Source of the DNA: a virus
Taxonomy: Duplodnaviria; Caudoviricetes
Virus record (IMG/VR): IMGVR_UViG_3300033074_001674
Location: 101,894-165,893 of that record
Strand: one strand, 5' to 3'
DNA length: 64,000 bases
Under the pieces are notes generated by a model. The model had not been told where the DNA came from, did not search any database, and was given only the letters and a program-made list of their open reading frames with translations. Within the stretch, counting starts at the first letter, position 1. The number at the start of each line of letters is the position of its first letter. The translations under genes were made by a program, and so were the position numbers. Positions 1 through 64,000 of this stretch are shown here, one piece after another.

Positions 1-730
1 ACCTTAAAACATCAAACGGTCCCTCTACGAGTATTGCTGCATCGGCTTCTTGTATATGCTTCTTGGCTCGGTCTAAATTAAAAAGGAAGTTTGTTTTTAC
101 AAAACCCTTACTATCGCACCATTTAGGAATTCCTCTCACCTTCCAATCTTCAAATATTGTGCGACCTGAAAATCCGACTATGGCACCATCTATATCTCGA
201 ATAGGAACAATTACCCTGTTCGACATGTATGAATAGCCATTCCCCACGAAACCAATGTGATAGGATTCTATCAATTCTCTTGGATATCCTCTTCCTTCTA
301 AATATGTATGATAAGTAAAATTTTGTAGCACGGCCTCATCATATTTAACGATTTGTTTTACTGACTCAGTAAAATTTTTATTTATCTGATTCTCTCTATA
401 CTGTGTTATTTCTTTTGGGTCGATTTTATTACCCTCAAAAAGCTTCTCTAACATAGCTAGAGCTGCACCCTTTGAGCAATCTAAGATTCCGCAAATTAAT
501 CCATATATATCTATGCCATGTTTTTCATGGCATCCCTTTGAGAAACACTTCCAAATTCCTGCCTCGATATGCCAAGAAAATGCATCCGCCCTATCTCCAT
601 TATGTACAGGACATGGACCATTTATATATTTATATCTCTCAGTATAAGTTATTCCTAAAGCATCGAAAATAACAGTTGGATATTTATTTGCCAATAACTT
701 GTACTCAAGGAACTTATTCCTCACGGACAT
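1..730 (-). CDS. dnaG: DNA primase (DnaG-like), truncated by window edge
   Basis: Hand translation from ATG at 730: CPVH...WKCFSKGC zinc-binding domain, and TOPRIM-like AILVEGPFDVLR at the window edge; follows the helicase. Confidence 0.85.
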   Translation of the reverse strand, partial: MSVRNKFLEYKLLANKYPTVIFDALGITYTERYKYINGPCPVHNGDRADAFSWHIEAGIWKCFSKGCHEKHGIDIYGLICGILDCSKGAALAMLEKLFEGNKIDPKEITQYRENQINKNFTESVKQIVKYDEAVLQNFTYHTYLEGRGYPRELIESYHIGFVGNGYSYMSNRVIVPIRDIDGAIVGFSGRTIFEDWKVRGIPKWCDSKGFVKTNFLFNLDRAKKHIQEADAAILVEGPFDVLR

Positions 731-2141
731 CTGATAGCCTCGCTATTCTTGCAGACCCTTCGTCATATAAATCCCTTACAATTTTGACGGTCGTGACAAC
801 ATCTGTGCTTCTTTTATCTTCTTTAAACTGACCGCATGACTTGTCAAAAAATAGATTTACCCACTCATTAAAAGAGTGCCCTGGTCCATGTCTGCAGTAT
901 TTAACTTCCAGTACGTGAGTACCTCTATCTGGACCATCCTCTTCCATTTCTTCTCTTTTCTTTGGCCTAAGAATAGTGGCTGAATCCACGTTCTCTACAA
1001 TCCTTCTGATTCCTATATCTTCTTGTTTATTCAATTGTCCAAGAGCTATAATAGGGATATTGTGTTTTGCGGCGCAGTCGTGCAACTGCGAAAGCAATAT
1101 GCCTATCAACTGATATTCTTGTACGTTCTTTGACAAATCTCCAAGGTCCATTAGTTTGATATAATCATACACAACCAAACCTTTTGGCTTATCTCCAATG
1201 ACTTTGCCACCCAAATATTGATAGACAAACTTTCTAATCGTAGGTATTACTCCATGCACAGATAATCCTGCTATGTTTTTATAATATAGCGGGGCTCCCT
1301 TTACTATGCTAAAGGCTTCTTTTAATCTATCTATCATAGCCCTAGAATTTTTCCATTCGCCGCTTTCTATAACGTTGTAAGGTATTCCAGTTATAATGCC
1401 ACATAACCTCATCTGCTGTTGTCTTGGCTGAAGTTCTGTATCTAAATACAGAGATGGCAATCTCTGTATAATCGCCGTTCTGAACGCCGCGTGCATTGAC
1501 AATTGACTCTTACCTACCTTGGTAGAGGCAAAAATGCCAGTAATCGCACCGTTCCTTATATGACCTATATCTTCTTGCCAAAGCGGCAGCCCGATATCAA
1601 TTCCAAAATCACCAGCATGATTCGCATATTCGTTAATCGTCTGTTCGAAATCATCTGACAAAGATATGATATCTTTCTCTCCAGCATCTATCCTGTCTAA
1701 TGTGCCAACAATTGAATTTTCCACCATATCACGAAGCTCGATTGGCGAGCCAGTATGATTCTCTATTTCGTCCTTTATATCATCACATTTAGATATTAAA
1801 CTTCTTTTGATAGAAGCACATTTAATATCGGCAGCATATTTGTCTAAATTTGCCGGATTTGGCCTGTTAAGTACAATGGCACTTACAAATTCCCCATTCA
1901 ATGTATGGCGAAGGAAATCTTGAACACCTATTCTTTCTGCTTCTGCCATAATCACATGGGTATCTATCACATCTCTATCGCCAGATGTGATTAGCCCCTT
2001 GATTACTCCAAATACTAGAGACGCGGCAAGACTTGAAAAATCTCCCTCATCGATTATATCATTAACAGTGAAATATTTATCTGGGTGATGACATAGGATT
2101 GATAATAATGACCTCTCAGCCCCGAATGTTTCTAAGCTCAT
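714..2141 (-). CDS. dnaB: Replicative DnaB-like helicase
   Basis: N-terminal AERSLL, Walker A ASTKVGKS, YLDTE, VVYDY, QLN motifs. Confidence 0.9.
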   Translation of the reverse strand: MSLETFGAERSLLSILCHHPDKYFTVNDIIDEGDFSSLAASLVFGVIKGLITSGDRDVIDTHVIMAEAERIGVQDFLRHTLNGEFVSAIVLNRPNPANLDKYAADIKCASIKRSLISKCDDIKDEIENHTGSPIELRDMVENSIVGTLDRIDAGEKDIISLSDDFEQTINEYANHAGDFGIDIGLPLWQEDIGHIRNGAITGIFASTKVGKSQLSMHAAFRTAIIQRLPSLYLDTELQPRQQQMRLCGIITGIPYNVIESGEWKNSRAMIDRLKEAFSIVKGAPLYYKNIAGLSVHGVIPTIRKFVYQYLGGKVIGDKPKGLVVYDYIKLMDLGDLSKNVQEYQLIGILLSQLHDCAAKHNIPIIALGQLNKQEDIGIRRIVENVDSATILRPKKREEMEEDGPDRGTHVLEVKYCRHGPGHSFNEWVNLFFDKSCGQFKEDKRSTDVVTTVKIVRDLYDEGSARIARLSDVREE

Positions 2142-2493
2142 ATGATTTCCTTATTTGTTTATCGTAGATTTTACGCATTACATCTATTTTGTTTTTAATT
2201 CCTTCAATTACTGGTCTAAGTATGGCTATTTTTGATTTCTCCATCTTAAGTAAATCTTGGTCTATTTGCGCTCCAGACCTTAACTCATCAAGTAGATAAC
2301 TAATTCTGCCAGAAATTAGTCCTTCTTGATATTTTAAGAACATATAGTAATTAGAAAGGACTAGAATTGGCTTATCATAATCTACATCTTCTTCAGATTC
2401 AAAATCTGAATTAAGCATCTCAATAATTATTTCAGGCTGAGGTCTTTTAATCTCACCGAATTTTAGCTCATCAATCCAATCTTTAATGCTCAT
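2116..2493 (-). CDS. Hypothetical protein in replication cluster
   Basis: 125-aa ORF overlapping both neighbours. Confidence 0.6.
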   Translation of the reverse strand: MSIKDWIDELKFGEIKRPQPEIIIEMLNSDFESEEDVDYDKPILVLSNYYMFLKYQEGLISGRISYLLDELRSGAQIDQDLLKMEKSKIAILRPVIEGIKNKIDVMRKIYDKQIRKSYELRNIRG

Positions 2494-2891
2494 CTGGATA
2501 ACTTTCTGATTATTTCAGAATCATCGTCATTATATTCTATGCAAATTAATTTAATACAATTCAGTTTGCACCATTCAATTTTTCTAGTGTCTCTCATGAG
2601 AGAATTTTTGAATGCTTCCTTGGAACCATGAAAAAAATCACTATATGACGAATGCTGTACTCCATTTGCTTCTACAGCCAATTGTCGCATTGGTAGATAG
2701 AAATCTATATAAAGACCTTCTCCTGGAACATAAAAGTCTTCTAAGATATTATCTCTTGGATAGAGAGACTTAACTTTTTGTCCTATGCGCCATTGAAACT
2801 TGCTTTTACAATTATTTTCATCTTTTACAGGATACTTTGAAGGCCTAATATCAATAGAATATATTCTACCATTTAAACCTTTAAATTTCAT
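2490..2891 (-). CDS. Vsr/DUF559-like PD-(D/E)XK endonuclease
   Basis: IDFYLP..LAVEANGVQH..RDTRKIEWC..N.I.L pattern. Confidence 0.7.
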   Translation of the reverse strand: MKFKGLNGRIYSIDIRPSKYPVKDENNCKSKFQWRIGQKVKSLYPRDNILEDFYVPGEGLYIDFYLPMRQLAVEANGVQHSSYSDFFHGSKEAFKNSLMRDTRKIEWCKLNCIKLICIEYNDDDSEIIRKLSR

Positions 2892-3901
2892 CCTTTTATG
2901 CCATTAATCTTAGATATTAGTTTATTTCTAAGTTCTAAATCAGAAGACAGCAATTCTTTCAATTCATCCGGTCTCATCTTTTTGCCCTCTGTTCCATCGT
3001 CGTTTGGAATGTTGACCCAACCACCATTTTTAACTACAAAGCCCAACTCTTGTGCAAAATCCATTAACTCTGAATCAGAATCAATGCCCTTACCATAGAT
3101 AATTGGAAAGAAAACTTCTATATATGGCGCATTTACATTATTTTTAACTATTGTAGCTCGAACATTTTGTCCAATCTTTTTATCGCCAACTTTGATTGCA
3201 TCCCCCGCAAGAGCAGCCAATTGAATTCTCTGGGCAGCACGATTTTTAATCGCGTTTCCTCCATGAGTTGTATCTTTCTGTCCATACATGGCCATTGTTG
3301 CTGTAAGGTGGTTAAGGAAAATTAACAAACACTTATTCCTTGCTGCAATTCCAGTAATTTTTCTTACAAGCTTGTGAAGGATTCTTGGAACAACTGCCAT
3401 TCCAACATTCGAGTAATCTTGAGCATCTTCCACTTCTGGAAGAAGTCCTCCAATTGAGTCTAAAACAATAACACATCCTGGAAAATCTGTAACTATTTTT
3501 TGCATCATATTTAAGCAATCTTCGGCGGTATCTGGATAGATAATGTTGAACTTATCCCTAATGAAGTTCTTAATCATTTTAATTTGTGCTTCGCGCAGCT
3601 TAAACTCTAGGTCAAAATAAAACACATCTTTATCCATTGCCATAGCATTGCTACAAATACTAAGCGCCAATGTTGTTTTTCCGACACCTGCTGGAGCAAA
3701 TATCTCAACCATTGACCCCTCAAGACATGGAAGCCCAAGCGCCCAATCTAACTTGATTGAACCAGTAGAAATTGCTTTATAATCAGAATCTTTAAAATCA
3801 ACACCCCTTTTTATTTTGCTTCCAAGCTGTTTCTGCAATTCGTCTGCTGACATCCCAACGATATCATCTACTTCTTCTGATGCACTTTTCTTTCTAGCCA
3901 T
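2888..3901 (-). CDS. recA: RecA/UvsX-like recombinase
   Basis: ISTGSIKLDWALG, APAGVGKTT, VIVLDS, TTHGGNA, KNNV motifs. Confidence 0.92.
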   Translation of the reverse strand: MARKKSASEEVDDIVGMSADELQKQLGSKIKRGVDFKDSDYKAISTGSIKLDWALGLPCLEGSMVEIFAPAGVGKTTLALSICSNAMAMDKDVFYFDLEFKLREAQIKMIKNFIRDKFNIIYPDTAEDCLNMMQKIVTDFPGCVIVLDSIGGLLPEVEDAQDYSNVGMAVVPRILHKLVRKITGIAARNKCLLIFLNHLTATMAMYGQKDTTHGGNAIKNRAAQRIQLAALAGDAIKVGDKKIGQNVRATIVKNNVNAPYIEVFFPIIYGKGIDSDSELMDFAQELGFVVKNGGWVNIPNDDGTEGKKMRPDELKELLSSDLELRNKLISKINGIKG

Positions 3902-4325
3902 TTATCATCCTATCCAGTTTAGTGAAGAGAGATTCTTTTGCGGCCGGAATCTCCGTGCGCAAATCCTCTATATTGTTATTTATCTTGACTTCGTGCTTAG
4001 ATGTATCTTTTGGTTTCCTAAGACGTTCTAATGACGCTATATCGTTCTGTATATAGAACTCCGCAGAAGCATAATCGCTCATCGATGTTAATTTCTTATT
4101 GTCCAATATAGCGCGAACAACTGGACCTTCGCCATATTTTTTAATGAACTTTGATACAGATTTTATCTCTGCCGCAAACTTGAATTTATATTTTGGGAGT
4201 TTCCAGAATTCACTAGGCAAATTGAATCCGAACTGTCTAATACATAATGTTTCTGCGAGCCAAGCTCTTAGTTGCATTACATGTGAAGGAGTTGTCCTTG
4301 ACATAAGTGGTATCTTCTTTGCCAT
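3894..4325 (-). CDS. Hypothetical protein
   Basis: 143-aa ORF overlapping the recA start. Confidence 0.65.
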   Translation of the reverse strand: MAKKIPLMSRTTPSHVMQLRAWLAETLCIRQFGFNLPSEFWKLPKYKFKFAAEIKSVSKFIKKYGEGPVVRAILDNKKLTSMSDYASAEFYIQNDIASLERLRKPKDTSKHEVKINNNIEDLRTEIPAAKESLFTKLDRMING

Positions 4326-4456
4326 CTATCTGTACTCAGTGCTTTCTAGTCTTGGATGTTTTGGTCTTAACCGTAAAACCTTTCACTACCCAGGTACATG
4401 TACAGCAGTTAAAATGGCCATATAAATTACTTTTGGAATGTGCTTAACTTTTACGT

Positions 4457-4780
4457 TTAGCCAATTCTAATATACCTAATAGTGTTATCAATCTTACACT
4501 TAGCGAAATCTCCATCATTATGACAGTGATTTCTTACAGCATCTAATTTTGCCAATGTAATATCTCTTGGCTCATTTGTTTTAATGGCCATTTTCCTAAT
4601 TCTAGAGAGCGTTATTTTAACTCTCTCATCCCATGAAATATCTGATGCTAATCTACTTGGGGCGAATTGGATTAACTTAATTTCTGGTTCATTTGCGAGG
4701 GCAGCCTGCCCATCTTCCGCAGCTTTTTTGATGGCCTTAATCGCTGCAGTTTTATCTCCTCATTTACGCTTAATCTTCAT
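4457..4780 (-). CDS. 107-codon ORF with one in-frame UGA at codon 7 (recoded protein or pseudogene)
   Basis: ATG 4780 overlaps the end of the upstream gene; reads MKIKRK*GDKTAAIK...YIRIG-stop; missing from the ORF track. Confidence 0.55.
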
Positions 4781-6617
4781 GTGACTGACAGTTTCCATAT
4801 TGAGTATTTGTAGAACCAGGAGCTCCGCCTCCACAGGCAGGAATAGTAACACTATCTGGTTGACAGCAAGGTGCTTCAAGTTGAATTTCAGAACATGCTG
4901 TGGCACAGTCAAGACTAGGAAGAGGAGAGAACACCACAGGGCATGGGTCAACTACATATGTGCTAGGAGGTGCAGGAATGCCGGCTTGACCTTGCAGTCT
5001 TGGCTCAAGCACTCCCAACGGACAATCACAAGCGGCCAATGCTGCATTAATTTGCTGAACAAGCATATGGATTATTTTTTCCATTCGTAAAGTTAGGTTA
5101 ATTTCTAACTTTGCAATGTTATTGCCCAAACTAAGTATGCCCGCATCTGTATAAGCTGCAAGCTCAGCTATTTCGGTATTTAAGCAATCAATAGCATCCT
5201 TAACCTCATCAAAATTAGCTGCGGCAGCAGTAGCAAATGATGATGTGAATGTTGTTATAGAAGTACATGTATTAGCTAGACTGGTAGCTATTTGGATGTC
5301 ATTGTTGACGAGTTTCAAAAAGTGCGCACCAACAAGCTCACACTCATCAATCTGCACGGCTGGCACCCATTTACCTCTTTCGCCTGCATCTGGAGTATTT
5401 ACAGCAATACCAATTGTGTTTCCTCCCAAAGTCCCAGCACACACATCTTGGTCTGCATCCATAAAAATCATTTTGCCGGCGAAAAATTTATTATTGGATG
5501 GCTTGCAACATACATCTAGTTCTGATGCTTTCTTATAAAAGAAAATAGGACCATCTAGTCCTTTTTCTTTGTGAAAGTGTGCATCAGTCCTAATATCTAG
5601 ATTATCACTAGAGCCGGTAATCTCATTTCCTAATGTATTTTCATCTCCTTTGACATGAAACGTGTCATCAGTAGCATTAGTGTGTGGCACTATAAAAACG
5701 CTACTTAGCTTAGCTGCACCATTTTCAGATTCATCGAATAGTTTAGTATCCAAATGAATCATTAGCTGTCCTGTTTTAATCCCCTCTTTTGTACCATCAG
5801 TCCCAGCTAAATCTTTTGGTTGTCGCACCCAAAATACATCTTCTAGTTTTCCACGTAAAAAAGGATAACCCTTATCCGTATCGTTGTTTGTTCCAAACAC
5901 CCATGTTCCAAGTTCAGAATCGTAATGGTCCTCTATAAGTTCATTATATGCAGTCCATGAGCCTTTTCTATAATCCCACCTAAATTCTATAGGACCATTT
6001 TTCCATGTCTCTCTAGCCAACTTGTGCTCATCGTCGTTTTTCCGCGGGTCTTGAGGATTTGGGTCAGTCGGTAATCCGTCTATTGTTCTGCCCCATCCAC
6101 CTGCTATAGATGGTATTCTAAATCCTATTCCTCTTACCTCAGAAATATCGCCGTATTTTTCTGTAGCCTCACTAGCGGCGTTTAGCTTATCTTTGCTAGC
6201 TAAGTAGTGGATTTGTTGAATATCTCCTGGCAATAGCTTCCATATATTATTATCTGAGATTGTGAATGAGCCATCCTTATAAATCCCTCCAAGCCTCATT
6301 TCGTTTTCTGACTGTTGGAGTTTAATGCCATTTATTAAGGCAAAACCTGTATCTAATGAAGCGCTATAATTTCTTGTCCATTCAATATCTGATTTAATAC
6401 CTAATGCAGGAGATTGATTAGATATAAAAAATGGGGGGCCAGAGGTTGGTTTTTTACCATTCACCTCTGGCAAGGATGGTTTAACCTGGGCGCCAGTAAA
6501 AGTAAAAGATAGTACGCTAGCCGGAGGCTTTGGAACTACTACGTCATTATCTATTGGATAATCAGCCAACTCTATTACCTCCGCCAAATAAAGCACGATT
6601 GCTAGATTGGCTGACAA
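4770..6617 (-). CDS. Putative tail tip/structural protein with Cys-rich C-terminus
   Basis: 615 aa, last gene of the run after the tape measure; coiled-coil plus Cys-rich end. Confidence 0.55.
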   Translation of the reverse strand: MSANLAIVLYLAEVIELADYPIDNDVVVPKPPASVLSFTFTGAQVKPSLPEVNGKKPTSGPPFFISNQSPALGIKSDIEWTRNYSASLDTGFALINGIKLQQSENEMRLGGIYKDGSFTISDNNIWKLLPGDIQQIHYLASKDKLNAASEATEKYGDISEVRGIGFRIPSIAGGWGRTIDGLPTDPNPQDPRKNDDEHKLARETWKNGPIEFRWDYRKGSWTAYNELIEDHYDSELGTWVFGTNNDTDKGYPFLRGKLEDVFWVRQPKDLAGTDGTKEGIKTGQLMIHLDTKLFDESENGAAKLSSVFIVPHTNATDDTFHVKGDENTLGNEITGSSDNLDIRTDAHFHKEKGLDGPIFFYKKASELDVCCKPSNNKFFAGKMIFMDADQDVCAGTLGGNTIGIAVNTPDAGERGKWVPAVQIDECELVGAHFLKLVNNDIQIATSLANTCTSITTFTSSFATAAAANFDEVKDAIDCLNTEIAELAAYTDAGILSLGNNIAKLEINLTLRMEKIIHMLVQQINAALAACDCPLGVLEPRLQGQAGIPAPPSTYVVDPCPVVFSPLPSLDCATACSEIQLEAPCCQPDSVTIPACGGGAPGSTNTQYGNCQSHED

Positions 6618-9000
6618 ATTGTTTAGTCACATTTACACGGGAATTTTCAACGAAACCAATCTGATTTTGAGGAAGGACTCTTGGCCCGGCACCATTGGTA
6701 AGTAATGCAAATCTCGCCCAATCTTCTTTAGAGAATTCTCCAAATTTCCTTGTAAAAGTTTGAAGTCCATAACTAGTAGTTAATCCCCCGCCACCAAAAG
6801 ATATAGATGTTGAAGTTATATTGGCATTTTTCTCTAGACTATCTCCTAAATTCATTTCTGGATAGCCTTCAATTGTTATATTGGCGCTAAACACTTCTCT
6901 TTGAAGAGAAGTTGCATTGTCTACTTTTAATTGCATCGCTCCACTCATTAGCGCTAGCCCTCCAAATTCCCAAGGAGCGAATCCATCATCTTGTAATATT
7001 TCTAACTTGCCTTGAGTTTCACCATCTAGTTCAGAAGAAAAAACAGGACCATATCTTCTATATCTAGACCTTGTTGGTATATATGCTTGAGCGGGTTGAT
7101 AGCATTTTGCCGCTATTTCAAACAATGATGTCCCATAATATCTTCGCAACAAGCTTTCTAGATAATCATTCACTGTCAAAGCATTGCCATCTGCATCAGT
7201 TTTTGCATCATTGCCGGCGTTGTCATTCTCTTGATTGTATGCATCAATCGCCATTTGCATTAGCTCTTCTGCTGTAGGAATCTTCTCAATTACAGGGCAT
7301 GGTAGCGTCAATACCCCATCTTTATCTACTGTGCATGCCATATATAGCTTTGTTCTAAAGGATTCAGTATAAGGATTCTCGCTATCATTGTACACATAGT
7401 TGGCGCGGTCAGTATTAAATGTGGCGCCAGAAGGCGCAAAATTATCTTTAAGTTCGACAACTAAAATTGAGCCATTTTGGCCAGGTTCACCAGGAAGGAT
7501 TGTTGAGAAAGTTGTGCCAAATTTAGTAACATTCCTAAATACATCTTGACTTCCAAACAGGCTTGTTAAATTAGATAAGCCTAAACTAAATGCTCCTCCG
7601 GCCCCTTCATTGTTAAACTCAACAAATGCCCGTGTACGGCCATCTTTCTGTTGAAAATACTCATATGGGTCGTCATTGCCAACTATGGCACCTCTTGTCC
7701 ATGCAGAGTCTATTATCTCATCGAATATATCATCATGAACCCAACGTTTCCCATAAGTTGCTTCCGCGTGAGCATGTAGCTTTTCAAATAGCTGGCCAGC
7801 GTTAGAATAACGCGCATCTTGCACGCCCAATAAATAATTGGCCTTGCGTTCTTTGTTTTTTGGTATATTGCCATTTCCATCTAGAACATTTTGGGCAAAA
7901 AGAGAATCTAAAACAAAAAGAGGATTAATATCTGTATCCAGCAATGTTCCACCATATCTACTAAATCCTCCACCGCCACCATATTCTTGTGGTATCCCAA
8001 GCCATATTTCCCATCCAAGTTTGCCGCCAAGAACAACGCGCATTTCTGTTTCTGTCATTAAATATTTATGATTGCCACTTTCAGAAGAAAGGTCTAAAGG
8101 CTCATTGGCTAGCCCTTTCACAGCTACACGAGTTAATTGTTCTACAGGGGCGCCTAATAGCGCCAAACATGCAACATCATTTCTAAGTTCGATACCAGAT
8201 GTACAAGATACCACTTTGCCGTTGTGATTGTTTAGAAATGTAGGCAAGTTAATTGTGGTTTGGTCTCTACTTCTGTCTATTAAACTAATAGAAACATCTA
8301 TAACTCCATCAGAGGCCCTTTCCGAATTGACAAACCAATCAAAAGAGTGTCTAGATGATAAATCCTCCACTATATTAGAAATGGGCACCAAATTTGTATT
8401 AATTCTATATTCTGGGTCCACTCTATCTAGAAGCGCCGTGAAGTTGAACCTGTAACGCTCTCCGAACGCGTTGGCTATTTGCTGACCAATAGGTACGTGT
8501 GTTGACCCAAAGAGAATATTGTCGCCATGCAGAGCATTAAGGATTCGCTTGAACTGCATGCCTGCTTGTGTCCAGCCCGACAAATTTATGACACCACCTT
8601 CTACATAGAAAGCGCTAAAAATGTCAATACAAGAGCATTGAGTGTTTCTAACCTTCATTGTAACGGCCTCGTACCCTGGAGACAAAATCACAGGGATTGA
8701 CCGCATTATATCTCTAACATCATACATCGTTATATTTATTTGTCTGCCACCAATATTCCTTATGTCTTTTTCGTATCTTTTTATTATGCCTGAGAATTTC
8801 CAAGTAGGACCAATTTCTATTGTGTGGTAAGACCCTACAATTGGCTCCTCAAAAAATGCACTTGTAAGAGGGTCTTCAACGACAGTAATTGTGCATGAGC
8901 TTGGATTTGTAGATAAGCCTAAAGATGTGCTAATGTTTTTAACATATGCTCCAAGGAATTTTGCCGGCTGGCCGTTTAATCCAAGATTAGTTGTAGTCAT
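6562..9000 (-). CDS. Putative baseplate hub/tail tip protein
   Basis: 812 aa, downstream of tape measure; beta-rich hub-like termini. Confidence 0.55.
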   Translation of the reverse strand: MTTTNLGLNGQPAKFLGAYVKNISTSLGLSTNPSSCTITVVEDPLTSAFFEEPIVGSYHTIEIGPTWKFSGIIKRYEKDIRNIGGRQINITMYDVRDIMRSIPVILSPGYEAVTMKVRNTQCSCIDIFSAFYVEGGVINLSGWTQAGMQFKRILNALHGDNILFGSTHVPIGQQIANAFGERYRFNFTALLDRVDPEYRINTNLVPISNIVEDLSSRHSFDWFVNSERASDGVIDVSISLIDRSRDQTTINLPTFLNNHNGKVVSCTSGIELRNDVACLALLGAPVEQLTRVAVKGLANEPLDLSSESGNHKYLMTETEMRVVLGGKLGWEIWLGIPQEYGGGGGFSRYGGTLLDTDINPLFVLDSLFAQNVLDGNGNIPKNKERKANYLLGVQDARYSNAGQLFEKLHAHAEATYGKRWVHDDIFDEIIDSAWTRGAIVGNDDPYEYFQQKDGRTRAFVEFNNEGAGGAFSLGLSNLTSLFGSQDVFRNVTKFGTTFSTILPGEPGQNGSILVVELKDNFAPSGATFNTDRANYVYNDSENPYTESFRTKLYMACTVDKDGVLTLPCPVIEKIPTAEELMQMAIDAYNQENDNAGNDAKTDADGNALTVNDYLESLLRRYYGTSLFEIAAKCYQPAQAYIPTRSRYRRYGPVFSSELDGETQGKLEILQDDGFAPWEFGGLALMSGAMQLKVDNATSLQREVFSANITIEGYPEMNLGDSLEKNANITSTSISFGGGGLTTSYGLQTFTRKFGEFSKEDWARFALLTNGAGPRVLPQNQIGFVENSRVNVTKQFVSQSSNRALFGGGNRVG

Positions 9001-10992
9001 TTAGCTAGCAGTATATGTCCACGTTGTATCTCTCGAAAATACCATTGTATCTCTATCAAAGTTATAGCTATCGGCGATTTTAAACGCTCCTTGAGCTTGA
9101 GGTTTCTCACCTCTATTATTTATGGCAGGAGTGTTATTGATTAAAATGTTTGATTCAGCCAATGCGGCGAGTTCAAGCAAACTATATTGAGATGATGTTA
9201 GGGCTTCACAAAGACTATTGCCGCTTTGCATAGTATATTGAATTTTAATATTTTTCTCATAGGCCGTGACAGTCTCCTGGTCCTGCAATATTGGGCCATC
9301 TGTCTTGCCTGGAATTTGTATATTCGCAATAACATCTGCCGGCAATTTATAACTAACTGTAATCTTTTCATTAGAAATTAATGGATTGTCAGTTATATGT
9401 CTATTATCAAAAGTCTGACTATACGTAATTATCCCGTTTAGGAAATTGTAGCCCAGATTACTTCTAATTGGTCTTGTTGAAACACAAGTCCCACTCGGTG
9501 CGATTAAAAGTGCCCTGTCTCTTATCCTGCTCTCAATAGAGCCGAAATATGCGCCAGATGCGCTAGAAAATCTAACTTGTGTGGCCGTTCCAGTCTCAGA
9601 GGCCAGACCAACGACTGAGCCATTGACAGTTATCGTTGTTAGGGCATTTTCCGAGCTAGTATCTCTAGATACCTGATATTCTTCTCTCCATAGGGGTTGA
9701 CCTTGCTCTCTAAAGCCTCTTGTTACAGTACAGCTTTTTCTAATAGAATCAAGTTGAATGGATACTGATTCTATGTTGCCAGATAGAGATGCATCGAAAA
9801 ACGGCTCAACATAGTGTGAAATTGGATAATTATTGGCCCAACAATACTCAATAGCATGCTCTATACCAGAAGCACTTCCAGGCCTAATCGTGGCCGTACT
9901 AGTTACATTTTGTGTTACAGTGCCATCTTCGTTCCTATTTAGCGAACGTTGCACAGACCTATCTTGGAATGGATTTTCTTGAGATATATCAAATGTTATT
10001 GAGTAAGTTACAGTTCCGGCATATCTATTATCTGAGCGTTGACGATTTACAATGCCAGTAGGAGAATTATAATTTATTTCTGGGACTACTACTGTGGTAA
10101 ATGCATTTACAGCATTTGTAAATCTCTCAAATGTAGTATCTCCAAATCCCTGCACTGTGCCGTTTATTGATACTTGTTCAACTAATTCGTTAAGTTCATT
10201 TAAATTAGCGGCAGTCTGGACAGTTCTATCATCTTTATAATTGCCAGATGCCATTACCCATGTTTCGGTTAACGAGTATTGGCTCGCTGTTATATTAGAT
10301 ACTTCTTGTCTTGTGTGATTATATTCTGAATAGCCGTCCAAATCGACCAGTGTGCCAACAAACGGCTGCTTCAAAAATCTATATTGAGTTCTATCTAGGG
10401 AGTTAGACCTAGCCAAGACAAATGAGCGCGCATTTTCCAAGGCTCCAGTGCCCGCAGGGTAATTGTGTACACCCACTGCGCTAATCTGATGGGATACATT
10501 TACTGTGTCGTCTGGCTGGCTTGAGAAGTCCCAATTGTTCTCAAAAGAACGTATTTTTGAACCGTCCTCAAATTCATCATCGTATTCAAATACTATAGAA
10601 TAATCTCTTTTAACAACCATTTGACTATTATCAAAATCTCTACCAACAACTCGTGGGTAGACACTTATTACAGGATATCCAGAAGAGTCAACGATTAGAA
10701 GGTTGCCATAATCTTCAGATAGGGCGGCTTTTAATTGGTCGCTCTTCCTATCTAATAATTCAAGACAAGTGGCATCTGGATTAACTCCGCTTAAAGCTGG
10801 AGTATCTGGCAATAATGTGCCTGCGAACGTAAGTCTTGTAGTTATACCAAGTTTAGTATCTGCATCGGCTACATTAGAACGCAGTATTTCATTTGTTTCA
10901 GCTATAAATGGAACTGGACTAAAACAATAGGCTAATCCATCGGATTGCCTTATGTAATACATTCTTGTTCCTGCGTTAGGATTAGCGCCCAT
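9001..10992 (-). CDS. Putative distal tail/baseplate protein with internal repeats
   Basis: Recurring (I/V)NG(T/S)V.G and G.(V/I)TYS.TFD motifs; position in tail module. Confidence 0.5.
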   Translation of the reverse strand: MGANPNAGTRMYYIRQSDGLAYCFSPVPFIAETNEILRSNVADADTKLGITTRLTFAGTLLPDTPALSGVNPDATCLELLDRKSDQLKAALSEDYGNLLIVDSSGYPVISVYPRVVGRDFDNSQMVVKRDYSIVFEYDDEFEDGSKIRSFENNWDFSSQPDDTVNVSHQISAVGVHNYPAGTGALENARSFVLARSNSLDRTQYRFLKQPFVGTLVDLDGYSEYNHTRQEVSNITASQYSLTETWVMASGNYKDDRTVQTAANLNELNELVEQVSINGTVQGFGDTTFERFTNAVNAFTTVVVPEINYNSPTGIVNRQRSDNRYAGTVTYSITFDISQENPFQDRSVQRSLNRNEDGTVTQNVTSTATIRPGSASGIEHAIEYCWANNYPISHYVEPFFDASLSGNIESVSIQLDSIRKSCTVTRGFREQGQPLWREEYQVSRDTSSENALTTITVNGSVVGLASETGTATQVRFSSASGAYFGSIESRIRDRALLIAPSGTCVSTRPIRSNLGYNFLNGIITYSQTFDNRHITDNPLISNEKITVSYKLPADVIANIQIPGKTDGPILQDQETVTAYEKNIKIQYTMQSGNSLCEALTSSQYSLLELAALAESNILINNTPAINNRGEKPQAQGAFKIADSYNFDRDTMVFSRDTTWTYTAS

Positions 10993-11000
10993 ATCTTAAC

Positions 11001-14000
11001 CTATGCAAATGGATTATAAAAATTACTTGGTAAAGTAACAGAAGGAACTGGCTGTAACTGATAGTTATGAGAAGGACATGCCGTTACACTATTGATACCG
11101 CTCGTAATTCCTATCAGAGTCCCTAAAATAGTAGAATCGATTCCATTATCTCCAGTTAAAACTCCATAAATTCTACTCTCCTCTATCCCGCTTACACCAA
11201 AGAGATAACCGTTAATCTCAGTTGGCAGCCAATAAATTCCACTTAGATAACCGTGGATTCCCGTTCCGGCAACATCGTGACCCTTACTATAAGCATACAC
11301 TGTTCCTTCATCTGCACCAGACAGCACGTATCCCAATATTTCAGAAGTGCCTCCAGGAGGTGCATGCACATATCCTTTAATTATCTGCTCGCCCGTCTCT
11401 CCTTTTACAATTCCCCATATCCAGTTAGTGCCATCTACGACATTTGATGTAGATGAGCTGCCTGCTCCTGGACCGCCGCCAACGCTACCGCCACCACTAG
11501 CAACCAAGCCCTCACTACCCAAGTAGCCAAGAATATTGCTTGTTGGAAGTTGCGCAAGAGCATAGCCAAATATATTGCCGCTAACGGGTGCCTTGGCAGC
11601 AACAAATCCATAAATCATTGGCTGATTTACAGAAAAGTAATCTGGAGAACCTTCCCACCCTTGCGTCATAGCATTGATTGTTGAAGTTAAGCCGCTCGTG
11701 GTCGATACAAAGCCATAAATTACCTGGGCACCATCGCCATGCTGCGCATTTACAAGCCCAAGTATATTGCTTGCAGGAGCCCCTCCGCTGCCACCAACAA
11801 CTCCTAAAATCGATGATGCTGCGTCGATTCCATAGACATAGCCTAAAATTCTTTGGTCACCAGAAACTTCTGGGTTTGTTACACCAGCATCTCCTATATC
11901 GCCAAAGCCTCTTAAATAACCAAGAATCGATGTGCCCCAATCTCCTTCTACGTAACCATAAATTTGAGATGGTCCAGAGCCAGTTGGAACAGAGACAAAG
12001 CCTTTTATATAACCTGTTGGATAAGTGGTTTCATCAACTCCACTAGTGGCATATACGAAGCCTAACACAGATGATTCGTAATTGCCAAGAACGACGCCAA
12101 AAATACTAGACATCACATCTGCCATAACAGAAGAATCTGTATATCCATATATGTTGGATATCGCGGTATCTTTACTGCCAGATGCATATCCGTATATTTC
12201 TGCATTTATATGCTTAGATTCAACAAAACCATTAATGTATCCTGTATCGTATGCTAAAGCTGTTTGGACATATCCCTGAATAGAGCCAGGCGGAGCTCCA
12301 GAAACACCATGGAGATTGTCTATCCACACTGCACCATAACAGAATGGATTGGTTGTTGGGCCTCTCTTATATGTCCATCTTAGTTTCCAATCTCCTGCAG
12401 CGAGATAATATCTGTATGGTTCCCAATCTTGTAAAATGCCGCTTCTTTGATATCTGATATATCCTGTAGGAGATGTTGCTGCTGCATATTCTCCTGCACT
12501 CGGATATCCGAGTGGGAATCCTGCATCTCCATCTCCTCCAGCAGTTGAATAGTGAGTTGAAAATGTCAATATATCATTAGGATGCATATCCCCGCGCATC
12601 ATAAAAGAAATATAATCGCCACTTCTAGATGCGCCAGTGTTATCGTAGTAATTTGGATATACAGATATATCTACCTCTAGAACTCCACTTGTATTGGGCG
12701 TATTCGCATTCTGTTCTTCAGTTGAAACCATGACAGAGAAGCCGTCATCATATCCGTTTCCTGCGTTAAACAAACTGAATATGCCACTAGGAACTTTTCC
12801 TTCATATTCATCTGGTCTAGCTACTCCAGGAATTTCATGAGACGTTGTATATTTTCCAGACGCAGCTATGCCCCATCTGAAATCTCCTCTAGTTATAAAA
12901 CCTGGTGGTAAAGTGCCTTTCTCGTGTCTAAATTTTTCAGTTCTTGGCAAACTTTGTCTTAATAGCCACCCATTATACTTGAATAGAGAAGATGTTTTTG
13001 AGTCAGTGGACGGCCTTACATGTCGTCCAAAAGAAGTATGTCCTTGGCCAAATATCTTAATATCTGTGGGGCTATTAAAATTGCTTGTGGGGGCAAATGC
13101 ATAATCCCATTCTAGAATTAAATACTTAGCTACACATGGCTTTACAAAAGTAAACATCGATTGATTTGATGGTGTTTGCCATCTTTGAGCTATTGGATAT
13201 GTAGCTGGGTCAGCGGCAAGACCTTTGACCATAAATGTAGTGTTTACTACTCCCGATGGTATTTTGCCCCAATCATAGTATGTAGCGTCATCTATTGAGC
13301 CAGATACCCTAATTGCTCCACAATCCCCTCCATTAGGAAATGTAGAGTTCATGGTTAAATCTAATCGTTCTAGCTTAATTGGTCGAGCAAATTCCAATTT
13401 TAGAAGTGAGCCGGACTGGACTACAGCAAAGCTTGATGTATTAGTGCTTAAGCTATCCAGCTCTGTATGTCCACCTATTTCCCATGGTGGATTAGTCGCT
13501 CCATCAAATAGGTTATGTGGATTTGTTATTTTGAATGTTTGAGCTATACCATTAAATATAGTCCCAGACGACCTGGTATAATCTATTAAATAATGTGGGA
13601 GCTTGAATCTATCTAGCGCGGCGGATGCTGTAGGGTCCCAAACAACAAGAGCAGAGCCGCTATCTGCAGTTGGAGGAGTTGTTACAGTAACAAGCCTCTC
13701 AAGCTTAGCAGGTGCTCCAGAAGTTGGCTGAGTGCAGTGTTTTAGGCATCTGAAATTTTCTATATGAGGAATGCCCCTGTTGCCCCCAGCTATATCTGAA
13801 CCAGGCTCTACTACGTATTGGTACCCAGACGGATAATTTTCTATATCACTCATCAGAAAACGAGTATAGTCTGCTGGAGGTTCTCTATTTCTTCCCAAGA
13901 ATCTTACTATATGCTCTCGTCCCCACTTATCTTCTTTTAGCATATAGAAGACAAAATCTCTATTTTCATTAAATGAAATATCTACTAATGAGCCAGATTC

Positions 14001-15050
14001 AGCAAGGTCAAATATGCCTGTTCTAGGAACAGATTCAGTAAATTGAACCCTATAGTTTACTGAGCTTTCTTGAAAAACTCCAGTTACGTGTCCAAGCTCA
14101 TCTATAATCTCACATCGTCTTCTAATGGCGTCTATGCCATAACCATGAGCCCCAAATTGATTTGTTGCCCCTGCGAATATGTCAATGTTCATTAGAACTT
14201 CTGGATGCTTTGTTGGGGCAGTAAATAGCATAAAATTAATGTAGCCTATACCGCTTGTCCACCCAGCGTTCTGCGTAGGCATTGCTCTAATATGACTAGA
14301 TAGCGATGATGTCTGAGCGAACTGTTCTCGTGTAAGCGAACCATCCCCGGGCTGATTCGACCCTGCAGATAAAACAGTCAGCAAATATCCAGGAGGTTCA
14401 GTTCCAGTTCCAGCCATGCCGACAAATGGACCAACACCATTTTCATTTGAGTCATATGTGTAGTCTGGATAGTCAGATGGGAACCCTGGAAAGAATGATA
14501 AACCAGACGGTGTGCCCTTAAAAGGCGTATGTAGTGTGAATATATTAACCTTTGTTCCAGACGCCTTTAAGAATATAGCAACCTTCGGACACGGATTCTC
14601 TGTATATGGAAATCCAAGGGATTCTGTTTGTTCTCCCTCCATTACTACCATGGAGCCGCAAATATCTCTAGCGTAAGGAGATGTGGCGTCTACATCAACA
14701 AATCCTTGAGGAGCATCTTCTCCAGATGTTTTTGTCCAAGTATTTCCGTTTTTACCAAGGAACTGGTAGCAGCCGCTACTATTATATCTGAAGAGACAGT
14801 GTACGTGGCCTCTTGGGTCCATAAATGTGTCGAAGTTCCAGTGTGTAGAGAAATCATCTACTGGAGCAACATCTACTGCAGGGCCCCAACTATTACCGCT
14901 ATCTGCTGAAGATTTGAATACTAGGGCATTGTTGCCTGTTACATATGCTAAGAATAGATTGCCATCATTTGGGTCTTGCCAGAAGCACCTGCCCCATTTA
15001 GGTAGATGAATTTTGTATGGTTCAAAATGAACTATGCTTCTGTATGTCAC
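11001..15050 (-). CDS. Putative tail fibre/adhesin
   Basis: 1349 aa; C-terminal third made of ~15-aa I-x-G-(Y/F)-V repeats. Confidence 0.55.
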   Translation of the reverse strand: MTYRSIVHFEPYKIHLPKWGRCFWQDPNDGNLFLAYVTGNNALVFKSSADSGNSWGPAVDVAPVDDFSTHWNFDTFMDPRGHVHCLFRYNSSGCYQFLGKNGNTWTKTSGEDAPQGFVDVDATSPYARDICGSMVVMEGEQTESLGFPYTENPCPKVAIFLKASGTKVNIFTLHTPFKGTPSGLSFFPGFPSDYPDYTYDSNENGVGPFVGMAGTGTEPPGYLLTVLSAGSNQPGDGSLTREQFAQTSSLSSHIRAMPTQNAGWTSGIGYINFMLFTAPTKHPEVLMNIDIFAGATNQFGAHGYGIDAIRRRCEIIDELGHVTGVFQESSVNYRVQFTESVPRTGIFDLAESGSLVDISFNENRDFVFYMLKEDKWGREHIVRFLGRNREPPADYTRFLMSDIENYPSGYQYVVEPGSDIAGGNRGIPHIENFRCLKHCTQPTSGAPAKLERLVTVTTPPTADSGSALVVWDPTASAALDRFKLPHYLIDYTRSSGTIFNGIAQTFKITNPHNLFDGATNPPWEIGGHTELDSLSTNTSSFAVVQSGSLLKLEFARPIKLERLDLTMNSTFPNGGDCGAIRVSGSIDDATYYDWGKIPSGVVNTTFMVKGLAADPATYPIAQRWQTPSNQSMFTFVKPCVAKYLILEWDYAFAPTSNFNSPTDIKIFGQGHTSFGRHVRPSTDSKTSSLFKYNGWLLRQSLPRTEKFRHEKGTLPPGFITRGDFRWGIAASGKYTTSHEIPGVARPDEYEGKVPSGIFSLFNAGNGYDDGFSVMVSTEEQNANTPNTSGVLEVDISVYPNYYDNTGASRSGDYISFMMRGDMHPNDILTFSTHYSTAGGDGDAGFPLGYPSAGEYAAATSPTGYIRYQRSGILQDWEPYRYYLAAGDWKLRWTYKRGPTTNPFCYGAVWIDNLHGVSGAPPGSIQGYVQTALAYDTGYINGFVESKHINAEIYGYASGSKDTAISNIYGYTDSSVMADVMSSIFGVVLGNYESSVLGFVYATSGVDETTYPTGYIKGFVSVPTGSGPSQIYGYVEGDWGTSILGYLRGFGDIGDAGVTNPEVSGDQRILGYVYGIDAASSILGVVGGSGGAPASNILGLVNAQHGDGAQVIYGFVSTTSGLTSTINAMTQGWEGSPDYFSVNQPMIYGFVAAKAPVSGNIFGYALAQLPTSNILGYLGSEGLVASGGGSVGGGPGAGSSSTSNVVDGTNWIWGIVKGETGEQIIKGYVHAPPGGTSEILGYVLSGADEGTVYAYSKGHDVAGTGIHGYLSGIYWLPTEINGYLFGVSGIEESRIYGVLTGDNGIDSTILGTLIGITSGINSVTACPSHNYQLQPVPSVTLPSNFYNPFA

Positions 15051-18000
15051 TTATTGCCGAGTTGGACCAATAAACGGCTGAGATGTGAGCGATTCTATAT
15101 CAAAAACACTAACCGCCGATGGGTCTCTCTCGCTTTCCTTTCTTAACAGTTTTAGAACTATTGTCTTAAGCCTTTCAGCTTCCGCCCTATTGCCACCAGC
15201 TATTTCAAGGAAGAGAGCATTAAGCTCCTCTGACGCATTGATTGTCTGGTCAAGCTTCGCCTGAACCTCAACTAGTATATTACTACCATTTACAGAGATT
15301 CCTTTATTAATTAATTCTTCTATTTTTTCAGATACAGGTTTAAGTGCTAAAACGGTCCTATCTAGGCTGGTGGCTTGAGCCTCAACTAGCCTATCTACAA
15401 GCTCTCTAGCTACATCTGGAGATAATTGAAGGTCTGGAACTTTAATTTCAAGTTTTGTTGGCTCTGAACTTCTCTGTGACGCTTCCTGATTTATAGACTT
15501 TAGTTGATTTAAACTTTCATTTAGATTTATAATTCCCTCACCTATCTTTGAAATTGACGCTGCTTGTTCATTCGCGAATTGTTTTGTTGCAGATGTTGTT
15601 TCTTTTTGAGCACCTGCGGATACCTGCTGGGGGTCTTGCAGAAGTGGTAGTTGCGGCAAAACTGTCAGTCTAGATATTGCATCAACTATCCTTGTCACAC
15701 CATCAGAATATTGGCTATTGGTCAGCACGTTTGACAGGTTAGGTGCAACATTGGCTAGCGCTGGTCCCAAAAGAGCTAGCGATTCATTAGCCCTAGATGA
15801 TATTAAGAGGGCATTTGTTAAATTTTCTTGTATTGATATTTGCTGATTTTCAGCACCAACTGCTCTAGCATCTTTAAGTTGTCTCACGGCTTCTTGTATT
15901 TCTGTTTGTATTTTTACTAATGCCTTTTCATCTCCAGCAGCTCCAGCTATTTTGTTTATAGATTCAGATATTTTTTCATCTATATTAGCGATATTGGCTA
16001 CTGCTTCTTGTGTTTTTGCTCCTCTTCCACCTAATGTTGCTAAGGCTATATTTCTAAATTCTTCTGGGCTAAAAGCTTTAGATAATCTAATATTTTGTTG
16101 TACTGCAGCTTCAATGCCTTGGGTTAATTTTTGAATTCCAGCAAAATTTAATTTGCCTTGAAGTTGTTTGATTCTATCAGAAATCAATCTAGCGGCAACT
16201 TCTGGGTCTTCTACATTTGCGGCATTTCTAAAAATACCTCTTGCACTTATGACATCTCTAATTTCTTTTATTGCAGTTTGTGGGTCATCTATTAATCTTT
16301 TAGCTCGTTCTGCCTCTATCGCAATAATATTTTTTTCGGCGTTAGCTCTATCTTGCAAAACATTGATTAAATCTCTTTCACTTTGAGCTTTAGCCTGCAC
16401 TCTTTTAATTTCTAAATCAACAACATCTTGTGCAATCTCAGCCCTAACATTAGCTTCGTTTACCAATTCCTCAATTGCGAATTTTCTAAATTGAGATTCT
16501 TCAGATGCCACATCAGAAGTATCACTAAGGACTCTTACTAGTTCCGCGGATATTTTAGATATCTCACCAATTAAAACTCCGCCAATATCTGACCCAAAGT
16601 CAAAGTTTCCGCCAATAGAATTCTCTATTGAATCACCTATGGCATTTGTTATCCTCTGCACAGCTAATGATGGACCTCGCAGAGGCCCTTCAGCGAATGG
16701 TCCAGCAGGAGTTAAATCTCCTCTAACTGGGATAGCTCTCAATAGAGATTGCCTTTGTAAGTCAAAATTTGATATAGTCTCATCTAATTTTGCAGGAATA
16801 ATCTCTAGAGATGCAGTTAGTGCATCCTTTATATCTTGTATAGACCTGTCTATACCAAATCTTATAGAGTTAGCTGTTTTTTTTCTAAAATCTTCTAGGT
16901 CTATTATTTGAATTCGTATTTCAGATTCTTTATCTAAGTTTTCAGAAATCTTCTTTTGAATTTCAAAAATATCTTTAAATCTATCTACGAACTCTTTGGC
17001 AGCACCTGACCAGGCAGATATTAATCTTTGCGAATCTTTTTGTGCTGCGGATTGAAGTCTTATTATTGCATCTGCACCAAGCTCGATTCCTTTTTGTGTT
17101 GTTGTGGCAATTTGCTCAGTTATCTTTTCAACTTCTTCTTTGAGAGCAACAACGCTTGCCGAGCTTCCTCCAATATCCTCCAATAGTTGAATCCTATCCT
17201 TTTTTGCTCCCAATTGTGAATTTAATGAGTTTAATTCATTTTGAATTTGCTGTCTATCGAAAGATATTTTTAATTCTTCAATTGCAAATTCACTTTGTGT
17301 TTGCTGCTTAAGTTGTTCAATCGCAACTCTTTGAGATAAAGCTATGCCTCTACTTAATCTTTCGCTTTCAGCCTTTGCCTTGACTATTTCTTTTTCGAAT
17401 CTTGCTGTTTCAGAAGCATTAAATCTCTCAATCTCACCAAGCGAAGATAATGTTTGTTGTAATGCAATTCTTTTTTGTCGTTGTCTAGCAATTAATGTTT
17501 CTGTTTGTAATCCTTTAGATTCTGCCTCTTGTATATCTACAGCAAGTAGCTCGAGTTCTTTAGTTAATTCAATAGAATGTAGTTTTGCTTTATTTTGATT
17601 ATCAATAGTCTTTAGTTCTTCTAAAGCTGCGGCGTTAATTCTTTCCCTCTCAAATGCGGCAGCTTTTTCTATTGTAGCAAGTTGCTGAGCCCTATCTTTT
17701 GCTTCTTTTGCTATTCTATCTGTAGCTGATTCGAATGTGCTAAAACCAGAAGCAATACCGGATATGGCTGCGCCAAGGACTGCACCTATTGCAGTGCCAA
17801 GTCCAGGAGCTATCGCTGAACCTATTGCTGCGCCTAATGTCCCTCCAAGAGTGCCGCCAGAAATACCGCTTTCTACACCTTCTCCAACGGCGGTTCCAAA
17901 CTTTTCGCCAACCTTTCTTCCAATTGGCTCAGAGAATAACAGTCCTGCAGTTACAGCAACCCCACCAATTGCTGCCCCCACCTGTCTCCTTGCTGCGCCA

Positions 18001-21000
18001 GAAAAACCCCCTATTATAGTTTTGCTTGCCTCAGCAGATATTTGTCTACGGATAGCTAATTCTCTAGAGAGCGTCCGTTCTTCATCCAACTCAAGAAGAT
18101 TAATTTTTCTTTGTATGGCCTCCATCTCTGCCGCAGATGATACTTCGCTCTTTTTAAGTATATTAAGCTGAGATTGTAGTGCTTGCTTTCTACTAACTAT
18201 TGCATTTTCTTCAATAGATATTTTTAGTAGCTCTTTTTCGAACTGAAGCGCTACTCTAGATGATATAGCGCCTTCTCTCTTGGCTACTGCAATTTGTTGT
18301 TGAGTAGAAGCTTCCTTTTTAGATGTAGATAGAAGAATCTGGCGACTCTGCTCACTAACTTGAGCCCCTAATGTTCCTGCAACGAATCCAGTTAGTGCAG
18401 TTCCTCCAAATTGTAAGGCTTTTGCAATACCAACTCCTGCCAAGGCAGTCAGAATTCCCTTTAGTACATTCGAACTTTCTGACAATTGAGAAACTAATCT
18501 AATGACAGCAGATAAAGAATTAACGCTTTGTGTTCCAAAATCAAGAATAGATTTGCGCAAATCATTAATGCCCTGGCTGTCGGCAAGTGCGACAAGAGAT
18601 GTTCTAAAGCGTCTAAAGGATGCATCTGTTCCTTCTGCAACAACTTGCGCGCCGCCAGAAAGAACTGTCAATTCCTCTATCGCTCTGGAGCCATCTTTGG
18701 TAGATTTTCTAACATCATCTAGTTCTGTTTTTAGCTGAGAATATGCGTTAGCCATAGAGAATATGCCGGCTATTTGGTCTCTATCAACTCCTAAATCTGC
18801 AAGTTGTCTCGCGGCCTCAGTTCTTCCTAAATCTTTAATTGCTTTTAGAAGCTCTTGAAATCCATCTATGCCAGATATAAGACCATCTTCATTAATAATT
18901 TCAATGCCACTTCTTTTTTCAATTTCCTTTCCAAACTGAACAGAAACGCTAGATAGTGTTTTAAGTAACGTTCCTAGCTGTGAAGCATTTCTTGTTCCAG
19001 CAATGCTGCTTATGGTCGCAGCAAATCTTGTTACCTCAGTAAAATCTGCTCCCTGCAAGGCTATAAATGATGGTAAAGCTCTGTTTACTACAGATACAAA
19101 ATCGTTGAAATTAAATCTAGCATTAGCGGCTTCTCTTGCTAGATTGGCTGCAAAGACAGCACTGTTTTCAAGGCTTCGAGCAAGTGTATCAGCATCAGGG
19201 GATGATTGTCTAATTGTTTGGAAAAGTCCCTCCACTATATCATCTGTATTTGCAGATTCCCCTTCAATTAGCTTAATAGCCTCAACCGCCTTTAAGAAAG
19301 GCGTTGCCACACCTCCCTCAAATGCAGCAGTTCCAACCTTTTCAGCAGCTAGTGCTGCGTCTTGTATAGCCTTAACCGCCAAGCCTGACCGCTGAGCTTC
19401 CTCAATCAGTCCGGTTATGTTTGCGCCAACCTTCTCCCTAATTAGGGATGTTGCCCTATCAAACGTAGCCACTCCTCCTTCAAGACCTCTAGAAGAAGTT
19501 TGGAAGAATGCTAATCTTCTTGCAGCAGTATCAACATCTTCTAATGTTCGTGCAGCTTCCTGAAGCGCTATTACTGCTCTAAACAAAAATGTAGATGGCG
19601 CTGCCCACGCCAACAATCTAGAAGCGGCATCAGAAGTTGCAAAACCAAATTGAAAAGCAGCCTTTGTTCCACTTCTCATGCTGCCAGTCAGCCTATCTAC
19701 AAGAGCAGTGCCTTTAGCTATGCTGCCATTGTGTGAGCGCATTGTAACATTTAGTTTTTTGAACGCCTCATCTTGTTGTCTAATTATCCTTATAAATTTT
19801 TGAGCTTGGTCGGATGGCAACGCAGATACTATGCCTGGAGCTTGTGCCAAACTAGTTAATTGTATCGCCCTTTTACCTTTGCCCTTTATATTCTGTTCTT
19901 GGAGTTGTTGATTTATAGCCCGTAATTTTTGTCTTTCAAGTGCTTCAGATTGTTCTTGTATAGAAATAATCCTTCTTCTTAAATCACCCTCCTTTTTTGC
20001 CAATACAAGGTCTTGTTCTATCTCGCGATTTGTCTCTTTTCTAATAGCTTCGGCTTCTCTTGTGGCATCAGATTTGCGTTTTTCTTCAGCTCTTATTCTT
20101 TTATTTTCATCTTGACGTAGAATCCTATCTGTTTCTTCTCTAATTGCCTGGGCCTCTTTAATTCTGGCAGCAGCCACATCTTTGCGTGCATTTTCCTCAG
20201 CAATCCTTTCTTTTTCTATTGCTACTGCTTCTTTAACTCTAGAATTCCTAGTTCGGTCAATCGCCTCAGAGGCTTTTCTCGCACCTGCTAGTGCCGCTTT
20301 TTCTTCTTTAAGTCGCTCATTTTCTATTGCTGCGGCCTCGGCTAATCTGGCAACTCTTTCCTTGTCCAGCTTAATGAATCTTCTGTCAGCTTCTCTCTGA
20401 AGCTCCCTATCAGTTTCCTCTTTAATCGCCTGAGCTTGTTTTAATCTCTCGTTTCTTACTCTATCTATTGCGTCAGATTCTTCTTTGGCTAACCTAAATC
20501 TCTTTTTTGTTTCAGCCTCGAATTCTTTAGCGGTCTCTTGTTCGATTAGAGAAGCTTCTTTTAATCTCTTGTTCCTGATATCATCTATTGATTTGGATTT
20601 CTTATCTGCAGCTCTTTGTAAAATTTTACTTGTTTCTTCTTGAATTAGAGCGGCCTGCTGCTCTCTGAATCTGCGCAAATTATCAATAGCATCAGATTCT
20701 TTCTTTGCTATCTTAATTTTATCTTTAAGTACACGCTCTTCTTCTTTTCTTGAGCTTTCTAATTTTTTAAGAGATTCTTCTGCCACATCTGATGATAGCT
20801 TCTTAAACGAAGCTTCAACTTTTAATCTCGCTCTAACAATTACTGAATTTAGAGCATCTAGAGATGATTGAATTTTAGTAGGGTCATCTATAGTCAATCT
20901 AGCTATTTCTTGAGCTTCAACTGCAATTTGTCCAGCAAGCTTATCAAATTGGGCCAAAGCTTTTTGTAAAGATTGACCTGCGGCAATGGCACTTGCAGCT

Positions 21001-21533
21001 ATTTCCTCTGGAATGAATTTCTTAAAACGCTCCGCTATCTCTATATTAGTCCTACCGACAACAGATTTTAATACATCAAAAGCCTTTCTGCTGTCAGCGA
21101 TTTGAGACTTTAATCTATCAAATTCCTTTTTGTCGGAATCTATAGATGTCTCTGTTTTTTTAATCTGTTTTTCTAAACTTCTAACCTGTTGAGCTGTAGA
21201 ATCTGCAGCATCCAATAATCCTTCAAGCTCAGCATTAAGTCTATCAAGTCTAGATGTGCCATCAATAAGCTTTACGGCCTGTTTTGACATTGCCGACTGT
21301 AAATTTTGAGTTTCTTGGTTTAATTTATTCAATATTTGTTTTTGGCCCTGTAGTCTTTCTGCAGGTGCCGAACCAAAAGTGCTCGCCAAAGCAGTAGACA
21401 CTTTTGTTCCATCTATCTTAGGAGTAATATTTACCCCAGCAGCCCTAAGCTCGTTCTCTATTTGTTTTTTAATATTGCGTAAAGATTGAGGATTAATCTC
21501 AAGGCCAACGCTAAATTTAACATCGTCTGCCAA
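15051..21533 (-). CDS. Tape measure protein
   Basis: 2160 aa, helical Ala/Glu-rich with a Gly-rich hydrophobic segment; follows tail tube and chaperones. Confidence 0.85.
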   Translation of the reverse strand: MADDVKFSVGLEINPQSLRNIKKQIENELRAAGVNITPKIDGTKVSTALASTFGSAPAERLQGQKQILNKLNQETQNLQSAMSKQAVKLIDGTSRLDRLNAELEGLLDAADSTAQQVRSLEKQIKKTETSIDSDKKEFDRLKSQIADSRKAFDVLKSVVGRTNIEIAERFKKFIPEEIAASAIAAGQSLQKALAQFDKLAGQIAVEAQEIARLTIDDPTKIQSSLDALNSVIVRARLKVEASFKKLSSDVAEESLKKLESSRKEEERVLKDKIKIAKKESDAIDNLRRFREQQAALIQEETSKILQRAADKKSKSIDDIRNKRLKEASLIEQETAKEFEAETKKRFRLAKEESDAIDRVRNERLKQAQAIKEETDRELQREADRRFIKLDKERVARLAEAAAIENERLKEEKAALAGARKASEAIDRTRNSRVKEAVAIEKERIAEENARKDVAAARIKEAQAIREETDRILRQDENKRIRAEEKRKSDATREAEAIRKETNREIEQDLVLAKKEGDLRRRIISIQEQSEALERQKLRAINQQLQEQNIKGKGKRAIQLTSLAQAPGIVSALPSDQAQKFIRIIRQQDEAFKKLNVTMRSHNGSIAKGTALVDRLTGSMRSGTKAAFQFGFATSDAASRLLAWAAPSTFLFRAVIALQEAARTLEDVDTAARRLAFFQTSSRGLEGGVATFDRATSLIREKVGANITGLIEEAQRSGLAVKAIQDAALAAEKVGTAAFEGGVATPFLKAVEAIKLIEGESANTDDIVEGLFQTIRQSSPDADTLARSLENSAVFAANLAREAANARFNFNDFVSVVNRALPSFIALQGADFTEVTRFAATISSIAGTRNASQLGTLLKTLSSVSVQFGKEIEKRSGIEIINEDGLISGIDGFQELLKAIKDLGRTEAARQLADLGVDRDQIAGIFSMANAYSQLKTELDDVRKSTKDGSRAIEELTVLSGGAQVVAEGTDASFRRFRTSLVALADSQGINDLRKSILDFGTQSVNSLSAVIRLVSQLSESSNVLKGILTALAGVGIAKALQFGGTALTGFVAGTLGAQVSEQSRQILLSTSKKEASTQQQIAVAKREGAISSRVALQFEKELLKISIEENAIVSRKQALQSQLNILKKSEVSSAAEMEAIQRKINLLELDEERTLSRELAIRRQISAEASKTIIGGFSGAARRQVGAAIGGVAVTAGLLFSEPIGRKVGEKFGTAVGEGVESGISGGTLGGTLGAAIGSAIAPGLGTAIGAVLGAAISGIASGFSTFESATDRIAKEAKDRAQQLATIEKAAAFERERINAAALEELKTIDNQNKAKLHSIELTKELELLAVDIQEAESKGLQTETLIARQRQKRIALQQTLSSLGEIERFNASETARFEKEIVKAKAESERLSRGIALSQRVAIEQLKQQTQSEFAIEELKISFDRQQIQNELNSLNSQLGAKKDRIQLLEDIGGSSASVVALKEEVEKITEQIATTTQKGIELGADAIIRLQSAAQKDSQRLISAWSGAAKEFVDRFKDIFEIQKKISENLDKESEIRIQIIDLEDFRKKTANSIRFGIDRSIQDIKDALTASLEIIPAKLDETISNFDLQRQSLLRAIPVRGDLTPAGPFAEGPLRGPSLAVQRITNAIGDSIENSIGGNFDFGSDIGGVLIGEISKISAELVRVLSDTSDVASEESQFRKFAIEELVNEANVRAEIAQDVVDLEIKRVQAKAQSERDLINVLQDRANAEKNIIAIEAERAKRLIDDPQTAIKEIRDVISARGIFRNAANVEDPEVAARLISDRIKQLQGKLNFAGIQKLTQGIEAAVQQNIRLSKAFSPEEFRNIALATLGGRGAKTQEAVANIANIDEKISESINKIAGAAGDEKALVKIQTEIQEAVRQLKDARAVGAENQQISIQENLTNALLISSRANESLALLGPALANVAPNLSNVLTNSQYSDGVTRIVDAISRLTVLPQLPLLQDPQQVSAGAQKETTSATKQFANEQAASISKIGEGIINLNESLNQLKSINQEASQRSSEPTKLEIKVPDLQLSPDVARELVDRLVEAQATSLDRTVLALKPVSEKIEELINKGISVNGSNILVEVQAKLDQTINASEELNALFLEIAGGNRAEAERLKTIVLKLLRKESERDPSAVSVFDIESLTSQPFIGPTRQ

Positions 21534-21547
21534 TTATTGCTCCTATT

Positions 21548-21589
21548 AAAAAGGCCATGGATAGTTATAAATTACTATTCATGGCCTTT
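21548..21589 (-). terminator. Intrinsic terminator-like hairpin (possibly bidirectional)
   Basis: AAAGGCCATGGATAGT...ACTATTCATGGCCTTT inverted repeat with flanking A/T runs. Confidence 0.7.
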
Positions 21590-21611
21590 ATTACCCTATT
21601 TTATTAATACA

Positions 21612-22283
21612 CTATGTATTTTGTGCTTTTCTGGACCGCTTCTTTGGTGAAGCGCTGACGGGTTGCGACTTCTGCATACTGTCTAACCACAAATCTTCAG
21701 GATATTCTTTATTTAAACCTTCTGGTAAATCCCTTCCTAGCGCTAACTCATAATTTACAATAACTGCCTGACGATAACAATCTAATGACAATATATCGTC
21801 AAACTTCTTTCTAAAATCTTCAATATCCTTAAAAACTTTCCGCATGCCATCTTTAAAATAAGAGCATTCTGCGGCATAGAATTGTATTCTAACCTCGGAT
21901 GCTACAGATTCGGCTGTATTGTTGTTTATAGTTGAATAAATAGAAGTAAGTGAATCTAAGTCATCTCTTAGGGACTTTAATTTAATCCTATTAATAGTTC
22001 CATCATCAAAATTAAAGGAATTATCTCTAAATAAAGTCTCCAATTCTGAGATTTGCTTTCTTAGAGATAATTCCTGCTCATCAAGCTCATGTGTCCAAAT
22101 ATTCCTATCTTTTAGCAACTTAGACGCTTCTGCATTTGTAAGAAGTCCCTCTCTAATTGCTTCAGAGAAATATTTGCGGAATATAAAATCTCCACGCATT
22201 ATTTGAGACTGGCTGGGTCTTTTAAAGACTAAATCAATTTTATTGCCATCCTTGTCCATCGAAGAAAATTCCCTATCCTTCAC
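21612..22283 (-). CDS. Putative tail assembly chaperone
   Basis: GGAGG then GTG at 22283; lies between tail tube and tape measure. Confidence 0.55.
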   Translation of the reverse strand: MKDREFSSMDKDGNKIDLVFKRPSQSQIMRGDFIFRKYFSEAIREGLLTNAEASKLLKDRNIWTHELDEQELSLRKQISELETLFRDNSFNFDDGTINRIKLKSLRDDLDSLTSIYSTINNNTAESVASEVRIQFYAAECSYFKDGMRKVFKDIEDFRKKFDDILSLDCYRQAVIVNYELALGRDLPEGLNKEYPEDLWLDSMQKSQPVSASPKKRSRKAQNT

Positions 22284-22587
22284 AGTCGCCTCCCTTAAGT
22301 AGTCTAAATTCAATATGATATGGAATATACTCTATATTGTACTTTTCGAGCTCTGCTTCCATATTTCTTATTTGGTCATTGCCATTTCCCAAAATCCTCT
22401 TACGAACAGCATTCATGAATTTTGCGCGCTCTTCAGGCGTAAAATCCCAATGCGATAATTCTCTCTCGACTGCATCAAGTGCGCCGACGAACGTTCGTTT
22501 AATCTTATGGCGCATTGCAGCCTTAAGTTTTTCTCGTGAGCCAGCAGAATATTTGTCTGTCTTCTTATCTAAATGTTCCCGTAACAT
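22273..22587 (-). CDS. Hypothetical protein (tail module)
   Basis: 104 aa, TAATG-coupled to upstream gene. Confidence 0.6.
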   Translation of the reverse strand: MLREHLDKKTDKYSAGSREKLKAAMRHKIKRTFVGALDAVERELSHWDFTPEERAKFMNAVRKRILGNGNDQIRNMEAELEKYNIEYIPYHIEFRLLKGGDCEG

Positions 22588-23825
22588 TAAACTCTCCTGC
22601 CTGAGATGGTGCCGCCTGGCAGTAGCTTATCTACATGTTTATGCGGCAGACCATCTCTTCCTCTCTTGATTGAAATAACAGCATCATTTGAGCCTATTAC
22701 ACGCCGCGAATCATTATCTGACCGCAAGTCTTCCTCATTAATATAGCCGCCAGCCTGCCTTATCTTCCTGTCCTGATGAGCTAAGAATTTCTTGCTCAGC
22801 TCGTTGTTTAATTCAGATATTTCTTGTTTAGATGGAAGTTTGTTATCTACAACTAGCCGCGGGTCATTAACTGGCCCAAGGCCTCCCTCAGTTACAACAA
22901 ATATCTCTCCATGTCTACTTATCCTGTCCGAAATTCCGCTGCGCCTTCTAGCGTGTTTATCTGCATAAGTCTTTTTGGCCTCAGCATTTGCCTTTTTAGA
23001 TTGACTGTCAAGCCATTCGTCTAATTTTTCATCATCATCTATAACTTCCTGTGGAGGCCTCTCATAAGCATCATATACACTATCATATATTTGTGACCAA
23101 TAAACCAACATAGTCTGCTCATCGGAGAGGTCAAGAACGCTTTTACCAAAAAGATTATCAATAGATTTTGCCGCTAACCATTTATGTCTCCACTGGCCAG
23201 AACGAGCAATCGCTCGCAATTCTTTTATAGTTATTTCTTTTGGTTTGTTGAATGTTATTTCTTTTATTAAATTATCTATGAATTTAGTATCCTGGAACTC
23301 GCTAAAATGCTTCCACGTCCTCCATAATTTTTGACCTTCTTCATCTAGAATAGATATGTAAATAAATGCTTTAACTTTAGATTCTTCTGCATATCGCTCT
23401 GCGCTTGTAGATAACAGCATTGCTCTTTTACTTGAAAGCTCATTTAATTGAGATAAGATTGAATCTCTTAATTTAGATAGCTTTCTATCTTCTCTCTTAG
23501 ATGCCCCATCAATCCTGGATGGAATTTTATCTAATTCATCTTTTAGAGTCTTTATTAGATTGTCATCAGATTTGGTCCAGATTTCTTTTTGGCCCAAATC
23601 TTTTAATATTTCCTGTTCCGTCATTAGACCATCTCTAATGGCCCTGTCTAATTCCAAATTATAGATATAATCTATCCACGCGCGAGCCTTTGGCGTTATT
23701 GGCTCTACCATCAATATTTGTTCTATTCCTTCACCATCTTGCACACAGATGAAGCGGCGGCCATAACCTATGCGGGCTATGGCCGACTCAATTTGTTCTG
23801 GTGTCAAATCCTTCTCCGCCCACAT
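22587..23825 (-). CDS. Putative tail assembly chaperone
   Basis: YD.VYDAYERPPQEVIDDDEKLDEW motif; shares GL(L/M)T..E...L....IWT segment with 21612-22283. Confidence 0.55.
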   Translation of the reverse strand: MWAEKDLTPEQIESAIARIGYGRRFICVQDGEGIEQILMVEPITPKARAWIDYIYNLELDRAIRDGLMTEQEILKDLGQKEIWTKSDDNLIKTLKDELDKIPSRIDGASKREDRKLSKLRDSILSQLNELSSKRAMLLSTSAERYAEESKVKAFIYISILDEEGQKLWRTWKHFSEFQDTKFIDNLIKEITFNKPKEITIKELRAIARSGQWRHKWLAAKSIDNLFGKSVLDLSDEQTMLVYWSQIYDSVYDAYERPPQEVIDDDEKLDEWLDSQSKKANAEAKKTYADKHARRRSGISDRISRHGEIFVVTEGGLGPVNDPRLVVDNKLPSKQEISELNNELSKKFLAHQDRKIRQAGGYINEEDLRSDNDSRRVIGSNDAVISIKRGRDGLPHKHVDKLLPGGTISGRRV

Positions 23826-23853
23826 TAGTGGGCCAAATCAGCCAGCCTGAATA

Positions 23854-24996
23854 TTAAGTGAAAGTTCTATGTGTAATAGTTAGGTCGTTAAAGTTCTGGT
23901 AGTTATACGTAATGGTCATGTTGCCGCCGCCGGCCTCACCACCGCCCATCTCGACGCTAGTCAATCTGTTCTTGGTGCCAAGGTTCAATATAAGACCATC
24001 ACAAATTTCCAGAATGATTTCCTCATTGACGGTGTTCTGCTGTCTTGTGCAGCCAAGGTCATCGAATGCAACCGCATTCACGAAATCTCCCTGAGAGGTA
24101 ATAACCTCTATAGAGCACGAAACCTCAATCGGGAATGTAACGAACTTGGTGAAGGGGCGCTTCTTGCCCAGCTCGAAGATATCCTCTCTACCAAGGTCAG
24201 TTGAGACGGTAATTGTCTGGAGGTGCTCAACAATTCCTTCTAGTGTCCCAGAAGAAGAAACGCCTGGAATTTGGACTGGCAAACGGCAGCGGTCCAATCG
24301 CAAACTCTCGCGTCTCTGAATACCAGAACCGATTGTTCTGGCATCTTCGAGGTTCTCGAATTGAGTTCCAGAGGGGAAACCAACTGGAACCGCATCTGTG
24401 CCAATTAGGAAACCTGTAGCTCCTGTAGCTGCTGGGAACTGGTCAGCGGCACCAGTCACGCCCTCAAAATCTGCCCAAATCTTATCGTTTCCAACTAGAG
24501 TAATTGACTCTGTAAAGTTACCATCAACTGGGAAGGTATAGGTTACAGAGCTCAAATACATGCCTGAGCCAAGCATCATAGAGATTGGCTCACCGGTTGC
24601 ACGAGTTTTAGTGTCAGAATAAATCATTACAGCCACATCTGTCTTGTATGTGGCAGTTCTATCGGTCAATGACGTAGCACCTCTGCTGGTGGTCATAAAC
24701 CATAGAGGCTTAGTGCCGTCAAGAACCTTTTCGATTGTAAATTCAATCTCTGGCTCTGACTCAATGAACTCATAAATTTCGAGCTGGCCTAGTTCGAACA
24801 CCTGCTCAAAGTTAAATGTGGTGGTCGCGCCAACGGACTGAACTCCTCGCGCCACCTCCCAAATTCGGGTGTTTTTAAAGCCGGTTGGAACAACATCGAC
24901 GCCCGGCTGAATTACAACTACCTCATTGGTAGCAGGGGCACTATTGTCTTTAAAAGCAACGCTGTGGATAGCGTAGTATACGCGATTATTTGCCAT
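23854..24996 (-). CDS. Major tail tube protein
   Basis: NNRVYYA start; duplicated EQVFELGQ / EDIFELGK motifs; position after tail completion gene. Confidence 0.75.
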   Translation of the reverse strand: MANNRVYYAIHSVAFKDNSAPATNEVVVIQPGVDVVPTGFKNTRIWEVARGVQSVGATTTFNFEQVFELGQLEIYEFIESEPEIEFTIEKVLDGTKPLWFMTTSRGATSLTDRTATYKTDVAVMIYSDTKTRATGEPISMMLGSGMYLSSVTYTFPVDGNFTESITLVGNDKIWADFEGVTGAADQFPAATGATGFLIGTDAVPVGFPSGTQFENLEDARTIGSGIQRRESLRLDRCRLPVQIPGVSSSGTLEGIVEHLQTITVSTDLGREDIFELGKKRPFTKFVTFPIEVSCSIEVITSQGDFVNAVAFDDLGCTRQQNTVNEEIILEICDGLILNLGTKNRLTSVEMGGGEAGGGNMTITYNYQNFNDLTITHRTFT

Positions 24997-25093
24997 TTTA
25001 AATCCTCTTCTCCCAGCTACTTAAGTTTTTCAGCCCTTGTTTGGAATCTCAAAGCAATATTATGCTTCATTCATCTAAGTAAATACACCATAG

Positions 25094-26020
25094 CTAGAAA
25101 TTCGGGTAAACTCTAATTGTAAAGTTAATACGGCTCCGCTCGATATTCATTAGAGGGGGGACCTGAACAAGTCGTAACTCATCTATATATATGCGCTTAT
25201 AAAAATGTTCTCCCCATTCGTTCGCCAAATTACCATAGCTAGTATACGAAGGATTCTTATCCCCATAAAAATCAAGTGGTTGTGGAGCAGTATTAAAATC
25301 TATTCCAATTAATACAACATGTTCTTGCTGAGATATCAAATCATTTAATGTATCTAGAAGATATGGTTCTCTTGTCCATATCTGGAATGCGCCATTAAGA
25401 ACGGCCACATTTGATGCAGAACCAAGCTCGTATGCGTCATTCTGCCTTCCAACCATATTAATTAGGACCATTGGCAAAGTGCGCTGATTTTTTGTTGGAT
25501 ATGATAACACTCCTGTTTGATATGGATTATCTTTATGAGATGTTTCTATATATAGGTCTTTGCTCTCGTTCTCATACGAATTTGCAAATTCAACTGTTAC
25601 AGTTTTATGACTGAATGCAACTTGCATTCCGCTGCTTGTAGAAAGAGGAGTATCTAAGATTACGCGTCCATTTGGAAAATCAAAGTGATGAGATAATGCG
25701 GCCACATATTGTGGATGTGAAGAATCTTGGGGATAGAATGTGCCTGCCACGACTATTCCAGTTGGCAAAATAGGAGGAACTATGCCAGTATCGCTAGGGA
25801 TTATTCCACTTTCATGAACCCAAGATTTGAAATGGCTTTGCCATACGCACCCATCTGCGAAATCCTCGTCTGACACCGGAGTTAGCTGGCTAAGGTCTTG
25901 ACCGTAGATATCTGTTTCTCCTAAAGATATTGTGTGAAATAGTCCATCCTTTAAAAAAAGGTCATTTAGCCATAGGTCCAAATTACTTTTAACTATAGAT
26001 GTTACTCTTTGTCTAGACAT
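25094..26020 (-). CDS. Putative tail terminator/completion protein
   Basis: Position between neck and tail tube; LPMVLI...YELG motif. Confidence 0.5.
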   Translation of the reverse strand: MSRQRVTSIVKSNLDLWLNDLFLKDGLFHTISLGETDIYGQDLSQLTPVSDEDFADGCVWQSHFKSWVHESGIIPSDTGIVPPILPTGIVVAGTFYPQDSSHPQYVAALSHHFDFPNGRVILDTPLSTSSGMQVAFSHKTVTVEFANSYENESKDLYIETSHKDNPYQTGVLSYPTKNQRTLPMVLINMVGRQNDAYELGSASNVAVLNGAFQIWTREPYLLDTLNDLISQQEHVVLIGIDFNTAPQPLDFYGDKNPSYTSYGNLANEWGEHFYKRIYIDELRLVQVPPLMNIERSRINFTIRVYPNF

Positions 26021-26756
26021 TTAACACTCTTCTAATCACTTCTCTAAAATCTTTTCTAAAGTTTTGACTAGAGAGTCTGCGTTTAATGGCAGTTCCAATT
26101 TTAGGAAAAGGATTTGGTTGCGGGCTTAATATAAATGGAGTTAACTCATCTAAATTAAATTTAACCATTATCCCAAGGCCAGTTCTTGAATCTTCTATAA
26201 TTTTTTCTTTTAAGTTTTCAGGTATATTATCATCTATTTCTACGTATTCATGAGTCAGCACTTCGAAACCCTCGATGAACTGTCTCATCCATTGGATTCT
26301 TTTTCCATTTGTTTGTGCAATATATGTATTAATTTTGCTATCATAAAATTTATCAATATCCAGATTATATGTGACTTTTCCGAACGTATTCTTTGCAAAA
26401 GATATGGTGATTTTGGCAGCAGGAGTGCCTTCCTTATCTCTTCCCTTGCCAGGCAACAGGTCTTTCCATCCCTGTGTGTACTTTTCTGGACTTGTGCTGC
26501 CACCAACGCCGATTCCTAGCGCACCAACAACATCGATACCCTGTCTATCTGGCCTAAACGAATTGCATAATGATGTGTTGCCGGTTAAGCCTTCTCCAGC
26601 TATGGCTTTTTCTATCTGCTCCTCCATAAATGGCTTTAATTCTCTACTTAGAGCAGCTCTAGCTTTTGGACTATTTATCTTATCCTCTATGGCATTAGAT
26701 ACTGCTTTAGAGAATTTCTTGAGAGAATTATCTGTTATTTTAAACTTGATAGGCAT
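26013..26756 (-). CDS. Putative neck/tail completion protein
   Basis: Position; SRTGLGIM motif. Confidence 0.45.
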   Translation of the reverse strand: MPIKFKITDNSLKKFSKAVSNAIEDKINSPKARAALSRELKPFMEEQIEKAIAGEGLTGNTSLCNSFRPDRQGIDVVGALGIGVGGSTSPEKYTQGWKDLLPGKGRDKEGTPAAKITISFAKNTFGKVTYNLDIDKFYDSKINTYIAQTNGKRIQWMRQFIEGFEVLTHEYVEIDDNIPENLKEKIIEDSRTGLGIMVKFNLDELTPFILSPQPNPFPKIGTAIKRRLSSQNFRKDFREVIRRVLNV

Positions 26757-27280
26757 TATCTACCAGCGACTTTCCACCACGCAACGCAATAGAATAATTC
26801 TCCAGCAAATCCAGTATAGCGGGGCTCCTCGAACAGTTCTACGTTAATTCCATCTATAGTGGCACCTACAGACTGTTTAATGTGGTCAAATGACTCTTTA
26901 ACCATTTTAGTGCGCACAAAATCTGCCCCTATTCTACCTATTTCTACACGTTCCTGGCCACTTCTGGTTAGATATGGCTCATCTGTCCAACGAATATTGG
27001 CCTTATAAATTGTCCAGCGCGGCTCTAAAATAAATCCTTCTCCTCTACAATCATCGCAAACTTTTCCAGCGCTACTAACGTACTTTTTGTAAAAAGAATT
27101 AAATTCGCAATCAGAGCTGGTGCATGGAGATTTCGTTGGCGGTAAATGAATTGTAACATCTCTGCCGCAAGTTAAAAGAACAACATCCATAGACTCGTGG
27201 AATTGCGCAGCCAAATCGCTTTGGTTAAGTACTCCGCTAGCTGTGCTAACAAAATCCTGCGCATTAATAATTAGGCCCAT
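26756..27280 (-). CDS. Putative head-closure/neck protein with Zn-finger
   Basis: C....C...C..C.G.G motif; TAATG coupling on both sides. Confidence 0.5.
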   Translation of the reverse strand: MGLIINAQDFVSTASGVLNQSDLAAQFHESMDVVLLTCGRDVTIHLPPTKSPCTSSDCEFNSFYKKYVSSAGKVCDDCRGEGFILEPRWTIYKANIRWTDEPYLTRSGQERVEIGRIGADFVRTKMVKESFDHIKQSVGATIDGINVELFEEPRYTGFAGELFYCVAWWKVAGR

Positions 27281-27666
27281 TACCAAATATCCCTTACATC
27301 TGCATTATCATACAGATAATCGCGTATAGCATCTTCAAGCTCTTGGCACGGACCATGTTTGTTATCTAGGTAGTCAACGCGGTCATTCCCGCTTCTCTTG
27401 CTATCAAATGACTGCTCCCCATCTCTAATAGAGATTCCTCCACCTACGCCACCAGAGCTGAACTCATCGCTGATTTCCCTATTAAGAATCATACATTCTA
27501 CTTGTAGAAGTACTAAATCATATAGTGAGCCATTGTCTGGGGACATTTCTCCTGCATTACTAATGCTAATCTCGTTAGATGTGCCAAATAGATTTAGACG
27601 CCTGTTAAGACGTCTTGCAGCCTTCTGTGCTAATTGTGTGATTTGGTCGTCAGTAAATCTAGCCAT
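27280..27666 (-). CDS. Putative head-tail adaptor
   Basis: FTDDQI N-terminus, I.DG..S.D motif; downstream of capsid. Confidence 0.55.
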   Translation of the reverse strand: MARFTDDQITQLAQKAARRLNRRLNLFGTSNEISISNAGEMSPDNGSLYDLVLLQVECMILNREISDEFSSGGVGGGISIRDGEQSFDSKRSGNDRVDYLDNKHGPCQELEDAIRDYLYDNADVRDIW

Positions 27667-27818
27667 TAATCGTCTCCTATATCAATTCTAATATCTCCTA
27701 ACATATTTGCATTGCCGCTAGAGCTAGAATATGATGCAGAGCCAACATATGTTCCGCTAGGAATTACAAGATTTGAATCATCTCCTATATCCAGGCGAAT
27801 ATCCCAAAAAAGATTCAT
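27666..27818 (-). CDS. 50-aa ORF with duplicated DIR(L/I)DIGDD motif
   Basis: Hand translation; ATGA overlap with upstream gene and TAATG overlap with downstream gene. Confidence 0.65.
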   Translation of the reverse strand: MNLFWDIRLDIGDDSNLVIPSGTYVGSASYSSSSGNANMLGDIRIDIGDD

Positions 27819-28171
27819 TTTTCTAATATCCTAATTATTGCCTGAGCTAATCCCAATTTGTCATCCTTTGTAGCAGACATCGGTTTAGTATATGAAATTC
27901 CTATTGCTCTAGCTAGCTCAACAATATCAGGCCATGACAATCCCAATAAATCCCATACATGATGAAATTCTACTGGTGGGAATACTCCTCCAAATCTTCT
28001 TGATAGATATGTGTTCGTGTAAGGAACAGTTTCTAAGCAGCTTGCATTCTCTTTATATTTCGCGAAGGATATTTCGGCCGGCGGCATCTTGCCATAGGCA
28101 AATTTGCGGCCATATATTCTCTTGCCTTCTATTTCGGTGTACCCTAACGGGTCTTTGTGATAGACTAGCAT
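27815..28171 (-). CDS. Hypothetical protein
   Basis: 118 aa; GAGG RBS and GTGTATTA motif upstream. Confidence 0.65.
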   Translation of the reverse strand: MLVYHKDPLGYTEIEGKRIYGRKFAYGKMPPAEISFAKYKENASCLETVPYTNTYLSRRFGGVFPPVEFHHVWDLLGLSWPDIVELARAIGISYTKPMSATKDDKLGLAQAIIRILEK

Positions 28172-28201
28172 TGTGCCTCTTTGCTAATCTAGTAATACAC
28201 A

Positions 28202-29155
28202 TTACATATGTAAATTGGCCTCAAGTAAAGATTCCCAGGTTTCTGGGGTTAATATTATTAACTTAATATTATTTTCGTGCATAAATCTGATTTTATCAGA
28301 TTCCTCATAATTATAACAATTAGGCCTATTATTGCCAAGACCATCCGCCTCTATAAAAATATCTGCTACTTTAAAATCAACTCTCCACTTATAAATATCT
28401 GAAATCTTAACTTCATTTTCAAATTCAATATTGTGTGATATAAACCAATTTGCAATCTTGGCTTCAAATTTGCTCCTATACCAATTGCCATTATTATCTT
28501 GGGCAGGGGTCCCAAATGTGTTGGTAGAATATGGAATTTGTATATGCCAATGCCGCAAATTCATAGATTGTATAGCAGAATATGTAGAATTTAATTTTTG
28601 AGCTGTTTCCTCATACGACAGCGTTTCTTTTAGAGTTTGCTTGGCTAATTTCTGTTCATCATCTGTCCATAATTTAACTTCTATATGGAATATATTTTGA
28701 TTATAAGCTTCCAAAGTTTTTCTTTTTACACCAAGTATTTCTGCTACGTCTTTAACTGACCTAGTTTGAATAAGCAGACTTCTTGCCTTTTCAACTAAAG
28801 AATCGCTCCATGTGCTGTAATCTGGGTTATTAATTGATTTAGACTCTGCTGAAGTTCTAATAATTCCCATATTTTTTAGATGCACACAAACAATAGTTGG
28901 GCTGCAATTAAAATAATTGGCTATCTCGCGCGTTGTTAATTGTTTTGAAATATATAAGTCGTACAAGATGGCCTGGTCTAGCTTTATTTTCCTAGTATCA
29001 ACTCTGCTTCTTAACTTTAAACCATCTTTAATAAAACGTTTTCTAACAGATGTGGCAGTCATGCCATATTGTCTCGCGATTTCATTTAATGATAATTCGC
29101 TGTTAATATATGCGTTATATAATTCATAAGTTTTTACATCTGGTCTGTGTGACAT
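28202..29155 (-). CDS. Free-standing homing-endonuclease-like protein (HTH repeats plus PD-(D/E)XK domain)
   Basis: Several HTH-like units, then YRSKFEAKIANW...VDF...IEADG; AT-richer than the capsid gene. Confidence 0.7.
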   Translation of the reverse strand: MSHRPDVKTYELYNAYINSELSLNEIARQYGMTATSVRKRFIKDGLKLRSRVDTRKIKLDQAILYDLYISKQLTTREIANYFNCSPTIVCVHLKNMGIIRTSAESKSINNPDYSTWSDSLVEKARSLLIQTRSVKDVAEILGVKRKTLEAYNQNIFHIEVKLWTDDEQKLAKQTLKETLSYEETAQKLNSTYSAIQSMNLRHWHIQIPYSTNTFGTPAQDNNGNWYRSKFEAKIANWFISHNIEFENEVKISDIYKWRVDFKVADIFIEADGLGNNRPNCYNYEESDKIRFMHENNIKLIILTPETWESLLEANLHM

Positions 29156-29179
29156 GCGCGTAAACACCATCTTGATACG

Positions 29180-29207
29180 AAAAAAGCGGGCCTGCATGAC
29201 CCGCTTT
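29180..29207 (-). terminator. Intrinsic terminator after major capsid gene
   Basis: Minus strand AAAGCGGGTC-ATGCA-GGCCCGCTTTTTT. Confidence 0.85.
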
Positions 29208-29223
29208 CTCCATTATGGAATTA

Positions 29224-30216
29224 CTAGTAGCTTCCGAGGACCAATCGGCGATTATCCAAACACGCCCAGCCCCACTCGCCCCAGGCATAGAATCCAGCCC
29301 GCATCTGTCTGTGAAGAGTTGGGTCAGGGAATACCTGAACCTCCTGACGAACAGGAGCAACAAAGCTGTCATTGGATGACATATCTAGACCAACAACGTG
29401 CTGGACATCTGTGCCAGTTAGAGCTCTGCCTAGAACGTTAGTTAGGTAAAGCTGATATTCCTGGCCAACACCAAACTCGGTCATTGGGTGCAGCTTGACA
29501 CCATACAGAGTCATCAGATTCTCTCCGGCGGAGCTTAGAATCTCTCTGCGGGTCACAGGGTCAATCTCTGTCTCGTCCCACGCACGAATATCCTCGACAG
29601 CCTCCATCGAGAGACAAAGGTCTGTTAGACGACCGGCCTGACCATTACCGCCAGCATTACGGGTCATGGCTGTCTTCATCTTGGAGATTAGCTCCTTGGT
29701 GAATTGGCCAGCATCCGCCTGACCGTCGGTCACGACTAGACCACGAGCATCTGCGGCAGCAAGAACGGTGTGCCAACCATCCTCATTATTCTTGCGGACA
29801 AAGCCTAGACGAAGAACTTCCATGGCGCGCCCAACTATGTCCCAGCGAGCATCTCTCGCATAGGTTAGAGACCAATCAATTGAGTTGGATACTCTATAAG
29901 TTGGAACCCACAGCTCGTCGCCCTCAACATGCCGCTCTGGAATCTTGCCCTGCTTAGGCATGACAAAAGCGGTAAAATTAAGGTCTTCCTCGCCTGGACG
30001 AATAAAGTCTAGCTGGTAGTTGGCCTGAGCCCCAGCAGCTAGGACCTGACGAGAGAATATCCATGAGACATTGTCGCCATCGAATATTCCCTGACGTAGA
30101 GGCTCCTGTAGAGCAGCCGCAAGAGCTTGCTGCGCAACGGCGGCCTCGGCAGGATTGTCAGAGGCGGTAGCACGAAGCAGTGCCTCTTGTTCGGGAGTTG
30201 CTTTAACCAGAGCCAT
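29224..30216 (-). CDS. Major capsid protein
   Basis: 330 aa; P..G.IPER, ARWDIVGRA, GFYAW.E.G.A.LD.RR motifs; follows scaffold and decoration genes; followed by terminator. Confidence 0.85.
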   Translation of the reverse strand: MALVKATPEQEALLRATASDNPAEAAVAQQALAAALQEPLRQGIFDGDNVSWIFSRQVLAAGAQANYQLDFIRPGEEDLNFTAFVMPKQGKIPERHVEGDELWVPTYRVSNSIDWSLTYARDARWDIVGRAMEVLRLGFVRKNNEDGWHTVLAAADARGLVVTDGQADAGQFTKELISKMKTAMTRNAGGNGQAGRLTDLCLSMEAVEDIRAWDETEIDPVTRREILSSAGENLMTLYGVKLHPMTEFGVGQEYQLYLTNVLGRALTGTDVQHVVGLDMSSNDSFVAPVRQEVQVFPDPTLHRQMRAGFYAWGEWGWACLDNRRLVLGSY

Positions 30217-30227
30217 CTAAGTCCTCC

Positions 30228-30674
30228 TTAAAGGTCCACTAGAACGTGGGCAAATCCATTAGCGTCCTTGGCTGATAGGAACTTGCCAATTATTGGGGCA
30301 GGATTCAACCCATCGGTCAGGCGTGTAGCGCCAATATAACCTGTTGGGTGTAAATATGCGGTCTGACCCTGAGCGGGGGTGCCGACAATAAGGTTAGTCT
30401 GGAACTCGCCCTTATTGCAAATACCCACCACGCTGCCTATATCTACAACGTTGCGCTGTAGATACTCAGGGTGACGGTCAAAGTTCATGCTCTCAACATC
30501 ATCTAGCTGAACGCCTAGAGGACGAACATCTGACCCGGTTGGATTAACTACATACGAGGCCTGTCCCGCAGTAGATGTATCCGCACAAAGAATGCCGCCG
30601 CGCTCTTGAGCCGCATTAACGGCAAATAGAGGGCGCAGGCACTGATATACGTGACGATTAGGACCGAGAGCCAT
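30228..30674 (-). CDS. Putative head decoration protein
   Basis: 148 aa between scaffold and MCP; GKFLSAKDANGFA end. Confidence 0.65.
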   Translation of the reverse strand: MALGPNRHVYQCLRPLFAVNAAQERGGILCADTSTAGQASYVVNPTGSDVRPLGVQLDDVESMNFDRHPEYLQRNVVDIGSVVGICNKGEFQTNLIVGTPAQGQTAYLHPTGYIGATRLTDGLNPAPIIGKFLSAKDANGFAHVLVDL

Positions 30675-32140
30675 TAGTTTCCTCCTTGGACATTCTTGCC
30701 AGCGGCAAGAAGCAGAGTCGCGAGACTTGACATTCTTTCAACCATATTGTTAGGCGCAGCGGCATCAGGGGTTCCTGCTGGCATTACGCTAGCGCTTGTC
30801 TTCACACTGTCGAGGATTGCCGCCTCAGCATCTTCCTCTTCATCCATATCCTTCTTCTCTTCATCCTTCTTCATGAAGGGAGGCTTGGCCGCTAAACCTA
30901 GCAGAGCCTTTGTATCCTCTAGGTAAGCTGCACGAGCTACCTCATCAAGAGTTAGAGCCATCGCAGAAACGCGAGCCTTTAGGGCGGACATTGCGTCAGT
31001 CTGCTCAACGCTAGCAAAAAGCTCGCTAACCTTGGCCGCCACATCTGAGGCAACTATTGACTTCTCTAGTTCATCTATTTTGGCGGAAGCCTCAGCCAGC
31101 TTAGCCGCTGATTCCTTAGCCTTTGCAGAAAGAGCGCTGACTCCATTATGGAGAACACCCATATACTCAGTTGGCTTTGCGCTAGCAATGGCGCTAACAA
31201 CTTCATCTCCAAGCAGCTTTGCTATATTCTCTGCGCCAGCAGCTAGAGCAGTTGAGAAGGTGTCAACTGTCGCAGTTAGCTTGGCTGACTCGCTCTTAAG
31301 AGATGCAAGCTCAGCGTTTTTGGTAGCAAGACTCTTTTCAAGCTCTAGAATCTTAACATTCATATCATTACCATCCGACATGGCTTGCGCCTCCTTCGCT
31401 ATACTTAATTCACCTGAATTATTTGATTCTTCTGAAGCATTAGTTACAGAACGAATAATAGAATCTTTATTCGCTGGATTGGCCACAAAACCAACGCCAC
31501 CAAACGTAATTCCTCGCAAAATCCTGCTTACTTTTTCGCCCTTGTAATTTCCAATTCCACCATTAGCTCTTAGGTGGTTATCAAGAAACGATGTAGAAGT
31601 ATTTCTGGCAACAATTTTATTACCAACTTTGTAGTCATAAGACTTAAACCATGCCTCCATAGACACAAACAGCTTGCCAGCAGATGCATCCTTCGCTATT
31701 CTCGAAGCAAGTGATGGAAACAAATATTTATATACAACACCCTTATTAAGAATGTGGAAATTTTCAGGTGGACTTTCCATTTGGTCGGCGGTAGCATCAT
31801 CTATTTGATTGCCAGCCCCATCTATAATCGCGGTGTCATACATCACGCCAACAATTTGATTATCGTCGATTACTGAGCGATGCTTCACATCAGATGTTAT
31901 TCTATCTGTTATTTCTGAGCCAGTATTATGCTCCCAATCCATTGGTTTAAATATTGGGCTTTTTCTCGCAGCCCACATCTCACTAGGGAGAAAAACATCG
32001 TCATTGGCATTTTCGCCAGTGCTAACCAAAATTGATTCAATATATAGAAGGTCTGGCTGAACAATGCCATCAGCAGATGCAGTGGCCTTCATCGGGACTT
32101 CTATAATTTTAACAGGAGCAGCAATGCTAGTCTTTAGCAT
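30674..32140 (-). CDS. Prohead protease/scaffold fusion
   Basis: N.NDDVF, WEH, VSMEA, FGGVGFVANPAN protease-like motifs plus Ala-rich coiled-coil tail. Confidence 0.75.
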   Translation of the reverse strand: MLKTSIAAPVKIIEVPMKATASADGIVQPDLLYIESILVSTGENANDDVFLPSEMWAARKSPIFKPMDWEHNTGSEITDRITSDVKHRSVIDDNQIVGVMYDTAIIDGAGNQIDDATADQMESPPENFHILNKGVVYKYLFPSLASRIAKDASAGKLFVSMEAWFKSYDYKVGNKIVARNTSTSFLDNHLRANGGIGNYKGEKVSRILRGITFGGVGFVANPANKDSIIRSVTNASEESNNSGELSIAKEAQAMSDGNDMNVKILELEKSLATKNAELASLKSESAKLTATVDTFSTALAAGAENIAKLLGDEVVSAIASAKPTEYMGVLHNGVSALSAKAKESAAKLAEASAKIDELEKSIVASDVAAKVSELFASVEQTDAMSALKARVSAMALTLDEVARAAYLEDTKALLGLAAKPPFMKKDEEKKDMDEEEDAEAAILDSVKTSASVMPAGTPDAAAPNNMVERMSSLATLLLAAGKNVQGGN

Positions 32141-32456
32141 TCTTTTTGCCTTTTTGTTTTGTTTCAGTTATGGCAAGGTCTGTTGGTGGCATGGGAAGCT
32201 TCTTTGGTTTTGGTTTTCCAACTAGCGCGTCAGCTATTTTCATATTTACTGCTCTTGAAACATCTTGTACGTCACGCTGAGGTTCTTCCAAAACATAAGG
32301 CGCACTTGATGCTACAACAGGGTTGCTTGTCAAATAGTTATTCACCTGTTTAGTATTGACGGGCTGTGCGGGACCTCCTAATGCCCTGTGTGGCTTATTA
32401 GTATGATAATTATTTACCTTGGCCGGGACAATGACTTGCTTCTTTGCTTTTTTCAT
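32127..32456 (-). CDS. Hypothetical basic Pro-rich protein
   Basis: TAATG-coupled to portal stop. Confidence 0.55.
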   Translation of the reverse strand: MKKAKKQVIVPAKVNNYHTNKPHRALGGPAQPVNTKQVNNYLTSNPVVASSAPYVLEEPQRDVQDVSRAVNMKIADALVGKPKPKKLPMPPTDLAITETKQKGKKNAKD

Positions 32457-34663
32457 TATTCGCTCCACTTGTTTACATAATAACTTATTGCATGTGCTTT
32501 TCTGGATTTGATAGTGGCCAAACTCATACACTCTTCTATGCTTCTGATATCATCAGAATCCAGCTCAATAGTGGCTAGTGCAGATTCAATTATTTCGTTA
32601 GATATTTGAGAATCAGGACCAATTGAAACAAACGTAGAGAACGTTAGTCTCTCAATGTCTGCTCTATCAGATGCACTTAAATATTTTTTACTTTTAACGC
32701 CACGAACACCGACTAATCCATCTACAATATATGAATTGACAGATTCATAAATTGACGCAGCCCTAGAACTTAAGAAACCCATACCTTTTGGCTTGACGCT
32801 TCTTTGTTTTTCTTGAGGTCCAGTTGAGCCTGGCGGGCGTCCATTTGGCTTTGTGACCTGCTTCTTTTGGCTTAATGGGCCACCAAAAGGTGCTGGCTTT
32901 GGCTTTTGTTTATTTAGCTCTTTCTTGTGCTCAAAATCCAGCTCCATTGTCTCTTCTGTGTCCATCATATTCATTGGGTCCTTATATGGACCAAACTTCA
33001 TCATAATTCCTTCATCCTCAGCCAGCTTGCGCTCTTGCTTCATTCGTTCAATCTCAATATCTGTCTCAATATCAAATAGCTCGTGGACACGCTCGGCGCT
33101 AATTATGTTTCTATCCATTAGCTGGATAACCAACTTCTTCTCAGCCTCCTCATCGCGTAGAGACATATGTCCAAATTTAACGGATGGGATATCTCGATGG
33201 CCCATAACTGCTGCAATAAGTCGCAGTTCTTTTTCAATCCACTTAAGCACTTCATTTCTGCCTTCTTCAAGTCTCTCCATCAAAGTCCTAACTTGTAAGA
33301 AGGCATTAGAGAAATTCCCTCCCTCAGCGCCATCGACCAATATAGACGGAACACCAAGGCCTGCCAATATATCCCTATCGACACTCCTGTACTTATCTAT
33401 AGATAGGAGTTTTTCAATCGGAGGATAATTAGATTCCATCTTAATCGCATCATTCCAAACCAAATTATGCGAATATGTTGGAGTTCTTAACATTTCGCTA
33501 AGTTTAGCAAAGTGTTGAGGTGGAGGGGTATATCCGGCTTTAATGTCTCCAAGCTTGAAAATTGTTATTGCATTAATAACACTATTTGCTACACTCATAT
33601 CCATTGCACGAAGCTGATTCTTATACATAATATCGTTCATGACTGGCCAAATCATTGGGTCGGCCCAATCTTCATGGTCATCCTTCATATAATGAAGGGT
33701 ATACAGTCTTTCTTGAGGAATAGGGACTACTCCATCGCCTTCAGCCATCTTCTTGAAGTCTACAGGAAGGTTCATTTCTGTATCATCTAAAAAGTCAATA
33801 GACCTATTTTTGAGTTGCTTAATATTATTCTTTGTATCCTCATCTAGGACAAATACCCATTCCTTGCCGCCAAAAAATTGAGTTCCCCTTACATCCATTT
33901 GGAGAGGATTAAGCATTGTGTAGCGCCATGGTATTTGGCGCTTACCATTTGGCTTCTTAAGTTGGTCCTGAATGAATTTTTCAAGTAGAGGGGTGTTTGG
34001 GTCATTAGAGTCTTTTATATCTGCTTCTTTGGCAGCCTTGGCTGTCTTCATTTTTCTGTATGCGGTTTCGTCTACAGTGCCCATAGTTCTATAAATAAAT
34101 ACATTGGCCGTCTTATAGTATTGTCTAAGAGCATCTTTAGTTCTGCCCTGTAAATCAACCATCTCGGCCCAGCGCCTATAAAATTTCTGTATATTAGGTC
34201 TTGGATGAATTATAGTTAATCCTTCCGACGCAAAATTGCACATTAGGTCTATTACGTTTTTAACAACACCAAACCCCTTGTATGCCTCAACACATAGAGC
34301 TATTTTAGTATGAGCTAACCGCGTGTGTTTGCTATAATTTGCGCCTGAACCAGAATAGCTAAAAATTGATGGTGTTACTCCGAATGAGCCACCTAGCATT
34401 GGATGTACTCCTATGCCAAATGGTTGTAGACTGAAATTTAATGAGCTTCTATTGATTGAGCCGTAAAAGTCGCCACCAGCCATGTTAAAGGCTAAATTCC
34501 CGCCGCGCAGCCCCCATCCGCCAGAGCTATCTCCTGTATATGTAAATCCGCGCTTCTGAATAAAATCGTTATTACCAACAGTCTTTAAATTGTCGTTGGC
34601 CTTAATAATACCTTCAAATGACTTACTAAGCGATTCGGCAACACTTTTATTTTTTGGTTCCAT
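32456..34663 (-). CDS. Portal protein
   Basis: 735 aa directly after terminase; VKNVIDLM, ILAGLGVP, NGRP motifs. Confidence 0.8.
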   Translation of the reverse strand: MEPKNKSVAESLSKSFEGIIKANDNLKTVGNNDFIQKRGFTYTGDSSGGWGLRGGNLAFNMAGGDFYGSINRSSLNFSLQPFGIGVHPMLGGSFGVTPSIFSYSGSGANYSKHTRLAHTKIALCVEAYKGFGVVKNVIDLMCNFASEGLTIIHPRPNIQKFYRRWAEMVDLQGRTKDALRQYYKTANVFIYRTMGTVDETAYRKMKTAKAAKEADIKDSNDPNTPLLEKFIQDQLKKPNGKRQIPWRYTMLNPLQMDVRGTQFFGGKEWVFVLDEDTKNNIKQLKNRSIDFLDDTEMNLPVDFKKMAEGDGVVPIPQERLYTLHYMKDDHEDWADPMIWPVMNDIMYKNQLRAMDMSVANSVINAITIFKLGDIKAGYTPPPQHFAKLSEMLRTPTYSHNLVWNDAIKMESNYPPIEKLLSIDKYRSVDRDILAGLGVPSILVDGAEGGNFSNAFLQVRTLMERLEEGRNEVLKWIEKELRLIAAVMGHRDIPSVKFGHMSLRDEEAEKKLVIQLMDRNIISAERVHELFDIETDIEIERMKQERKLAEDEGIMMKFGPYKDPMNMMDTEETMELDFEHKKELNKQKPKPAPFGGPLSQKKQVTKPNGRPPGSTGPQEKQRSVKPKGMGFLSSRAASIYESVNSYIVDGLVGVRGVKSKKYLSASDRADIERLTFSTFVSIGPDSQISNEIIESALATIELDSDDIRSIEECMSLATIKSRKAHAISYYVNKWSE

Positions 34664-34701
34664 TGCAATCCTATCCGATTATACTGCAATGTAATCATAC
34701 A

Positions 34702-36540
34702 CTAGAGATTCTCTAGCCAGTCGCCAGGAAACACGTTTACGTCATTGAATGTTTTCTGTTGAGCGTAAGTCCTGGCAGCATAAGATGCAAGTAATAGCGC
34801 AGAATATCTATCTTTTCTTTGAGTATTCTGAACGCCAGGGATATTGGTTTCTGGCAGGTCAAAATGCTGAACTCCGGTCTTAGTAGGCGTAACGACAATC
34901 ATACATGTCTCATTAAGCTGTTCGTTTATATTATCCCAAACATCATCAATTTCCTTAAGCTCATCAATATCTAAAGACTTATCTATGCTGCGCAATGGGA
35001 ACAATAATCTTTGATGTTCAATATCTGCTGCCATACCATAGTTAGCCTCAGCTATCCAGGAAGATGTAAAATTAACAACATCTAGAATGTGTGCTCCATG
35101 CAGCATAAGGTGTTCTTTTTCATTATAGCGCCATATTGGCATATCATTAGGCTGTGCATTTTCGGCAGATTGCAAAAGGTCTTCGACAGACAAACCTCCA
35201 CCTCCAGCATCTAGCGCAATTCTAACAATATTGAATTTGCGGAGCAAATCTCTAATCTTTCTAACGCATATTATGAAAGACTTATTGTTGAGGGACCAAG
35301 AGTAAACATTTTTGAACCGCCCATCTGGCAATAGCTTTAAAATACATATAGCGAAGTTGTCACTCTTCCTAGCCGGGTCAATTCCCATGACATATTCAAA
35401 GCCAGCCTCTCCTTTTAATTCAATAGAAAATTGAGGAATGTCCTTGCACGTCTCTGACCCAGGAGTCGCTGCGTCTATAGCAGACCTCTTAAAGAATCCA
35501 TCTGAATCAGTAGGAAACTGACATTCGTATTCCATCTGAAATTGCGCCTTTGGCATTGATGCCTTGGCTTGAGCAATTTGCTTATCATCCATAAAACCTT
35601 TTGGTAATGCCATATATGGGAGCTGGATTAAACCATAGTCTCTCCAGTCAATATTATTGGTTTCCTCAGATTGTCCGTTAATCCCCATCTCTTTATTTAA
35701 TATAGATGAGTCTCCAGAAAATCTCCTGTCTAAGATATTCCGGTATAATTGATATGATTTGAAGAAGTGGTTGAATTGATATGTCGCTGTTCCACTAACG
35801 ATAATTTTGTTGCCCTTACGACGGCGTAAATTGTTTGGGTCCAGCTTGCCTTGTTTAACTAGCATATCCTCATTATGAATAACTTCCGCATTCCTAATAG
35901 GGTCAGAAGAGACGGATGCGAAGCCTCTAACCACAACGTTTAAAACCTCTTCTGGAACTGAAGCAAATTCGTCTACAAGAATATCTGTGGCGCGAATACC
36001 TCTGATTCGCTCGCCGTCTCCAAGAGGTAGCGCAATTATTGTAGACATCCCATTATTGACGGCCATGTAGTACATATCATTGTTTGGAGATACTTTTGTA
36101 ATACATTCCTGAGCTATAGGAGAATAATCGTAAATCTGTCTGGCATATTCCCAAACTAACTTGCTTTGTCTGAACGATGCCGCAACAATTACAACTTTGG
36201 TTCCTGGCACCATAATAGCTCGCAAGATTGCATAAAGTCCTAAAAGCCAGCTTTTTCCGGCTCCACGGCTCATTAGGACCATCGGGAATGTCTTTTCCCA
36301 CATCATTTGTAGCGCTACTGCCTGGAATGGTGCAAGTTTTAATGGCTCGCCTTTCCATTTGAATAAATTATAGCAGGCAAATGACAAGTTGTTATCGAAC
36401 ACATCTATGAGTAAATTTTCTATAGAATCTATCTTGCCAAATCTGGTTAGGAATGGATTATTGATTTCGCCTAATTTAATTGTGTCTAGCTCGTATTTAA
36501 TCGGCAGACGCTGGCCCGTCAGTATCCTTTGGTCTCCCAT
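34702..36540 (-). CDS. terL: Terminase large subunit
   Basis: LAPFQ, SRGAGKS (Walker A), ILVDEF (Walker B), GIDPA and KDRYSA nuclease motifs. Confidence 0.92.
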   Translation of the reverse strand: MGDQRILTGQRLPIKYELDTIKLGEINNPFLTRFGKIDSIENLLIDVFDNNLSFACYNLFKWKGEPLKLAPFQAVALQMMWEKTFPMVLMSRGAGKSWLLGLYAILRAIMVPGTKVVIVAASFRQSKLVWEYARQIYDYSPIAQECITKVSPNNDMYYMAVNNGMSTIIALPLGDGERIRGIRATDILVDEFASVPEEVLNVVVRGFASVSSDPIRNAEVIHNEDMLVKQGKLDPNNLRRRKGNKIIVSGTATYQFNHFFKSYQLYRNILDRRFSGDSSILNKEMGINGQSEETNNIDWRDYGLIQLPYMALPKGFMDDKQIAQAKASMPKAQFQMEYECQFPTDSDGFFKRSAIDAATPGSETCKDIPQFSIELKGEAGFEYVMGIDPARKSDNFAICILKLLPDGRFKNVYSWSLNNKSFIICVRKIRDLLRKFNIVRIALDAGGGGLSVEDLLQSAENAQPNDMPIWRYNEKEHLMLHGAHILDVVNFTSSWIAEANYGMAADIEHQRLLFPLRSIDKSLDIDELKEIDDVWDNINEQLNETCMIVVTPTKTGVQHFDLPETNIPGVQNTQRKDRYSALLLASYAARTYAQQKTFNDVNVFPGDWLENL

Positions 36541-37033
36541 TTCTCAGCCTTTGTATATGTTTTTTATAAAGCTTTTCAAGTAATTTTCGCACATACCATT
36601 GACACAGGTCTTTTCGTTTATCTGCGAACACGACACGTATGCCATAGTCAAATTCCAGACTAGCAAGCGATGATAAGATAAATTCTGGACTAACCTTGCT
36701 AAAGTAACATCCAGAATAAACATCTTTAAGGGAACCTTCTATTATTATATAGCGAGAAGGTATATGGACAGCGCGTTGCATTTCACGATGGAATCTATCT
36801 TTTCCAGTAGTCAATGTCCCCCAAAGGTCACTAATTGATTTGCGCTCTATTGTAATTAGATGCTCCATGCCCTCTATGGAATAATCCCCGGTATCGAGTT
36901 TTCTAATTACTGTACCGTTGCATTTGGCTGTAGCATTAAATCTCCAGCCAGAACCTTCTTTTTCGCGACTATCTCTTATTATTGTGTACTTAGGAAGGTC
37001 ATCTTCCTTTTTCTTAAACACCCGTCTCGCCAA
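36497..37033 (-). CDS. ERCC4-domain nuclease
   Basis: IIRDSRE, LDTGDYSI, IERKS motifs. Confidence 0.85.
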   Translation of the reverse strand: MARRVFKKKEDDLPKYTIIRDSREKEGSGWRFNATAKCNGTVIRKLDTGDYSIEGMEHLITIERKSISDLWGTLTTGKDRFHREMQRAVHIPSRYIIIEGSLKDVYSGCYFSKVSPEFILSSLASLEFDYGIRVVFADKRKDLCQWYVRKLLEKLYKKHIQRLRNGRPKDTDGPASAD

Positions 37034-37778
37034 GTAAGTACCTGCTCGCCTTCATATCTTCTTGACATTTGTTCTTATAGATATCCATAAGAGCCGCCTG
37101 ATTGCCAAGTTCTTCTCTGGTTGCCCTATTCCTATAGGCCTGCACAAGCGTTGCAAATGTTTCCTTTTGTTCCTTGTCCTCTTTTAGTCTACCCTCTCTT
37201 GTAACTCTTAGCGTTTTTTGATACGAGAGAAACTTTTCTTCAAACTCCTTAAGGTAACCATATAGTCCGTAATTAATCATTTTGCCAGATTGTTCGTGGT
37301 CGTTTTCCATTTCTTTTATTTTAATTCTTATGCGAGATATATAAATATCATTCATAATCATATGATGTAGCGCATCTTCCTCTTGTAGAGTAATCGTATC
37401 TACGCCCATCATAAATTCAATATACTTATGCTTATAATACTCAAGCTCATCCTTATGCAACTCTTTTATTAGCATAGGATAACGCTGATTCTTATCGAAC
37501 GTCTGTTTATAAATTTCTATGCGCTGCTCTTTAGTTAGGCCGGCGAATGATGTCGGCGAAACTCCTTCAGAAACAGCCTTAAATGTTTCTTCTTTTACCT
37601 TTTTTTGAGAAGGTCTTCCGTTATCTTTTTTCCAGCCATGTATAGCGCGCTGACGAGAAATAGACAGCTCTGTCCTATTTAGGATTTTAGCTATCTCTTT
37701 GTCTGTTCTAAATTTATAATTTTGCTCTATGAATTTTAGTTCATCTTCGTCAAAACGACGCTTACTTTCACCGCTCAT
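37014..37778 (-). CDS. Putative terminase small subunit
   Basis: N-terminal HTH plus helical body, two genes upstream of TerL. Confidence 0.45.
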   Translation of the reverse strand: MSGESKRRFDEDELKFIEQNYKFRTDKEIAKILNRTELSISRQRAIHGWKKDNGRPSQKKVKEETFKAVSEGVSPTSFAGLTKEQRIEIYKQTFDKNQRYPMLIKELHKDELEYYKHKYIEFMMGVDTITLQEEDALHHMIMNDIYISRIRIKIKEMENDHEQSGKMINYGLYGYLKEFEEKFLSYQKTLRVTREGRLKEDKEQKETFATLVQAYRNRATREELGNQAALMDIYKNKCQEDMKASRYLLGETGV

Positions 37779-38020
37779 GCTACATAATCACAAGAGGAGC
37801 ACTTCTCCCCTTCCTTCATTTTAGAATGGTCCATACCACATTGAGCCACTGTCATAAATGCAGCCATGGTTTCCTCGGCCTTAGCTCTGCCATATTGACT
37901 ATTGCATATGGCAACGCGCTGCGCCGCGTCTTTTCCTTCACCTTTAGAGGTTAAGTTAGATACACAGCGTGAAACAAACTTCTGACGCGTTTCTCCTTTA
38001 TTTGGTTTAGGCATTGGCAT
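37775..38020 (-). CDS. Small phage protein (MP.P..GE....FVSRC...QRVAIC family)
   Basis: AGGAG RBS before ATG 38020; motif common in phage head modules. Confidence 0.6.
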   Translation of the reverse strand: MPMPKPNKGETRQKFVSRCVSNLTSKGEGKDAAQRVAICNSQYGRAKAEETMAAFMTVAQCGMDHSKMKEGEKCSSCDYVA

Positions 38021-38462
38021 TACAGCAACTCCTATCGCACTCTTGGGTATGGTCATAAATAGTAAAAGGGACACCTGGGTCATCAACTATCTCGGTATAA
38101 GATGACCTATCTTCGCTAACATAATGAAGTAATGCCTTGCCAGACTTTTCTACATGCCCTATACAATACTGCAATTGGCTGTGCGAGCCCATAGATATAA
38201 ACTTCTTCTTCTGAATATATCCTATAGACTTTGCGGGCAAAGGCACTTCTAAATTATCAACTTGCAGTCGTAATCTTGTAATTGCTAAACAATTAGCTCT
38301 TACATATGCTCCAAGTCTGTCCCATGCAGACCTTTCGCCTGGCTTGTGGTCCTCAAAAACAGTTTCCCCGTTAGATAGAGAAGCTATCCATCTAACAGGT
38401 TTAACATATGAGTTGGCCGTTTTTGCCAAATATATATTTGACTCGTTTTGCTGTTGCAACAT
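38007..38462 (-). CDS. Hypothetical protein
   Basis: WIASLSNGETV motif; GTGTAATTA upstream. Confidence 0.65.
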   Translation of the reverse strand: MLQQQNESNIYLAKTANSYVKPVRWIASLSNGETVFEDHKPGERSAWDRLGAYVRANCLAITRLRLQVDNLEVPLPAKSIGYIQKKKFISMGSHSQLQYCIGHVEKSGKALLHYVSEDRSSYTEIVDDPGVPFTIYDHTQECDRSCCNANA

Positions 38463-38531
38463 ATATAACCCCGTTAATTACACTAGCGTTAAAAGCACTA
38501 GTTTTCCACTTGCACATTTGGGCGCAAGTCC

Positions 38532-39125
38532 TTATATGAATTCGCTCTCAAAATAGTATGCCAGATTAGTCTTTTGACCTATGCTGGTAGGGCTTACGGT
38601 TATGCCGATATAGAAATCATGAACGCCTGTAGCAAACATCTGATTATCTAGAGATAATGTAGAACCGCTACCATATATCTGCAACCAGTGAGAATCTCCG
38701 CTGCCTCGGACTCCCGCGCTTGGCTTATTAATCTCTGCCGCATAAACAGTCACACCGCTCGGGTTGTTATTTATGTTTGAGCGGTCGAAGGCTCTAAAGG
38801 ATGCATTTTGTGTTTGAACATTTGTATCTGTAGAAAGGCGAATTCTAAGTGTCGCCTCTGAGTTATCTACTTCTAGTAGTTCAGTTCCAACAGTCTCAGA
38901 TGCCACATACGCACCGGACACATTAGCATAGCGGAGGTTGGGGACCTGGCCATGGTTGGTTGTTCCGTTATCATTTGTTACATATGATGTGTTGTTGAAT
39001 TCTCCAACCCGTATAGAGAAGCCAAACCCAGCTCCGAATGAGCCAAGCGTATCGTTATCTCCAGAGTTGGCGGGTAGAATTGCATTAGCCCCGTCTCCAC
39101 CTGCCCAAGTTATCGAAGTCGCCAT
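38532..39125 (-). CDS. Putative virion structural protein
   Basis: Gly/Ser/Thr/Asn-rich beta-type composition. Confidence 0.5.
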   Translation of the reverse strand: MATSITWAGGDGANAILPANSGDNDTLGSFGAGFGFSIRVGEFNNTSYVTNDNGTTNHGQVPNLRYANVSGAYVASETVGTELLEVDNSEATLRIRLSTDTNVQTQNASFRAFDRSNINNNPSGVTVYAAEINKPSAGVRGSGDSHWLQIYGSGSTLSLDNQMFATGVHDFYIGITVSPTSIGQKTNLAYYFESEFI

Positions 39126-39206
39126 GTATATCTCTCTTCAACGGGCTTTGCCCTATGAAATTGTGTTTCCAAATGCAGGCTATACCAATATAGGCAACGC
39201 ATGCAT

Positions 39207-39812
39207 TTATTGCTGGTCGTCCAGCATCTCCATAACAAAGTTTCTAATACGCTCTTTGACTTCCTTAGAAATTCCCTTTTCATTCCCACTAATCATTCGG
39301 AGAAGCGGCTCGCGCAGCTCCTCCTCAATATTATTCACTAGGAAATTGCAGAAATCCTTAGCATCTATCTCGTTAATAAAATTAAACTTGCAGGTCTTTT
39401 CTCCAGTTTGCTCTATTGAAATTGGATGTTTGACCTTTTTGCGGCGTTTGACGTTTTCCTTGAACTTTTCGTATTTTACCGCCATATCACTGTTAGGGTC
39501 AGATATTGCTTGGTTAATTTGCTCTTTTGTGAAATGTGGCGTAAACCGAATATACTTGTCGCGCTTCAAGTTTTGAAGTCGATAATCAACACAGCGGCCA
39601 AAATAATTTATAGCCTTACTATCTATAACTCTATCCTCGTCAAAATGCTCTAAAGCATTGAGGCATATAATTCTAATTTCTTGAGCTATATCATCTATTT
39701 CCCAGCAGTCAAATACTGCGTTATTGCTTTTTATTCTTACTAGCTGCTCTACTATTGCCTCAATGTCTTCATAACTAATCTTTCGATTCTTTTTCTTTTC
39801 CATTAAGCTCAT
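39207..39812 (-). CDS. Phage sigma-70-like factor (putative late sigma)
   Basis: DDIAQEIRIICLNALEHFD...NYFGRCV..RL.NLKRD region-2-like motif. Confidence 0.7.
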   Translation of the reverse strand: MSLMEKKKNRKISYEDIEAIVEQLVRIKSNNAVFDCWEIDDIAQEIRIICLNALEHFDEDRVIDSKAINYFGRCVDYRLQNLKRDKYIRFTPHFTKEQINQAISDPNSDMAVKYEKFKENVKRRKKVKHPISIEQTGEKTCKFNFINEIDAKDFCNFLVNNIEEELREPLLRMISGNEKGISKEVKERIRNFVMEMLDDQQ

Positions 39813-39898
39813 TCAACTCCCCTATTGTATTCCTTTGTATCGCCTCATCCTGATTTAAAGAAGCGTCGGCTTGAAGTAATTCATCTGCAAACACCTGT

Positions 39899-40093
39899 TT
39901 AGCGATAAGTTTGATTGGCTCTTGAACTTTTACTACGTTGTCTTTCAATTTCTTCCTCCGCAATTTTATTTGCTTCTTCTTGAGATATTTCGTGGAGGTT
40001 ACATTTGCCCCTAATACACACGGGGTTTTTTGGCTGTTTGAAATCTCCACACATGATAAATACACTATCACAATTTTTACAATGTACAAACAT
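39899..40093 (-). CDS. Small Cys-containing protein
   Basis: TAATG-coupled; CKNC...C...C. Confidence 0.5.
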   Translation of the reverse strand: MFVHCKNCDSVFIMCGDFKQPKNPVCIRGKCNLHEISQEEANKIAEEEIERQRSKSSRANQTYR

Positions 40094-40647
40094 TATATAC
40101 TGATAACCTCCCACCTAACTCTGCCAGCCTGAACGGCGTCCCTTATAATGCGCTCCCTCGTTGTAAGCTTGGCATGTTCTCCTGTTTTAACCTCTAAGAA
40201 TATTACTTCCTTGACCTCCCCGGCGTCAAGCCCATCAAACACAATATAATCTATTGGCGTTCCTATAAATCTGCACTCCTTACCATTATACTTAAACTTC
40301 TCCATCAATGGTAGGAGATGCTCGCTTACTTTACCCTTTACGACATTTGTGGACCGCTTTAACGCATCTTCTCGTATTTTTTTCTCTTCTCTAGACTTCC
40401 AGCTATCAAATCTTATGGCGGCCAAAGCGTCAGCCTTTGTGGCCATATTGTTGTGAACATCAGCTATCTGAGAATTCAACGATTGAACCTGCTTTACGAA
40501 CGAATCCCGTTCTTTTTGGAGCTTAGCCACAATATCATTGTGCTTTGAGACACTTAAGTACGATGTGGCCTTTTCCTTGTACATGTGGACATTAAGCCAG
40601 CATGAGAGCGCAAGTGCCGCGCTCATAAGTAATAATACTAACCACAT
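40093..40647 (-). CDS. Membrane-anchored Holliday-junction-resolvase-like endonuclease (Endonuc_Holl type)
   Basis: N-terminal TM, coiled coil, GKVSEHL.P, RFIGTPIDYIVFDG, FLEVKTG. Confidence 0.8.
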   Translation of the reverse strand: MWLVLLLMSAALALSCWLNVHMYKEKATSYLSVSKHNDIVAKLQKERDSFVKQVQSLNSQIADVHNNMATKADALAAIRFDSWKSREEKKIREDALKRSTNVVKGKVSEHLLPLMEKFKYNGKECRFIGTPIDYIVFDGLDAGEVKEVIFLEVKTGEHAKLTTRERIIRDAVQAGRVRWEVISI

Positions 40648-43600
40648 TTGCTATGTCCGCAATCAACGCATGTCATACAACCTTCTTTCCATGCCAAGTT
40701 AGACGAATTACAAGTAGGGCATGTTGCCGAGGACCTAATCTTCCCCTCCCTTATATATTTTTTAAGGGCCCTTGATAAAACCCTATTTAAATCAACAGAT
40801 GTTCCATCCTTGTTTAATTGTTCGACCAAAAAATCAATCGGAACACCATGTCTCAAAGATGTTGAAATCAAACGAGTTGCCCAGCCAAATTCTGGAGGAG
40901 CAATGTTTTTAATTGTGCCACCTTCTGTAACCAAAGAGTATTTTCCTCGCGCACTCTTTACTAGTATGCCACTGGAAATATTATGTTTTATGCTCCCATC
41001 ATCTAGGATGGCAAACATTTCGTAGGGCTCATTATCCAGTAGACCGACAGCGGCAAGCCACTTCTTTCCTTTATAGGAAAGCCAGTGTAATTCACAGGGA
41101 AGTTCCTTGGGGCGCTTTGGAGCTTCTTGCCGCTTTACCTTTGTTGGTCTGTTTGAAGAATCTGTTACAAGGACGCCGCTTCTTGAACCATCAACATAAA
41201 CAGTGACCCCCTTCAAGCCATTCTTCCACGCATCCATATAAATGCCACCGACAACATCTGGAGATGTTCCCTTGGGCAGGTTAATAGTGCTGCTAATCGC
41301 GTGGTCAATATACTTCTGTATGACTCCCTGTAACTTTACTCTATAGCGCCAATCTATTTCATCAGAGGACACAAAGTAGTCGGGGATGGCATCTGACCCG
41401 CTGTTCAACCCAAACTCCTCTTCCCAATTAATCAGGTTAGAGTGCTTCACATCAAATTCCATCCAGGCATCACCTAGTTCATCTATAAAATCAGTGCGGA
41501 AGTTTAAATCTCCTGGGTTACCCTTGCGACGTCGCTTATATTTTACGCGCCAGACAGGCTCAATGCCACTGCTTGTGTTATGGCGCTTATATTTGCCTAC
41601 CTTACTCATCATCGATACTGTGCCTGTTGGCGCGTTTGTTAATAGGGCTATATTTCTCCTGCCATACTTGGACATATCTTCTTTAATATGGTCTGGCAGT
41701 TCCTTAATAAACTCATTGTCCTTTTCTGCCTCCCAATCAAATCCAACAAACGGTCCACGCTCTTTGGCCAGATTAACGCTCTCAGCGTATGCTTTATCAC
41801 GCAGCACCATGTATACTAAATCGCAGAACCTCAGAGCTTCGTCGCTATCATAGCGCAATTTAAGCATTGCTAGGGTATCTGCTAAAGCATGCGTTCCAAG
41901 CCCGACTCTTCTGCCTTTTCTGCCAGTATCCTGTAGCTTTTTCCATAAAGACTTCTCCGCATCATCCTCGCATCTTTCAAGTATTTTGTCAATTAGTTCT
42001 ATCTCAATATCCACAAGATTATCAGACATACGAACAGCAGTCGCTATATCTTCACGGAAAAGGCCCAAATCAAAATATGGTCCCTGCCCAAATGGATGGC
42101 GGACATAGCCAGTTAAATTGAGACTAATAAGACGACAGCTATCATTAGGACAAAGCGGGATTTCAGAATTGCCAGAAATTATACCGTTAGCAGTGAATTT
42201 ATGGTATCCCTCTACTTCTATACATCCCACTTCTTGTTGCTCATCAAGTCTATCTATAGAGACAATTTTTGTATATCCTTTAGATAACTCAATTCCAGTT
42301 GAACTTTCTAAGGCATTTTTAAGCTTCAAATGCTTAACATTAGAAATAAAACCAATGTTTTCATAGAACTTCTTAAGATTGGAGATTCCACTAATAGTTA
42401 TTCTGTAACAATCTTTCGTTTTATACGACAATCCATCAAATGTAGAATTTCCTGCGCTTCTCATTAGTCCCAAAGAACTTTTAATGCCGAATAAAGTAAG
42501 CAAATTTTTAACCTGTAGTAAGCGCTCTCTATCTATAGATGATAGAGATATACTCCATCTGCTCTGCTTTGGAGCATAAGCAACAGAGCCGTCAGCGGAA
42601 AAATAAGCACTCAAGTAGCCAGAAACAAAATCTCTAGATGCAGAATATAAAAATGGATTATGTCCAACCTTGAATTTCCACACATTAAAATTATACTTCT
42701 CCATTAAATCTTTAACAATAGGAGATGACATAAGTCTAAGTACCATGTTATTCTTTATTTGATTTTTAACAAGAGATATATCATAGCCCAAATTGTTCAT
42801 AATCTTGTGCAATTTCTCAGCCACATCATATTCTTTTTCCCAAAATGACAAATACATTGTTGGAATTGATTCATCTGAGTTCCTAAATGATAGACAACCG
42901 TCTCCGGTTAGCCATCCCAATATAAGTCCTTCGCTCATTGAGCCATTGCTCGGCCAATTAATATCTGGCGCTTCTACGCTTACAGATATTTTATCACCGA
43001 CTCTTAAATCTTTAGTTTCAATTAGACATCTTCTATCATAAACAAGCTTTGTGCCCTGTCTAGAGTAGGATATTTTTTCAAATTTGTGATTGTCTGTTAC
43101 ATCAAAACTTTCTCCGTTTGAAAACGAAATTCTAAATACATCATGTTTTCCGGCATTAAAAAAACCACTAGTTTTGGCCCAACATTGGTCGGAATCTATC
43201 CAAATCTCATCGGATGATGAAATTGATTTAATTTCCTTAAGCCCATCTCTTGTTAAGACCATTACGGTATTTTTGGTGCTAAAACAGCAAGGATTTGTTG
43301 AGACAGCATGAAATGCGGGATATGCAAAGGTTGGCGTGTACTTTAATAGCTTATCCCAAAAAACTATTCCAGGCTCAGCCATAGCAGTGGCGCATTCTAT
43401 TATTGTATTCCAAACTTGTTTAGCTGGAACCATCCGACTGAACTTTACATCCCCTTGAAGGGGCCATCTTTGCTCGTATAATGTGTCGTTTTCTACAGCA
43501 ATCATGAATGCATCAGATATTCTTATAGATACATTTGCTCCAGTGACCTTAGTAAGATTCTTTTTCATTGTAGCAAATTTTTCAACATCAGGATGATGAA

Positions 43601-44156
43601 TATCTAATGTCAACATTAACGCACCGCGTCGCCCCGACTGTCCTACCATCCTAGTGATAAAAGAATAAAGGTCTGCAAATGACCATGCACCGCTAGTAGT
43701 TCTTGCAGCGTTATTTACAGGCATCCCATCCGGCCTTAAAGTACTGATGTCAATCCCGACCCCACATCTTCTTTTGTAAAGCTGTGCCAGTTCAGTACTT
43801 GTGTGCATAATCCCGCCAATAGAATCTGTCGGGCTCTCAATTACGACACAATTAGATGCGCTCATTACTTGGAAAGGATTGCCAATGGCGGACATGGGAC
43901 TGCCTTGGGGAACGATGCGTGCAAACTTATCAAGCGCGTCCCTGTAGCGAGCATAAGTATCTTGTATTCCATACTTTTCCTTATCTATCCTGGCAAATTC
44001 CCTTGCAAGCCTATCATGCATATCATGAGGGGTCTTTTCGTGCAAATTTCCATCTTTGTCTTTGAGAGCATATTTATTTAAAAAAGTGGTTGCTACCAAT
44101 TCATCGCCGCTAAAATAATCTAGAGATGCAGATAGAGCTTCCTTATAGGGATACAT
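40638..44156 (-). CDS. nrdJ: Class II (B12-dependent) ribonucleotide reductase with intein
   Basis: SNC, RRGALM, TNPC/SEIPL, C.L.SLNL, APTGT, KGVTVY motifs, C-terminal TSCPD-like and Zn-ribbon; no beta subunit adjacent. Confidence 0.9.
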   Translation of the reverse strand: MYPYKEALSASLDYFSGDELVATTFLNKYALKDKDGNLHEKTPHDMHDRLAREFARIDKEKYGIQDTYARYRDALDKFARIVPQGSPMSAIGNPFQVMSASNCVVIESPTDSIGGIMHTSTELAQLYKRRCGVGIDISTLRPDGMPVNNAARTTSGAWSFADLYSFITRMVGQSGRRGALMLTLDIHHPDVEKFATMKKNLTKVTGANVSIRISDAFMIAVENDTLYEQRWPLQGDVKFSRMVPAKQVWNTIIECATAMAEPGIVFWDKLLKYTPTFAYPAFHAVSTNPCCFSTKNTVMVLTRDGLKEIKSISSSDEIWIDSDQCWAKTSGFFNAGKHDVFRISFSNGESFDVTDNHKFEKISYSRQGTKLVYDRRCLIETKDLRVGDKISVSVEAPDINWPSNGSMSEGLILGWLTGDGCLSFRNSDESIPTMYLSFWEKEYDVAEKLHKIMNNLGYDISLVKNQIKNNMVLRLMSSPIVKDLMEKYNFNVWKFKVGHNPFLYSASRDFVSGYLSAYFSADGSVAYAPKQSRWSISLSSIDRERLLQVKNLLTLFGIKSSLGLMRSAGNSTFDGLSYKTKDCYRITISGISNLKKFYENIGFISNVKHLKLKNALESSTGIELSKGYTKIVSIDRLDEQQEVGCIEVEGYHKFTANGIISGNSEIPLCPNDSCRLISLNLTGYVRHPFGQGPYFDLGLFREDIATAVRMSDNLVDIEIELIDKILERCEDDAEKSLWKKLQDTGRKGRRVGLGTHALADTLAMLKLRYDSDEALRFCDLVYMVLRDKAYAESVNLAKERGPFVGFDWEAEKDNEFIKELPDHIKEDMSKYGRRNIALLTNAPTGTVSMMSKVGKYKRHNTSSGIEPVWRVKYKRRRKGNPGDLNFRTDFIDELGDAWMEFDVKHSNLINWEEEFGLNSGSDAIPDYFVSSDEIDWRYRVKLQGVIQKYIDHAISSTINLPKGTSPDVVGGIYMDAWKNGLKGVTVYVDGSRSGVLVTDSSNRPTKVKRQEAPKRPKELPCELHWLSYKGKKWLAAVGLLDNEPYEMFAILDDGSIKHNISSGILVKSARGKYSLVTEGGTIKNIAPPEFGWATRLISTSLRHGVPIDFLVEQLNKDGTSVDLNRVLSRALKKYIREGKIRSSATCPTCNSSNLAWKEGCMTCVDCGHSKCG
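42168..43286 (-). mobile_element. 373-aa intein with LAGLIDADG homing endonuclease in nrdJ
   Basis: TNPC|CFSTKNT...VTDNHKF...LGWLTGDG...AYFSADGS...HKFTANGIISGN|SEIPL; removal restores NPCSEIPL. Confidence 0.92.
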
Positions 44157-44173
44157 TAGTCCTCCAAAAATAG

Positions 44174-44842
44174 TTACTGAGAGTTTAGCTGTAAGTAAAA
44201 GAATTTATTGGCTTTGCAGAAATCTTTATAATTACTACGGCTTTGTTCTGTAATATGTTGTGTTAAAATAAAGCCTAATGTGTAAGGCTCAAACTTCTTA
44301 TCTACGCGCCACACATTTAACTCTGTTAGATATTTGAAAAGGTCCGCGTGTGGATTAGGCAGATTATCGTCTAAACTAGTATATTGACCATCACTAATCA
44401 CTATAATAGTTAGTGGAGACACATTTTGACAAACAGCTTCTCTAATCGCGCCATGCATATTTGTGCCACCGCCGGCCTTTAGCTGCTTAACCCATGCATG
44501 TAATTCGTTTAGGCCATCTTTGTTTGGCATCTCTAGCCAGTTAGATGGCAACTTGCTCTGTTCTACCAGCGGCCCCTTTTGTTTAGGTCCAGGCCAAACA
44601 TATGTGCCATCAGAGAATGCAATTACGGCCACATTCATTTCGTCAATCGGCTGCTCAAGCAAGGTCATCATTGTGGAAATGCCTCGCGACAGTTCTTCTG
44701 GTTGCATTGAGCCAGATATATCTAGGACAAATACTATGTTTTTAGAGACTTGACCTTGTTCCGGCTCTACAATCCAGGCATCTCCAGCATTTACGGGCAG
44801 AACCAATAGTAGGATAAGAATTATCGCCAATAGATGCCGCAT
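44174..44842 (-). CDS. Signal-peptide vWA domain protein
   Basis: GGAGG then ATG 44842; signal peptide; MIDAS DISGS, GGTN, IISDG. Confidence 0.8.
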   Translation of the reverse strand: MRHLLAIILILLLVLPVNAGDAWIVEPEQGQVSKNIVFVLDISGSMQPEELSRGISTMMTLLEQPIDEMNVAVIAFSDGTYVWPGPKQKGPLVEQSKLPSNWLEMPNKDGLNELHAWVKQLKAGGGTNMHGAIREAVCQNVSPLTIIVISDGQYTSLDDNLPNPHADLFKYLTELNVWRVDKKFEPYTLGFILTQHITEQSRSNYKDFCKANKFFYLQLNSQ

Positions 44843-44947
44843 AAGAATCCTCCGATAAGAGATACACAAGAAGTTTAGCCGCGGCCGGGGACGTTTAGAT
44901 TAAACTTCGCTGGTCATTGCTGTATTAATATTTATTAAGGAGCGCAC

Positions 44948-45553
44948 ATGAAAGACTTTTTTGGAAAAGTTCACCATTGTATTACAACGCTTGATTGTGG
45001 TGGGGTGTTTGCTGAAAATAATTTTAGCGGCCAGCACAGTGCGTCAAAAAGTGAGCACGCATTCATAATTAAGGAGTGGCTAGTTAAAAACTACTCATTC
45101 CATCACTTTTGTGATATAGGCGGAAGCATAGGCACGCTAGCGCTAATGATGGCACAACTAGGTAAAGACGCCTATGTGGTCGATGGTTGTGAAAAAGGCT
45201 GGAAAGACGGGAAGACAGGGGTAGCAAGAGACCACTATGCCGTCTTCGATATGAGCCGCCCGATACAAGACTTGTTGCCGCGCCATTGCTTTGATATGAC
45301 AACCTCTTTTGAAGTTACAGAGCATGTCCCGAGAGAGAATTTGGATGGGTTTATCAAGAACTTGGCATGGCTAGCACCAATCCATGTTTGCTCCCTACAT
45401 GTGGATGGCGCAGAATGCGATAACCACTATAATGTGCGGCCACTTGAATGGTGGGTTGAGAAATTTGCAGAGCACGGAGCGGTTGTGAAGGAGATTGGCT
45501 TGAACGTGCCGACCTTCGGCACCAGTCAAATGGTAGAGGCAAAGTTTAGTTAG
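44948..45553 (+). CDS. Class I SAM-dependent methyltransferase
   Basis: FCDIGGSIG, FDMTTSFEVTEHV, H.N.RP..WW motifs; AAGGAG RBS. Confidence 0.8.
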   Translation: MKDFFGKVHHCITTLDCGGVFAENNFSGQHSASKSEHAFIIKEWLVKNYSFHHFCDIGGSIGTLALMMAQLGKDAYVVDGCEKGWKDGKTGVARDHYAVFDMSRPIQDLLPRHCFDMTTSFEVTEHVPRENLDGFIKNLAWLAPIHVCSLHVDGAECDNHYNVRPLEWWVEKFAEHGAVVKEIGLNVPTFGTSQMVEAKFS

Positions 45554-46494
45554 GCCAAGTATTGAGTTGCACCAGAATTGGTAGCCAAATAGCGAGTAAC
45601 CAAATCTATTTCTGCCGTATCTATTTTCTTGTTGAAGAATAATATTTCATACATATCGCCCTTGAAGCTTTTGTAGCCGGCGAATTCATCACCTGGATGG
45701 TCTCCTATTTGAAGAGAGGCGTCGCCATCTACAATATCTGCCAATCCGTCTCCAAACGAGAATGAAGTGGGAGATTTTACGCTGCGGCCATTTACAAACA
45801 AATCACATCTATCTAGGCCAGCCGGCTGACTAGCATCATAAGTGACGACGATAACATATGGACGGTTTGGCAATATGTTGTCTGTGCCTATAATAGTTAA
45901 GCCATCTGATGCGTCATCTTCCGAATATACCTCGAAGCGCAAATTGGCGGTTGTCGGACTATCGTATAGGTAGACCCAGAACGATGAATATCCGTCGTCT
46001 CCATCCCATTTAGTAATAATATTGATAAAGTTGTCATCATGCAATATCTCACTAAACGAGCAAGCAAGAGCTATAGTAAAAGAAATGCCGACGCCTGTCA
46101 TTAAAGAGTCTAAGACTTCCTGAAGGCCTAGAGATTGTTCGGCTTCACTAAAGCGAACTACGTTTCGTGGAGTGTTTCCCACCAAAACAGATGTTTGTAT
46201 AGGAAGAGCATTTTCGGCCTCCTCCGCCTTAATGGGCGTGTCATCCTCGTATACTATAGAGGGATTGACTAGCCTATCATACCATTCGGAAACTTGACCT
46301 TCATCAAGTATGATGGAGGGCGCGTAATTCGCGTCGAGCCACAAAATACGATTAGACATAGATGCAATACTATTGGTGAGCTGTACAATATCGCTGGCCG
46401 CAGATAAGGGCGACTTTGAGTCTACCTCCACATCTCTTTCCGAATCTGATAGAGAAATAGAGTGGGAAAGATGGCGGACAATTGGGTTGGTCAT
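45550..46494 (-). CDS. Acidic LamG/concanavalin-like domain protein
   Basis: LWLDA, W.D, LFVNG, LQIG, FKGDMYEILFFN...I..V..YL pattern. Confidence 0.7.
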   Translation of the reverse strand: MTNPIVRHLSHSISLSDSERDVEVDSKSPLSAASDIVQLTNSIASMSNRILWLDANYAPSIILDEGQVSEWYDRLVNPSIVYEDDTPIKAEEAENALPIQTSVLVGNTPRNVVRFSEAEQSLGLQEVLDSLMTGVGISFTIALACSFSEILHDDNFINIITKWDGDDGYSSFWVYLYDSPTTANLRFEVYSEDDASDGLTIIGTDNILPNRPYVIVVTYDASQPAGLDRCDLFVNGRSVKSPTSFSFGDGLADIVDGDASLQIGDHPGDEFAGYKSFKGDMYEILFFNKKIDTAEIDLVTRYLATNSGATQYLA

Positions 46495-46841
46495 AATGGT
46501 ATCTCTTTCTTCTCTCCTAATTAATACCCCGGCTCAGGCGGCGCCTGCCTTAAAACCGGAAGGTGAAAAAGATGTGGTGAGGAAGGAGGGCAGGAAGAGT
46601 GGGTGTGGGTTGTTGGGCGGCGGTTTTGGTTGAACCGTGCCGAAGGCACGAGTTAGATGATGGCTACCCCCGGCCCCGATGCGATTCTCCTCACTGAAAT
46701 GAAATGAAAAAGACCCCCCGGGGAGAGGAGTGTTGCCATTCGGCGCCACTAGGTGCGCGGTTCTGTCGCTGAGCGCGAACGCTCACCCCACTGGCGCCAA
46801 TCGGCGACGCCACGGCGCGTCAAGTCCAGCAATCCCAATAG

Positions 46842-46857
46842 CGGCATGCAGCATGCT
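46842..46857 (+). promoter_or_regulatory. Sigma54-type -24/-12 promoter P0
   Basis: CGGCAT-GCAGC-ATGCT (GG-N10-GC). Confidence 0.6.
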
Positions 46858-46893
46858 GTAGAGTCAAGCGGCCAATGACGGCCGGAGGATACC

Positions 46894-47157
46894 ATGAAGA
46901 GTCTGACCCAAGCTGGTCTCGAGTACCTCGCCGCGACGCAAGCGTGCTCCCACGCTGCCCGCGTCTGGCGCAACAATCTGCCGCTGGAGCGGCTGACCGG
47001 CAGGCTCGCGGCGGACGACCCAGCGTGGCAGCGGTACGTGGTCGCCACCCGTCGCCAGCAGCGCGCTGCCCGGGCGTACGACGCGGCCTGCCGCGTCGCG
47101 TCGCTGGAAGCCGTGCTCGCGGCCCCGTGGCACGACAGGGTTATCCGAGCCTGCTAG
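46894..47157 (+). CDS. Hypothetical early protein (87 aa)
   Basis: GGAGGATACC-ATG. Confidence 0.7.
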   Translation: MKSLTQAGLEYLAATQACSHAARVWRNNLPLERLTGRLAADDPAWQRYVVATRRQQRAARAYDAACRVASLEAVLAAPWHDRVIRAC

Positions 47158-47170
47158 CAGGCTCTCCGCT

Positions 47171-47251
47171 CCCCCGGGGCGCTTGCCCCGGGGGAGCTAT
47201 CAAGCTAAGCTATACAGCAAGCCGATAAGTAAGTAACGGGAGGATACAATG
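47171..47251 (+). repeat. Hairpin plus sigma70-like promoter/leader, copy 1 (copy 2 at 50295-50370)
   Basis: CCCCGGG..CCCGGGG hairpin, TTGCCC-N17-TAAGCT, ATACAGCAAG.CGATAAG, GGAGGATAC. Confidence 0.75.
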
Positions 47252-47536
47252 GCTGGTCTGATTGTGGTCGTCTCTCTTACGCTCATTCTGTTGTCTGTTG
47301 CGCAGATTGTCCGGGCCGAACTGAGGCTCGCCCGGACGGAGCGTGTCCGGGCCGCGCGTGAGAGCGCGCGTGTCATGGGTGAGTACCACGGGCCACGTCC
47401 AAAGCGCGCCGTCTCGCCAACAAAGACCACCGTTAACCTTCCTGTTATGACGGAGCAAGAGATTCAGGAAGAGTATCAAACGCTGGTCACGCAATGCACA
47501 GTGATTGTCCACAACCCATTCGCCCGGGCGCGTTAA
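47249..47536 (+). CDS. Small membrane-anchored protein
   Basis: GGAGG RBS; N-terminal hydrophobic helix. Confidence 0.7.
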   Translation: MAGLIVVVSLTLILLSVAQIVRAELRLARTERVRAARESARVMGEYHGPRPKRAVSPTKTTVNLPVMTEQEIQEEYQTLVTQCTVIVHNPFARAR

Positions 47537-47559
47537 GCGCCCGGATTGGAGGATTAAAC

Positions 47560-47886
47560 ATGCGTTGCACATTCTGCGATTGGTCGAGCGCGGAGCTTGC
47601 AGTTTTCGAGGAGGATATAGCTATCCACGAGGACAGCGGGCTGCCAACGTGTAGCGATAGCGAGTGTCTCGAGAAAGCCGACGCTATCGTGGCCGGAGAA
47701 ATGGCCATGCGTCCGGCCCGACTCGTGCGCTACTGGCGCGCCCGCATGGGTGAGTGTCTCCGGATTGCTGGACGGGACTGGATTGGCGGCATGCGCCAAG
47801 CTCACCGGTTCGGACACTCGGAGACTGAGAACGAGAGCCAGGAGCGCGCGGATACCGTGCGTTTCCTGACGCGCGTGGCGCGCTAG
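47560..47886 (+). CDS. Small Zn-finger-like protein
   Basis: GGAGG RBS; CTFC...C....C. Confidence 0.7.
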   Translation: MRCTFCDWSSAELAVFEEDIAIHEDSGLPTCSDSECLEKADAIVAGEMAMRPARLVRYWRARMGECLRIAGRDWIGGMRQAHRFGHSETENESQERADTVRFLTRVAR

Positions 47887-47902
47887 GGATTGGGGTCCCG
47901 GG

Positions 47903-47966
47903 GTTCAGCCCCAGGGTCCCGGCCCGTCCGCGCTCCGCGCGGCGCCCCAGGGCGTTGGGGTAGAAC
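47903..47966. repeat. GTTC...GAAC structured repeat E1 (64 bp)
   Basis: Aligns with E2-E8; central hairpin CCGCGC-TCC-GCGCGG. Confidence 0.85.
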
Positions 47967-48047
47967 GAGTTACGAGGAGCGAGACAAAAGCGCTCGCCTC
48001 ATGGCGCCAGATGGACACACGCCCGCTGCGCGGGCTGGGGTTATGAC

Positions 48048-48063
48048 GGGCACGGCTCCTGCT
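48048..48063 (+). promoter_or_regulatory. Sigma54-type promoter P1
   Basis: GGGCAC-GGCTC-CTGCT. Confidence 0.7.
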
Positions 48064-48079
48064 ATGGGTAGAGTGGAGG

Positions 48080-48322
48080 ATGAACATGGAACGTTGCGAT
48101 GTGTGTCAGATGGAGTTCCCTTCGTCTCAACCGCAGCCCGCCGTGGCCGATGCGCCTCTCGGCGGGGGCATGTGGGGCTATCTCTGTGAGTCGCATCTGG
48201 GTCACGCGCGCGGCCCGATGACCAAGCTCGTGCAAGAGTTGGCCTGGCAAGAGTTTACGACCAAGCTCGACAGGGTGCTCATAACTCCCTGCGATTGCGG
48301 GACTTGCGAGGATTGCTCGTAA
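48080..48322 (+). CDS. Small Cys/His-rich protein
   Basis: GGAGG RBS; CDVC, DA..GG.WGYLC..H, CDCGTC. Confidence 0.75.
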   Translation: MNMERCDVCQMEFPSSQPQPAVADAPLGGGMWGYLCESHLGHARGPMTKLVQELAWQEFTTKLDRVLITPCDCGTCEDCS

Positions 48323-48340
48323 GTCATTGGCCGGTGGGCG

Positions 48341-48404
48341 GTTCAAGCTCACCGGCCCGGGCGCGCCGCCAAAGCGCGGCGAGGCCCGGCCGTTCCGGCT
48401 GAAC
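48341..48404. repeat. Structured repeat E2 (64 bp)
   Basis: GTTCAAG...CGCCGC-CAAAGC-GCGGCG...CTGAAC. Confidence 0.85.
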
Positions 48405-48525
48405 GGTCGCCCCGGCGCCCGCCAAACATTTCAGATGCGTCGCACAATCGCCTCGCTGGGTCCCATTTGACACGCAATCAGCCGGGGTAGCACGAGAATC
48501 ATTGGAGTTACGTCGCCAGACCCAT

Positions 48526-48541
48526 TGGCAGCCAGCTTGCT
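48526..48541 (+). promoter_or_regulatory. Sigma54-type promoter P2
   Basis: TGGCAG-CCAGC-TTGCT. Confidence 0.7.
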
Positions 48542-49129
48542 CTATGGTCTATCGTCCGCGCGGCCGAGTGAAGCGAGTAGAGACAAGCTCTCTCCGCTCA
48601 ACGCCCGCGCGCTACAGCCAGCGGTATCCGCAAACCGGCTGGTGGCGGCATTTGACAATTTGCCCCGGCGGGATTGGGAGCGCTCCCAATCTCTGGACAC
48701 TCCGCGCGAGCTGAGCATCTCCCCCGGTTTCTGACGCAAGTTAGCCTCACGTGAGCCGTTGCGACCTCCAAAGGGTCCCGACGTAACTTTGTGGGTCAGA
48801 ACAGAAGCCAAAGGTGTGCGCTCATGGTAACGCGCGCAGGAAATAAGCTCGCCAATATGCGCAGAGAATGCCGCGACGGCGGTAGCAGAGCGCAGCGGGC
48901 GATTCCTAGTCTTGCACGGCGTATACTTGTATGCCACCGACAAGCGGGACCCTGTTTCACGTCCTGGGCGTGCCGGCGCTGGCGCCATGTAGCAGCAAGC
49001 AACGCGTAATCGCGAGCGCGAAGCTTGTGGGCAGCAAGTAGTCTCGGGTCGCAAGGAACCCCGGTATCTTGAGCGGTTCGAGCCCGCAATGGCGCAACGT
49101 GTCCTCCCACTGGGGCCTGGGTTCGAGCG

Positions 49130-49193
49130 GTTCGAGCCCAGCGCCCCGGGCCAGCCGCGCTCCGCGCGGCGCCCGCGGGAGATGGGGTGGAAC
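49130..49193. repeat. Structured repeat E3 (64 bp)
   Basis: GTTCGAG...GCCGCGC-TCC-GCGCGGC...GGAAC. Confidence 0.85.
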
Positions 49194-49256
49194 GTTTCAT
49201 ATGCGCGTCACGAAACCTATCTGCGCCACATTCAACGGAGATTGCTCGAGATATGA

Positions 49257-49272
49257 TGGCACGGAGGGTGCA
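49257..49272 (+). promoter_or_regulatory. Sigma54-type promoter P3
   Basis: TGGCAC-GGAGG-GTGCA. Confidence 0.7.
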
Positions 49273-49305
49273 TTGGGTGGGGAGCGCGAAACGCGCGGAG
49301 GAAAC

Positions 49306-49692
49306 ATGAGCCGTCTTTACCTTCTCAACGCATTCTCCCTCAACATGCTCTCGTTCGACGAAGAACAAGAGCTCATCCCGCCCATGCGGGTGGTCGTCAA
49401 CCCGATGTCGCCGAAGGATGCGGCGCGGGTGGTCCAGGAAGCGTACAACAACATCCTGGCGCCCGGCTTCCCGCGGGGGCTCAACCTGCACGCCCACATC
49501 GGCCACGAGAGCACGGCCGCGCTACTGAGCAAGATGCTCAACATCCCTCTCCACGCCGACCGCGCCACCGTGACGATGCTACCGGGTGACATCGCCGTCG
49601 TCGCCCAGTACGTCGGCCCGCGTCTCCCCGAGGGTGCCACGTCGCTCCCCGAGGGTGCCACCATCCGCTTCTACCTCGTGGAAGTGGAGTAG
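49306..49692 (+). CDS. acrIII-1: DUF1874 (STIV B116/YddF) family protein; AcrIII-1-type cA4 ring nuclease
   Basis: YLLNAFSLNML, IGHESTA, DRATV.M.PGD, RLPEG family motifs; GGAGG RBS. Confidence 0.82.
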   Translation: MSRLYLLNAFSLNMLSFDEEQELIPPMRVVVNPMSPKDAARVVQEAYNNILAPGFPRGLNLHAHIGHESTAALLSKMLNIPLHADRATVTMLPGDIAVVAQYVGPRLPEGATSLPEGATIRFYLVEVE

Positions 49693-49712
49693 CCAGCCAG
49701 GGATTCCTGGGG

Positions 49713-49776
49713 GTTCAACCCCAGGGTCCCGGGCGCGCCGCCAAAGCGCGGCGAGGCCTGGAGGCTTGGCCTGAAC
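49713..49776. repeat. Structured repeat E4 (64 bp)
   Basis: 31-nt identity with the E2 core; left arm shared with E1. Confidence 0.85.
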
Positions 49777-49870
49777 GTCCTGGAGCGCGGGTGCAACATT
49801 TCTACTGCATGAGGCGTTTCATTGGGACCCATCCGCGCTGGGTAGCACGGAGAGCGCTAGAGTTACGTCG

Positions 49871-49886
49871 TGGCATCGGTATTGCT
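49871..49886 (+). promoter_or_regulatory. Sigma54-type promoter P4
   Basis: TGGCAT-CGGTA-TTGCT. Confidence 0.75.
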
Positions 49887-49907
49887 CTAGAGTGTCGCGG
49901 AGGAAAC

Positions 49908-50285
49908 ATGATGGAAAACACTGCAACGGGACCGTGCGAACGGTGCGAAAATAACTCGGCAGACTCTCGTGGATACGCCGGGCGCTTGTGCTGGGATTGC
50001 TCTGTCGAGTACGTGCTCGACAATCCTGGCCCGGAAGAGTGTGAAGAGCTTCTCGTGGCGATGCGCGACATCGCCGGAGATTGCTCTGTGGACGGGTGCA
50101 AGAACCCGGCTTTGCCCGAGGATTGCTCCGCGTACTGCGCGCTGCACAGAATCGAAGTATGCGGCGACGGAGATTTCCCGACGTGTGCGTGCGATGACGC
50201 AATCCGCGCCATCCGCTTCGTCCGAAACATCGTGCGGCCCGAACTTTTCTGGCCGTCCCTCGGTGGACCGCGGCGCGAAGAATAG
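49908..50285 (+). CDS. Cys-rich acidic protein
   Basis: GGAGG RBS; CERC, CWDC, CSVDGC, YCALH. Confidence 0.75.
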   Translation: MMENTATGPCERCENNSADSRGYAGRLCWDCSVEYVLDNPGPEECEELLVAMRDIAGDCSVDGCKNPALPEDCSAYCALHRIEVCGDGDFPTCACDDAIRAIRFVRNIVRPELFWPSLGGPRREE

Positions 50286-50294
50286 CCTTCCCCG

Positions 50295-50370
50295 CCCCCG
50301 GGCGCTTGCCCCGGGGGCGCTATCAAGTTAAGCTATACAGCAAGACGATAAGACAACGGAGGATACCATG
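50295..50370 (+). repeat. Hairpin plus sigma70-like promoter/leader, copy 2
   Basis: Near-copy of 47171-47251; TTGCCC(50306)-N17-TAAGCT(50329). Confidence 0.75.
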
Positions 50371-50586
50371 AACGCGCACGAGAGTCTCATTCTGTCCGTC
50401 CGTCGCCTGCGTGCGCTCCTCGCGAAGGAGCGCGGGGTCGACGAGGAGAGCCAGGGCGCTTACGACGCCCTGGAGCGCGCCCTGCGGGGCGAGCAGCCCC
50501 TGGGCTCCACGCTCGCCCACCTGGCAAGTCGGGCTTGCTTGGCAGGTGACCTGGCTCACGCCGCGCACCAGGAGGTGCGCTCGTGA
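50368..50586 (+). CDS. Hypothetical protein (72 aa)
   Basis: GGAGGATACC-ATG. Confidence 0.7.
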   Translation: MNAHESLILSVRRLRALLAKERGVDEESQGAYDALERALRGEQPLGSTLAHLASRACLAGDLAHAAHQEVRS

Positions 50587-50627
50587 GCCGAATGCGCCGC
50601 TATAGCTAGCAAGATGGGCCCTGGGCG

Positions 50628-50690
50628 GTTCAAGCTCACCGGCCCGGCCGCGCGCGGGACGCGCAAGAGGCCTGGACGTTGGGCTGGAAC
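50628..50690. repeat. Structured repeat E5 (63 bp)
   Basis: Left arm identical to E2, right arm identical to E6. Confidence 0.85.
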
Positions 50691-50747
50691 GAGACGGAGC
50701 GTGGCGCCAAATGGACACACCTGCCACGGATGCGCCACGGGTTAGGC

Positions 50748-50763
50748 TGGTATGGTGCGTGCT
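50748..50763 (+). promoter_or_regulatory. Sigma54-type promoter P5
   Basis: TGGTAT-GGTGC-GTGCT. Confidence 0.65.
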
Positions 50764-50788
50764 ATATAGAAGATTGGAGGGTCAAGCG

Positions 50789-51298
50789 ATGAACGAGAAC
50801 AAAGCAAAAGCATCAGAAGAGCGAGAGCTTGCGAGGCTTGGAGCCTCCCTTCGGGACCTGAGGCAAACCCTGGCGGCGGTCGACCTGCGCATCAATCAGC
50901 CGATGTCCACACTGCCAGAGGAGTACTTCCGCTCCGTCGGCGAGGTCTACTTCGAGCTAAAGCAGACCGAACGCAGGCTAATGGACCTGCGCGCAAAGGT
51001 CAACGGGCGCTGTCTCCGCGCATGGAAGGCCAAAGAGGAGAGGCTCAACTCCATCACGTCAATCAGGCAGCTAACCCACACCGAGCTAGGGAAGCTGCTG
51101 CGTACGCGCGAGCGAGGGTGGAGCGGCGACCGCCTCCGCATCGCCAACAAGCTCATGGGCTACCCGGCCAAGAGCTGGAGCACCGTTCTGGCCGAGGCCA
51201 GGACGTTGGCTCTGGCCGAGCTTAACCGACGACGGCAGGCCGCAGACCGCCGCCGCATCGGCTGCTGCGACGACCCTGGGCATTGCTGGCCTTACTAG
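50789..51298 (+). CDS. Hypothetical coiled-coil protein
   Basis: GGAGG RBS before ATG 50789. Confidence 0.7.
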   Translation: MNENKAKASEERELARLGASLRDLRQTLAAVDLRINQPMSTLPEEYFRSVGEVYFELKQTERRLMDLRAKVNGRCLRAWKAKEERLNSITSIRQLTHTELGKLLRTRERGWSGDRLRIANKLMGYPAKSWSTVLAEARTLALAELNRRRQAADRRRIGCCDDPGHCWPY

Positions 51299-51319
51299 GT
51301 CAGTAGCCGCGGGCCTTGG

Positions 51320-51382
51320 GTTCAACCCTAGGGCCCCGGCCCGCCCGCAAAGAACGGGCGCCCGCGGACGTTGGGCTGGAAC
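51320..51382. repeat. Structured repeat E6 (63 bp)
   Basis: GTTCAA...GCCCG-CAAAGAA-CGGGC...GGAAC. Confidence 0.85.
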
Positions 51383-51485
51383 GCGCCGGGATGCGTGTCA
51401 GATACGCCTCGAGGCGCAGGCGGGGAGTGTGTCCAAACGGCGCCGCCCGTACGTCTCACGGACGGAGATTGCTAGGCTTACGCTT

Positions 51486-51501
51486 CGGTCCGGCCCCTGC
51501 T
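51486..51501 (+). promoter_or_regulatory. Sigma54-type promoter P6
   Basis: CGGTCC-GGCCC-CTGCT-ATAGAG. Confidence 0.55.
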
Positions 51502-51870
51502 ATAGAGTAACCTGCCGACGGCGGGCGACAACAGCCGACGCGACCCGACGACACCGGGCGGTCTTTTACAACTCGAGCCTATCTGTAAGTACCGTTTCCG
51601 CGTCCTGTTTCCCGGTCTCGCCGTACCTAAACGGTTTGGGGAAACGCTCGGAGTAGACGGTCCGCGCGGGACTTACAGGGATGGTCTGATGGTGCGTATC
51701 CGCTACTGCGCGCTATCTTCCTATAGGCAAAAGGTTTGAGACGTGAGAGGCAATGAGTCTCCGGTAGCGGGGAGACAATCTGCCTGGGGAGAAAATCTGC
51801 CCATATGCCAGCTATATGGCGGTGGGCTAACAAGTTAGCGGCAATACCGCCGCAGAAAGGAGGTTCTGGC

Positions 51871-52164
51871 ATGAGGTTGGAGCATCTGGTGAAGATGGTG
51901 AGGGTCCTGGATAACTCGCACCGGCAGGCGCAGCGGGCCAGGGACAACGCGATGGAGCGCACCCAGCAGCTACCTGCGGCGCAGGCCTGGCTCCTCAGGA
52001 TGGCCGCCGAGGAGGAGCCCGACGACCGCCTGGAGCGGGCCGCGGCGGAGTACATCAAGCTGGTCAGGGGGGTCCGCTCGGCAAGGGAAGCCCAGGCGCG
52101 GAACGAGCGCAACGCGCTCGACGCCGCCGAGCGCCTGAAGTACGAACTGAGACTGGAGGACTAG
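51871..52164 (+). CDS. Hypothetical helical protein
   Basis: AAGGAGG RBS before ATG 51871. Confidence 0.75.
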   Translation: MRLEHLVKMVRVLDNSHRQAQRARDNAMERTQQLPAAQAWLLRMAAEEEPDDRLERAAAEYIKLVRGVRSAREAQARNERNALDAAERLKYELRLED

Positions 52165-52265
52165 CATCTCCCGGGGCGGAGCGCATTAGTGTCCCGCCCC
52201 GTACCAAACTTGTCCCATACGGGACGTATTTGACCGCATATCGACGGAGTTTGCTGGCGTTGTGC

Positions 52266-52281
52266 TGGCATGTCTCCTGCT
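52266..52281 (+). promoter_or_regulatory. Sigma54-type promoter P7
   Basis: TGGCAT-GTCTC-CTGCT. Confidence 0.7.
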
Positions 52282-52349
52282 ATACTGTGGAATGTCGGGC
52301 ACGGGCGCACCGACACCACATAACCTCTTGCGCCCATTGGAGTTTCACA

Positions 52350-52931
52350 ATGGCGATGTTCACGAGCGAGGTCCTGGCCAAGCTGCACGCCCTGGCCGCT
52401 CCCGCGGCGCGGGCGAAGGTGGAGGCTCTGGCCGACATCCACGAGGTGGCCGTCGAGACGGCCGTGAAGGAGTACGAGGGACTGCGGGCCAAGCACGAGG
52501 CTGCGGCCCTGGTGAAGGCCCTGAACGAGGCCAACGCGGTGGCGTTCCCCGCCAACAGCGACCAGGCCCGGGCGCTGCAGGGCGGCGCGGTGGGGCGCGT
52601 CGTCCTGGGTGAGGACGGCTCGGTGCGCATCACCTGGACCCTGATGGGGGCCCTGGGGTCGGGCACCGGCGCGAGCACGGGCCGTGGAAAGCGGGGCCGT
52701 GGTGGCCGGAAGTTCAAGTACTTCCACGACGGCCAGGCCCTCCCCCGCGGCTCCTCGGTGAAGGGGTTCCTCATGGAGCACTACCCCGACTCCGAGGCCG
52801 CCAGGACCATCCGGGAGTACAAGGCCAGCGAGGAGGCCGGGCTCTCCAGCGCCAAGATTGGCGCGTGGGAGGCCATCCTGAAGGACGAGGTGGTGAAGGC
52901 CCACTTCACTCGGGAGCAGGTGAACATCTAG
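52350..52931 (+). CDS. Hypothetical protein, paralogue of 56235-56864 (possible DNA-binding)
   Basis: GGAG RBS; extreme G/C third-position bias; shared F.YFH.G and K(I/L)GAW.AI motifs. Confidence 0.8.
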   Translation: MAMFTSEVLAKLHALAAPAARAKVEALADIHEVAVETAVKEYEGLRAKHEAAALVKALNEANAVAFPANSDQARALQGGAVGRVVLGEDGSVRITWTLMGALGSGTGASTGRGKRGRGGRKFKYFHDGQALPRGSSVKGFLMEHYPDSEAARTIREYKASEEAGLSSAKIGAWEAILKDEVVKAHFTREQVNI

Positions 52932-53019
52932 CCCGCTCCTCGGTCGGCGCCCGGGGGAGGATGGTCCTCCCCCGGGCCGGCTTCCTAAACTATCCAAGGG
53001 GGATGGTGAAGGATAGCAG

Positions 53020-53382
53020 ATGTCGTTCGTAGTTGAGGGATTCTTGCGTTCTGGTGGCAAAATAACACGACTAGTTGACACCCGCCTTGAGGCGGAACGC
53101 GAGTTCCACGACCTCAAGTCGCTTTGCGCAGATGTCCAGGTGATAGGCGCCGAGGGCATTATCGCGCAGTGGAGCGAGAAAGTGGACAGGCGCGAGGAGG
53201 CAGAGAAACTAATCAGGCTCCTGGCATCGGCCGGGACGGCCTGGGAATGGAATAGGGCCCGTGCGTTTGGCCAGAAGGTCGGCGCACCTGACCCAGGAGC
53301 GTGGTCAAAGCCCGCAGGTGTGCTGCGGGTGCTCCAGTGGGCCCTGGAACGTGGTGTGTGGAAAGGAATGGCAAGCGCGTGA
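53020..53382 (+). CDS. Hypothetical protein
   Basis: 120 aa; AAGGA RBS. Confidence 0.65.
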   Translation: MSFVVEGFLRSGGKITRLVDTRLEAEREFHDLKSLCADVQVIGAEGIIAQWSEKVDRREEAEKLIRLLASAGTAWEWNRARAFGQKVGAPDPGAWSKPAGVLRVLQWALERGVWKGMASA

Positions 53383-53804
53383 GCGCCAGGGCTTTTCAGA
53401 TGGACATGTCCACCGGGAACTCCCGGATGGACCGGATGAACTCCCGACAGGTCGGGAGGCTCCACAAGTGGAACGGTAAGGAGGCGCGGGTCAAGTCCAG
53501 CCAGACGACCCGCAAGCGGGTCGGAGTCAAGCTCGACCGGCGGCGGCTCAAGGAGCTCCTGGCCGAGGAGCCTCTGGTGGGGGCGATGAGCCTGGAAGAG
53601 GAGAACTCGCTCAGGAGCGACCTCCACATGCCCCGCCTCATGACCGAGGAGGAGCGGCTGGAGGAGGCGCGCTACGCCTTCCTGGCCTGGCAGAAGCAGT
53701 ACTGCGAGGACGAAGAGGAACGCACGTATCTGCAGTTCCTGGAGCGTCTGGACAGGACTCTCCTGAAGTACGACGAGCGGGAACTGGCCAACATCATCGA
53801 CTAG
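53379..53804 (+). CDS. Hypothetical protein
   Basis: GTGA overlap with upstream stop; GC3-biased codons. Confidence 0.65.
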   Translation: MSARAFQMDMSTGNSRMDRMNSRQVGRLHKWNGKEARVKSSQTTRKRVGVKLDRRRLKELLAEEPLVGAMSLEEENSLRSDLHMPRLMTEEERLEEARYAFLAWQKQYCEDEEERTYLQFLERLDRTLLKYDERELANIID

Positions 53805-53828
53805 GCCGGTTGTCGTTCAGGGCGCCTG

Positions 53829-53891
53829 GTTCAAGCCAGGCGCCCCCGCCCGGCCGCAAAGCCGGCCGAGGCCTGGAAGATGGGCATGAAC
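53829..53891. repeat. Structured repeat E7 (63 bp)
   Basis: GTTCAAG...CGGCCG-CAAAGC-CGGCCG...TGAAC. Confidence 0.85.
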
Positions 53892-53974
53892 CCTCCTTGA
53901 AACGTATCCCATATCTCTGGGGCCCACTGTGTCCAATTGGCGACACGCACCATTGTAGTGTAAGAAGTTACGCG

Positions 53975-53990
53975 CGGCACGTCGCTTGCT
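53975..53990 (+). promoter_or_regulatory. Sigma54-type promoter P8
   Basis: CGGCAC-GTCGC-TTGCT. Confidence 0.75.
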
Positions 53991-54014
53991 CCCGGTATTA
54001 TGGTGGAGGATTCT

Positions 54015-54176
54015 GTGGTAAATGTCCTGAGCATTAACGGCGTTCTTGTCCAGGTCTCGGATAAGCTGGATGAGAAGTATCCAGAGGACAGGGCCATCAT
54101 CAATCACATCAAGGAAGCCCTTGAGCACGGCGCCAAGGAAGGACGCTATGCGGGGGTCTACTGGGGATTGCTGTAA
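54015..54176 (+). CDS. 53-aa hypothetical protein (not in ORF track)
   Basis: GGAGG then GTG; MVNVLSINGVLVQVSDKLDEKYPEDR...YWGLL. Confidence 0.7.
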   Translation: MVNVLSINGVLVQVSDKLDEKYPEDRAIINHIKEALEHGAKEGRYAGVYWGLL

Positions 54177-54186
54177 TGGAGGACCA

Positions 54187-54441
54187 GTGGCGCGTATCAT
54201 AATCGATGTGCCTGACAACGTAGACGGGGACGACCTTCAAATCGTCATCTGTGGAGCGTTGGCAGAGTACCAGTACAGCCGGTTTCCATCTCCTGAAATC
54301 TATGTCAGGGAGAGGTACAGGAATCTGAAGTCCACTAGCCCAGAGTTCTTGCGCAAGGTGGCGCAGGTCGAGCGCTATCTTAACATCGCGCAAACGGTCC
54401 GCGATGCAATGGCAAAGGACAATTTTCTGGTGGAGGAGTAG
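54187..54441 (+). CDS. Hypothetical protein
   Basis: GGAGG then GTG 54187. Confidence 0.7.
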   Translation: MARIIIDVPDNVDGDDLQIVICGALAEYQYSRFPSPEIYVRERYRNLKSTSPEFLRKVAQVERYLNIAQTVRDAMAKDNFLVEE

Positions 54442-54445
54442 GGCG

Positions 54446-54661
54446 ATGACGCAGCGCGTCACACGTGTGGTGGCCACATTCCCATCTAGCAAGGTGGAAC
54501 GTCTGGTGGAAGGACATCCATCAGCAGTAGGAACAAAGGGAAGATGGGCCAGAGAAGCCCGACTCCTGGCTAAGGAAGGGGCCCTGGATGTGATTGTCAC
54601 ATCCCCGGCCGGCAAGGTCATCTACTGGTGGCATTCGCGCCACGGAAGGATTGACAAATGA
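54446..54661 (+). CDS. Hypothetical protein
   Basis: GGAG RBS; operon packing. Confidence 0.65.
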   Translation: MTQRVTRVVATFPSSKVERLVEGHPSAVGTKGRWAREARLLAKEGALDVIVTSPAGKVIYWWHSRHGRIDK

Positions 54662-54906
54662 GTTGTTACTATCACGGCTCTGTGTGTGATGGTTCCAGAT
54701 GTCCTCCAGATGAGCCTACATACAGAAAGCCTCAGTACGGTTCATTCGTAATCGATGTGCAGGACCACATGTTCTGCACTGGCATAACGTTCTTCACGGC
54801 CACAGGGCGGCAAATCTTCTACTGTGAGGTTGGCTGCGACTCGGATGTGTCGCAGGTGGTGGAGGCGTTCTTCAACGGCATGGAAATCGGATGGTATGCC
54901 AAATGA
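54658..54906 (+). CDS. Hypothetical protein
   Basis: ATGA coupling on both sides. Confidence 0.65.
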   Translation: MSCYYHGSVCDGSRCPPDEPTYRKPQYGSFVIDVQDHMFCTGITFFTATGRQIFYCEVGCDSDVSQVVEAFFNGMEIGWYAK

Positions 54907-55178
54907 GCGTTGATAGGACTGCCTTGGCGGCGGACCTCATGTTCAACTCGCACGGCGAGGCATATCGCGATGTCCAGGAGGCCAAATCAATCCTCCTGAC
55001 TCGCTGGGTCCCAAAGGGGCCGTTCAACCTCAGTCAGGTATATGCCATGGAGCCTATCCCTGACATTTCTCTCTATCTGGCCGTCGTAGAACTGCTAGAG
55101 GAGAAGGTCATCAAGGGAATCCATCCCTACGACCATAGGGTCCGTCGCCACGACCAGATGGCATATGAGGCAGTCTGA
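54903..55178 (+). CDS. Hypothetical protein
   Basis: ATGA and TGATG coupling. Confidence 0.65.
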   Translation: MSVDRTALAADLMFNSHGEAYRDVQEAKSILLTRWVPKGPFNLSQVYAMEPIPDISLYLAVVELLEEKVIKGIHPYDHRVRRHDQMAYEAV

Positions 55179-55558
55179 TGGACAGGGAAATTCGGTCAGC
55201 GACGACGTATGAGCAGTACTGGCGCGCCATGCTGCGCGCCGGCCAAATTCAAGGACTTTGTGCGCCCGTCACTAACAAGGTAAAGGCGCTAAAGCGTAGC
55301 ATGATGACCCTAATTCAGGGCGCCGCGCGCGAGAATCCAGAAATGCTCAGTGCAACTCATAAGGATAGCATTAGGAATCTAAACATCTACTGGTGGCGCA
55401 ATCAGCCAGAAGATTGGACCTACGGAGACTTCGAGGTCCTGAATTGGCAGATGAGTGAGGAATTCGATACTGGATATTACTACATCGCCAACTGTGCAAT
55501 GTGGTGCGTTCCTGAATCAGCATGGGAAGCTTGGGGGATTAGGGTAGACGATAGATAG
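55178..55558 (+). CDS. Hypothetical Trp-rich protein
   Basis: TGATG coupling; 126 aa. Confidence 0.65.
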   Translation: MDREIRSATTYEQYWRAMLRAGQIQGLCAPVTNKVKALKRSMMTLIQGAARENPEMLSATHKDSIRNLNIYWWRNQPEDWTYGDFEVLNWQMSEEFDTGYYYIANCAMWCVPESAWEAWGIRVDDR

Positions 55559-55565
55559 GTGTACA

Positions 55566-55802
55566 ATGGACTCTATAATTCAGAGAGCCAAAAGAGATGG
55601 AAATTTCTCTAGGATGGCCATAGAAATAAGAAGGGCAGGAGAAATGACCATCTATGTAATATGTTGGAAGGGAACCGAGCGTTGCTCAAGTTACGAACTA
55701 GTAGAAAACACATGTTTCGACTCCTATGAGTCAGCAGCTAAATATCAATCAGAACATTACTCAATAGGACAAACACATATCCGACCATTGAAAATGAATT
55801 AG
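55566..55802 (+). CDS. Hypothetical protein
   Basis: AGGTG RBS; ends 8 bp before E8. Confidence 0.55.
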   Translation: MDSIIQRAKRDGNFSRMAIEIRRAGEMTIYVICWKGTERCSSYELVENTCFDSYESAAKYQSEHYSIGQTHIRPLKMN

Positions 55803-55809
55803 GAGAGGT

Positions 55810-55873
55810 GTTCAAGCTCAGGGCCCCGGCCCGCACCGCAAAGCCGGTGCGCCCAAGGCAGATGGGCCTGAAC
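55810..55873. repeat. Structured repeat E8 (64 bp)
   Basis: GTTCAAG...GCACCG-CAAAGC-CGGTGC...CTGAAC. Confidence 0.85.
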
Positions 55874-56010
55874 TGTCCTGGACGGAGCTCCTATATTCAG
55901 GAGCGGTTACGATTGTATGACCTATGCAACTTTTTTATTGCAGGTGCAGTGGCTTGGTGGCAGTAGAATGGTGTGCCCTATGGATTGGGTTCAATTGTGG
56001 TGCGTTGCGT

Positions 56011-56135
56011 TTCGTCTCATGAGACGTATCCCCACCGTGGTCATTGGAGTAGGAGCGATGCTGGGGTCCCGGTTCGTTTCACCCGGCGTAACCCTCGGCC
56101 CCACAAAGCTTTAGACCATTGGCACCGGGACTGCT
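56011..56135 (+). promoter_or_regulatory. Conserved upstream element plus sigma54-type promoter P9 (homologous to 60311-60436)
   Basis: CGTCTCATGAGACG palindrome, GGAGTAGGAGCGA, GTAACC, then TGGCAC-CGGGA-CTGCT at 56120. Confidence 0.7.
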
Positions 56136-56234
56136 CTATGGTGAGGTGCGCGTGACCGTCCCGAAGGTCGGGATTAGTAACGCGGTCCTTTCACCCCGTG
56201 TTTTACCTGCCCTTTTGGGCACAGGAGTTTTATC

Positions 56235-56864
56235 ATGTTCCCTACCGATGTGTTGGCGTCCTTCCACAAGCGTGAGATGGAGGAGGCCCTGGAGAAGGTC
56301 ACGCAGTACTGCAACCTGATGGACAAGGACCCCGACGAGGGCAGGGCGGAGTACAAGAAGCTCCGCGCCAACTTCGAGGCCGCGGAGGCCAAGAAGCGCC
56401 TGGCCGAGCGCCTGCGGGTGCTGTCCAAGGCCATCAACGGGGCCGTCATCCTGCTCGCGCAGGAGAACGGCGGCGACGTGGAGGCGGCCCTCATCGAGTA
56501 CATCAAGAGCGAGGGCGTCCTGACCCTCGAGGTCGTCCAGGACGAGGACGAGGGCACGCAGTTCGTCATCCGGTCCAAGGCGCACTTGGCCAAGGACGCG
56601 GTGGCCACCTCGAGCCAGGCCAACCGCTCGACCCGCGAGGGCCGCCGGTCGTCCTTCCGGTACTTCCACCGGGGGGAGGCCATCAACGGGGCCCTGGCCA
56701 AGTTCCTCCGCGACAACTACCCGACCTCCAGGGCAGTCGAGCGCCTGGACGAGGTGGATGCCAAGTACAACGCGGGCGAGAGCAAGAGCAAGCTCGGCGC
56801 CTGGCAGGCCATCATCGCCGACCGGGACCTGGCCGACCTGTTCGACCGTGAGGAGGTGGCCTAG
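56235..56864 (+). CDS. Hypothetical protein, paralogue of 52350-52931
   Basis: AGGAG RBS; GC3-biased; aligns end to end with its paralogue. Confidence 0.8.
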   Translation: MFPTDVLASFHKREMEEALEKVTQYCNLMDKDPDEGRAEYKKLRANFEAAEAKKRLAERLRVLSKAINGAVILLAQENGGDVEAALIEYIKSEGVLTLEVVQDEDEGTQFVIRSKAHLAKDAVATSSQANRSTREGRRSSFRYFHRGEAINGALAKFLRDNYPTSRAVERLDEVDAKYNAGESKSKLGAWQAIIADRDLADLFDREEVA

Positions 56865-56886
56865 CCACAACTAGGGCGTCCGCCCG

Positions 56887-56952
56887 TAGGACCAGGCAGT
56901 ACAGGACTGCCCCTTTCCAGAGGTGACGAGGTTCAACTCCTCGCTGGTCCTA
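56887..56952 (+). ncRNA. Miniature tRNA-like RNA 1
   Basis: TAGGACCAG/CTGGTCCTA acceptor, CAGT-ACAGG-ACTG D-arm, shrunken anticodon arm, CGAGG-TTCAACT-CCTCG T-arm. Confidence 0.65.
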
Positions 56953-56997
56953 TTCCGTTAGGCCCACTTTGGACCTGACCTAGATAGTGAGGAATCC

Positions 56998-57225
56998 ATG
57001 CCCCGAGTCGTCTGTCCAATCTCCAAGGCCACCTTCCTCGAGGCCGCGACCTCGATGGAGTCGTCCTTCGACGGAAGTCCTGACCACATCCAGATGAATC
57101 CCATCCAGTACGGCACTGGGTCCTTGGGATGGCAGGGCCAGGGGACCGTCGAGGTCATCGTGGCCGGAATCCCGGTCCAGTGCATCGCCCACCTGAAGCT
57201 CGTGGTCAAGGGGTCCAAGGGCTAG
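56998..57225 (+). CDS. Small conserved protein (CP.S...F...A / GTGSLGW / V.GSK family)
   Basis: GAGG RBS; motif pattern recalled from small Planctomycetota proteins. Confidence 0.7.
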   Translation: MPRVVCPISKATFLEAATSMESSFDGSPDHIQMNPIQYGTGSLGWQGQGTVEVIVAGIPVQCIAHLKLVVKGSKG

Positions 57226-57264
57226 GAGAAGAGGGTCAGGGGATGCCCTATAAATCCCCAACAT

Positions 57265-57337
57265 GGGCCTGTAGCTCAATTGGTAGAGCATCCGCCTTTT
57301 AAGCGGGGGGTTCCGGGTTCGAGTCCCGGCAGGCCTA
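57265..57337 (+). tRNA. tRNA-Lys(TTT)
   Basis: GGGCCTG/CAGGCCT acceptor, AGCTCAATTGGTAGAGC D-arm, CTTTTAA loop, GGTTCGAGTCC T-arm. Confidence 0.93.
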
Positions 57338-57356
57338 TCCCATCTAACCAGGTCTA

Positions 57357-57653
57357 ATGACCAAGGAGAAGTCCGTGGCCATCGTACAGTGCATCAACTG
57401 CAAGAACTGGACCAATCAGGTCAAGAAGGTGTCCAGAGGCGGCGCCTGCGAGGAGACGCCGCACTGCAAGGCCTCCTGGCGCGAGCACCTCCGTCTCCTC
57501 AAGGAGGAGGCCAGGGCCTTCGCCGAGGTCAAGCGGCGAAGGAAGCAGGAGAAGAACGCGCGCAACAAGGCCAATAGGGCCGCGAGGGCCAAGGCCAACC
57601 AGGACGTGGCCTCTGGCGCCAACTTGAAGAACACCTACAAGATGGGCAAGTAG
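57357..57653 (+). CDS. Basic Zn-finger-like protein
   Basis: CINC...C.....HC plus Lys/Arg-rich tail; GC3-biased. Confidence 0.7.
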   Translation: MTKEKSVAIVQCINCKNWTNQVKKVSRGGACEETPHCKASWREHLRLLKEEARAFAEVKRRRKQEKNARNKANRAARAKANQDVASGANLKNTYKMGK

Positions 57654-57676
57654 CGCCCATACCGCCTTCGACAATT

Positions 57677-57719
57677 AGGCCCCGCTCAGGCGATGACCTG
57701 GGCGGGGTCTTTTTGTTTT
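57677..57719 (+). terminator. Intrinsic terminator ending the GC-rich block
   Basis: AGGCCCCGCTCAGG-CGATGA-CCTGGGCGGGGTCT-TTTTGTTTT. Confidence 0.88.
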
Positions 57720-57740
57720 AACGCATTCAGGGCGCAATCC

Positions 57741-57908
57741 GTTCAAGCCCACAGGCCCGGGCCGCTCCTGGATTGATTGGCGTTAAAGGACTTATGGCGC
57801 GCAACTTTGGTAAACCCCCCGGGTTTTTGGGTATGCCCTGATTCGTTCAATCTCAACGCCCCTTAACGAACTATAAGGACTTATGGCGGGCCTGGAAAGA
57901 TGTTGAAT
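57741..57908. repeat. Two degenerate copies of the E repeat
   Basis: GTTCAAGCCCACAGGCCCGGGCC at 57741; GTTCAA(57845)...GGCCTGGAAAGATGTTGAAT(57908) keeps the 64-bp span. Confidence 0.6.
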
Positions 57909-58381
57909 ATCTCCATAATTCCATCAATGGCGTCTGCAACATGGTAAAAGTATACCTAAATCCTTGAAAATAAAGGAGTTACGCCTAAATGGATGGATTG
58001 GATAATGCTCCACTCCAAATACCGTCATAACACCTTCACGCTGACTCTTATATTACTACATGTGTTATGAAGAGTATTTAGTACAAACGGCCAGCCAGTG
58101 TACTATTCAACTAGTACACTATTAGTATAGGTTGGGGCCTAATTGTACGGGGGTTTCAGGTGCTCCATCTCAAAGAATCTGTTAGGGAATAAGGGTACCA
58201 TTCTAATGGGTTCAGGAGGGTATTGAGGTGGAAAACACACTAAGCGATATGCGCCGCAGATTCCTATGGATTATCTGTTGGCTTATAGGTCATACCGAAA
58301 GGCCAAGCAATACTCCTAAAGAGTGGCAATGTTATTGGTGTGATAGATATCATCATATTGTAGAACTAGTGGAGCACTAAA

Positions 58382-58576
58382 ATGGACCAGGAGATTCGCG
58401 AAGGTGATTCCTTCATATCTAAGGATAGAATCCCAGATATAGTATGGAATATTCTAATACACGACGCACGCAGATTTAACGGGGATATCCGCATCTGGCT
58501 AGATGAAATTGGCATCCAATGGCGGCGGCCTGGAGTCGAAATACCCGGCTGTATACAACAGTTTCATGAAAGTTAA
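58382..58576 (+). CDS. Hypothetical protein
   Basis: GGAG RBS. Confidence 0.6.
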   Translation: MDQEIREGDSFISKDRIPDIVWNILIHDARRFNGDIRIWLDEIGIQWRRPGVEIPGCIQQFHES

Positions 58577-58726
58577 ATATGGATAACAAAATAAGGGAAA
58601 ATGAACGCGCTGGAAACGATAAAGTCATATAAGCTAATCGACGTGATTAAAATGGAAGAAGAACAAGAAAAGGCGCGAAGAATCGTCGAATTAGAAGCAG
58701 AACTGGCTAAGTTAAAGGAACAATAA

Positions 58727-58957
58727 ATGCTAGCTAATCGCGCGACCTGGTACATGCTCAACGATATATTGGGCAAAAATGCATCCCAATTGCAAGGAGA
58801 ATTTTGGGCAAATGCGCCTCACTCTACAATAGCTCGGGCGATGGAGCAACTTTCCAAAACATACAGCATTTGGTATATAGTGAGGCGCGAAGCTAAAGCA
58901 AAACCCCTCATGAAGGCAAAAGACCTAATTAGGGAAGTATATGAGTGGTATCACTAA
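58727..58957 (+). CDS. Hypothetical protein
   Basis: AAGGA RBS. Confidence 0.6.
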   Translation: MLANRATWYMLNDILGKNASQLQGEFWANAPHSTIARAMEQLSKTYSIWYIVRREAKAKPLMKAKDLIREVYEWYH

Positions 58958-58980
58958 AGAAACAATAAAGGTAGGTAAAC

Positions 58981-59166
58981 TTGGATAAAGATGATATCTT
59001 GTTCCGTCTGCGTAAATGGGCAGAAATCTGCCGCCAGGACGCTCCGCCACGGACAGACAAACTAGTGGACCTGCTAGAAGATGCCGCAACTGAAATCGAG
59101 AAATTGCGCACATCCATCGAAGATAAAGATTCCGAACTATACTGGCACAAATTACATTGGTCTTAA
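58981..59166 (+). CDS. Small phage protein (DI..RL....E...DLL..AA.EIE.LR family)
   Basis: Motif shared with the frameshifted copy at 60083. Confidence 0.65.
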   Translation: MDKDDILFRLRKWAEICRQDAPPRTDKLVDLLEDAATEIEKLRTSIEDKDSELYWHKLHWS

Positions 59167-59504
59167 GTAGTGAGGGGATTGTGGTAATTACAGATGAAAT
59201 GCGCATCATGCTAGGTGCGCTAGCGGGCTTTATGGCAATGTTTACATTTGTTATCGGATTGTATCTTGATAGCATGTACAACGATGTGGAATATACTTCC
59301 TGCGAACATCCAAAAGATACAGCCCTAATAGACACCAAGAAAAATAATAACATCTATATAACAGAAGTAGATGTAGTCACTAAATGTCCTCTGTGTCTCG
59401 ATTCTATCGAGGTTCAGAATGCGATTACTACTTGTCACAAGTGCAGAACTAAACACCATCGAGATTGCTTGAAAGAATTCGCAACTTGTGGGATTTGTAA
59501 ATAA
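59157..59504 (+). CDS. Membrane-anchored prokaryotic RING-finger protein (true start may be downstream)
   Basis: TM helix then CPLC-x12-CHKC-x3-HH-x2-C-x6-CGIC. Confidence 0.7.
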   Translation: MVLSSEGIVVITDEMRIMLGALAGFMAMFTFVIGLYLDSMYNDVEYTSCEHPKDTALIDTKKNNNIYITEVDVVTKCPLCLDSIEVQNAITTCHKCRTKHHRDCLKEFATCGICK

Positions 59505-59515
59505 GTGAAACGCCT

Positions 59516-59722
59516 ATGGTAATCTTGGCTATAATTGCTGCAATTCTATTACCTTTGATAATTGCGATAGCAATAGCTAGAGATTTCAAGAAACATATCA
59601 AACAACAGAGTAAATGGGAAAAAGAAGATAAGGAATGGCGAGATTACAATAATGCGTGGTGGGAATGGTACAATAAAGGCGGGATGAATACAGAAGAAGG
59701 CCGTAAAAGGATGCCAAAATGA
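59516..59722 (+). CDS. Small membrane protein
   Basis: N-terminal TM helix. Confidence 0.6.
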   Translation: MVILAIIAAILLPLIIAIAIARDFKKHIKQQSKWEKEDKEWRDYNNAWWEWYNKGGMNTEEGRKRMPK

Positions 59723-60082
59723 AACTAAAAGACATCTTCAACTATCCAACAATTTATTATTGGAGATAAAATTGGACAAGAGTGAACTAGTAGATTTCCT
59801 ACGCAACAATCTCTCTATTGAACTACAAGTGGCTGGCTCTAGAATAACAGTTCGTCTCAAACTAATTGAGCCAGGCAGTATTGCGCCAACTGTAATAGCT
59901 GAAGATTATGAGTGGTTAGATTGATTAGAGTAATAACAAGCTTAGGAACTCAAGGATTTTGCGAATATGGCGAAGATAACAAAGAACGACTCTGGTACCG
60001 TTTCAAACCAACAGAAAACTGGAGATTGGTCGCCTACTAATAGACAACAATCCAGCTCCCGGCCGATTGGATTAAACAACAA

Positions 60083-60287
60083 ATGAGCGAAGAAGATATT
60101 ATCTATCGCCTCAAAAAGGGCAGAAATACGACGACAAATTCCCTCGCGTAAATCTGTTCAAGAGGGCAAACCTGATAGATTGGCCGACCTTTTGGATGAG
60201 GCGGCAGATGAAATTGAATCCCTAAGAGGGTGCCACGTAAGCGGATGTGGTTGTATTGATTGTCATCCAGGATGTTATTACGGATGA
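60083..60287 (+). pseudogene. Frameshifted small phage gene (EDIIYRL / RAEIRRQIPSRKSVQEGKPDRLADLL)
   Basis: Frame 0 stops after 22 aa; the conserved-looking body continues in the +1 frame from the AAAAAGGG run. Confidence 0.65.
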
Positions 60288-60310
60288 TTCGTCTCACGTC
60301 CCAGATGCGG

Positions 60311-60436
60311 TTCGTCTCATGCGACGAACAGGCCACGGTGGCGTCGGGAGTAGGAGCGACGGGCGCGGGACGGTTCGTGTCGCGCGTTGTAACCTCCGAC
60401 GTGGCAATGAGTTACATTGAAGGCACGCGACGTGCT
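60311..60436 (+). promoter_or_regulatory. Conserved upstream element plus sigma54-type promoter P10
   Basis: Homologous to 56011-56135; AGGCAC-GCGAC-GTGCT at 60421. Confidence 0.65.
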
Positions 60437-60474
60437 TTGTGGGGGGCGACGGCAGGCGGCGGAAAGGATTTAGT

Positions 60475-60606
60475 ATGAGAGATTTTCTAGCAGCAGTTCT
60501 AACCACGACCATTTGTTTGGCAATTTGGCTTTTCGGTATTGTCCTAGCGTGTTTGCCCTACATTGTCGTGGGGGCCATATTAATTTTGGTATTCAAGCAC
60601 TGTTAA
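60475..60606 (+). CDS. 43-aa hydrophobic membrane peptide (not in ORF track)
   Basis: AAGGA RBS; MRDFLAAVLTTTICLAIWLFGIVLACLPYIVVGAILILVFKHC; TAATG-coupled to HNH. Confidence 0.65.
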   Translation: MRDFLAAVLTTTICLAIWLFGIVLACLPYIVVGAILILVFKHC

Positions 60607-61034
60607 TGAAAGGAATTGAAGGCCAAGCTCCATACGAAGGAGCAAAAATATACAGATTATGGCATAAAAAAGAACAAAGATGGTATGCCGTAATTGTCTG
60701 GCCAGATAAGAGAACTACTAAATCCTGGGCCAGATATGCAATGGAAGTTCATTTAGGAAGATTTCTAAGTAAAAAAGAACAAGTAGACCATATAGATGAA
60801 GATAAAACAAATGACGACATAACAAATTTACAAATATTAACTCGAAAAGAAAACAATCTTAAACACGTTAGGCTAAATAACAAACAAAAAAAGATAATAA
60901 CTTTAACTTGTTCATATTGCCTTAAGCAATTTGAAAGAGAAGTGAGAATTGTAAAATCGCGCAAAAACAAAATTGGAGATTTCTGTAAAAAAGAATGTCT
61001 CCACAAATTTTTGGCAAACCCAAAGGGACCTTAA
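60606..61034 (+). CDS. HNH homing endonuclease
   Basis: RYAMEVHLGR.L...EQVDHIDEDKTNDDITNLQIL....N plus C-terminal C..C...FC...C; very AT-rich. Confidence 0.85.
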   Translation: MKGIEGQAPYEGAKIYRLWHKKEQRWYAVIVWPDKRTTKSWARYAMEVHLGRFLSKKEQVDHIDEDKTNDDITNLQILTRKENNLKHVRLNNKQKKIITLTCSYCLKQFEREVRIVKSRKNKIGDFCKKECLHKFLANPKGP

Positions 61035-61098
61035 CTCAATTAGTTAGAGTGCTCGCCTCATAAGCGAAGAGTTGCCGGTGCAAGTCCGGCAGGTCCCA
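61025..61098 (+). tRNA. tRNA with CAT anticodon (probably Ile2/lysidine, else elongator Met)
   Basis: GGGACCT/AGGTCCC acceptor, CTCATAA loop, GCCGG-TGCAAGT-CCGGC T-arm. Confidence 0.88.
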
Positions 61099-61142
61099 TC
61101 CAAACAAAGAGTGGAATAGGTCACTCTTAGAAGGAGTCCATA

Positions 61143-61361
61143 ATGATGTCGGTGGAGAAGGTCAAGAGCATCGCGAAGAACATGCGCAAGGGCAAGAAGG
61201 TGCTCGAGCGCACCTCTCTGCTGGAGGGCGGCACGTATCGCCAGGTTGGCCTCGTCGTCGGAGACGAGCTGACGCAGGACGCCTACTCGGATGACGCCAT
61301 CTGCGATGGTCTGAAGGTCATCTGGGGAGGTGACCACGTTCGGTACTACGCGAAGAACTAG
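61143..61361 (+). CDS. Hypothetical protein (72 aa)
   Basis: AAGGAG RBS; GC3-biased. Confidence 0.75.
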   Translation: MMSVEKVKSIAKNMRKGKKVLERTSLLEGGTYRQVGLVVGDELTQDAYSDDAICDGLKVIWGGDHVRYYAKN

Positions 61362-61399
61362 GCCAAATGGCCAGGACGGTCCTGGCTGGCGCCTTCAAA

Positions 61400-62120
61400 C
61401 CAAATCTCTAGCTAGAAAGAAGGAGTAAATGCCCAAGTAGAAGCGCCTATTCCTGAGGGGCGCGTTACTATAAATGTCAAGGGCGCACAATCAAAAACAA
61501 TGAGACAACATATCCTTGTCCTTTGTAGCTCAGGACATAAAATAACGAGCTATAACAACTAAATGTAGCTATTAGGAGAATTCCTCCTTATGAAGCGTTT
61601 GAACAAGCCCGTGTAGGCCGGGCGTTAGTAACAAATCGGGTTTACAAGCCTGGGGCTTATTTCTCCTGACAAATTAGCCGGCCTAGCTTTAGATAGCAAG
61701 GGATTAGAGCCTAGTCTACCAGATTTGGGACTGACAATCATCCATCAACCTGCCAACAAAGAGAGTGCTTCGTGAGCAAGTTCCAGGGCAAGTAGTTTTT
61801 CGATAGCATCGTCGGTCATCCTTCGAAACAATCGAAAGCAACGGCGCCCCTTCCCAATAGCCTCTGGTCACAATCCGCGGAAGTAATTGCTTGAGCCGGT
61901 TGTGCAAATCAAGCTAAATAAAGGGCGTCTGAGCGAGTAGGGTTGCGGTAGCGGAGATTTTAATCGGAATCAGTAGAATCCTGACAAGATTAAAATTTGC
62001 CGTAGGGTTCATAGCCTAACTATCGCATCAAATCTCTAGCTAACTCAAGAGGGGAGTTGTCGCCTCATCTGCTATCGGCAAAACAGATAAGATGCCAGCG
62101 CCTTAGCTGAGAGATTTCTG
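61400..62120 (+). ncRNA. Candidate large structured ncRNA (~700 nt)
   Basis: No plus-strand ORF of 60 aa or more; at least 10 hairpins including nested stems; sits among tRNA genes. Confidence 0.55.
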
Positions 62121-62151
62121 TTCTTACAAGGCCAATCTTATCTACGACAAT

Positions 62152-62216
62152 GGAATGCTAGGTCCGGGACCAAGAATCACAAGATTCTAGGCGGGTTCAA
62201 CTCCCGTTAGCATTTT
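62152..62216 (+). ncRNA. Miniature tRNA-like RNA 2
   Basis: AATGCTA/TAGCATT acceptor, GGTC-CGG-GACC, AGAATC-ACAA-GATTCT, GCGGG-TTCAACT-CCCGT. Confidence 0.65.
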
Positions 62217-62431
62217 GGTCAGACCCCTTTAGGGGACTTGTTAGGTTAGTGACGCCGGTGACCTAACATGTGATTATATCCGGCATGCGATTCGCACCAT
62301 TAAAAAGATAATCAGGGAATCGAATGGAGCTAGGACAACCACCCAATAGACACGATTTGCTAGTGATAGCATTCGTATTGACAACAGTATTGTTGTGGGG
62401 AGCATTCGTAAACCTTGCAACGAGGTGAACT

Positions 62432-62704
62432 GTGCAGATGGAAGAAATCCCCTCCGCCTTGTTCGAAGTGCATGGAGAGGTCCAGGATATTTTGGACTTC
62501 TATAGCCCGGGAGGTGTAGATTTTCCTTCCAAATCAGTGGCTGAATGGAGAGAAGTCGAGAATCATCTCAGAAAGGCGATGAGTAAGGCCGCCCGGCTTT
62601 CACTTTCGCCGAACAATCCACTGAGGAGGCGCATCGATGCTATCCTGGGTAGTAATACTGGCATGTGCAATCGTGGCGATTCTGCTGGGCACGATGCCCG
62701 TTGA
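62432..62704 (+). CDS. Hypothetical protein
   Basis: GAGGTG RBS then GTG. Confidence 0.6.
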   Translation: MQMEEIPSALFEVHGEVQDILDFYSPGGVDFPSKSVAEWREVENHLRKAMSKAARLSLSPNNPLRRRIDAILGSNTGMCNRGDSAGHDAR

Positions 62705-62749
62705 GAAGATTGGCCAGGTCGGAGACTCCTTCTCGGATGAGGTATACTA

Positions 62750-63229
62750 ATGGATTTCCATAAGGGAGAGGCGCGAGCCGAGAACTTCTACCCCCGCAAG
62801 GGACGTAATCCAAAGAAGTTCGCCGGGACTCCATCCAAAACTGTCCTGTATAGGCAGAAACAAAACAAGCTCGTGGATAAGTACATCCTCGCGATGCTCG
62901 ATACACACAATCTCATCCCTACTAAGAATGAGTTGTTGCGGGATGTAGACGAGCGGGTCCTAGGTCAAGCCATCGAACGAATGATGGGGCCAGACAAGGT
63001 AGAAAAGGTAGAGCGTATTCAACCAAAGTACGCAGCTACAGGAGAGCCGCTAATTGATTACGTGAGGCGCCGCAGGATTCTTGAAGAATCCCCAATTCCA
63101 ATCAAATCGTTGAGGAAAATCCAGGCTGGCGAGTTTACAATCGAGCAGGTCGCAGAAGTCATATGCAGGCCGCTCGATGAGCTGAAGGAGCTAATGGACG
63201 CCTACAACAAGGAATACCCGGCGGGTTAA
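62750..63229 (+). CDS. Hypothetical protein with possible C-terminal HTH
   Basis: GAGGT RBS; FTIEQVAEVICRPLDEL. Confidence 0.65.
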   Translation: MDFHKGEARAENFYPRKGRNPKKFAGTPSKTVLYRQKQNKLVDKYILAMLDTHNLIPTKNELLRDVDERVLGQAIERMMGPDKVEKVERIQPKYAATGEPLIDYVRRRRILEESPIPIKSLRKIQAGEFTIEQVAEVICRPLDELKELMDAYNKEYPAG

Positions 63230-63262
63230 ACCAAAAAGACCCAGCCTGGCGGGTTTGATTTT

Positions 63263-63346
63263 GGCCGAGTGGCGGAATTGGCAGACGCGCTAGATTCAAA
63301 ATCTGGTATCCGAAAGGATGCGAGGGTTCAAATCCCTCCTCGGCCA
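63263..63346 (+). tRNA. tRNA-Leu(CAA)
   Basis: GGCCGAG/CTCGGCC acceptor, GGCGGAATTGGCAGACGC, TTCAAAA loop, long variable arm, GGTTCAAATCC. Confidence 0.93.
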
Positions 63347-63460
63347 TATTAGGATATAAAATGAGCAACGATTATCCTCCGTGGAACTTTCAATGTCGAA
63401 AAGACACTCCACTTTGCGATTGTGGATACATCCATCCCAAGCTTAAGAAGGGATAGTGAA

Positions 63461-64000
63461 ATGACCTCGTTTGAAGTAGTCGCCACGTTATCAGAGGCAG
63501 ACTCGTTGGCGCGCCAAGTAGTTGGCGCGATTGAGCGTTTTAGGGCGGCCCAAGCGCCCGATGCAGGGAAATCCTACTTCAACCAGGCTATCGCCAATTT
63601 GGAGAAAACCCTAACTCTGCTCAAGTCTTTGGAAGCTGGAGAAGAGGGAGGTGATGAGATAGCGAGGCTACGGGCAGGACATTTCCAAGAATGGCAAGTT
63701 GATGCCCTTGACCGGCTTGGGCATCCCCAATTCGGCGATGGGCAGCTAAAACTGGATTGGGGAGATTGGCATAGCCGAAAGGCATTCCTAGAGAGCCTTC
63801 CTGCTTTGCTAGTCAAGCAATTTGCCAGTTCTTGTGCAGAACATGTGCTGCCCATCTGGACTAAGGAATATCCAGATGACCACAGGCCGGCCCAAGCAAT
63901 CCAAGCAGCCAAGGATTACCTGGATGGGAAAATCACGGTAGAGGAATTGAGGGAAAAGGGAGATGCTGCCTGGGCTGCCTGGGCTGCTGCCTGGGCTGCT
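63461..64000 (+). CDS. Imm5-like domain protein with Ala-Ala-Trp repeats, truncated by window edge
   Basis: Hand translation: FASSCAEHVLPIW....PDDHRPAQAIQAAKDYLDG, then AAWAAWAAAWAA (GCTGCCTGG tandem repeats). Confidence 0.65.
   Translation, partial: MTSFEVVATLSEADSLARQVVGAIERFRAAQAPDAGKSYFNQAIANLEKTLTLLKSLEAGEEGGDEIARLRAGHFQEWQVDALDRLGHPQFGDGQLKLDWGDWHSRKAFLESLPALLVKQFASSCAEHVLPIWTKEYPDDHRPAQAIQAAKDYLDGKITVEELREKGDAAWAAWAAAWAA

What the first reader, a model, noticed from the sequence alone, without database searches (positions are those of the whole stretch)
46790..57720. Candidate new system: modular early-gene cassette array (structured repeat + enhancer-like site + sigma54 promoter + small cargo gene)
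Seen: the GC-rich block repeats one grammar about 8 times. After a stop codon comes a 63-64 bp GTTC...GAAC element, then an 18-bp imperfect palindrome, often a GAGTTAC-like word, then a GG-N10-GC promoter, a GGAGG RBS and one to a few small, mutually unrelated ORFs. One cargo is an AcrIII-1 homologue. Established: T4-like phages shuffle early ORFs through repeated promoter/stem-loop (PeSL) elements, but those use sigma70 promoters. Inference: this is an analogous, independently built, sigma54-wired and shuffleable anti-defence/host-takeover array. No recombinase lies inside the array; the phage RecA at 2888-3901 could act on the repeats.
Basis: partly seen in the sequence, partly recalled or inferred. 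Interest (0 to 1): 0.9.

Follow-up and report, generated by a model that had tools for sequence, protein, structure and literature searches.

The report
Sigma54-type shuffling gene cassettes in phage
A large uncultured phage keeps its small accessory genes (one is a known anti-CRISPR enzyme) in a GC-rich 11-kb island built from repeated units, each with a folded boundary element and a sigma-54-type promoter, and related phages differ by gains, losses and swaps of genes that break inside those elements.

Summary
A 166-kb, 40% GC viral contig carries one 11-kb island of 62-68% GC (window 46.8-57.7 kb). The island holds 8 full copies and one half copy of a structured element (E), 10 sigma54-type -24/-12 boxes, and about 25 small plus-strand ORFs. 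One ORF is an AcrIII-1 ring-nuclease homologue. E and the strict promoter pattern occur nowhere else in the genome.

- **E is longer than reported.** It is about 85 nt. An upstream arm pairs with the 5' arm (loop GGTTCAA), with compensatory changes between copies. A second covarying hairpin and a conserved tail ending TGAAC follow.
Related contigs keep the same GC-rich island but differ by cassette indels with E-E junctions. One unrelated gene is swapped between conserved promoter and E flanks. E copies are themselves mosaics that switch at a central CCCGG.

Best reading: a PeSL-like set of mobile regulatory cassettes, as in T4-type phages, but wired with sigma54-type promoters. This is a new variant of a known kind.

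Not shown: who reads the boxes (the held 166 kb shows no sigma54 or activator, and the host is unknown), early timing, and what E does as RNA. Anti-defence function rests on one gene.

This scan has noted sigma54-type cassette boundaries in at least 21 other genomes. I did not check those notes.

The parts
46732..46808 (.). Two class I sites (TGGCGCC-N-GGACAC-like; 46732-46748 on the - strand, 46792-46808 on the + strand) upstream of the first promoter
46843..46857 (+). Sigma54-type box P1 (GGCATGCAGCATGCT). It heads gene 1 (46894-47157, 87 aa), gene 2 (47249-47536, 95 aa) and gene 3 (47560-47886, 108 aa).
47172..47229 (+). D7 repeat, copy 1: a GC hairpin plus a conserved leader and RBS. It is a second kind of boundary element and a breakpoint in relatives.
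47883..47966 (+). E1, upstream arm included
48002..48063 (+). Class I site (48002-48018) and sigma54-type box P2 (48049-48063), heading gene 4 (48080-48322)
48321..48404 (+). E2
48527..49110 (+). Box P3 (48527-48541), followed by about 570 nt with no called gene in relatives. A conserved core lies near 48640-48850. Candidate non-coding RNA.
49110..49193 (+). E3
49258..49692 (+). Box P4 (49258-49272) and the AcrIII-1 / DUF1874 ring-nuclease homologue (49306-49692, 128 aa)
49693..49776 (+). E4
49872..50586 (+). Box P5 (49872-49886), a Cys-rich 125-aa ORF (49908-50285), D7 copy 2 (50295-50352) and a 72-aa ORF (50368-50586)
50608..50690 (+). E5. Its 5' arm is identical to that of E2 and its own upstream arm no longer fits, which points to recent conversion.
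50702..51298 (+). Class I site (50702-50718), box P6 (50749-50763) and a 169-aa ORF (50789-51298). In L002 an unrelated AAA_33 kinase gene sits in the place of this ORF.
51300..51382 (+). E6
51429..52164 (+). Class I site (51429-51445, - orientation), box P7 (51487-51501), a long leader with a roughly 290-nt insert absent from L002 (51527-51819), and a 97-aa ORF (51871-52164)
52267..53804 (+). Box P8 (52267-52281), a 193-aa ORF (52350-52931, paralogue of 56235-56864), a 120-aa ORF (53020-53382) and a 134-aa ORF (53400-53804)
53809..53891 (+). E7
53929..55802 (+). Class I site (53929-53945, - orientation), box P9 (53976-53990) and eight small ORFs (54015-55802). The last ORF (55566-55802, 38% GC) is absent from relatives.
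55810..55873 (+). E8. It has no matching upstream arm, and the low-GC gene is inserted just upstream of it.
55995..56135 (+). Class III upstream block (palindrome CGTCTCATGAGACG, then GGAGTAGGAGCGA) and box P10 (56121-56135)
56235..57653 (+). A 209-aa ORF (56235-56864), a tRNA-like RNA (56886-56952), a 75-aa ORF (56998-57225), tRNA-Lys(UUU) (57264-57340) and a 98-aa ORF (57357-57653)
57677..57710 (+). The only canonical intrinsic terminator (hairpin plus T-run) on the + strand of the island
57741..57764 (+). Left-half-only E at the island's right edge, conserved in L002 at 11587-11611
60295..60436 (+). Second class III block with sigma54-type box P11 (60422-60436). It lies outside the GC-rich island and heads low-GC genes.

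Best explanation
The island is a hyperplastic accessory-gene region, probably early, made of about 10 transcription units.

**Layout of a unit.**
- Each unit begins with short conserved protein-binding-type sites of at least three classes.
- Next come a -24/-12 box of the sigma54 type (TGGCAC-N5-TTGCT), a GGAGG ribosome-binding site and one to eight small ORFs.
- Most units end in E, an element of about 85 nt.

**Layout of E.** It is two-part.
- The left half is hairpin H1. Its stem differs from copy to copy but stays complementary, and its loop is GGTTCAA. I read it as the 3' end of the upstream cassette.
- After a central CCCGG comes the right half. It holds hairpin H2 and a conserved tail ending TGAAC, which can pair back to the GTTCA. 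The right half travels with the downstream promoter region.

**How it works (inferred).**
- As RNA, E most likely forms or protects the 3' ends of the unit's transcript. That could be termination or RNase III-type processing, as between phage T7 early genes.
- As repeated DNA, E provides patches of homology, and so do the promoter/RBS block and the D7 hairpin. General recombination acts on these patches to delete, insert, duplicate and swap cassettes. The phage's UvsX-like enzyme or a host enzyme could do this. This is how PeSLs work in T4-type phages.
- The boxes are probably read by the host's sigma54 holoenzyme with a host activator.
- The island's GC-rich, host-like codon usage fits genes that must be expressed before the phage's own tRNAs and sigma factor are made.

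**Shown:** the anatomy, the covariation, the mosaicism and the indels in relatives.
**Inferred:** sigma54 reading, early timing, the RNA function of E and the recombination enzyme.
For: **Anatomy and statistics.**
- E copies and boxes are confined to the island, co-oriented with the genes and far above chance.
- No sigma70-type promoter sits at any unit head. There is only one canonical terminator, at the island's end.

**Structure of E.**
- Hairpins made from an upstream arm and its own 5' arm average -23.7 kcal/mol. Non-cognate combinations average -16.9 (0 of 20,000 permutations reached it).
- Even in one fixed register, the covariation score is 0.242 against 0.149 in shuffles, and 0 of 500 shuffles reach it.
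- H2 stems differ between copies but stay paired.

**Shuffling.**
- Relatives L002-L009 keep a GC-rich island between low-GC flanks, with E copies and boxes at matching places.
- Against L002 the window has two extra cassette blocks bounded by E elements.
- The 169-aa ORF and L002's AAA_33 kinase gene are unrelated. They lie between homologous E, site, box, RBS and ATGAAC on the left and homologous E on the right.
- Contigs from runs filed under four different studies show an E2-E5 junction (48334 to 50622, with 26 shared letters) and an E4-E6 junction (49693 to 51318). They also show replacements that start at the RBS or ATG and end at the D7 hairpin.
- Left and right halves of E reassort at CCCGG. 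E1 and E4 share a left half, E2 and E4 a right half, E2 and E5 a left half, E1 and E3 a right half. One contig continues after 51339 with a different right half.
- A left-half-only E closes the array.

**Sigma54 reading.**
- GG and GC are invariant at a spacing of 10. The boxes are conserved between diverged orthologous and paralogous regions while the spacers vary.
- Leader lengths are sensible.
- No phage RNA polymerase was found. The PF00940 search also matched nothing in any of its control genomes, so it shows little.

**Composition.** Island GC3 is 0.59-0.97, apart from one inserted gene at 0.35. Bulk genes have GC3 of 0.24-0.38. The eight tRNAs with a readable anticodon mostly read A/U-rich codons: Leu-UAA, Ala-UGC, Arg-UCU, Glu-UUC, Asn-GUU, Lys-UUU, Leu-CAA, plus Met-CAU.

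**Precedent.** PeSLs are described in PMC2839356 and PMC4122927. A sigma54-like promoter is reported in Pseudomonas phage YuA (PMC10914365).
Against: - The 166 kb held (CheckV 74% complete) shows no sigma54 gene and no enhancer-binding protein. The only PF00158 match is a RuvB-like ATPase.
- The host is unknown, so it cannot be said to have rpoN.
- The class I site lies only about 39 bp upstream of the -24 GG. That is closer than typical enhancer sites.
- The region after the -12 box is more conserved (TGCTMTA) than sigma54 alone requires.
- E has no T-run, so it is not a classical intrinsic terminator.
- Two alternative folds are about equally stable, and no data tell RNA from DNA function.
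- E8 and its L002 orthologue lack a strong H1.
- Several indels are not E-bounded: the 51527-51819 insert, the L005 junction inside a gene, and gene-internal replacements.
- Only one of about 25 ORFs has a known function.
- No transcript data exist.
Confidence: 0.65

Rival explanations
1. The -24/-12-like boxes are not read by host sigma54. They would instead be a phage-lineage promoter or operator motif read by a phage factor, or by host polymerase modified by a phage protein, and they only resemble the sigma54 consensus. The cassette-shuffling reading would stay the same.
For: No sigma54 or activator gene was found in the phage, and the host is unknown. Conservation extends downstream of the -12 GC (TGCTMTA[GT][AG]GT), beyond what the consensus needs. 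The phage encodes its own sigma70-family factor. Earlier follow-ups of similar boxes in other phages left the reader of the site undecided (unchecked notes).
Against: The two conserved blocks are 5 nt apart, with invariant GG and GC 10 nt apart. This is the sigma54 hallmark, and it does not fit sigma70-family spacing of 16-18 nt. Several boxes read GGCACG-N4-TTGCT, a near-perfect match to the consensus. The class III units have a palindrome about 100 bp upstream, at a typical enhancer distance. No phage RNA polymerase was detected.
Confidence: 0.22
2. E is a dedicated site-specific recombination site, a phage analogue of an integron attC. An unidentified recombinase would exchange promoter-bearing cassettes at the central CCCGG or in the GGTTCAA loop.
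For: E is a fixed-length, folded, imperfect palindrome with invariant ends, placed after cargo genes. At least three independent switches between left and right halves fall at the same CCCGG. A half-element closes the array.
Against: No integrase or other recombinase family was found among the island ORFs. E reads GTTC...GAAC, the inverse of the attC pattern RYYYAAC...GTTRRRY. Each cassette has its own promoter. The E2-E5 junction shares 26 identical letters, as expected from homologous recombination. Many breakpoints lie in promoter/RBS blocks or in D7 instead.
Confidence: 0.07
3. The island is foreign DNA taken from a GC-rich donor (the host or another phage), and E is a selfish REP- or MITE-like palindromic repeat that spread within it. 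The link with promoters and cassette borders would be incidental.
For: The compositional contrast is extreme. E is confined to the island. E copies exchange parts. Cargo GC is heterogeneous, from 38% to 72%.
Against: Every E is co-oriented with the genes and lies between a stop codon and the next promoter. Orthologous E copies sit at the same places in relatives that are only about 70-80% identical, so the island and its contrast are old and maintained. There is no transposase. The E pattern has no match in 185,579 prokaryote species genomes or in IMG/VR, and only 3 chance matches in JGI metagenomes. The paralogue family has no relatives in the prokaryote genomes.
Confidence: 0.08
4. The GC-rich block is an assembly chimera that joins two organisms.
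For: The record is a metagenome contig with a sharp GC change.
Against: Low-GC phage sequence flanks the island on both sides. Independent assemblies from several studies span the same junctions: L002 and L004 and X4 and X6 records 8, 14 and 17.
Confidence: 0.01

Closest known systems
PeSLs (promoter-early stem-loop mobile regulatory cassettes) of T4-type phages (PMC2839356, PMC4122927)
   Same: A repeated intergenic composite of a stem-loop and a promoter flanks small ORFs of unknown function in a hyperplastic region. Insertions, deletions and replacements between related phages break inside the repeated motifs. Recombination between the motifs is the proposed mechanism.
   Different: The promoter is of the sigma54 type (-24/-12), not sigma70 early. 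The folded element is much larger (about 85 nt, two covarying hairpins plus a conserved tail) and is clearly two-part. There are several classes of upstream sites. The array forms a GC-rich island in a 40% GC genome. The phage is not demonstrably T4-type: its terminase is only 27% identical to any deposited phage. Excised circles have not been shown.
Bacterial sigma54 (RpoN) enhancer-dependent promoters
   Same: TGGCAC-N5-TTGCW with invariant GG and GC. Conserved palindromic sites lie upstream. No -35/-10 elements are present.
   Different: They occur in a phage, in about 11 copies, with no cognate activator in sight. The class I site is unusually close (centre about 39 bp upstream of the GG). 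Function is untested.
Sigma54-like promoter of Pseudomonas phage YuA (as cited in PMC10914365)
   Same: A phage promoter with sigma54 features and reported dependence on the host factor.
   Different: YuA has single promoters, not a tiled array joined to cassette boundary elements.
RNase III processing hairpins between phage T7 early genes (established knowledge, not tested here)
   Same: Irregular hairpins of about 60 nt lie after each early gene or unit. After cleavage they would leave a protective 3' stem.
   Different: No sequence relation. Cleavage of E is untested. E has an alternative fold that uses an upstream arm.
Integron attC cassette sites
   Same: A folded imperfect palindrome follows each cargo gene, and cassettes are gained and lost at it.
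   Different: The end motifs have the opposite polarity. There is no IntI. Cassettes carry their own promoters. Junctions look homology-driven.

Membership tests
PeSL-type mobile regulatory cassettes | Repeated intergenic composite of a stem-loop followed by a promoter, flanking small ORFs in a variable region | tested here: met
   8 E elements are each followed within 59-248 bp by a promoter box. The ORFs have no known family.
PeSL-type mobile regulatory cassettes | Indels and replacements between related phages have their breakpoints in the motifs | tested here: met
   E-bounded extra cassettes against L002. A cargo swap between conserved flanks. E2-E5 and E4-E6 junctions in other samples. 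Mosaic E copies.
PeSL-type mobile regulatory cassettes | The promoter is a sigma70-type early promoter of a T4-type phage | tested here: not met
   No sigma70-type site sits at the unit heads. The boxes are of the -24/-12 type. The terminase is only distantly related to deposited phages.
PeSL-type mobile regulatory cassettes | Excised circular forms from motif-to-motif recombination | not testable with these tools
   This needs outward PCR or raw long reads. Only contigs could be laid.
Sigma54-dependent promoter | GG at -24 and GC at -12, 10 nt apart, within TGGCAC-N5-TTGCW | tested here: met
   6 strict and 10-11 loose matches, all co-oriented with the genes. Enrichment is 6 against 0.08 expected.
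Sigma54-dependent promoter | Upstream activator sites for an enhancer-binding ATPase | tested here: inconclusive
   Conserved palindromic sites exist. Class I is close to the box, and no binding protein is known.
Sigma54-dependent promoter | rpoN and an enhancer-binding protein present in the phage or host | tested here: inconclusive
   Neither is found in the 166 kb held. The contig is 74% complete and the host is unknown.
Sigma54-dependent promoter | Transcription start 11-13 nt downstream of the GC, and dependence on rpoN | not testable with these tools
   No RNA run holding the stretch could be used.
AcrIII-1 / DUF1874 ring nuclease | Match to PF08960 above the curated cut-off | tested here: met
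   34.9 bits against a cut-off of 26, E 1.7e-8. Also phrog_5063 at 3e-12.
AcrIII-1 / DUF1874 ring nuclease | Conserved active-site His and Arg/Glu motifs | tested here: met
   IGHEST and RLPEG align with STIV B116 and AFV3-109. That these residues are catalytic rests on my own knowledge of SIRV1 gp29.
Integron cassette (attC) | R'' RYYYAAC ... R' GTTRRRY ends and an adjacent IntI | tested here: not met
   E reads GTTC...GAAC on both strands. No recombinase family was found among the island ORFs.
REP/MITE-type selfish repeats | Dispersed copies in either orientation, often with a cognate transposase | tested here: not met
   All copies share one orientation and lie only at cassette borders of one island. 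They are absent from 185,579 prokaryote species genomes.

The most novel reading that the evidence does not exclude
A virulent AT-rich phage of a GC-rich host keeps its first-expressed anti-defence and takeover genes in a host-mimicking GC-rich island. The whole island would run on the host's sigma54 holoenzyme, a route that needs an activating ATPase and so could be switched on by infection stress. The GC-rich composition would match host codons before the phage tRNAs exist, and might also keep the region clear of silencers that bind AT-rich DNA. E would be a purpose-built two-part boundary: the 3'-end hairpin of one cassette fused to the upstream part of the next. Its central CCCGG would be a preferred exchange point, which would make the array a promoter-carrying phage counterpart of an integron.
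Probability: 0.15. Interest if true: 0.85.

Novelty: new variant of a known kind. Interest (0 to 1): 0.62.

Why it matters
Phage accessory regions are where new anti-defence genes turn up. How they are regulated and how they exchange genes is known mainly from T4-type PeSLs.

This array shows the same logic built from different parts. It uses a sigma54-type promoter, which phages are rarely reported to use, and a large two-hairpin boundary element whose halves demonstrably reassort. It sits in a compositional island that has stayed GC-rich inside an AT-rich genome across diverged relatives.

If the boxes really are read by sigma54, a phage would depend on an enhancer-gated host route for a whole gene class. 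That raises the question of which host activator it exploits.

In practice, the E elements and boxes mark cassette borders. The roughly 25 unknown ORFs next to AcrIII-1 are therefore a defined candidate list for anti-defence screening.

The same theme has been noted by this scan in at least 21 other genomes (unchecked notes). It may be widespread among uncultured large phages and still undescribed in the papers I could search.

Tried and rejected
- **Known RNA families.** Rfam at gathering and at E-value thresholds gives no family for E, for the candidate ncRNA or for the leader insert.
- **E as a tRNA T-arm.** The loop and stem registers do not fit a 7-nt T-loop closed by G53-C61 (by eye).
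- **Searches for E elsewhere.** IMG/VR gives 0 and the GTDB species genomes give 0. JGI metagenomes give 3 hits that share nothing with the island and are chance palindromes.
- **Searches for relatives.** For the island, megablast and blastn against deposited phages find nothing. The 209-aa family has no relatives in IMG/VR or in genome contigs.
- **Host inference.** The terminase is only 27% identical to Bacillus and Microcystis phages, which is uninformative. ESM Atlas hits for the 209-aa protein score below 0.9, so they are leads only.
- **RNA evidence.** No RNA holder is listed. Runs labelled metatranscriptomic are probably DNA, and their contigs break at E as expected for repeats in an assembly graph.
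- **PF00158 match.** It turned out to be a RuvB-like ATPase.
- **D7 as a promoter.** No convincing sigma54 or sigma70 fit by eye, so the genes after D7 are probably co-transcribed with the gene upstream.
- **Fixed-register counting of H1 and H2.** Only 60.6% of cells pair, because the stem register and loop length differ between copies. The cognate against non-cognate test suits the data better.
- **Pseudoknot between the H1 loop GTTCA and the tail TGAAC.** Both are invariant, so there is no covariation to test. One relative has GCAC without a compensating change.
- **NifA-type TGT-N10-ACA reading of the class I site.** Only one copy fits fully, and the motif carries too little information.
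- **blastn-short for diverged class I-III copies.** It found only D7. The class III copies were confirmed by alignment instead.

Full report
**Setting**

The window is the last 64 kb of a single 165,893-bp IMG/VR viral contig. The record is linear and CheckV puts it at 74% complete. The genome is about 40% GC throughout, except for one block of 62-68% GC at window 46.8-57.7 kb.

Left of the block lie minus-strand genes: ribonucleotide reductase, terminase, portal, a UvsX-like recombinase and a DnaB-like helicase. The block's genes are all on the plus strand. Elsewhere the genome encodes a sigma70-family sigma factor and a RuvB-like ATPase. In the 166 kb held I found no RNA polymerase, no sigma54 DNA-binding domain and no enhancer-binding protein. 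The PF00940 search also matched nothing in any of its control genomes, so its blank shows little.

**The observation**

*E elements.* Eight full copies of a 63-64-nt GTTC...GAAC element lie at 47903, 48341, 49130, 49713, 50628, 51320, 53829 and 55810. All are on the plus strand. A profile built from them finds no other copy in the genome. It does find a left-half-only copy at 57741-57764, just after the island's only canonical terminator at 57677-57710.

*Promoter boxes.* The strict sigma54-like pattern TGGYAB-N5-BTGCW occurs six times in the whole genome on both strands. All six are in the island and on the plus strand. Dinucleotide shuffles of the island itself give 0.08. Looser matches bring the total to ten intergenic boxes in the island, plus one at 60422. 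No sigma70-type promoter sits at any unit head.

*Upstream sites.* The '18-bp palindrome' (TGGCGCCANNTGGACAC) has six intergenic copies, in either orientation, against about one hit expected. In three units its centre lies 39 bp upstream of the -24 GG. It serves only five of the ten units.

- Other units share a second conserved block.
- A third block holds the palindrome CGTCTCATGAGACG about 100 bp upstream of the box, followed by GGAGTAGGAGCGA. It is conserved in four copies across two genomes.
- The GAGTTAC word lies just upstream of, or near, several boxes, but it is only modestly enriched.

*Cargo.* The AcrIII-1 call is right. ORF 49306-49692 matches PF08960 above its cut-off. It aligns with STIV B116 and AFV3-109 through the IGHEST and RLPEG motifs. 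No other island ORF has a Pfam or PHROG family.

**What E is**

- **Hairpin H1.** About 20 nt upstream of the GTTC, directly after the stop codon, lies an arm complementary to the 5' arm of E. It forms a 7-12-bp hairpin whose loop is (G)GTTCAA. The 5' arm differs from copy to copy and the upstream arm follows it.
  - Over 15 distinct copies from this phage and its relatives, cognate hairpins average -23.7 kcal/mol.
  - Non-cognate combinations average -16.9 kcal/mol, and none of 20,000 permutations reached the cognate mean.
- **Rest of the element.** After an invariant CCCGG comes a second hairpin, H2. It has at least six different stem sequences, usually with loop CAAAGC. A conserved tail follows, ending in TGAAC.
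- **Alternative fold.** E alone can also fold as one long irregular hairpin closed by GUUCA/UGAAC. The two folds are about equally stable.
- **Fixed-register count.** Covariation is 0.242 against 0.149 in shuffles, and 0 of 500 shuffles reach it. Only 60.6% of cells pair, because the registers differ between copies.

E has no T-run, so it is not a classical intrinsic terminator. It matches no Rfam family. Its co-orientation with the genes and the compensatory changes argue for a single-stranded, most likely RNA, role. I favour 3'-end formation or protection, either termination or RNase III-type processing as between T7 early genes. That step is an inference.

**Relatives and shuffling**

A two-paralogue family in the island (52350-52931 and 56235-56864) led to four related proteins and nine contigs from Logan and ENA assemblies. 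These contigs have the same layout. A GC-rich island sits between flanks of about 45% GC, with E copies, sigma54-type boxes and even the terminal half-E. Against L002, nucleotide identity in shared parts is about 68-86%. The island and its compositional contrast are therefore old and maintained, and not an assembly artefact.

Gene order is colinear but mosaic.

- The window has an extra block between E1 and E2 (gene 4).
- It has another extra block between E3 and E5: AcrIII-1, a 125-aa ORF, a D7 repeat and a 72-aa ORF.
- The 169-aa ORF at 50789-51298 and L002's AAA_33 kinase gene are unrelated. They share homologous flanks. On the left the homology runs through E, the class I site, the box, the RBS and the first two codons. 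On the right it resumes at the loop of the next E.

Laying contigs from four runs, filed under four different studies and labelled wastewater, aquatic and marine metagenomes, gave further junctions.

- An E2-E5 junction (48334 to 50622, with 26 letters shared by both sides) appears in two runs.
- An E4-E6 junction (49693 to 51318) appears in a third.
- The low-GC 78-aa gene before E8 is absent.
- Gene 1 is replaced between its RBS and the D7 hairpin, and gene 2 is replaced from just after its ATG.

The E copies are also mosaics. E1 and E4 share a left half, E2 and E4 a right half, E2 and E5 a left half, and E1 and E3 a right half. All switches fall at the central CCCGG. One contig continues after 51339 with a different right half. 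E5's upstream arm no longer fits its 5' arm, which is identical to that of E2. That looks like a recent conversion.

So E is two-part. The left half belongs to the upstream cassette and the right half to the downstream promoter region. That also explains the half-copy at the array's end.

Not every event is E-bounded. Exceptions are a roughly 290-nt insert in a leader (51527-51819), a junction inside a gene in L005, and gene-internal replacements.

**Mechanism**

The pattern is the one described for PeSLs in T4-type phages. There, conserved composite terminator-promoter motifs supply the homology on which recombination shuffles small early ORFs (PMC2839356, PMC4122927). The 26-nt identity at the E2-E5 junction fits homologous recombination. 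No recombinase family was found among the island ORFs. The UvsX-like protein is a plausible agent, but this is only an inference.

An integron-like site-specific system is unlikely. The ends of E have the opposite polarity to attC, there is no IntI, and each cassette has its own promoter.

A selfish REP- or MITE-like repeat is also unlikely. All copies sit at one kind of place in one orientation. The E pattern has no match in 185,579 prokaryote species genomes or in IMG/VR, and only three chance matches in JGI metagenomes.

**The sigma54 question**

The boxes have invariant GG and GC ten nt apart. Several read GGCACG-N4-TTGCT. They are conserved between diverged copies while the spacers vary. 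They lie 18-101 nt upstream of start codons, apart from two long leaders. That geometry does not fit sigma70-family promoters.

Against this, there is no activator and no sigma54 gene in the held sequence. The host is unknown, because the terminase is only 27% identical to any deposited phage. There is no transcript evidence either. One precedent is the sigma54-like promoter reported for Pseudomonas phage YuA (PMC10914365). I put the sigma54 reading at about 0.6.

**Composition**

Island genes have GC3 of 0.59-0.97, apart from the inserted 78-aa gene at 0.35. Bulk genes have GC3 of 0.24-0.38. ARAGORN finds nine tRNA genes, one with an unreadable anticodon. The eight readable ones mostly read A/U-rich codons: Leu-UAA, Ala-UGC, Arg-UCU, Glu-UUC, Asn-GUU, Lys-UUU and Leu-CAA, plus Met-CAU.

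This fits an AT-rich phage in a GC-rich host, whose first-expressed genes use host-like codons. That is an inference, and so is 'early'.

**Comparison and novelty**

This is a new variant of a known kind. It has PeSL-like logic with a different promoter class, a much more elaborate two-part folded boundary, several classes of upstream sites and a maintained compositional island. My paper searches found nothing describing such an array.

This scan's own notebook lists sigma54-type boxes at phage cassette borders in at least 21 other genomes. Those are unchecked AI notes, and I did not test them. They suggest the theme is widespread, which lowers the surprise of this single case but raises the interest of the class.

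**Verdict**

- Observation: confirmed.
The shuffling test passes. Sigma54 dependence, early timing and the anti-defence role are still inferences.
- Confidence in the overall reading: 0.65.
- Interest: 0.62.

Noticed in passing
window 56886-56952 (+): A tRNA-shaped RNA without a D arm. It has a 9-bp acceptor stem, a 6-bp stem with a 5-nt loop where the anticodon arm should be, a small extra hairpin and a perfect T arm (CGAGG-UUCAACU-CCUCG). It matches Rfam mascRNA at 29 bits, below threshold, and its fold z-score is -2.5. It is conserved in L002, also as an inverted match. It resembles the tRNA-scaffold RNAs noted elsewhere in this genome.
   Followed up: partly
window 48527-49110 (+): A sigma54-type box is followed by about 570 nt with no called gene in the relatives. 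The core near 48640-48850 is about 85% identical to L002 and L009. One perfect hairpin (GATTGGGAGCGCTCCCAATC) is shortened by one base on each side in the relatives. It is a candidate non-coding RNA with no Rfam match, and its fold z-score is only -1.0.
   Followed up: partly
window 51527-51819 (+): A roughly 290-nt insert lies in the leader between box P7 and the 97-aa ORF. It is absent from L002 and present in L005. It has no Rfam match and no convincing ORF.
   Followed up: no
window 60295-60445 (+): A second copy of the class III upstream block, with a sigma54-type box, lies outside the GC-rich island. It heads low-GC genes, including an HNH endonuclease (60513-61034) next to tRNA-Met. L002 has the same second copy at 12895-13050.
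   Followed up: partly
whole genome; window genes as listed: Codon GC3 is 0.59-0.97 in island genes against 0.24-0.38 in bulk genes. The phage's readable tRNAs mostly read A/U-rich codons. This suggests a GC-rich host and host-like codon usage for the island only.
   Followed up: partly
window 55566-55802 (+): A 78-aa gene of 38% GC is inserted between the 126-aa ORF and E8. It is absent from L002 and from contigs of two other samples, and it displaces E8's upstream arm.
   Followed up: yes
window 47172-47229 and 50295-50352 (+): D7 is a second repeat (93% identical copies, also present in L002). It consists of a GC hairpin, then GCTATCAAGYTAAGCTATACAGCAAG, then an RBS. It acts as a breakpoint in relatives but holds no clear promoter.
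   Followed up: partly
genome ends (G000:C1 1-200 and 165694-165893): Both contig ends lie in a repetitive GCTGCTNGGGCTGC... (Ala/Trp/Arg-rich) coding repeat. The record is probably cut inside one gene of a circularly permuted or incomplete genome.
   Followed up: no
L001:2187-2834 (genome about 29005-29652): A phage sigma70-family sigma factor (Sigma70_r4, phrog_351) lies next to a RuvB-like ATPase. It is probably for middle or late genes.
   Followed up: partly
L005 (whole locus): This relative carries a window-type module (193-aa paralogue and following genes) in tandem with an L002-type module (189-aa paralogue and following genes). The junction truncates a small gene, so this module duplication did not go through E.
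   Followed up: partly

Follow-up and report, generated by a model that had tools for sequence, protein, structure and literature searches.

In bacteria, promoters of the -24/-12 type are used only with the alternative factor sigma-54 (RpoN) and an ATP-driven activator; rpoN is not known from the high-GC Actinobacteria. These promoters are defined by GG at -24 and TGC at -12 held at a fixed spacing; at -15, C, G or A is found as well among the ChIP-supported sites of Salmonella, and the Salmonella UAS elements are typically located 70–150 bp upstream (PMC3844500).

Among phages, YuA provides a published precedent for a sigma-54-type promoter, but there it stands alone among promoters of sigma-70-like and phage-specific types, with no array along a gene block. 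In the host-takeover module of SPO1, many small early genes are clustered near a genome end, and every group of them is served by a separate strong host-type promoter, a ribosome-binding site and a terminator. The locus described here is alike in this layout, but SPO1 uses housekeeping sigma promoters. In the promoter-early stem-loop (PeSL) cassettes of T4-type phages, a composite of a stem-loop and an early promoter is located between small ORFan genes, and the promoter matches the sigma-70 consensus and has AT-rich DNA upstream (PMC2839356, PMC4122927).

The window analysed here is a stretch of 64,000 nucleotides from a large, uncultured member of the Caudoviricetes (positions 101,894–165,893 of IMG/VR record IMGVR_UViG_3300033074_001674). 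Its promoter-like sites share with bacterial RpoN promoters (glnAp2, pspA and the Salmonella ChIP set; PMC3844500) the GG and TGC at fixed spacing, the lack of a -35 element and the restriction of constraint to two blocks, and the candidate upstream sites lie within the usual range of 70–150 bp. The core variants of the phage (C, G or A at -15; GGCAT) are known from validated RpoN sites as well, and the natural variation of the ChIP-supported Salmonella sigma-54 sites encompasses its cores. In contrast to the bacterial promoters, the phage has eleven arrayed copies heading small ORFan genes, and an extra T at -9 and A/G at -8.

By analogy, the array resembles the PeSL cassettes, with a sigma-54-type core replacing the sigma-70 one. 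In both, a stem-loop and a promoter occupy the gaps between ORFan genes, and relatives vary by gain, loss and replacement of cargo: the same promoter is found with unrelated genes (the orthologue of P6, L024:5305, precedes an unrelated AAA_33 gene), the P2 cassette is missing from the relative L024, and a gene is missing from L023. The phage differs in that its core lies in GC-rich DNA with neither the sigma-70 consensus nor the AT-rich upstream region, and in that its stem-loop is a fixed repeat of 63–64 bp, 58–247 nt ahead of the promoter. Furthermore, this is not a T4-like phage; siphovirus terminases come nearest to the one it encodes.

The putative promoter array

The eleven plus-strand sites proposed by the sequence-only reading were all confirmed at the stated coordinates. 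They form one motif family, composed of TGGCACG, four free bases and nTGCT, followed two and three bases on by T and A/G. Related phage contigs from other samples share the same array. The sites and their genes were as follows.

46842–46857 (-26 to -11), plus strand: P1, weak core CGGCAT..ATGCT; heads 46894–47157, 47249–47536 and 47560–47886; 18.4 bits
48048–48063, plus strand: P2; heads a 78-aa gene, 48086–48322; 21.0 bits
48526–48541, plus strand: P3; ORF-free for ~560 nt downstream; 20.9 bits; orthologue L024:4574
49257–49272, plus strand: P4, without downstream TAnnnT; heads an STIV_B116-like gene (Pfam PF08960), 49306–49692; 19.0 bits
49871–49886, plus strand: P5; heads 49908–50285 and 50368–50586; 20.6 bits
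50748–50763, plus strand: P6, TGGTAT core; heads 50789–51298; 21.8 bits
51486–51501, plus strand: P7, CGGTCC core; 371 nt upstream of gene 51871–52164; 19.8 bits
52266–52281, plus strand: P8; heads 52350–52931 (193-aa family), 53020–53382 and 53577–53804; 19.6 bits; orthologues L024:6532 and L027:711
53975–53990, plus strand: P9, near-perfect sigma-54 core without the downstream TA element; heads seven small genes, 54015 to 55802; 17.1 bits
56120–56135, plus strand: P10; heads 56235–56864 (209 aa), 56998–57225, tRNA-Lys(UUU) 57264–57340 and 57375–57653; 23.1 bits
57677–57710: terminator closing the P10 unit
60421–60436, plus strand: P11, in the ordinary-GC part of the region; heads 60475–60606, with tRNA-Met downstream; 18.5 bits; orthologue L024:13024

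The sites had been described as intergenic and close to start codons. In nine of the eleven, a Shine–Dalgarno (SD) sequence and start codon were located 23–101 nt past the -12 C; this proximity did not hold for P7 or for P3, which has no ORF. Longer ORFs overlap P4, P5, P6 and P8, but these are spurious N-terminal extensions, judging from the position of the SD sequence and the N-termini of homologues, and the intergenic location stands. Downstream of P3, a conserved non-coding block (~48640–48850) was 85% identical to L024 and contained frame-breaking indels. The GGTCC core of P7 was retained in L024:6049 and L030:2050 (TGGTCC in the relatives), and the core and leader of P10 were identical in the 95%-identical contig L023.

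Eight of the eleven sites fitted the generic pattern TGGCAC-N5-TTGCW, retaining GG and GC and differing from it at no more than two of the seven other positions. P1, P6 and P7 had 3–4 mismatches and were assigned to the same family by position weight matrix (PWM) score and orthology. Over the whole window, the loose two-mismatch pattern gave 64 matches against 57 ± 7.5 expected, which is no enrichment. When a phage-independent sigma-54 consensus with fixed GG and GC was applied to 46.5–60.6 kb, eight plus-strand matches were found. Dinucleotide shuffling within 1-kb blocks (500 replicates) gave 1.47 ± 1.18, and no replicate reached eight; the minus strand of the same region gave three. Leave-one-out PWM scores were 10–23 bits across the eleven sites. 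With a PWM of 24 sites they scored 17–23 bits, and the next best site on either strand of the 165,893-bp record scored 13.7.

Motif conservation between relatives

The logo was built from 24 sites of the present phage and three related lineages. GG and GC were present in 24/24 sites at exact spacing and T at -14 in 23/24, counts that are partly inflated because the sites of the relatives were chosen by PWM or by a GG-N10-GC scan requiring T at -14. Information was confined to -26 to -20 (TGGCACG), -14 to -11 (TGCT), T at -9 and A/G at -8, the last two lying outside the classical sigma-54 consensus; none was found at -38 to -27, which includes the -35 position, or at -19 to -15. T at -15, as in the classical TTGC, was not favoured (8/24 sites), and the -24 block deviated at three sites (GGTAT and GGTCC).

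Eight orthologous pairs between the window and L024 showed the same pattern. On the -24 side, the fraction of changed positions was 0.57 at -38 to -27, 0.12 at -26 to -20 and 0.55 at -19 to -15; on the -12 side, it was 0.06 at -14 to -11, 0.50 at -10 to -4 and 0.54 at -3 to +3. Constraint confined to -26 to -20 and -14 to -11 is the footprint of a -24/-12 promoter and not of a sigma-70 -35/-10 promoter. The proposed sigma-54 assignment withstood all the sequence-level tests applied and is supported by the invariant GG and GC, the exact spacing, the block-limited constraint and the absence of -35 information.

TAGRRT resembles the streptomycete -10 consensus. The motif could be read as a host sigma-70 promoter of the extended -10 kind, with TGn and TATAGA or TAGAGT as its -10 region and a weak -35 in the upstream GTTACG: 7 or 8 of the 11 sites in the window have TAnnnT two bases past TGCT, and most carry a GTTACG-like word 2–10 nt upstream of TGG. 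However, positions -10 to -4 changed as fast as the spacer between orthologues, and several sites had no TAnnnT at all; good cores without it include P4 and P11 in the window and L024:3104 and L024:8080 in the relative. The first of these L024 sites is the orthologue of P1, with a better sigma-54 core and the TAGAGT stretch lost. Neither register fits: in one, C would replace the key A at -11 in 9/24 sites, and in the other, TG is two bases too far upstream and T at -7 is found in only 11/24. The empty -38 to -27 interval also speaks against this reading, which leaves the invariant GG unexplained, and we consider it very unlikely. Canonical sigma-70 promoters numbered 13 against 9.9 ± 3.2 expected, which is no enrichment, and none preceded the high-GC genes at 46.5–55.4 kb. 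A -10 TAnnnT with adjoining TGn, or a -35 at 16–18 bp, does not characterize the sites, which do not fit the sigma-70 class, its extended -10 kind included.

The GC-rich gene block

Most of the promoters lie in a block of distinct composition.

46500–57700, plus strand: GC-rich block (58–65%) of small genes, GC3 0.65–0.97, in a genome of 40% GC

The jump from ~40% to 58–65% GC at 46.5 kb might mark a chimeric assembly or an island recently acquired from a foreign source, in which case the motifs would be uninformative on the phage. The same island was present, however, in independent assemblies from several runs (L024–L029, L030, L031 and L023), with flanks of ~45% GC and synteny on both sides, and P11 and other GC3-rich genes sit inside DNA of ordinary GC. 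Identity of the block between relatives was 68–85%, a divergence that indicates an old block. A chimeric or recent foreign origin is therefore extremely improbable.

The genes behind the promoters use GC-rich codons and avoid those read by the phage's own tRNAs, which fits expression before the phage tRNAs accumulate and a GC-rich host. We infer that the promoter-headed gene block is expressed early.

Upstream boxes and structured repeats

Two types of conserved box were found upstream of the cores.

46793–46808: Box U (GGCGCC-N4-GGACAC type), 34 nt upstream of P1
48003–48018, 50703–50718, 51429–51444 (inverted) and 53929–53944 (inverted): further copies of Box U
56011–56026: Box F palindrome (two CGTYTCA half-sites), ~100 nt upstream of P10
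60311–60326: twin of the Box F palindrome, upstream of P11
49193, 49815, 51452, 53898 and 56075: single Box F half-sites

Copies of Box U in the 166-kb record were mainly within the promoter region, and 14 of the record's 21 Box F half-sites were in its last 17 kb, most of them 34–131 nt upstream of a GG. Both boxes occur in either orientation 34–131 nt 5' of the GG and were kept between orthologues despite diverging flanks. They may be enhancers for an AAA+ enhancer-binding protein (bEBP), although their centres, at about -60 to -150, are closer to the core than many enhancers; such positions would be just as suitable for binding by a class I activator or by a repressor.

47903, 48341, 49130, 49713, 50628, 51320, 53829 and 55810 (span 47903–55873), plus strand: eight GTTC...GAAC structured repeats

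Each repeat lies 8–42 nt past a stop codon, and a repeat precedes eight of the eleven promoters. From their position, these elements are probably terminator or insulator modules. A cassette would thus begin with the repeat directly after the previous stop codon, continue with an interval of ~60–250 nt that includes one or two of the conserved boxes, then the core TGGCACG-N4-nTGCT and a short leader containing a GGAGGA ribosome-binding site, and end with its cargo, which is a set of one to seven small genes, a tRNA or, at one site, a putative non-coding RNA.

Stable closed complexes are formed by the sigma-54 holoenzyme without an activator (PMC3844500), and the sites could in principle bind it as decoys, roadblocks or insulators without serving as promoters of the downstream genes. 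Such a role is highly improbable, since all eleven sites are oriented with the downstream genes, nine are followed closely by an SD sequence and start codon, the terminator-like repeat lies ahead of most of them, and no alternative promoter candidate was found ahead of the GC-rich genes at 46.5–55.4 kb.

Search for phage-encoded factors

The record is ~74% complete by CheckV. No match to PF04552 (sigma-54) was found in its 166 kb, the sole PF00158 signal was a RuvB-like AAA+ protein, and a GAFTGA-like motif was absent from all six frames. The absence of a bEBP, first noted for the window, therefore extends to the whole available record, in which no RpoN-like gene was found either. The search for a single-subunit phage RNA polymerase (PF00940) also gave no match, but none was obtained in any control genome either, and this result is uninformative.

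Since the record is incomplete, its missing part could encode a phage polymerase, a sigma-like factor or an activator. The motif might thus be read by a phage-encoded or virion-delivered RNA polymerase, a sigma-like protein or a sigma appropriator from the missing quarter of the genome, its sigma-54 likeness being convergent. The two extra conserved positions (T at -9, A/G at -8), the uninformative polymerase search and a sigma-70-family gene at G000 29005–29652 are in keeping with such a reader. Against it, the constrained positions are those that define sigma-54 promoters, at the exact spacing, and the blocks, ~12 bp apart from centre to centre, are too close for the -35/-10 geometry of the sigma-70 family. 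The variation from site to site is like that of sigma promoters and unlike the near-identical 20–23-bp promoters of single-subunit phage polymerases. In addition, the 2160-aa virion protein resembles a tape measure (weak PHROG match) and not a polymerase. We regard a reader of this kind as unlikely.

Proposed mode of activation

The best explanation, which we hold with moderate confidence, is that all eleven sites belong to the sigma-54 (-24/-12) promoter class and would be read by the host and gated by an activator. Sigma-54 is the reader suggested by the motif, and the host holoenzyme is proposed because searches of the available phage genome revealed neither an RNA polymerase nor a sigma-54. 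Host RNA polymerase with host sigma-54 would dock at the sites as a closed complex and would fire only after a bEBP, either attached to the upstream boxes or working free in solution, had remodelled it. The activator could be a host bEBP or a phage protein encoded elsewhere, as had been suggested; the conserved, orientation-independent boxes lend some support to such gating.

A broader scheme is tentative, possible rather than probable. The entire immediate-early programme might run on host sigma-54, with boxes that imitate the enhancer of a stress- or damage-sensing host bEBP, so that the act of infection would be the trigger. The module would have been recoded to host-like GC-rich codons, translatable before the phage tRNAs appear, and the promoter and repeat cassettes would also serve as recombination points at which early genes are shuffled, as a sigma-54 counterpart of PeSL.

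Activator-gated firing would make the onset of phage expression dependent on a host signal. The array suggests that the start-up of this phage is tied to a host signalling switch and not to the usual housekeeping promoter.

Probable promoter sites of the putative early region

The sequence-only reading had proposed eleven sigma-54 (RpoN)-type promoters. All of them were found in the sequence (11/11), and all were on the plus strand.

46842, plus strand, motif site P1
48048, plus strand, motif site P2
48526, plus strand, motif site P3, with no ORF behind it
49257, plus strand, motif site P4
49871, plus strand, motif site P5
50748, plus strand, motif site P6
51486, plus strand, motif site P7, 371 nt from its gene
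52266, plus strand, motif site P8
53975, plus strand, motif site P9
56120, plus strand, motif site P10
60421, plus strand, motif site P11

Over the window as a whole, a loose pattern allowing two mismatches showed no enrichment (64 matches, with 57 ± 7.5 expected), and the enrichment therefore needed more careful testing. A stricter search of the region 46.5–60.6 kb required GG and GC and allowed at most two wrong bases at the seven other positions of a generic consensus. This search gave 8 matches on the plus strand, all eight of them reported sites, and 3 on the minus strand. The plus-strand expectation was 1.47 ± 1.18 in dinucleotide shuffles of each 1-kb block, and 0 of 500 shuffles reached 8, so the proposed enrichment over a shuffled background was borne out. 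With a PWM built from the sites, leave-one-out scores were 10–23 bits. With a 24-site PWM applied to both strands of the whole record, the eleven sites scored 17–23 bits and the best other match 13.7. The strict search and the PWM scores therefore indicate that the site list is real, specific, and complete for the record.

The proposed placement shortly before start codons held for nine of the eleven sites, which were followed by a GGAGGA-type ribosome-binding site and a start codon 23–101 nt downstream, counted from the C of the −12 block; it did not hold for P7 and P3. The eleven sites are very probably promoters.

Conservation in related phages

A 193-residue early protein (52350–52931) and its paralogue (56235–56864) belonged to one small family, with 16 representative clusters among 1.8 billion proteins and no match in Pfam. 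The family is unannotated and has conserved YFH, NYP-S-AA, and GAW motifs. Contigs encoding it were recovered from a number of unrelated runs (L023, L024/L033, L025–L029, L030, and L031) and had a 60–66% GC block of small plus-strand genes beside DNA of ~45% GC, with the same motif. One of them, L024, was syntenic with the window at a DNA identity of 68–85%.

In a logo of 24 sites, information was confined to −26 to −20 (TGGCACG), −14 to −11 (TGCT), T at −9, and A/G at −8, while −38 to −27 and −19 to −15 were blank; in the relatives, the invariance of GG, GC, and T at −14 arose partly from selection, as several of their sites were chosen by a GG-N10-GC scan requiring T at −14.

Fraction changed in eight orthologous promoter pairs
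−38 to −27: 0.57
−26 to −20 (−24 block): 0.12
−19 to −15: 0.55
−14 to −11 (−12 block): 0.06
−10 to −4: 0.50
−3 to +3: 0.54

The decisive result is that, in these pairs, selection keeps just the two sigma-54-defining blocks at their exact spacing.

No near-identical DNA was present in the phage collection; sequencing runs containing such DNA include ERR10802334, ERR10798457, and ERR3281024. No relatives were found among viral contigs through the neighbouring 314-residue protein and two early proteins. The 193-residue family had no match in metagenome contigs, where a terminase search gave one 14-kb contig (53% identity) without the early region. The motif was absent from IMG/VR terminase relatives at 32–37% identity; one of these, G001 (158 kb), was uniformly 32–38% GC with no island. 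The more distant carriers of the family, L032 and L034, had no sigma-54-like array.

Candidate readers of the sites

Many window sites contained TGCT-n-TAGAGT, which resembles a −10 element and would suit sigma-70-type reading. However, the TAGAGT stretch was unconstrained between orthologues, and the orthologue of P1, the weakest window site, had lost it while having a better sigma-54 core. Sites 49257 and 60421 lacked any TAnnnT, as did L024:3104 and L024:8080 at the position used in the other sites. If the stretch is read in one register, 9 of the 24 sites have C in place of the essential A at −11; in the other, the TG would be misplaced by two bases, with T at −7 in 11 of 24. The sites carried no −35 information. 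Canonical sigma-70 promoters were not enriched (13 against 9.9 ± 3.2), and none preceded the GC-rich genes at 46.5–55.4 kb. Reading of the sites by a sigma-70-type factor is highly improbable.

In the low-GC parts of the plus-strand block (58000–61600), the only promoter candidates were sigma-70-like, such as 59818–59845 and 61516–61543, so two promoter classes may coexist in this region. Elsewhere in the genome, a k-mer search for a second class gave nothing clear. A hairpin formed by GGCA...TGCT, as an N4-type promoter or an RNA stem, was rejected because the variants at −23/−22 (GGTAT, GGTCC) were uncompensated in the TGC.

The sigma-54 holoenzyme needs an AAA+ enhancer-binding protein (bEBP), and none had been noticed in the window. 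This absence extended to the 74%-complete record, in which the sole PF00158 (AAA+ profile) signal was RuvB-like and no GAFTGA motif occurred in six frames. The suggested search for a GAFTGA protein or an RpoN-like gene, run over the whole record, found neither, and no sigma-54 domain was detected in the record. The AAA+ protein with the weak PF00158 match was rejected as a bEBP and is RuvB-like instead (146 bits to RuvB). The RuvB-like AAA+ gene was translationally coupled to a gene for a sigma-70-family factor (both within G000:C1:28076–29652 of the record; L004:1258–2834). This factor probably serves the phage itself in middle or late transcription; as a reader of the sites it is disfavoured because its −35/−10 geometry is incompatible with blocks spaced by 12 bp.

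The search for a T7-type polymerase was uninformative, as it gave no signal in any control genome either. A 2160-residue protein was rejected as a virion RNA polymerase, having no polymerase signal and only a weak tape-measure match. On present evidence, from the 74%-complete record, the host polymerase must read the sites. Reading by an unknown factor is unlikely, and the host sigma-54 holoenzyme is fairly probable as the reader.

Upstream boxes

Two conserved boxes, Box U and Box F, were concentrated in this region of the record. Box U (GGCGCC-N4-GGACAC) was located in either orientation 34–57 nt before the GG of P1, P2, P6, P7, and P9. The Box F half-site, CGTYTCA, was single or formed an 18-bp palindrome ~100 nt before P10 and P11, and 14 of the 21 half-sites in the record were within its last 17 kb. 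Both boxes were kept between orthologous promoters despite diverged flanks. Their centres, at approximately −60 to −150, overlap the usual range of sigma-54 enhancers, 70–150 bp upstream (PMC3844500); this position would make them candidate enhancers and would equally suit other regulators. A GTTACG-like word was also common 2–10 nt upstream of the core, with variable distance and poor conservation.

Genome organization and codon usage

The window was the final 64 kb of the 165,893-bp record (completeness 74% by CheckV). Genes of the record were on the plus strand from 1 to ~44 kb, on the minus strand at ~46–148 kb, and again on the plus strand from 148.4 kb to the end (window 46.5–64 kb). The minus-strand block carried the terminase, portal, probable tape measure protein, ribonucleotide reductase, split DnaE, and a glycosylation block. 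DnaE was encoded in two ORFs ~1.1 kb apart (G000:C1:93221–97819), and the ribonucleotide reductase (1172 residues; window 40638–44156) had an endonuclease-like insert at residues 412–601; the split and the insert look like inteins or homing elements.

The GC content was ~40% for the genome and 58–65% at window 46.5–57 kb. Two codon regimes were observed, high-GC3 genes at window 46500–57700 and 61143–61361 against the rest of the record, and the split was also seen in related contigs. Genes behind the motif had a GC3 of 0.65–0.97 and hardly used TTA (0/153 Leu), AGA (3/150 Arg), or AAA (4/75 Lys), whereas the other 98 long genes had a mean GC3 of 0.355 and these three as their most used codons. 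The phage tRNAs (Leu-UAA, Arg-UCU, Lys-UUU, Glu-UUC, and Ala-UGC) read exactly the codons favoured by the other genes. The simplest reading of these codon patterns would be a GC-rich host and a first-expressed module translatable by host tRNAs alone. The strong Shine-Dalgarno sites, together with the GC-rich codons, also speak for a GC-rich host. P10 and P11 are followed by tRNA-Lys and tRNA-Met, respectively, which may share transcripts with the genes of these promoters.

Cassettes and their cargo

Eight GTTC...GAAC repeats of 63–64 bp were located at window 47903–55873, 8–42 nt after stop codons and 58–247 nt before the next promoter. They folded into GC-rich hairpins lacking a U tract; of the eight tested, four folded far more stably than shuffled controls (z −2.9 to −4.5). 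The repeats also carry a T-loop-like GGTTCAAGC word and can fold in alternative ways.

Whole cassettes differed among relatives. P2 and its gene were absent from L024, and P6 preceded a 169-residue ORFan in the window (50748–51298) but an unrelated AAA_33 kinase-like protein in L024 (5305–5864). A 78-residue gene of 38% GC inside the GC-rich block (55566–55802) was absent from the 95%-identical L023 (L023:202–215); it was gained or lost recently, at the border of a cassette. Behind P3, a ~200-nt block (~48640–48850) was 85% identical between relatives (L024:4805–4996), with 1-nt indels, no ORF, and no Rfam match; it is probably a non-coding RNA from a sigma-54-type promoter. At 56889–56950 (plus strand), between two early genes and immediately before tRNA-Lys, the tRNA-like mascRNA model gave a weak match (29 bits, E 0.02).

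T4-type phages have promoter-early stem-loop (PeSL) cassettes that are built and behave in the same way, with sigma-70 promoters (PMC2839356, PMC4122927) where the core here is sigma-54-type. The one published phage case found, YuA, has just one sigma-54-like promoter (PMC10914365) against the array of eleven here; a full-text literature search on this theme found no paper on such an array. The array is a variation on two established types, the sigma-54 promoter and the PeSL-like cassette.

Possible implications for phage start-up

The PeSL idea, in which promoter/terminator cassettes serve as gene-shuffling vehicles, is extended to a second promoter class, and the genome clearly illustrates how two codon regimes can occur within one phage. 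The case is unusually testable: there are eleven paralogous promoters with orthologues among the relatives, the two candidate enhancer boxes could serve as bait for the activator, and point mutants of GG and GC give a clean prediction. In textbook phages, infection starts at sigma-70-type promoters or with a polymerase supplied by the phage. If sigma-54-dependent, the early gene block would require an active ATPase activator at entry, and the start-up of the phage would therefore depend on a signal from the host; this would amount to a different logic of host takeover.

Follow-up and report, generated by a model that had tools for sequence, protein, structure and literature searches.

In the 64,000-nucleotide window analyzed here, which comes from a large uncultured phage, short GC-rich sequences running from GTTC to GAAC recur between small genes, and the question is what role they play. 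The initial annotation of the locus considered three answers: a signal for the processing or stability of RNA 3′ ends, a recombination site acting as single-stranded DNA or a cruciform, and a protein site with distant half-sites. The phage genome is of 165.9 kb with 40% GC and assembles as a closed map, and all copies of the repeat are inside one 12-kb island of ~63% GC.

A repeat family of fixed length

Using a regular expression over the whole 165,893-bp genome, we have found eight GC-rich GTTC-N55/56-GAAC copies and none elsewhere, and these are exactly the eight clear copies, with the same starts, that had been annotated initially. A strict consensus pattern also gives eight matches, all on the + strand, versus 0 in 100 shuffles. 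The constant span noticed in the window holds more widely: each of the 25 copies from 10 contigs (the window and nine related contigs) measures 63 or 64 nt, and GTTC and GAAC are invariant in every one of them. The ends read GTTCRAS...GAAC, and the conserved blocks of the element are GGTTCAA, CCCGG, GMGSCC and a 3′ block, GG-N2-G-N-T-N2-G-N3-GAAC.

Taken together with the flank just upstream (U), the copies on the + strand are c1 (47893–47966, with U at 47893–47902 and a 64-nt core at 47903–47966), c2 (48329–48404, with U at 48329–48340 and a 64-nt core), c3 (49112–49193, 64-nt core, with a U that holds a tandem duplicate of GGTTCGAGC), c4 (49700–49776, 64-nt core), and c5 (50616–50690), c6 (51308–51382) and c7 (53820–53891), each with a 63-nt core. 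The last copy, c8 (55810–55873, 64-nt core), is without a matching U in this genome; a matching U is present at c8 in the related contigs L015 and L017. The 5′ arm of c2 is identical to that of c5, and its centre is identical to that of c4. Seven copies had been described as lying shortly 3′ of a stop codon, and the measured distances are indeed 16, 18, 20, 41, 21, 24 and 7 nt for c1, c2 and c4–c8, respectively. The remaining copy, c3, has no upstream ORF and also has the lowest covariance model (CM) score (50 bits). Of two further degenerate copies proposed initially, the one at 57741–57765 (+ strand) is only a fragment of the first 25 positions (nhmmer E = 0.08), which is directly past the U-tract terminator of the island and is also kept in L015, L016 and L017; the other, at 57845, was not detected.

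The repeat matches no known Rfam family, a check that had been suggested with the initial annotation. At the gathering threshold only three tRNAs pass, and with E values relaxed to 5 the single overlap with the repeats is a 16-nt fragment of 17 bits. A search of 185,579 species genomes of bacteria and archaea gave no true match to the repeat, with one chance hit inside a coding region. The repeat family is confirmed as real.

Hairpins H1 and H2 and other RNA folds

Two hairpins can be formed at the joints between genes. In H1, the U flank pairs with positions 6–17 of the copy, leaving TTCA in the loop. A GC-rich hairpin on the upstream side that places GTTCRA inside or beside its loop, as described for most copies in the initial annotation, is seen in seven of the eight window copies, with 10 perfect pairs in c7; the exception is c8, for which the hairpin is present in L015 and L017. 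Cognate U-L pairs have a mean energy of −22.9 kcal/mol, versus −17.0 kcal/mol for non-neighbouring ones (permutation P < 5×10−5). The + strand H1 is never less stable than its − strand counterpart, and at least 12 G:T wobbles were counted manually versus one A:C. Nucleotide changes among orthologues maintain or improve the pairing of H1: a C to T change converts a C:A mismatch to U-A (L022:778), a G to A change converts G:U to A-U (L016:7140), a C to U change yields G:U (L020:2488), and an inserted G lengthens the stem (L016:11493). H2 is the central hairpin, of 5–8 bp with a CAAAG loop in most copies; its compensatory changes, noticed from the beginning, amount to seven distinct stem sequences, all perfectly paired. 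H1 and H2 thereby show covariation with a + strand bias. In a column-based count of pairs on the CM alignment, 61% of the cells are paired, a value reached by 0 of 500 shuffles, but partners shifted by +1 score equally well because the stem registers differ among copies. H1 and H2 together are the minimum-energy fold in most copies when the U flank is included. The + strand G:U wobbles and the covariation of H1 lend indirect support to the RNA 3′-processing or stability option, and we infer that the hairpins end or stabilize transcripts.

Scanning the + strand of the island for intrinsic terminators, we have found no repeat hairpin with a U-tract, in agreement with the initial annotation; the tails behind H1, H2 and GAAC are GC-rich, and the sole canonical hairpin-plus-U-tract terminator is at the right edge of the island (57677–57720, + strand). 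Similar GC hairpins without a U-tract are found at 47172 and 50295, between genes that are apparently on one promoter, so such hairpins need not stop transcription. A plain hairpin or terminator role also fails to explain the invariant GTTC and GAAC, the fixed 63/64 nt and the conserved unpaired 3′ block.

Other RNA folds have to be weighed against H1 and H2. The core could fold on itself into a rod, a long irregular hairpin closed by GUUC:GAAC, that would serve as an RNase III-type processing signal or toggle with H1 in the manner of a riboswitch, possibly as a switch or pseudoknot. All eight isolated cores give the same rod (−28 to −45 kcal/mol), which would account for the invariance of GTTC and GAAC in 25 copies and is the only fold available to c8 in the window. 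However, cognate 5′ arms pair with the centre and 3′ arm no better than non-cognate ones (−34.0 versus −34.6 kcal/mol, P = 0.75), the − strand folds equally well, most copies prefer H1 plus H2 once U is included, and 3′-block changes among orthologues are not compensatory. The GTTC:GAAC pairing proposed initially can therefore form but shows no covariation, and we regard such a rod as quite unlikely to be the functional form. It recalls the early RNase III hairpins of T7 and T3, irregular hairpins of ~60 nt between genes that leave a stabilizing 3′ hairpin on the upstream message, but the rod here is without covariation and each unit has its own promoter. Still less probable is a tRNA-like minihelix, with H1 imitating an acceptor/T-arm stack and the mRNA end being cut or marked in consequence by RNase P, RNase Z or a T-loop-binding factor. 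GGTTCRA does sit in or near the loop of a 10–11-bp helix, and the same island has a tRNA-like cloverleaf (56886–56952) and a tRNA-Lys (57264–57340) directly after genes. The likeness to a T-loop noticed in the initial annotation nevertheless fails on register: no copy gives a 7-nt UUCRANN loop closed by G53-C61, the loops are of 5–7 nt with a varying UUCA offset, and the T-loop register allows at most 2 pairs. At E values up to 5 the repeats are hit by none of the Rfam models for tRNAs or tRNA-like RNAs, and ARAGORN reports just the three true tRNAs.

Putative promoter boxes and cassette rearrangement

Each copy is followed, 57–246 nt downstream, by a sigma54-type −24/−12 box, and then by a Shine-Dalgarno site and a small ORFan. 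These predicted boxes, identified by pattern match, are all on the + strand at 48049–48063 (c1, 81-nt spacer), 48527–48541 (c2, 121 nt), 49258–49272 (c3, 63 nt), 49872–49886 (c4, 94 nt), 50749–50763 (c5, 57 nt), 53976–53990 (c7, 83 nt) and 56121–56135 (c8, 246 nt); the weaker box after c6 (GGTCC-N-CTGCT at 51487–51502, 104 nt) was found by eye, under the score cut-off of the scan. We infer that sigma54 reads these boxes. The spacers between element and box contain TGGCGCCA-type palindromes. The same layout of element, box, Shine-Dalgarno site and ORFan is found in a new cassette, L018:4693.

The same repeat, always of 63 or 64 nt, recurs in at least five related contigs of other samples, where the cassettes are in a different order. 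We compared the window with L015, L016, L017, L018, L022 and L023. The gene at 50789–51298, located between c5 and c6 here, directly follows the gene at 48080–48322 in L016, L022 and L023, which represent three samples. Breakpoints were found inside the element, at −4 to +19 and −2 to +8. In L017 the head of c4 and its promoter are joined to another gene at the Shine-Dalgarno site, and L015 and L017 lack the gene at 55566–55802, their junction lying at position −5 of c8. Throughout, the centre and the 3′ block are co-inherited with the downstream spacer, and the upstream flank with U. It is also evident that c5 is a recombinant joint, since its U matches its neighbouring arm less well than it does that of L016:8971; L016:8971 itself is not a simple hybrid of window copies. 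One crossover tract is only 11 nt. No hybrid joints were seen in the Logan contigs of X1 and X2. A 1,401-bp unitig between c2 and c4 has 1.3–1.5 times the genome depth, but the depth of the shared 31-mers is not what extra copies would give. The related contigs show that cassettes have been reordered, lost and swapped among these phages exactly at the joints. A RecA/UvsX-like gene is present in the phage (RecA family, E = 1×10−41), whereas no match to a tyrosine recombinase (PF00589), a serine recombinase/resolvase or a Y1 HUH transposase (PF01797) was found across the genome.

The recombination-site option gains support because the breakpoints of cassette rearrangement fall within the repeat. 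However, several of the conserved blocks show crossovers and a site-specific recombinase was not found, which fits homologous recombination better than a single-stranded or cruciform site. A dedicated site would resemble an integron attC or some other hairpin-recognizing system, with a protein reading the fixed-length folded element and exchanging strands at GTTCAA in the H1 loop. The position at cassette ends, the co-orientation, the fixed length, a structure held while the sequence drifts, several joints that change parent exactly around GGTTCAA, and one cassette found in two different slots would all fit. Against this, the closed 165.9-kb genome has none of the enzymes named above, a Shine-Dalgarno site and the borders L/C and C/R also hold breakpoints, and most of the element moves with the downstream rather than the upstream gene. 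Moreover, attC ends are arranged RYYYAAC...GTTRRRY, the reverse of the outward GTT...AAC here. Such a site has a low probability. The joint could also be a purpose-built exchange site at which some phage or host factor, for example a structure-specific nuclease or a new recombinase, recognizes the invariant GTTCAA loop and the fixed-length 64-nt head and starts cassette exchange; H1 would then be a split hairpin with halves from neighbouring cassettes, and any tail would re-form it with any head. We consider this unlikely; if true, the island would be an integron-like gene-capture platform on sigma54-type promoters. It is likewise improbable that the element is a double-stranded protein site of the downstream promoter, such as part of a sigma54-activator enhancer or an architectural or insulator site contacted at GTTC and GAAC. 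The core is co-inherited with the downstream spacer and promoter, its length is fixed, and there is no variation in GTTC, CCCGG, GMGSCC or the 3′ block, which are unpaired or give no handle for a pairing test. However, no element precedes the boxes at 46843, 52267 and 60422, the distance from element to box is far from constant in the range given above, the separate TGGCGCCA palindromes are better enhancer candidates, and H1 and H2 stems that drift yet stay paired, with G:U bias on one strand, are unexpected for a duplex DNA site. For the distant half-sites proposed initially we find no evidence.

A putative mobile regulatory cassette

We favour, with somewhat better than even confidence, the explanation that a mobile regulatory cassette, a sigma54-type, GC-rich variant of PeSL, has the repeat as its stem-loop half. 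Read in order, the cassette is made up of the 63/64-nt element, a spacer with TGGCGCCA-type palindromes, the sigma54-type box, a Shine-Dalgarno site and at least one small ORFan, and it closes with a stop codon and the short tail U. Once the upstream gene is transcribed, this tail would pair with positions 6–17 of the next cassette's element, giving H1 as a 10–11-bp GC hairpin with a UUCA-containing loop a few nucleotides past the stop codon, directly followed by H2, a GC hairpin of 5–8 bp usually with a CAAAG loop. The most likely effect of the tandem would be to end, attenuate or 3′-protect the message upstream of it and to insulate the promoter that comes next. In DNA, the conserved blocks would serve as short identity tracts for homologous recombination, probably by the phage RecA/UvsX-like protein, whereby cassettes would be deleted, moved or swapped.

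Promoter-early stem-loop (PeSL) cassettes were described in T4-type phages (Arbiol et al. 2010, PMC2839356; Comeau et al. 2014, PMC4122927) as promoter and stem-loop units upstream of ORFans that mediate gene shuffling (PMC2839356). In phi1/RB49 the stem-loop is a terminator or attenuator and the promoter is active in reporter assays; in both papers the cassettes are found only in T4-type myoviruses, with sigma70-type early promoters (PMC2839356, PMC4122927). PeSL cassettes can also be recognized by excised mini-circles with a chimeric repeat, the feature for which the Logan contigs of X1 and X2 were examined. There are several similarities. A stable, repeated intergenic GC stem-loop, a promoter and a Shine-Dalgarno site precede ORFans in the eight window cassettes and in L018:4693, with a different promoter class; the units are clustered in a hyperplastic region; the flanked genes are inserted, deleted and reordered among relatives, with exchange points inside the repeat (L015, L016, L017, L018, L022 and L023); and the phage encodes its own RecA/UvsX-type recombinase. 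There are also differences. The box here is of the −24/−12 rather than the sigma70 type, and a fixed unit stands well before the promoter, whereas the PeSL structure is interleaved with −35/−10. The unit here has two hairpins that covary, and the first of them is assembled from one cassette's tail and the following cassette's head; moreover, the island is GC-rich inside an AT-rich, apparently non-T4-like phage.

Like REP/BIME elements, the repeats are GC-rich imperfect palindromes close 3′ of genes and co-transcribed; REP/BIME are thought to attenuate transcription or to keep 3′ exonucleases away from the upstream mRNA. Unlike them, the repeat is limited to one 12-kb phage island, strictly co-oriented and bound to a promoter module, and has neither a GTAG-type head nor a RAYT/Y1 transposase. 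REP/RAYT repeats were rejected on the missing PF01797 match, the confinement to one island and the absence of true matches in bacterial and archaeal genomes. Integron attC was rejected as well, with no PF00589 in the genome and ends of GTTCRAS...GAAC. It shares the position at cassette boundaries, an imperfect palindrome whose fold and size are conserved over sequence, GTT/AAC-containing ends and a varying cassette order, but here the phage lacks an integrase, the end motifs are oppositely arranged, the repeat moves with the downstream gene, each cassette has its own promoter and crossovers occur at several positions.

The favoured explanation would place a PeSL-like evolutionary device in an unrelated large phage, where the structured joint is more elaborate and of fixed length and the island departs in base composition by more than 20 percentage points from the rest of the genome. 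It would do so on sigma54-type promoters, a class that, to our knowledge, is rarely thought to be used by phages. If the hairpins end or protect transcripts and sigma54 reads the boxes, each ORFan would be an insulated, activator-dependent and exchangeable unit, and the natural recombinants would be ready material to test how phages trade accessory genes without breaking regulation.

Copies of the repeat and the island that holds them

Eight GC-rich copies of GTTC-N55/56-GAAC, designated c1 to c8, begin at window positions 47903, 48341, 49130, 49713, 50628, 51320, 53829 and 55810, as the initial annotation had reported, and a regular-expression search of the whole genome found them nowhere else. 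The strict consensus pattern matches all eight, each on the plus strand, and none of 100 shuffles. The claims that length is fixed while the sequence drifts and that the copies lie close to stop codons were both confirmed: every copy, including those in related contigs, is 63 or 64 nt long, and seven start 7–41 nt downstream of a stop codon. The copy c3 is preceded by about 600 nt without a convincing ORF. Two degenerate copies had also been proposed. The one at 57741 (plus strand) is supported for its first 25 positions only (nhmmer, E=0.08), which are conserved in three relatives, and the one at 57845 was not detected; the nhmmer profile recovered no full copy beyond the eight. No Rfam family matches the repeat, whether gathering scores are applied or E values of up to 5 are allowed.

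The copies lie in a 12-kb GC-rich island (46000–58000) that is packed with small ORFans and has 58–65% GC, versus about 40% for the genome. It is bounded on the left by a U-tract terminator on the minus strand (46713–46731) and on the right by one on the plus strand (57677–57720), the latter being the sole canonical U-tract terminator on the plus strand within the island. The window is the terminal 64 kb of a single viral contig of 165,893 bp carrying genes for terminase, portal, major head protein and ribonucleotide reductase; among cultured phages, the closest terminases are just 27% identical. In two independent Logan assemblies (sequencing runs X1 and X2), the genome consists of a 164,550-bp unitig and a 1,401-bp unitig, which connect via a 29–31-nt stretch common to c2 and c4 and give a circular map of 165,893 bp in total. 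This match in length indicates that the phage map closes and that the island is contiguous with the remaining genome, and the CheckV figure of 74% complete probably understates the completeness of the phage. A 131-kb related contig from a different sample carries the same island at the same location, so an assembly chimera can be excluded. The excess depth of the c2–c4 unitig, considered as a sign of mini-circles, does not agree with the depth measured for the 31-mer that is shared.

The island had no megablast match among 50,697 phage records, and one island protein had none by tblastn. The cargo genes are ORFans, with a STIV_B116-like domain as the sole Pfam match. Two genes in separate cassettes (52350–52931 and 56235–56864) encode paralogous ORFan proteins of 193 and 209 aa, and a third, more divergent paralogue lies at 3370–3939 of L018, one of the related Logan contigs from other samples (such as L015 and L016). 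Precomputed Pfam matches of the L016 orthologue indicate that the large subunit of ribonucleotide reductase (40638–44156, minus strand, 1172 aa) contains an intein bearing a LAGLIDADG endonuclease.

Two hairpins at the cassette joints

For each joint, we distinguished U, the roughly 10–16 nt immediately 5′ of GTTC; L, positions 0–19 of the core; the centre, C; and R, the final 19 nt. The first hairpin, H1, pairs U with positions 6–17 of L in 10–15 pairs and closes a 5–7-nt loop containing TTCA. It is present in seven of the eight window copies and missing at c8; however, c8 does have H1 in contigs L015 and L017, in which another gene precedes it. The central stem with compensatory changes described in the initial annotation is evident as the second hairpin, H2, a perfect 5–8-bp hairpin in C; its stem occurs in seven different sequences, and its loop is CAAAG in most cases. 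R has the conserved sequence GG-N2-G-N-T-N2-G-N3-GAAC and no consistent partner.

Column-based methods were blurred by differing helix registers between copies, and energies were therefore compared copy by copy for H1 and for the rod, an alternative fold of the 64-nt core. For the same reason, we set aside both RNAalifold, applied to a MAFFT alignment, and the counting of pairs by column in a covariance-model alignment. The energy of H1 averages −22.9 kcal/mol when U is combined with its own neighbouring L, versus −17.0 kcal/mol for all other U–L combinations, and the observed value was reached in 0 of 20,000 permutations. The U of c5 scores −24.9 with the L arm of the copy at position 8971 of L016, versus −17.2 with its present neighbour, which identifies c5 as a recombinant joint. 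In 21 of the 21 copies tested, H1 is at least as stable on the plus strand as on the minus strand, and by our count its stems hold at least 12 G:T appositions versus one A:C. The orthologue changes in H1 all preserve or improve plus-strand pairing: at L022:778, a C-to-T change replaces a C:A mismatch by U-A; at L016:7140, G:U becomes A-U by a G-to-A change; at L020:2488, C to U yields G:U; and at L016:11493, insertion of a G makes the stem longer. The energy fit, the strand bias and the pairing-keeping substitutions together point to a hairpin in a single-stranded nucleic acid of the plus strand, the simplest candidate being the sense transcript from the preceding gene.

It had also been proposed that GTTC pairs instead with the terminal GAAC, as a pseudoknot or switch. 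Every core, taken alone, can indeed form a rod closed by GUUC:GAAC; however, the rod shows no covariation (−34.0 kcal/mol for own L with C and R versus −34.6 for foreign combinations, p=0.75, a test that leaves aside the invariant GTTC:GAAC pairing itself), and the minus strand folds equally well. The invariance of GTTC and GAAC, the constant length and the conservation of the 3′ block may reflect a form that is recognised by a protein or pseudoknotted.

From their position, covariation and strand bias, H1 and H2 would serve at the RNA level to end, attenuate or 3′-protect the upstream message. Termination may not be among these roles, given that hairpins lacking a U-tract also stand between co-transcribed genes. 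These belong to a second repeat class (47172–47229 and 50295–50352, 93% identity), in which a GC hairpin, CCCCGGGGC-GCTT-GCCCCGGGG, is followed by GCTATCAAGYTAAGCTATACAGCAAG and a Shine-Dalgarno site, between genes seemingly under one shared promoter. A tRNA-like cloverleaf on the plus strand (56886–56952) lies directly 3′ of gene 56235–56864; it combines an acceptor-like stem of 9 bp with two small arms and a canonical T-arm, CGAGG-UUCAACU-CCUCG. Its score against the mascRNA model is 29 bits, short of the gathering threshold (E=2e-4 for the local stretch). Downstream follow a gene and then tRNA-Lys (57264–57340), an arrangement that suggests tRNA-type punctuation of the operon.

Putative promoter boxes and spacers

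Each repeat copy is followed 57–246 nt downstream by a sigma54-type box, then by a Shine-Dalgarno site and a small gene, and a new cassette in L018 has the same order. The box pattern GGYA-N7-TGCW has 17 matches in the window, versus 9.3 expected, and 10 of the 17 lie on the plus strand between 46,843 and 60,436, each ahead of a gene. Three boxes, at 46843, 52267 and 60422, are not preceded by a repeat, indicating that the box does not need the repeat. A minus-strand box within H2 was dismissed because, in our reading, its spacing is 2 nt short. No match to sigma54 itself was found in the phage, and the search for a sigma54 activator domain gave a generic AAA+ as its sole match, over the family cut-off at 25.7 bits with in-frame neighbours counted. 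Palindromes of the TGGCGCCA type recur between repeat and box, often beside TGGACAC(AC) in either orientation (e.g., 48000–48012, 50702–50720, 51435–51455 and 46760–46830). They are candidate activator sites, and better enhancer candidates than the repeat. The word GATTGCT is frequent at 48290–50130 and elsewhere; in frame it encodes Asp-Cys-Ser of Cys-rich small proteins, and in spacers it appears as ACGGAGATTGCT, 5′ of some promoter boxes.

The c2–c3 cassette (48405–49129) has a sigma54-type box at 48527 without a convincing ORF, and three GGTTCGAGC motifs in its 3′ part. L016, L022 and L023 lack this cassette, and altered forms of it occur in sequencing runs X3 and X4; it may represent either a cargo of non-coding RNA or a cassette that has decayed.

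Shuffling of cassettes among relatives

The strict consensus pattern gave no true match in IMG/VR, JGI metagenomes or GTDB genomes; its sole match there was non-palindromic, lay within a deltaproteobacterial coding region and was attributed to chance. A looser pattern gave 15 single matches in IMG/VR, about the chance expectation, none of them an element by nhmmer. Protein-anchored IMG/VR searches with island and neighbouring proteins found no relatives, and covariance model R1 had no match in five distant terminase relatives. Logan contigs of other samples were reached through protein clusters, and all of them carry the repeat with differing gene order. In L016, L022 and L023, from three samples, the cassette of gene 50789–51298 directly follows gene 48080–48322, whereas in the window it stands three cassettes further on.

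Three-way comparisons place the switch between parents at −4 to +19 relative to the G of GTTC for c2/c5, and at −2 to +8 for c6/c4. Segment by segment, one parent is always common to C, R and the downstream spacer, another to the upstream flank and U, and L sides with either. The 64-nt core thus belongs to the downstream cassette as its head, and U to the upstream cassette as its tail. Further joints fall at L/C or C/R borders (L018:2324), and one in L017 falls at a Shine-Dalgarno site. The presence or absence of gene 55566–55802 has its junction 5 nt ahead of c8, and an X4 contig joins 50283 to 55805. Run X3, labelled metatranscriptomic but probably DNA, has contig ends near repeats such as repeat-caused assembly breaks give, and these were not used. 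The phage has a gene of the RecA/UvsX family; searches of it for a tyrosine recombinase, a serine recombinase or a Y1 transposase found none.

The closest known counterpart of the repeat family is the promoter-early stem-loop (PeSL) cassette of T4-type phages, a unit of stem-loop, early promoter and Shine-Dalgarno site before ORFans that is clustered in hyperplastic regions and mediates modular shuffling via recombination between copies (PMC2839356; PMC4122927). Unlike PeSL, the repeat family is associated with a different promoter class, has a separate two-hairpin element of fixed length whose first hairpin is split over the cassette joint, and is GC-rich inside an AT-rich phage. Natural recombinants show that it serves the same evolutionary job, the shuffling of gene cassettes.
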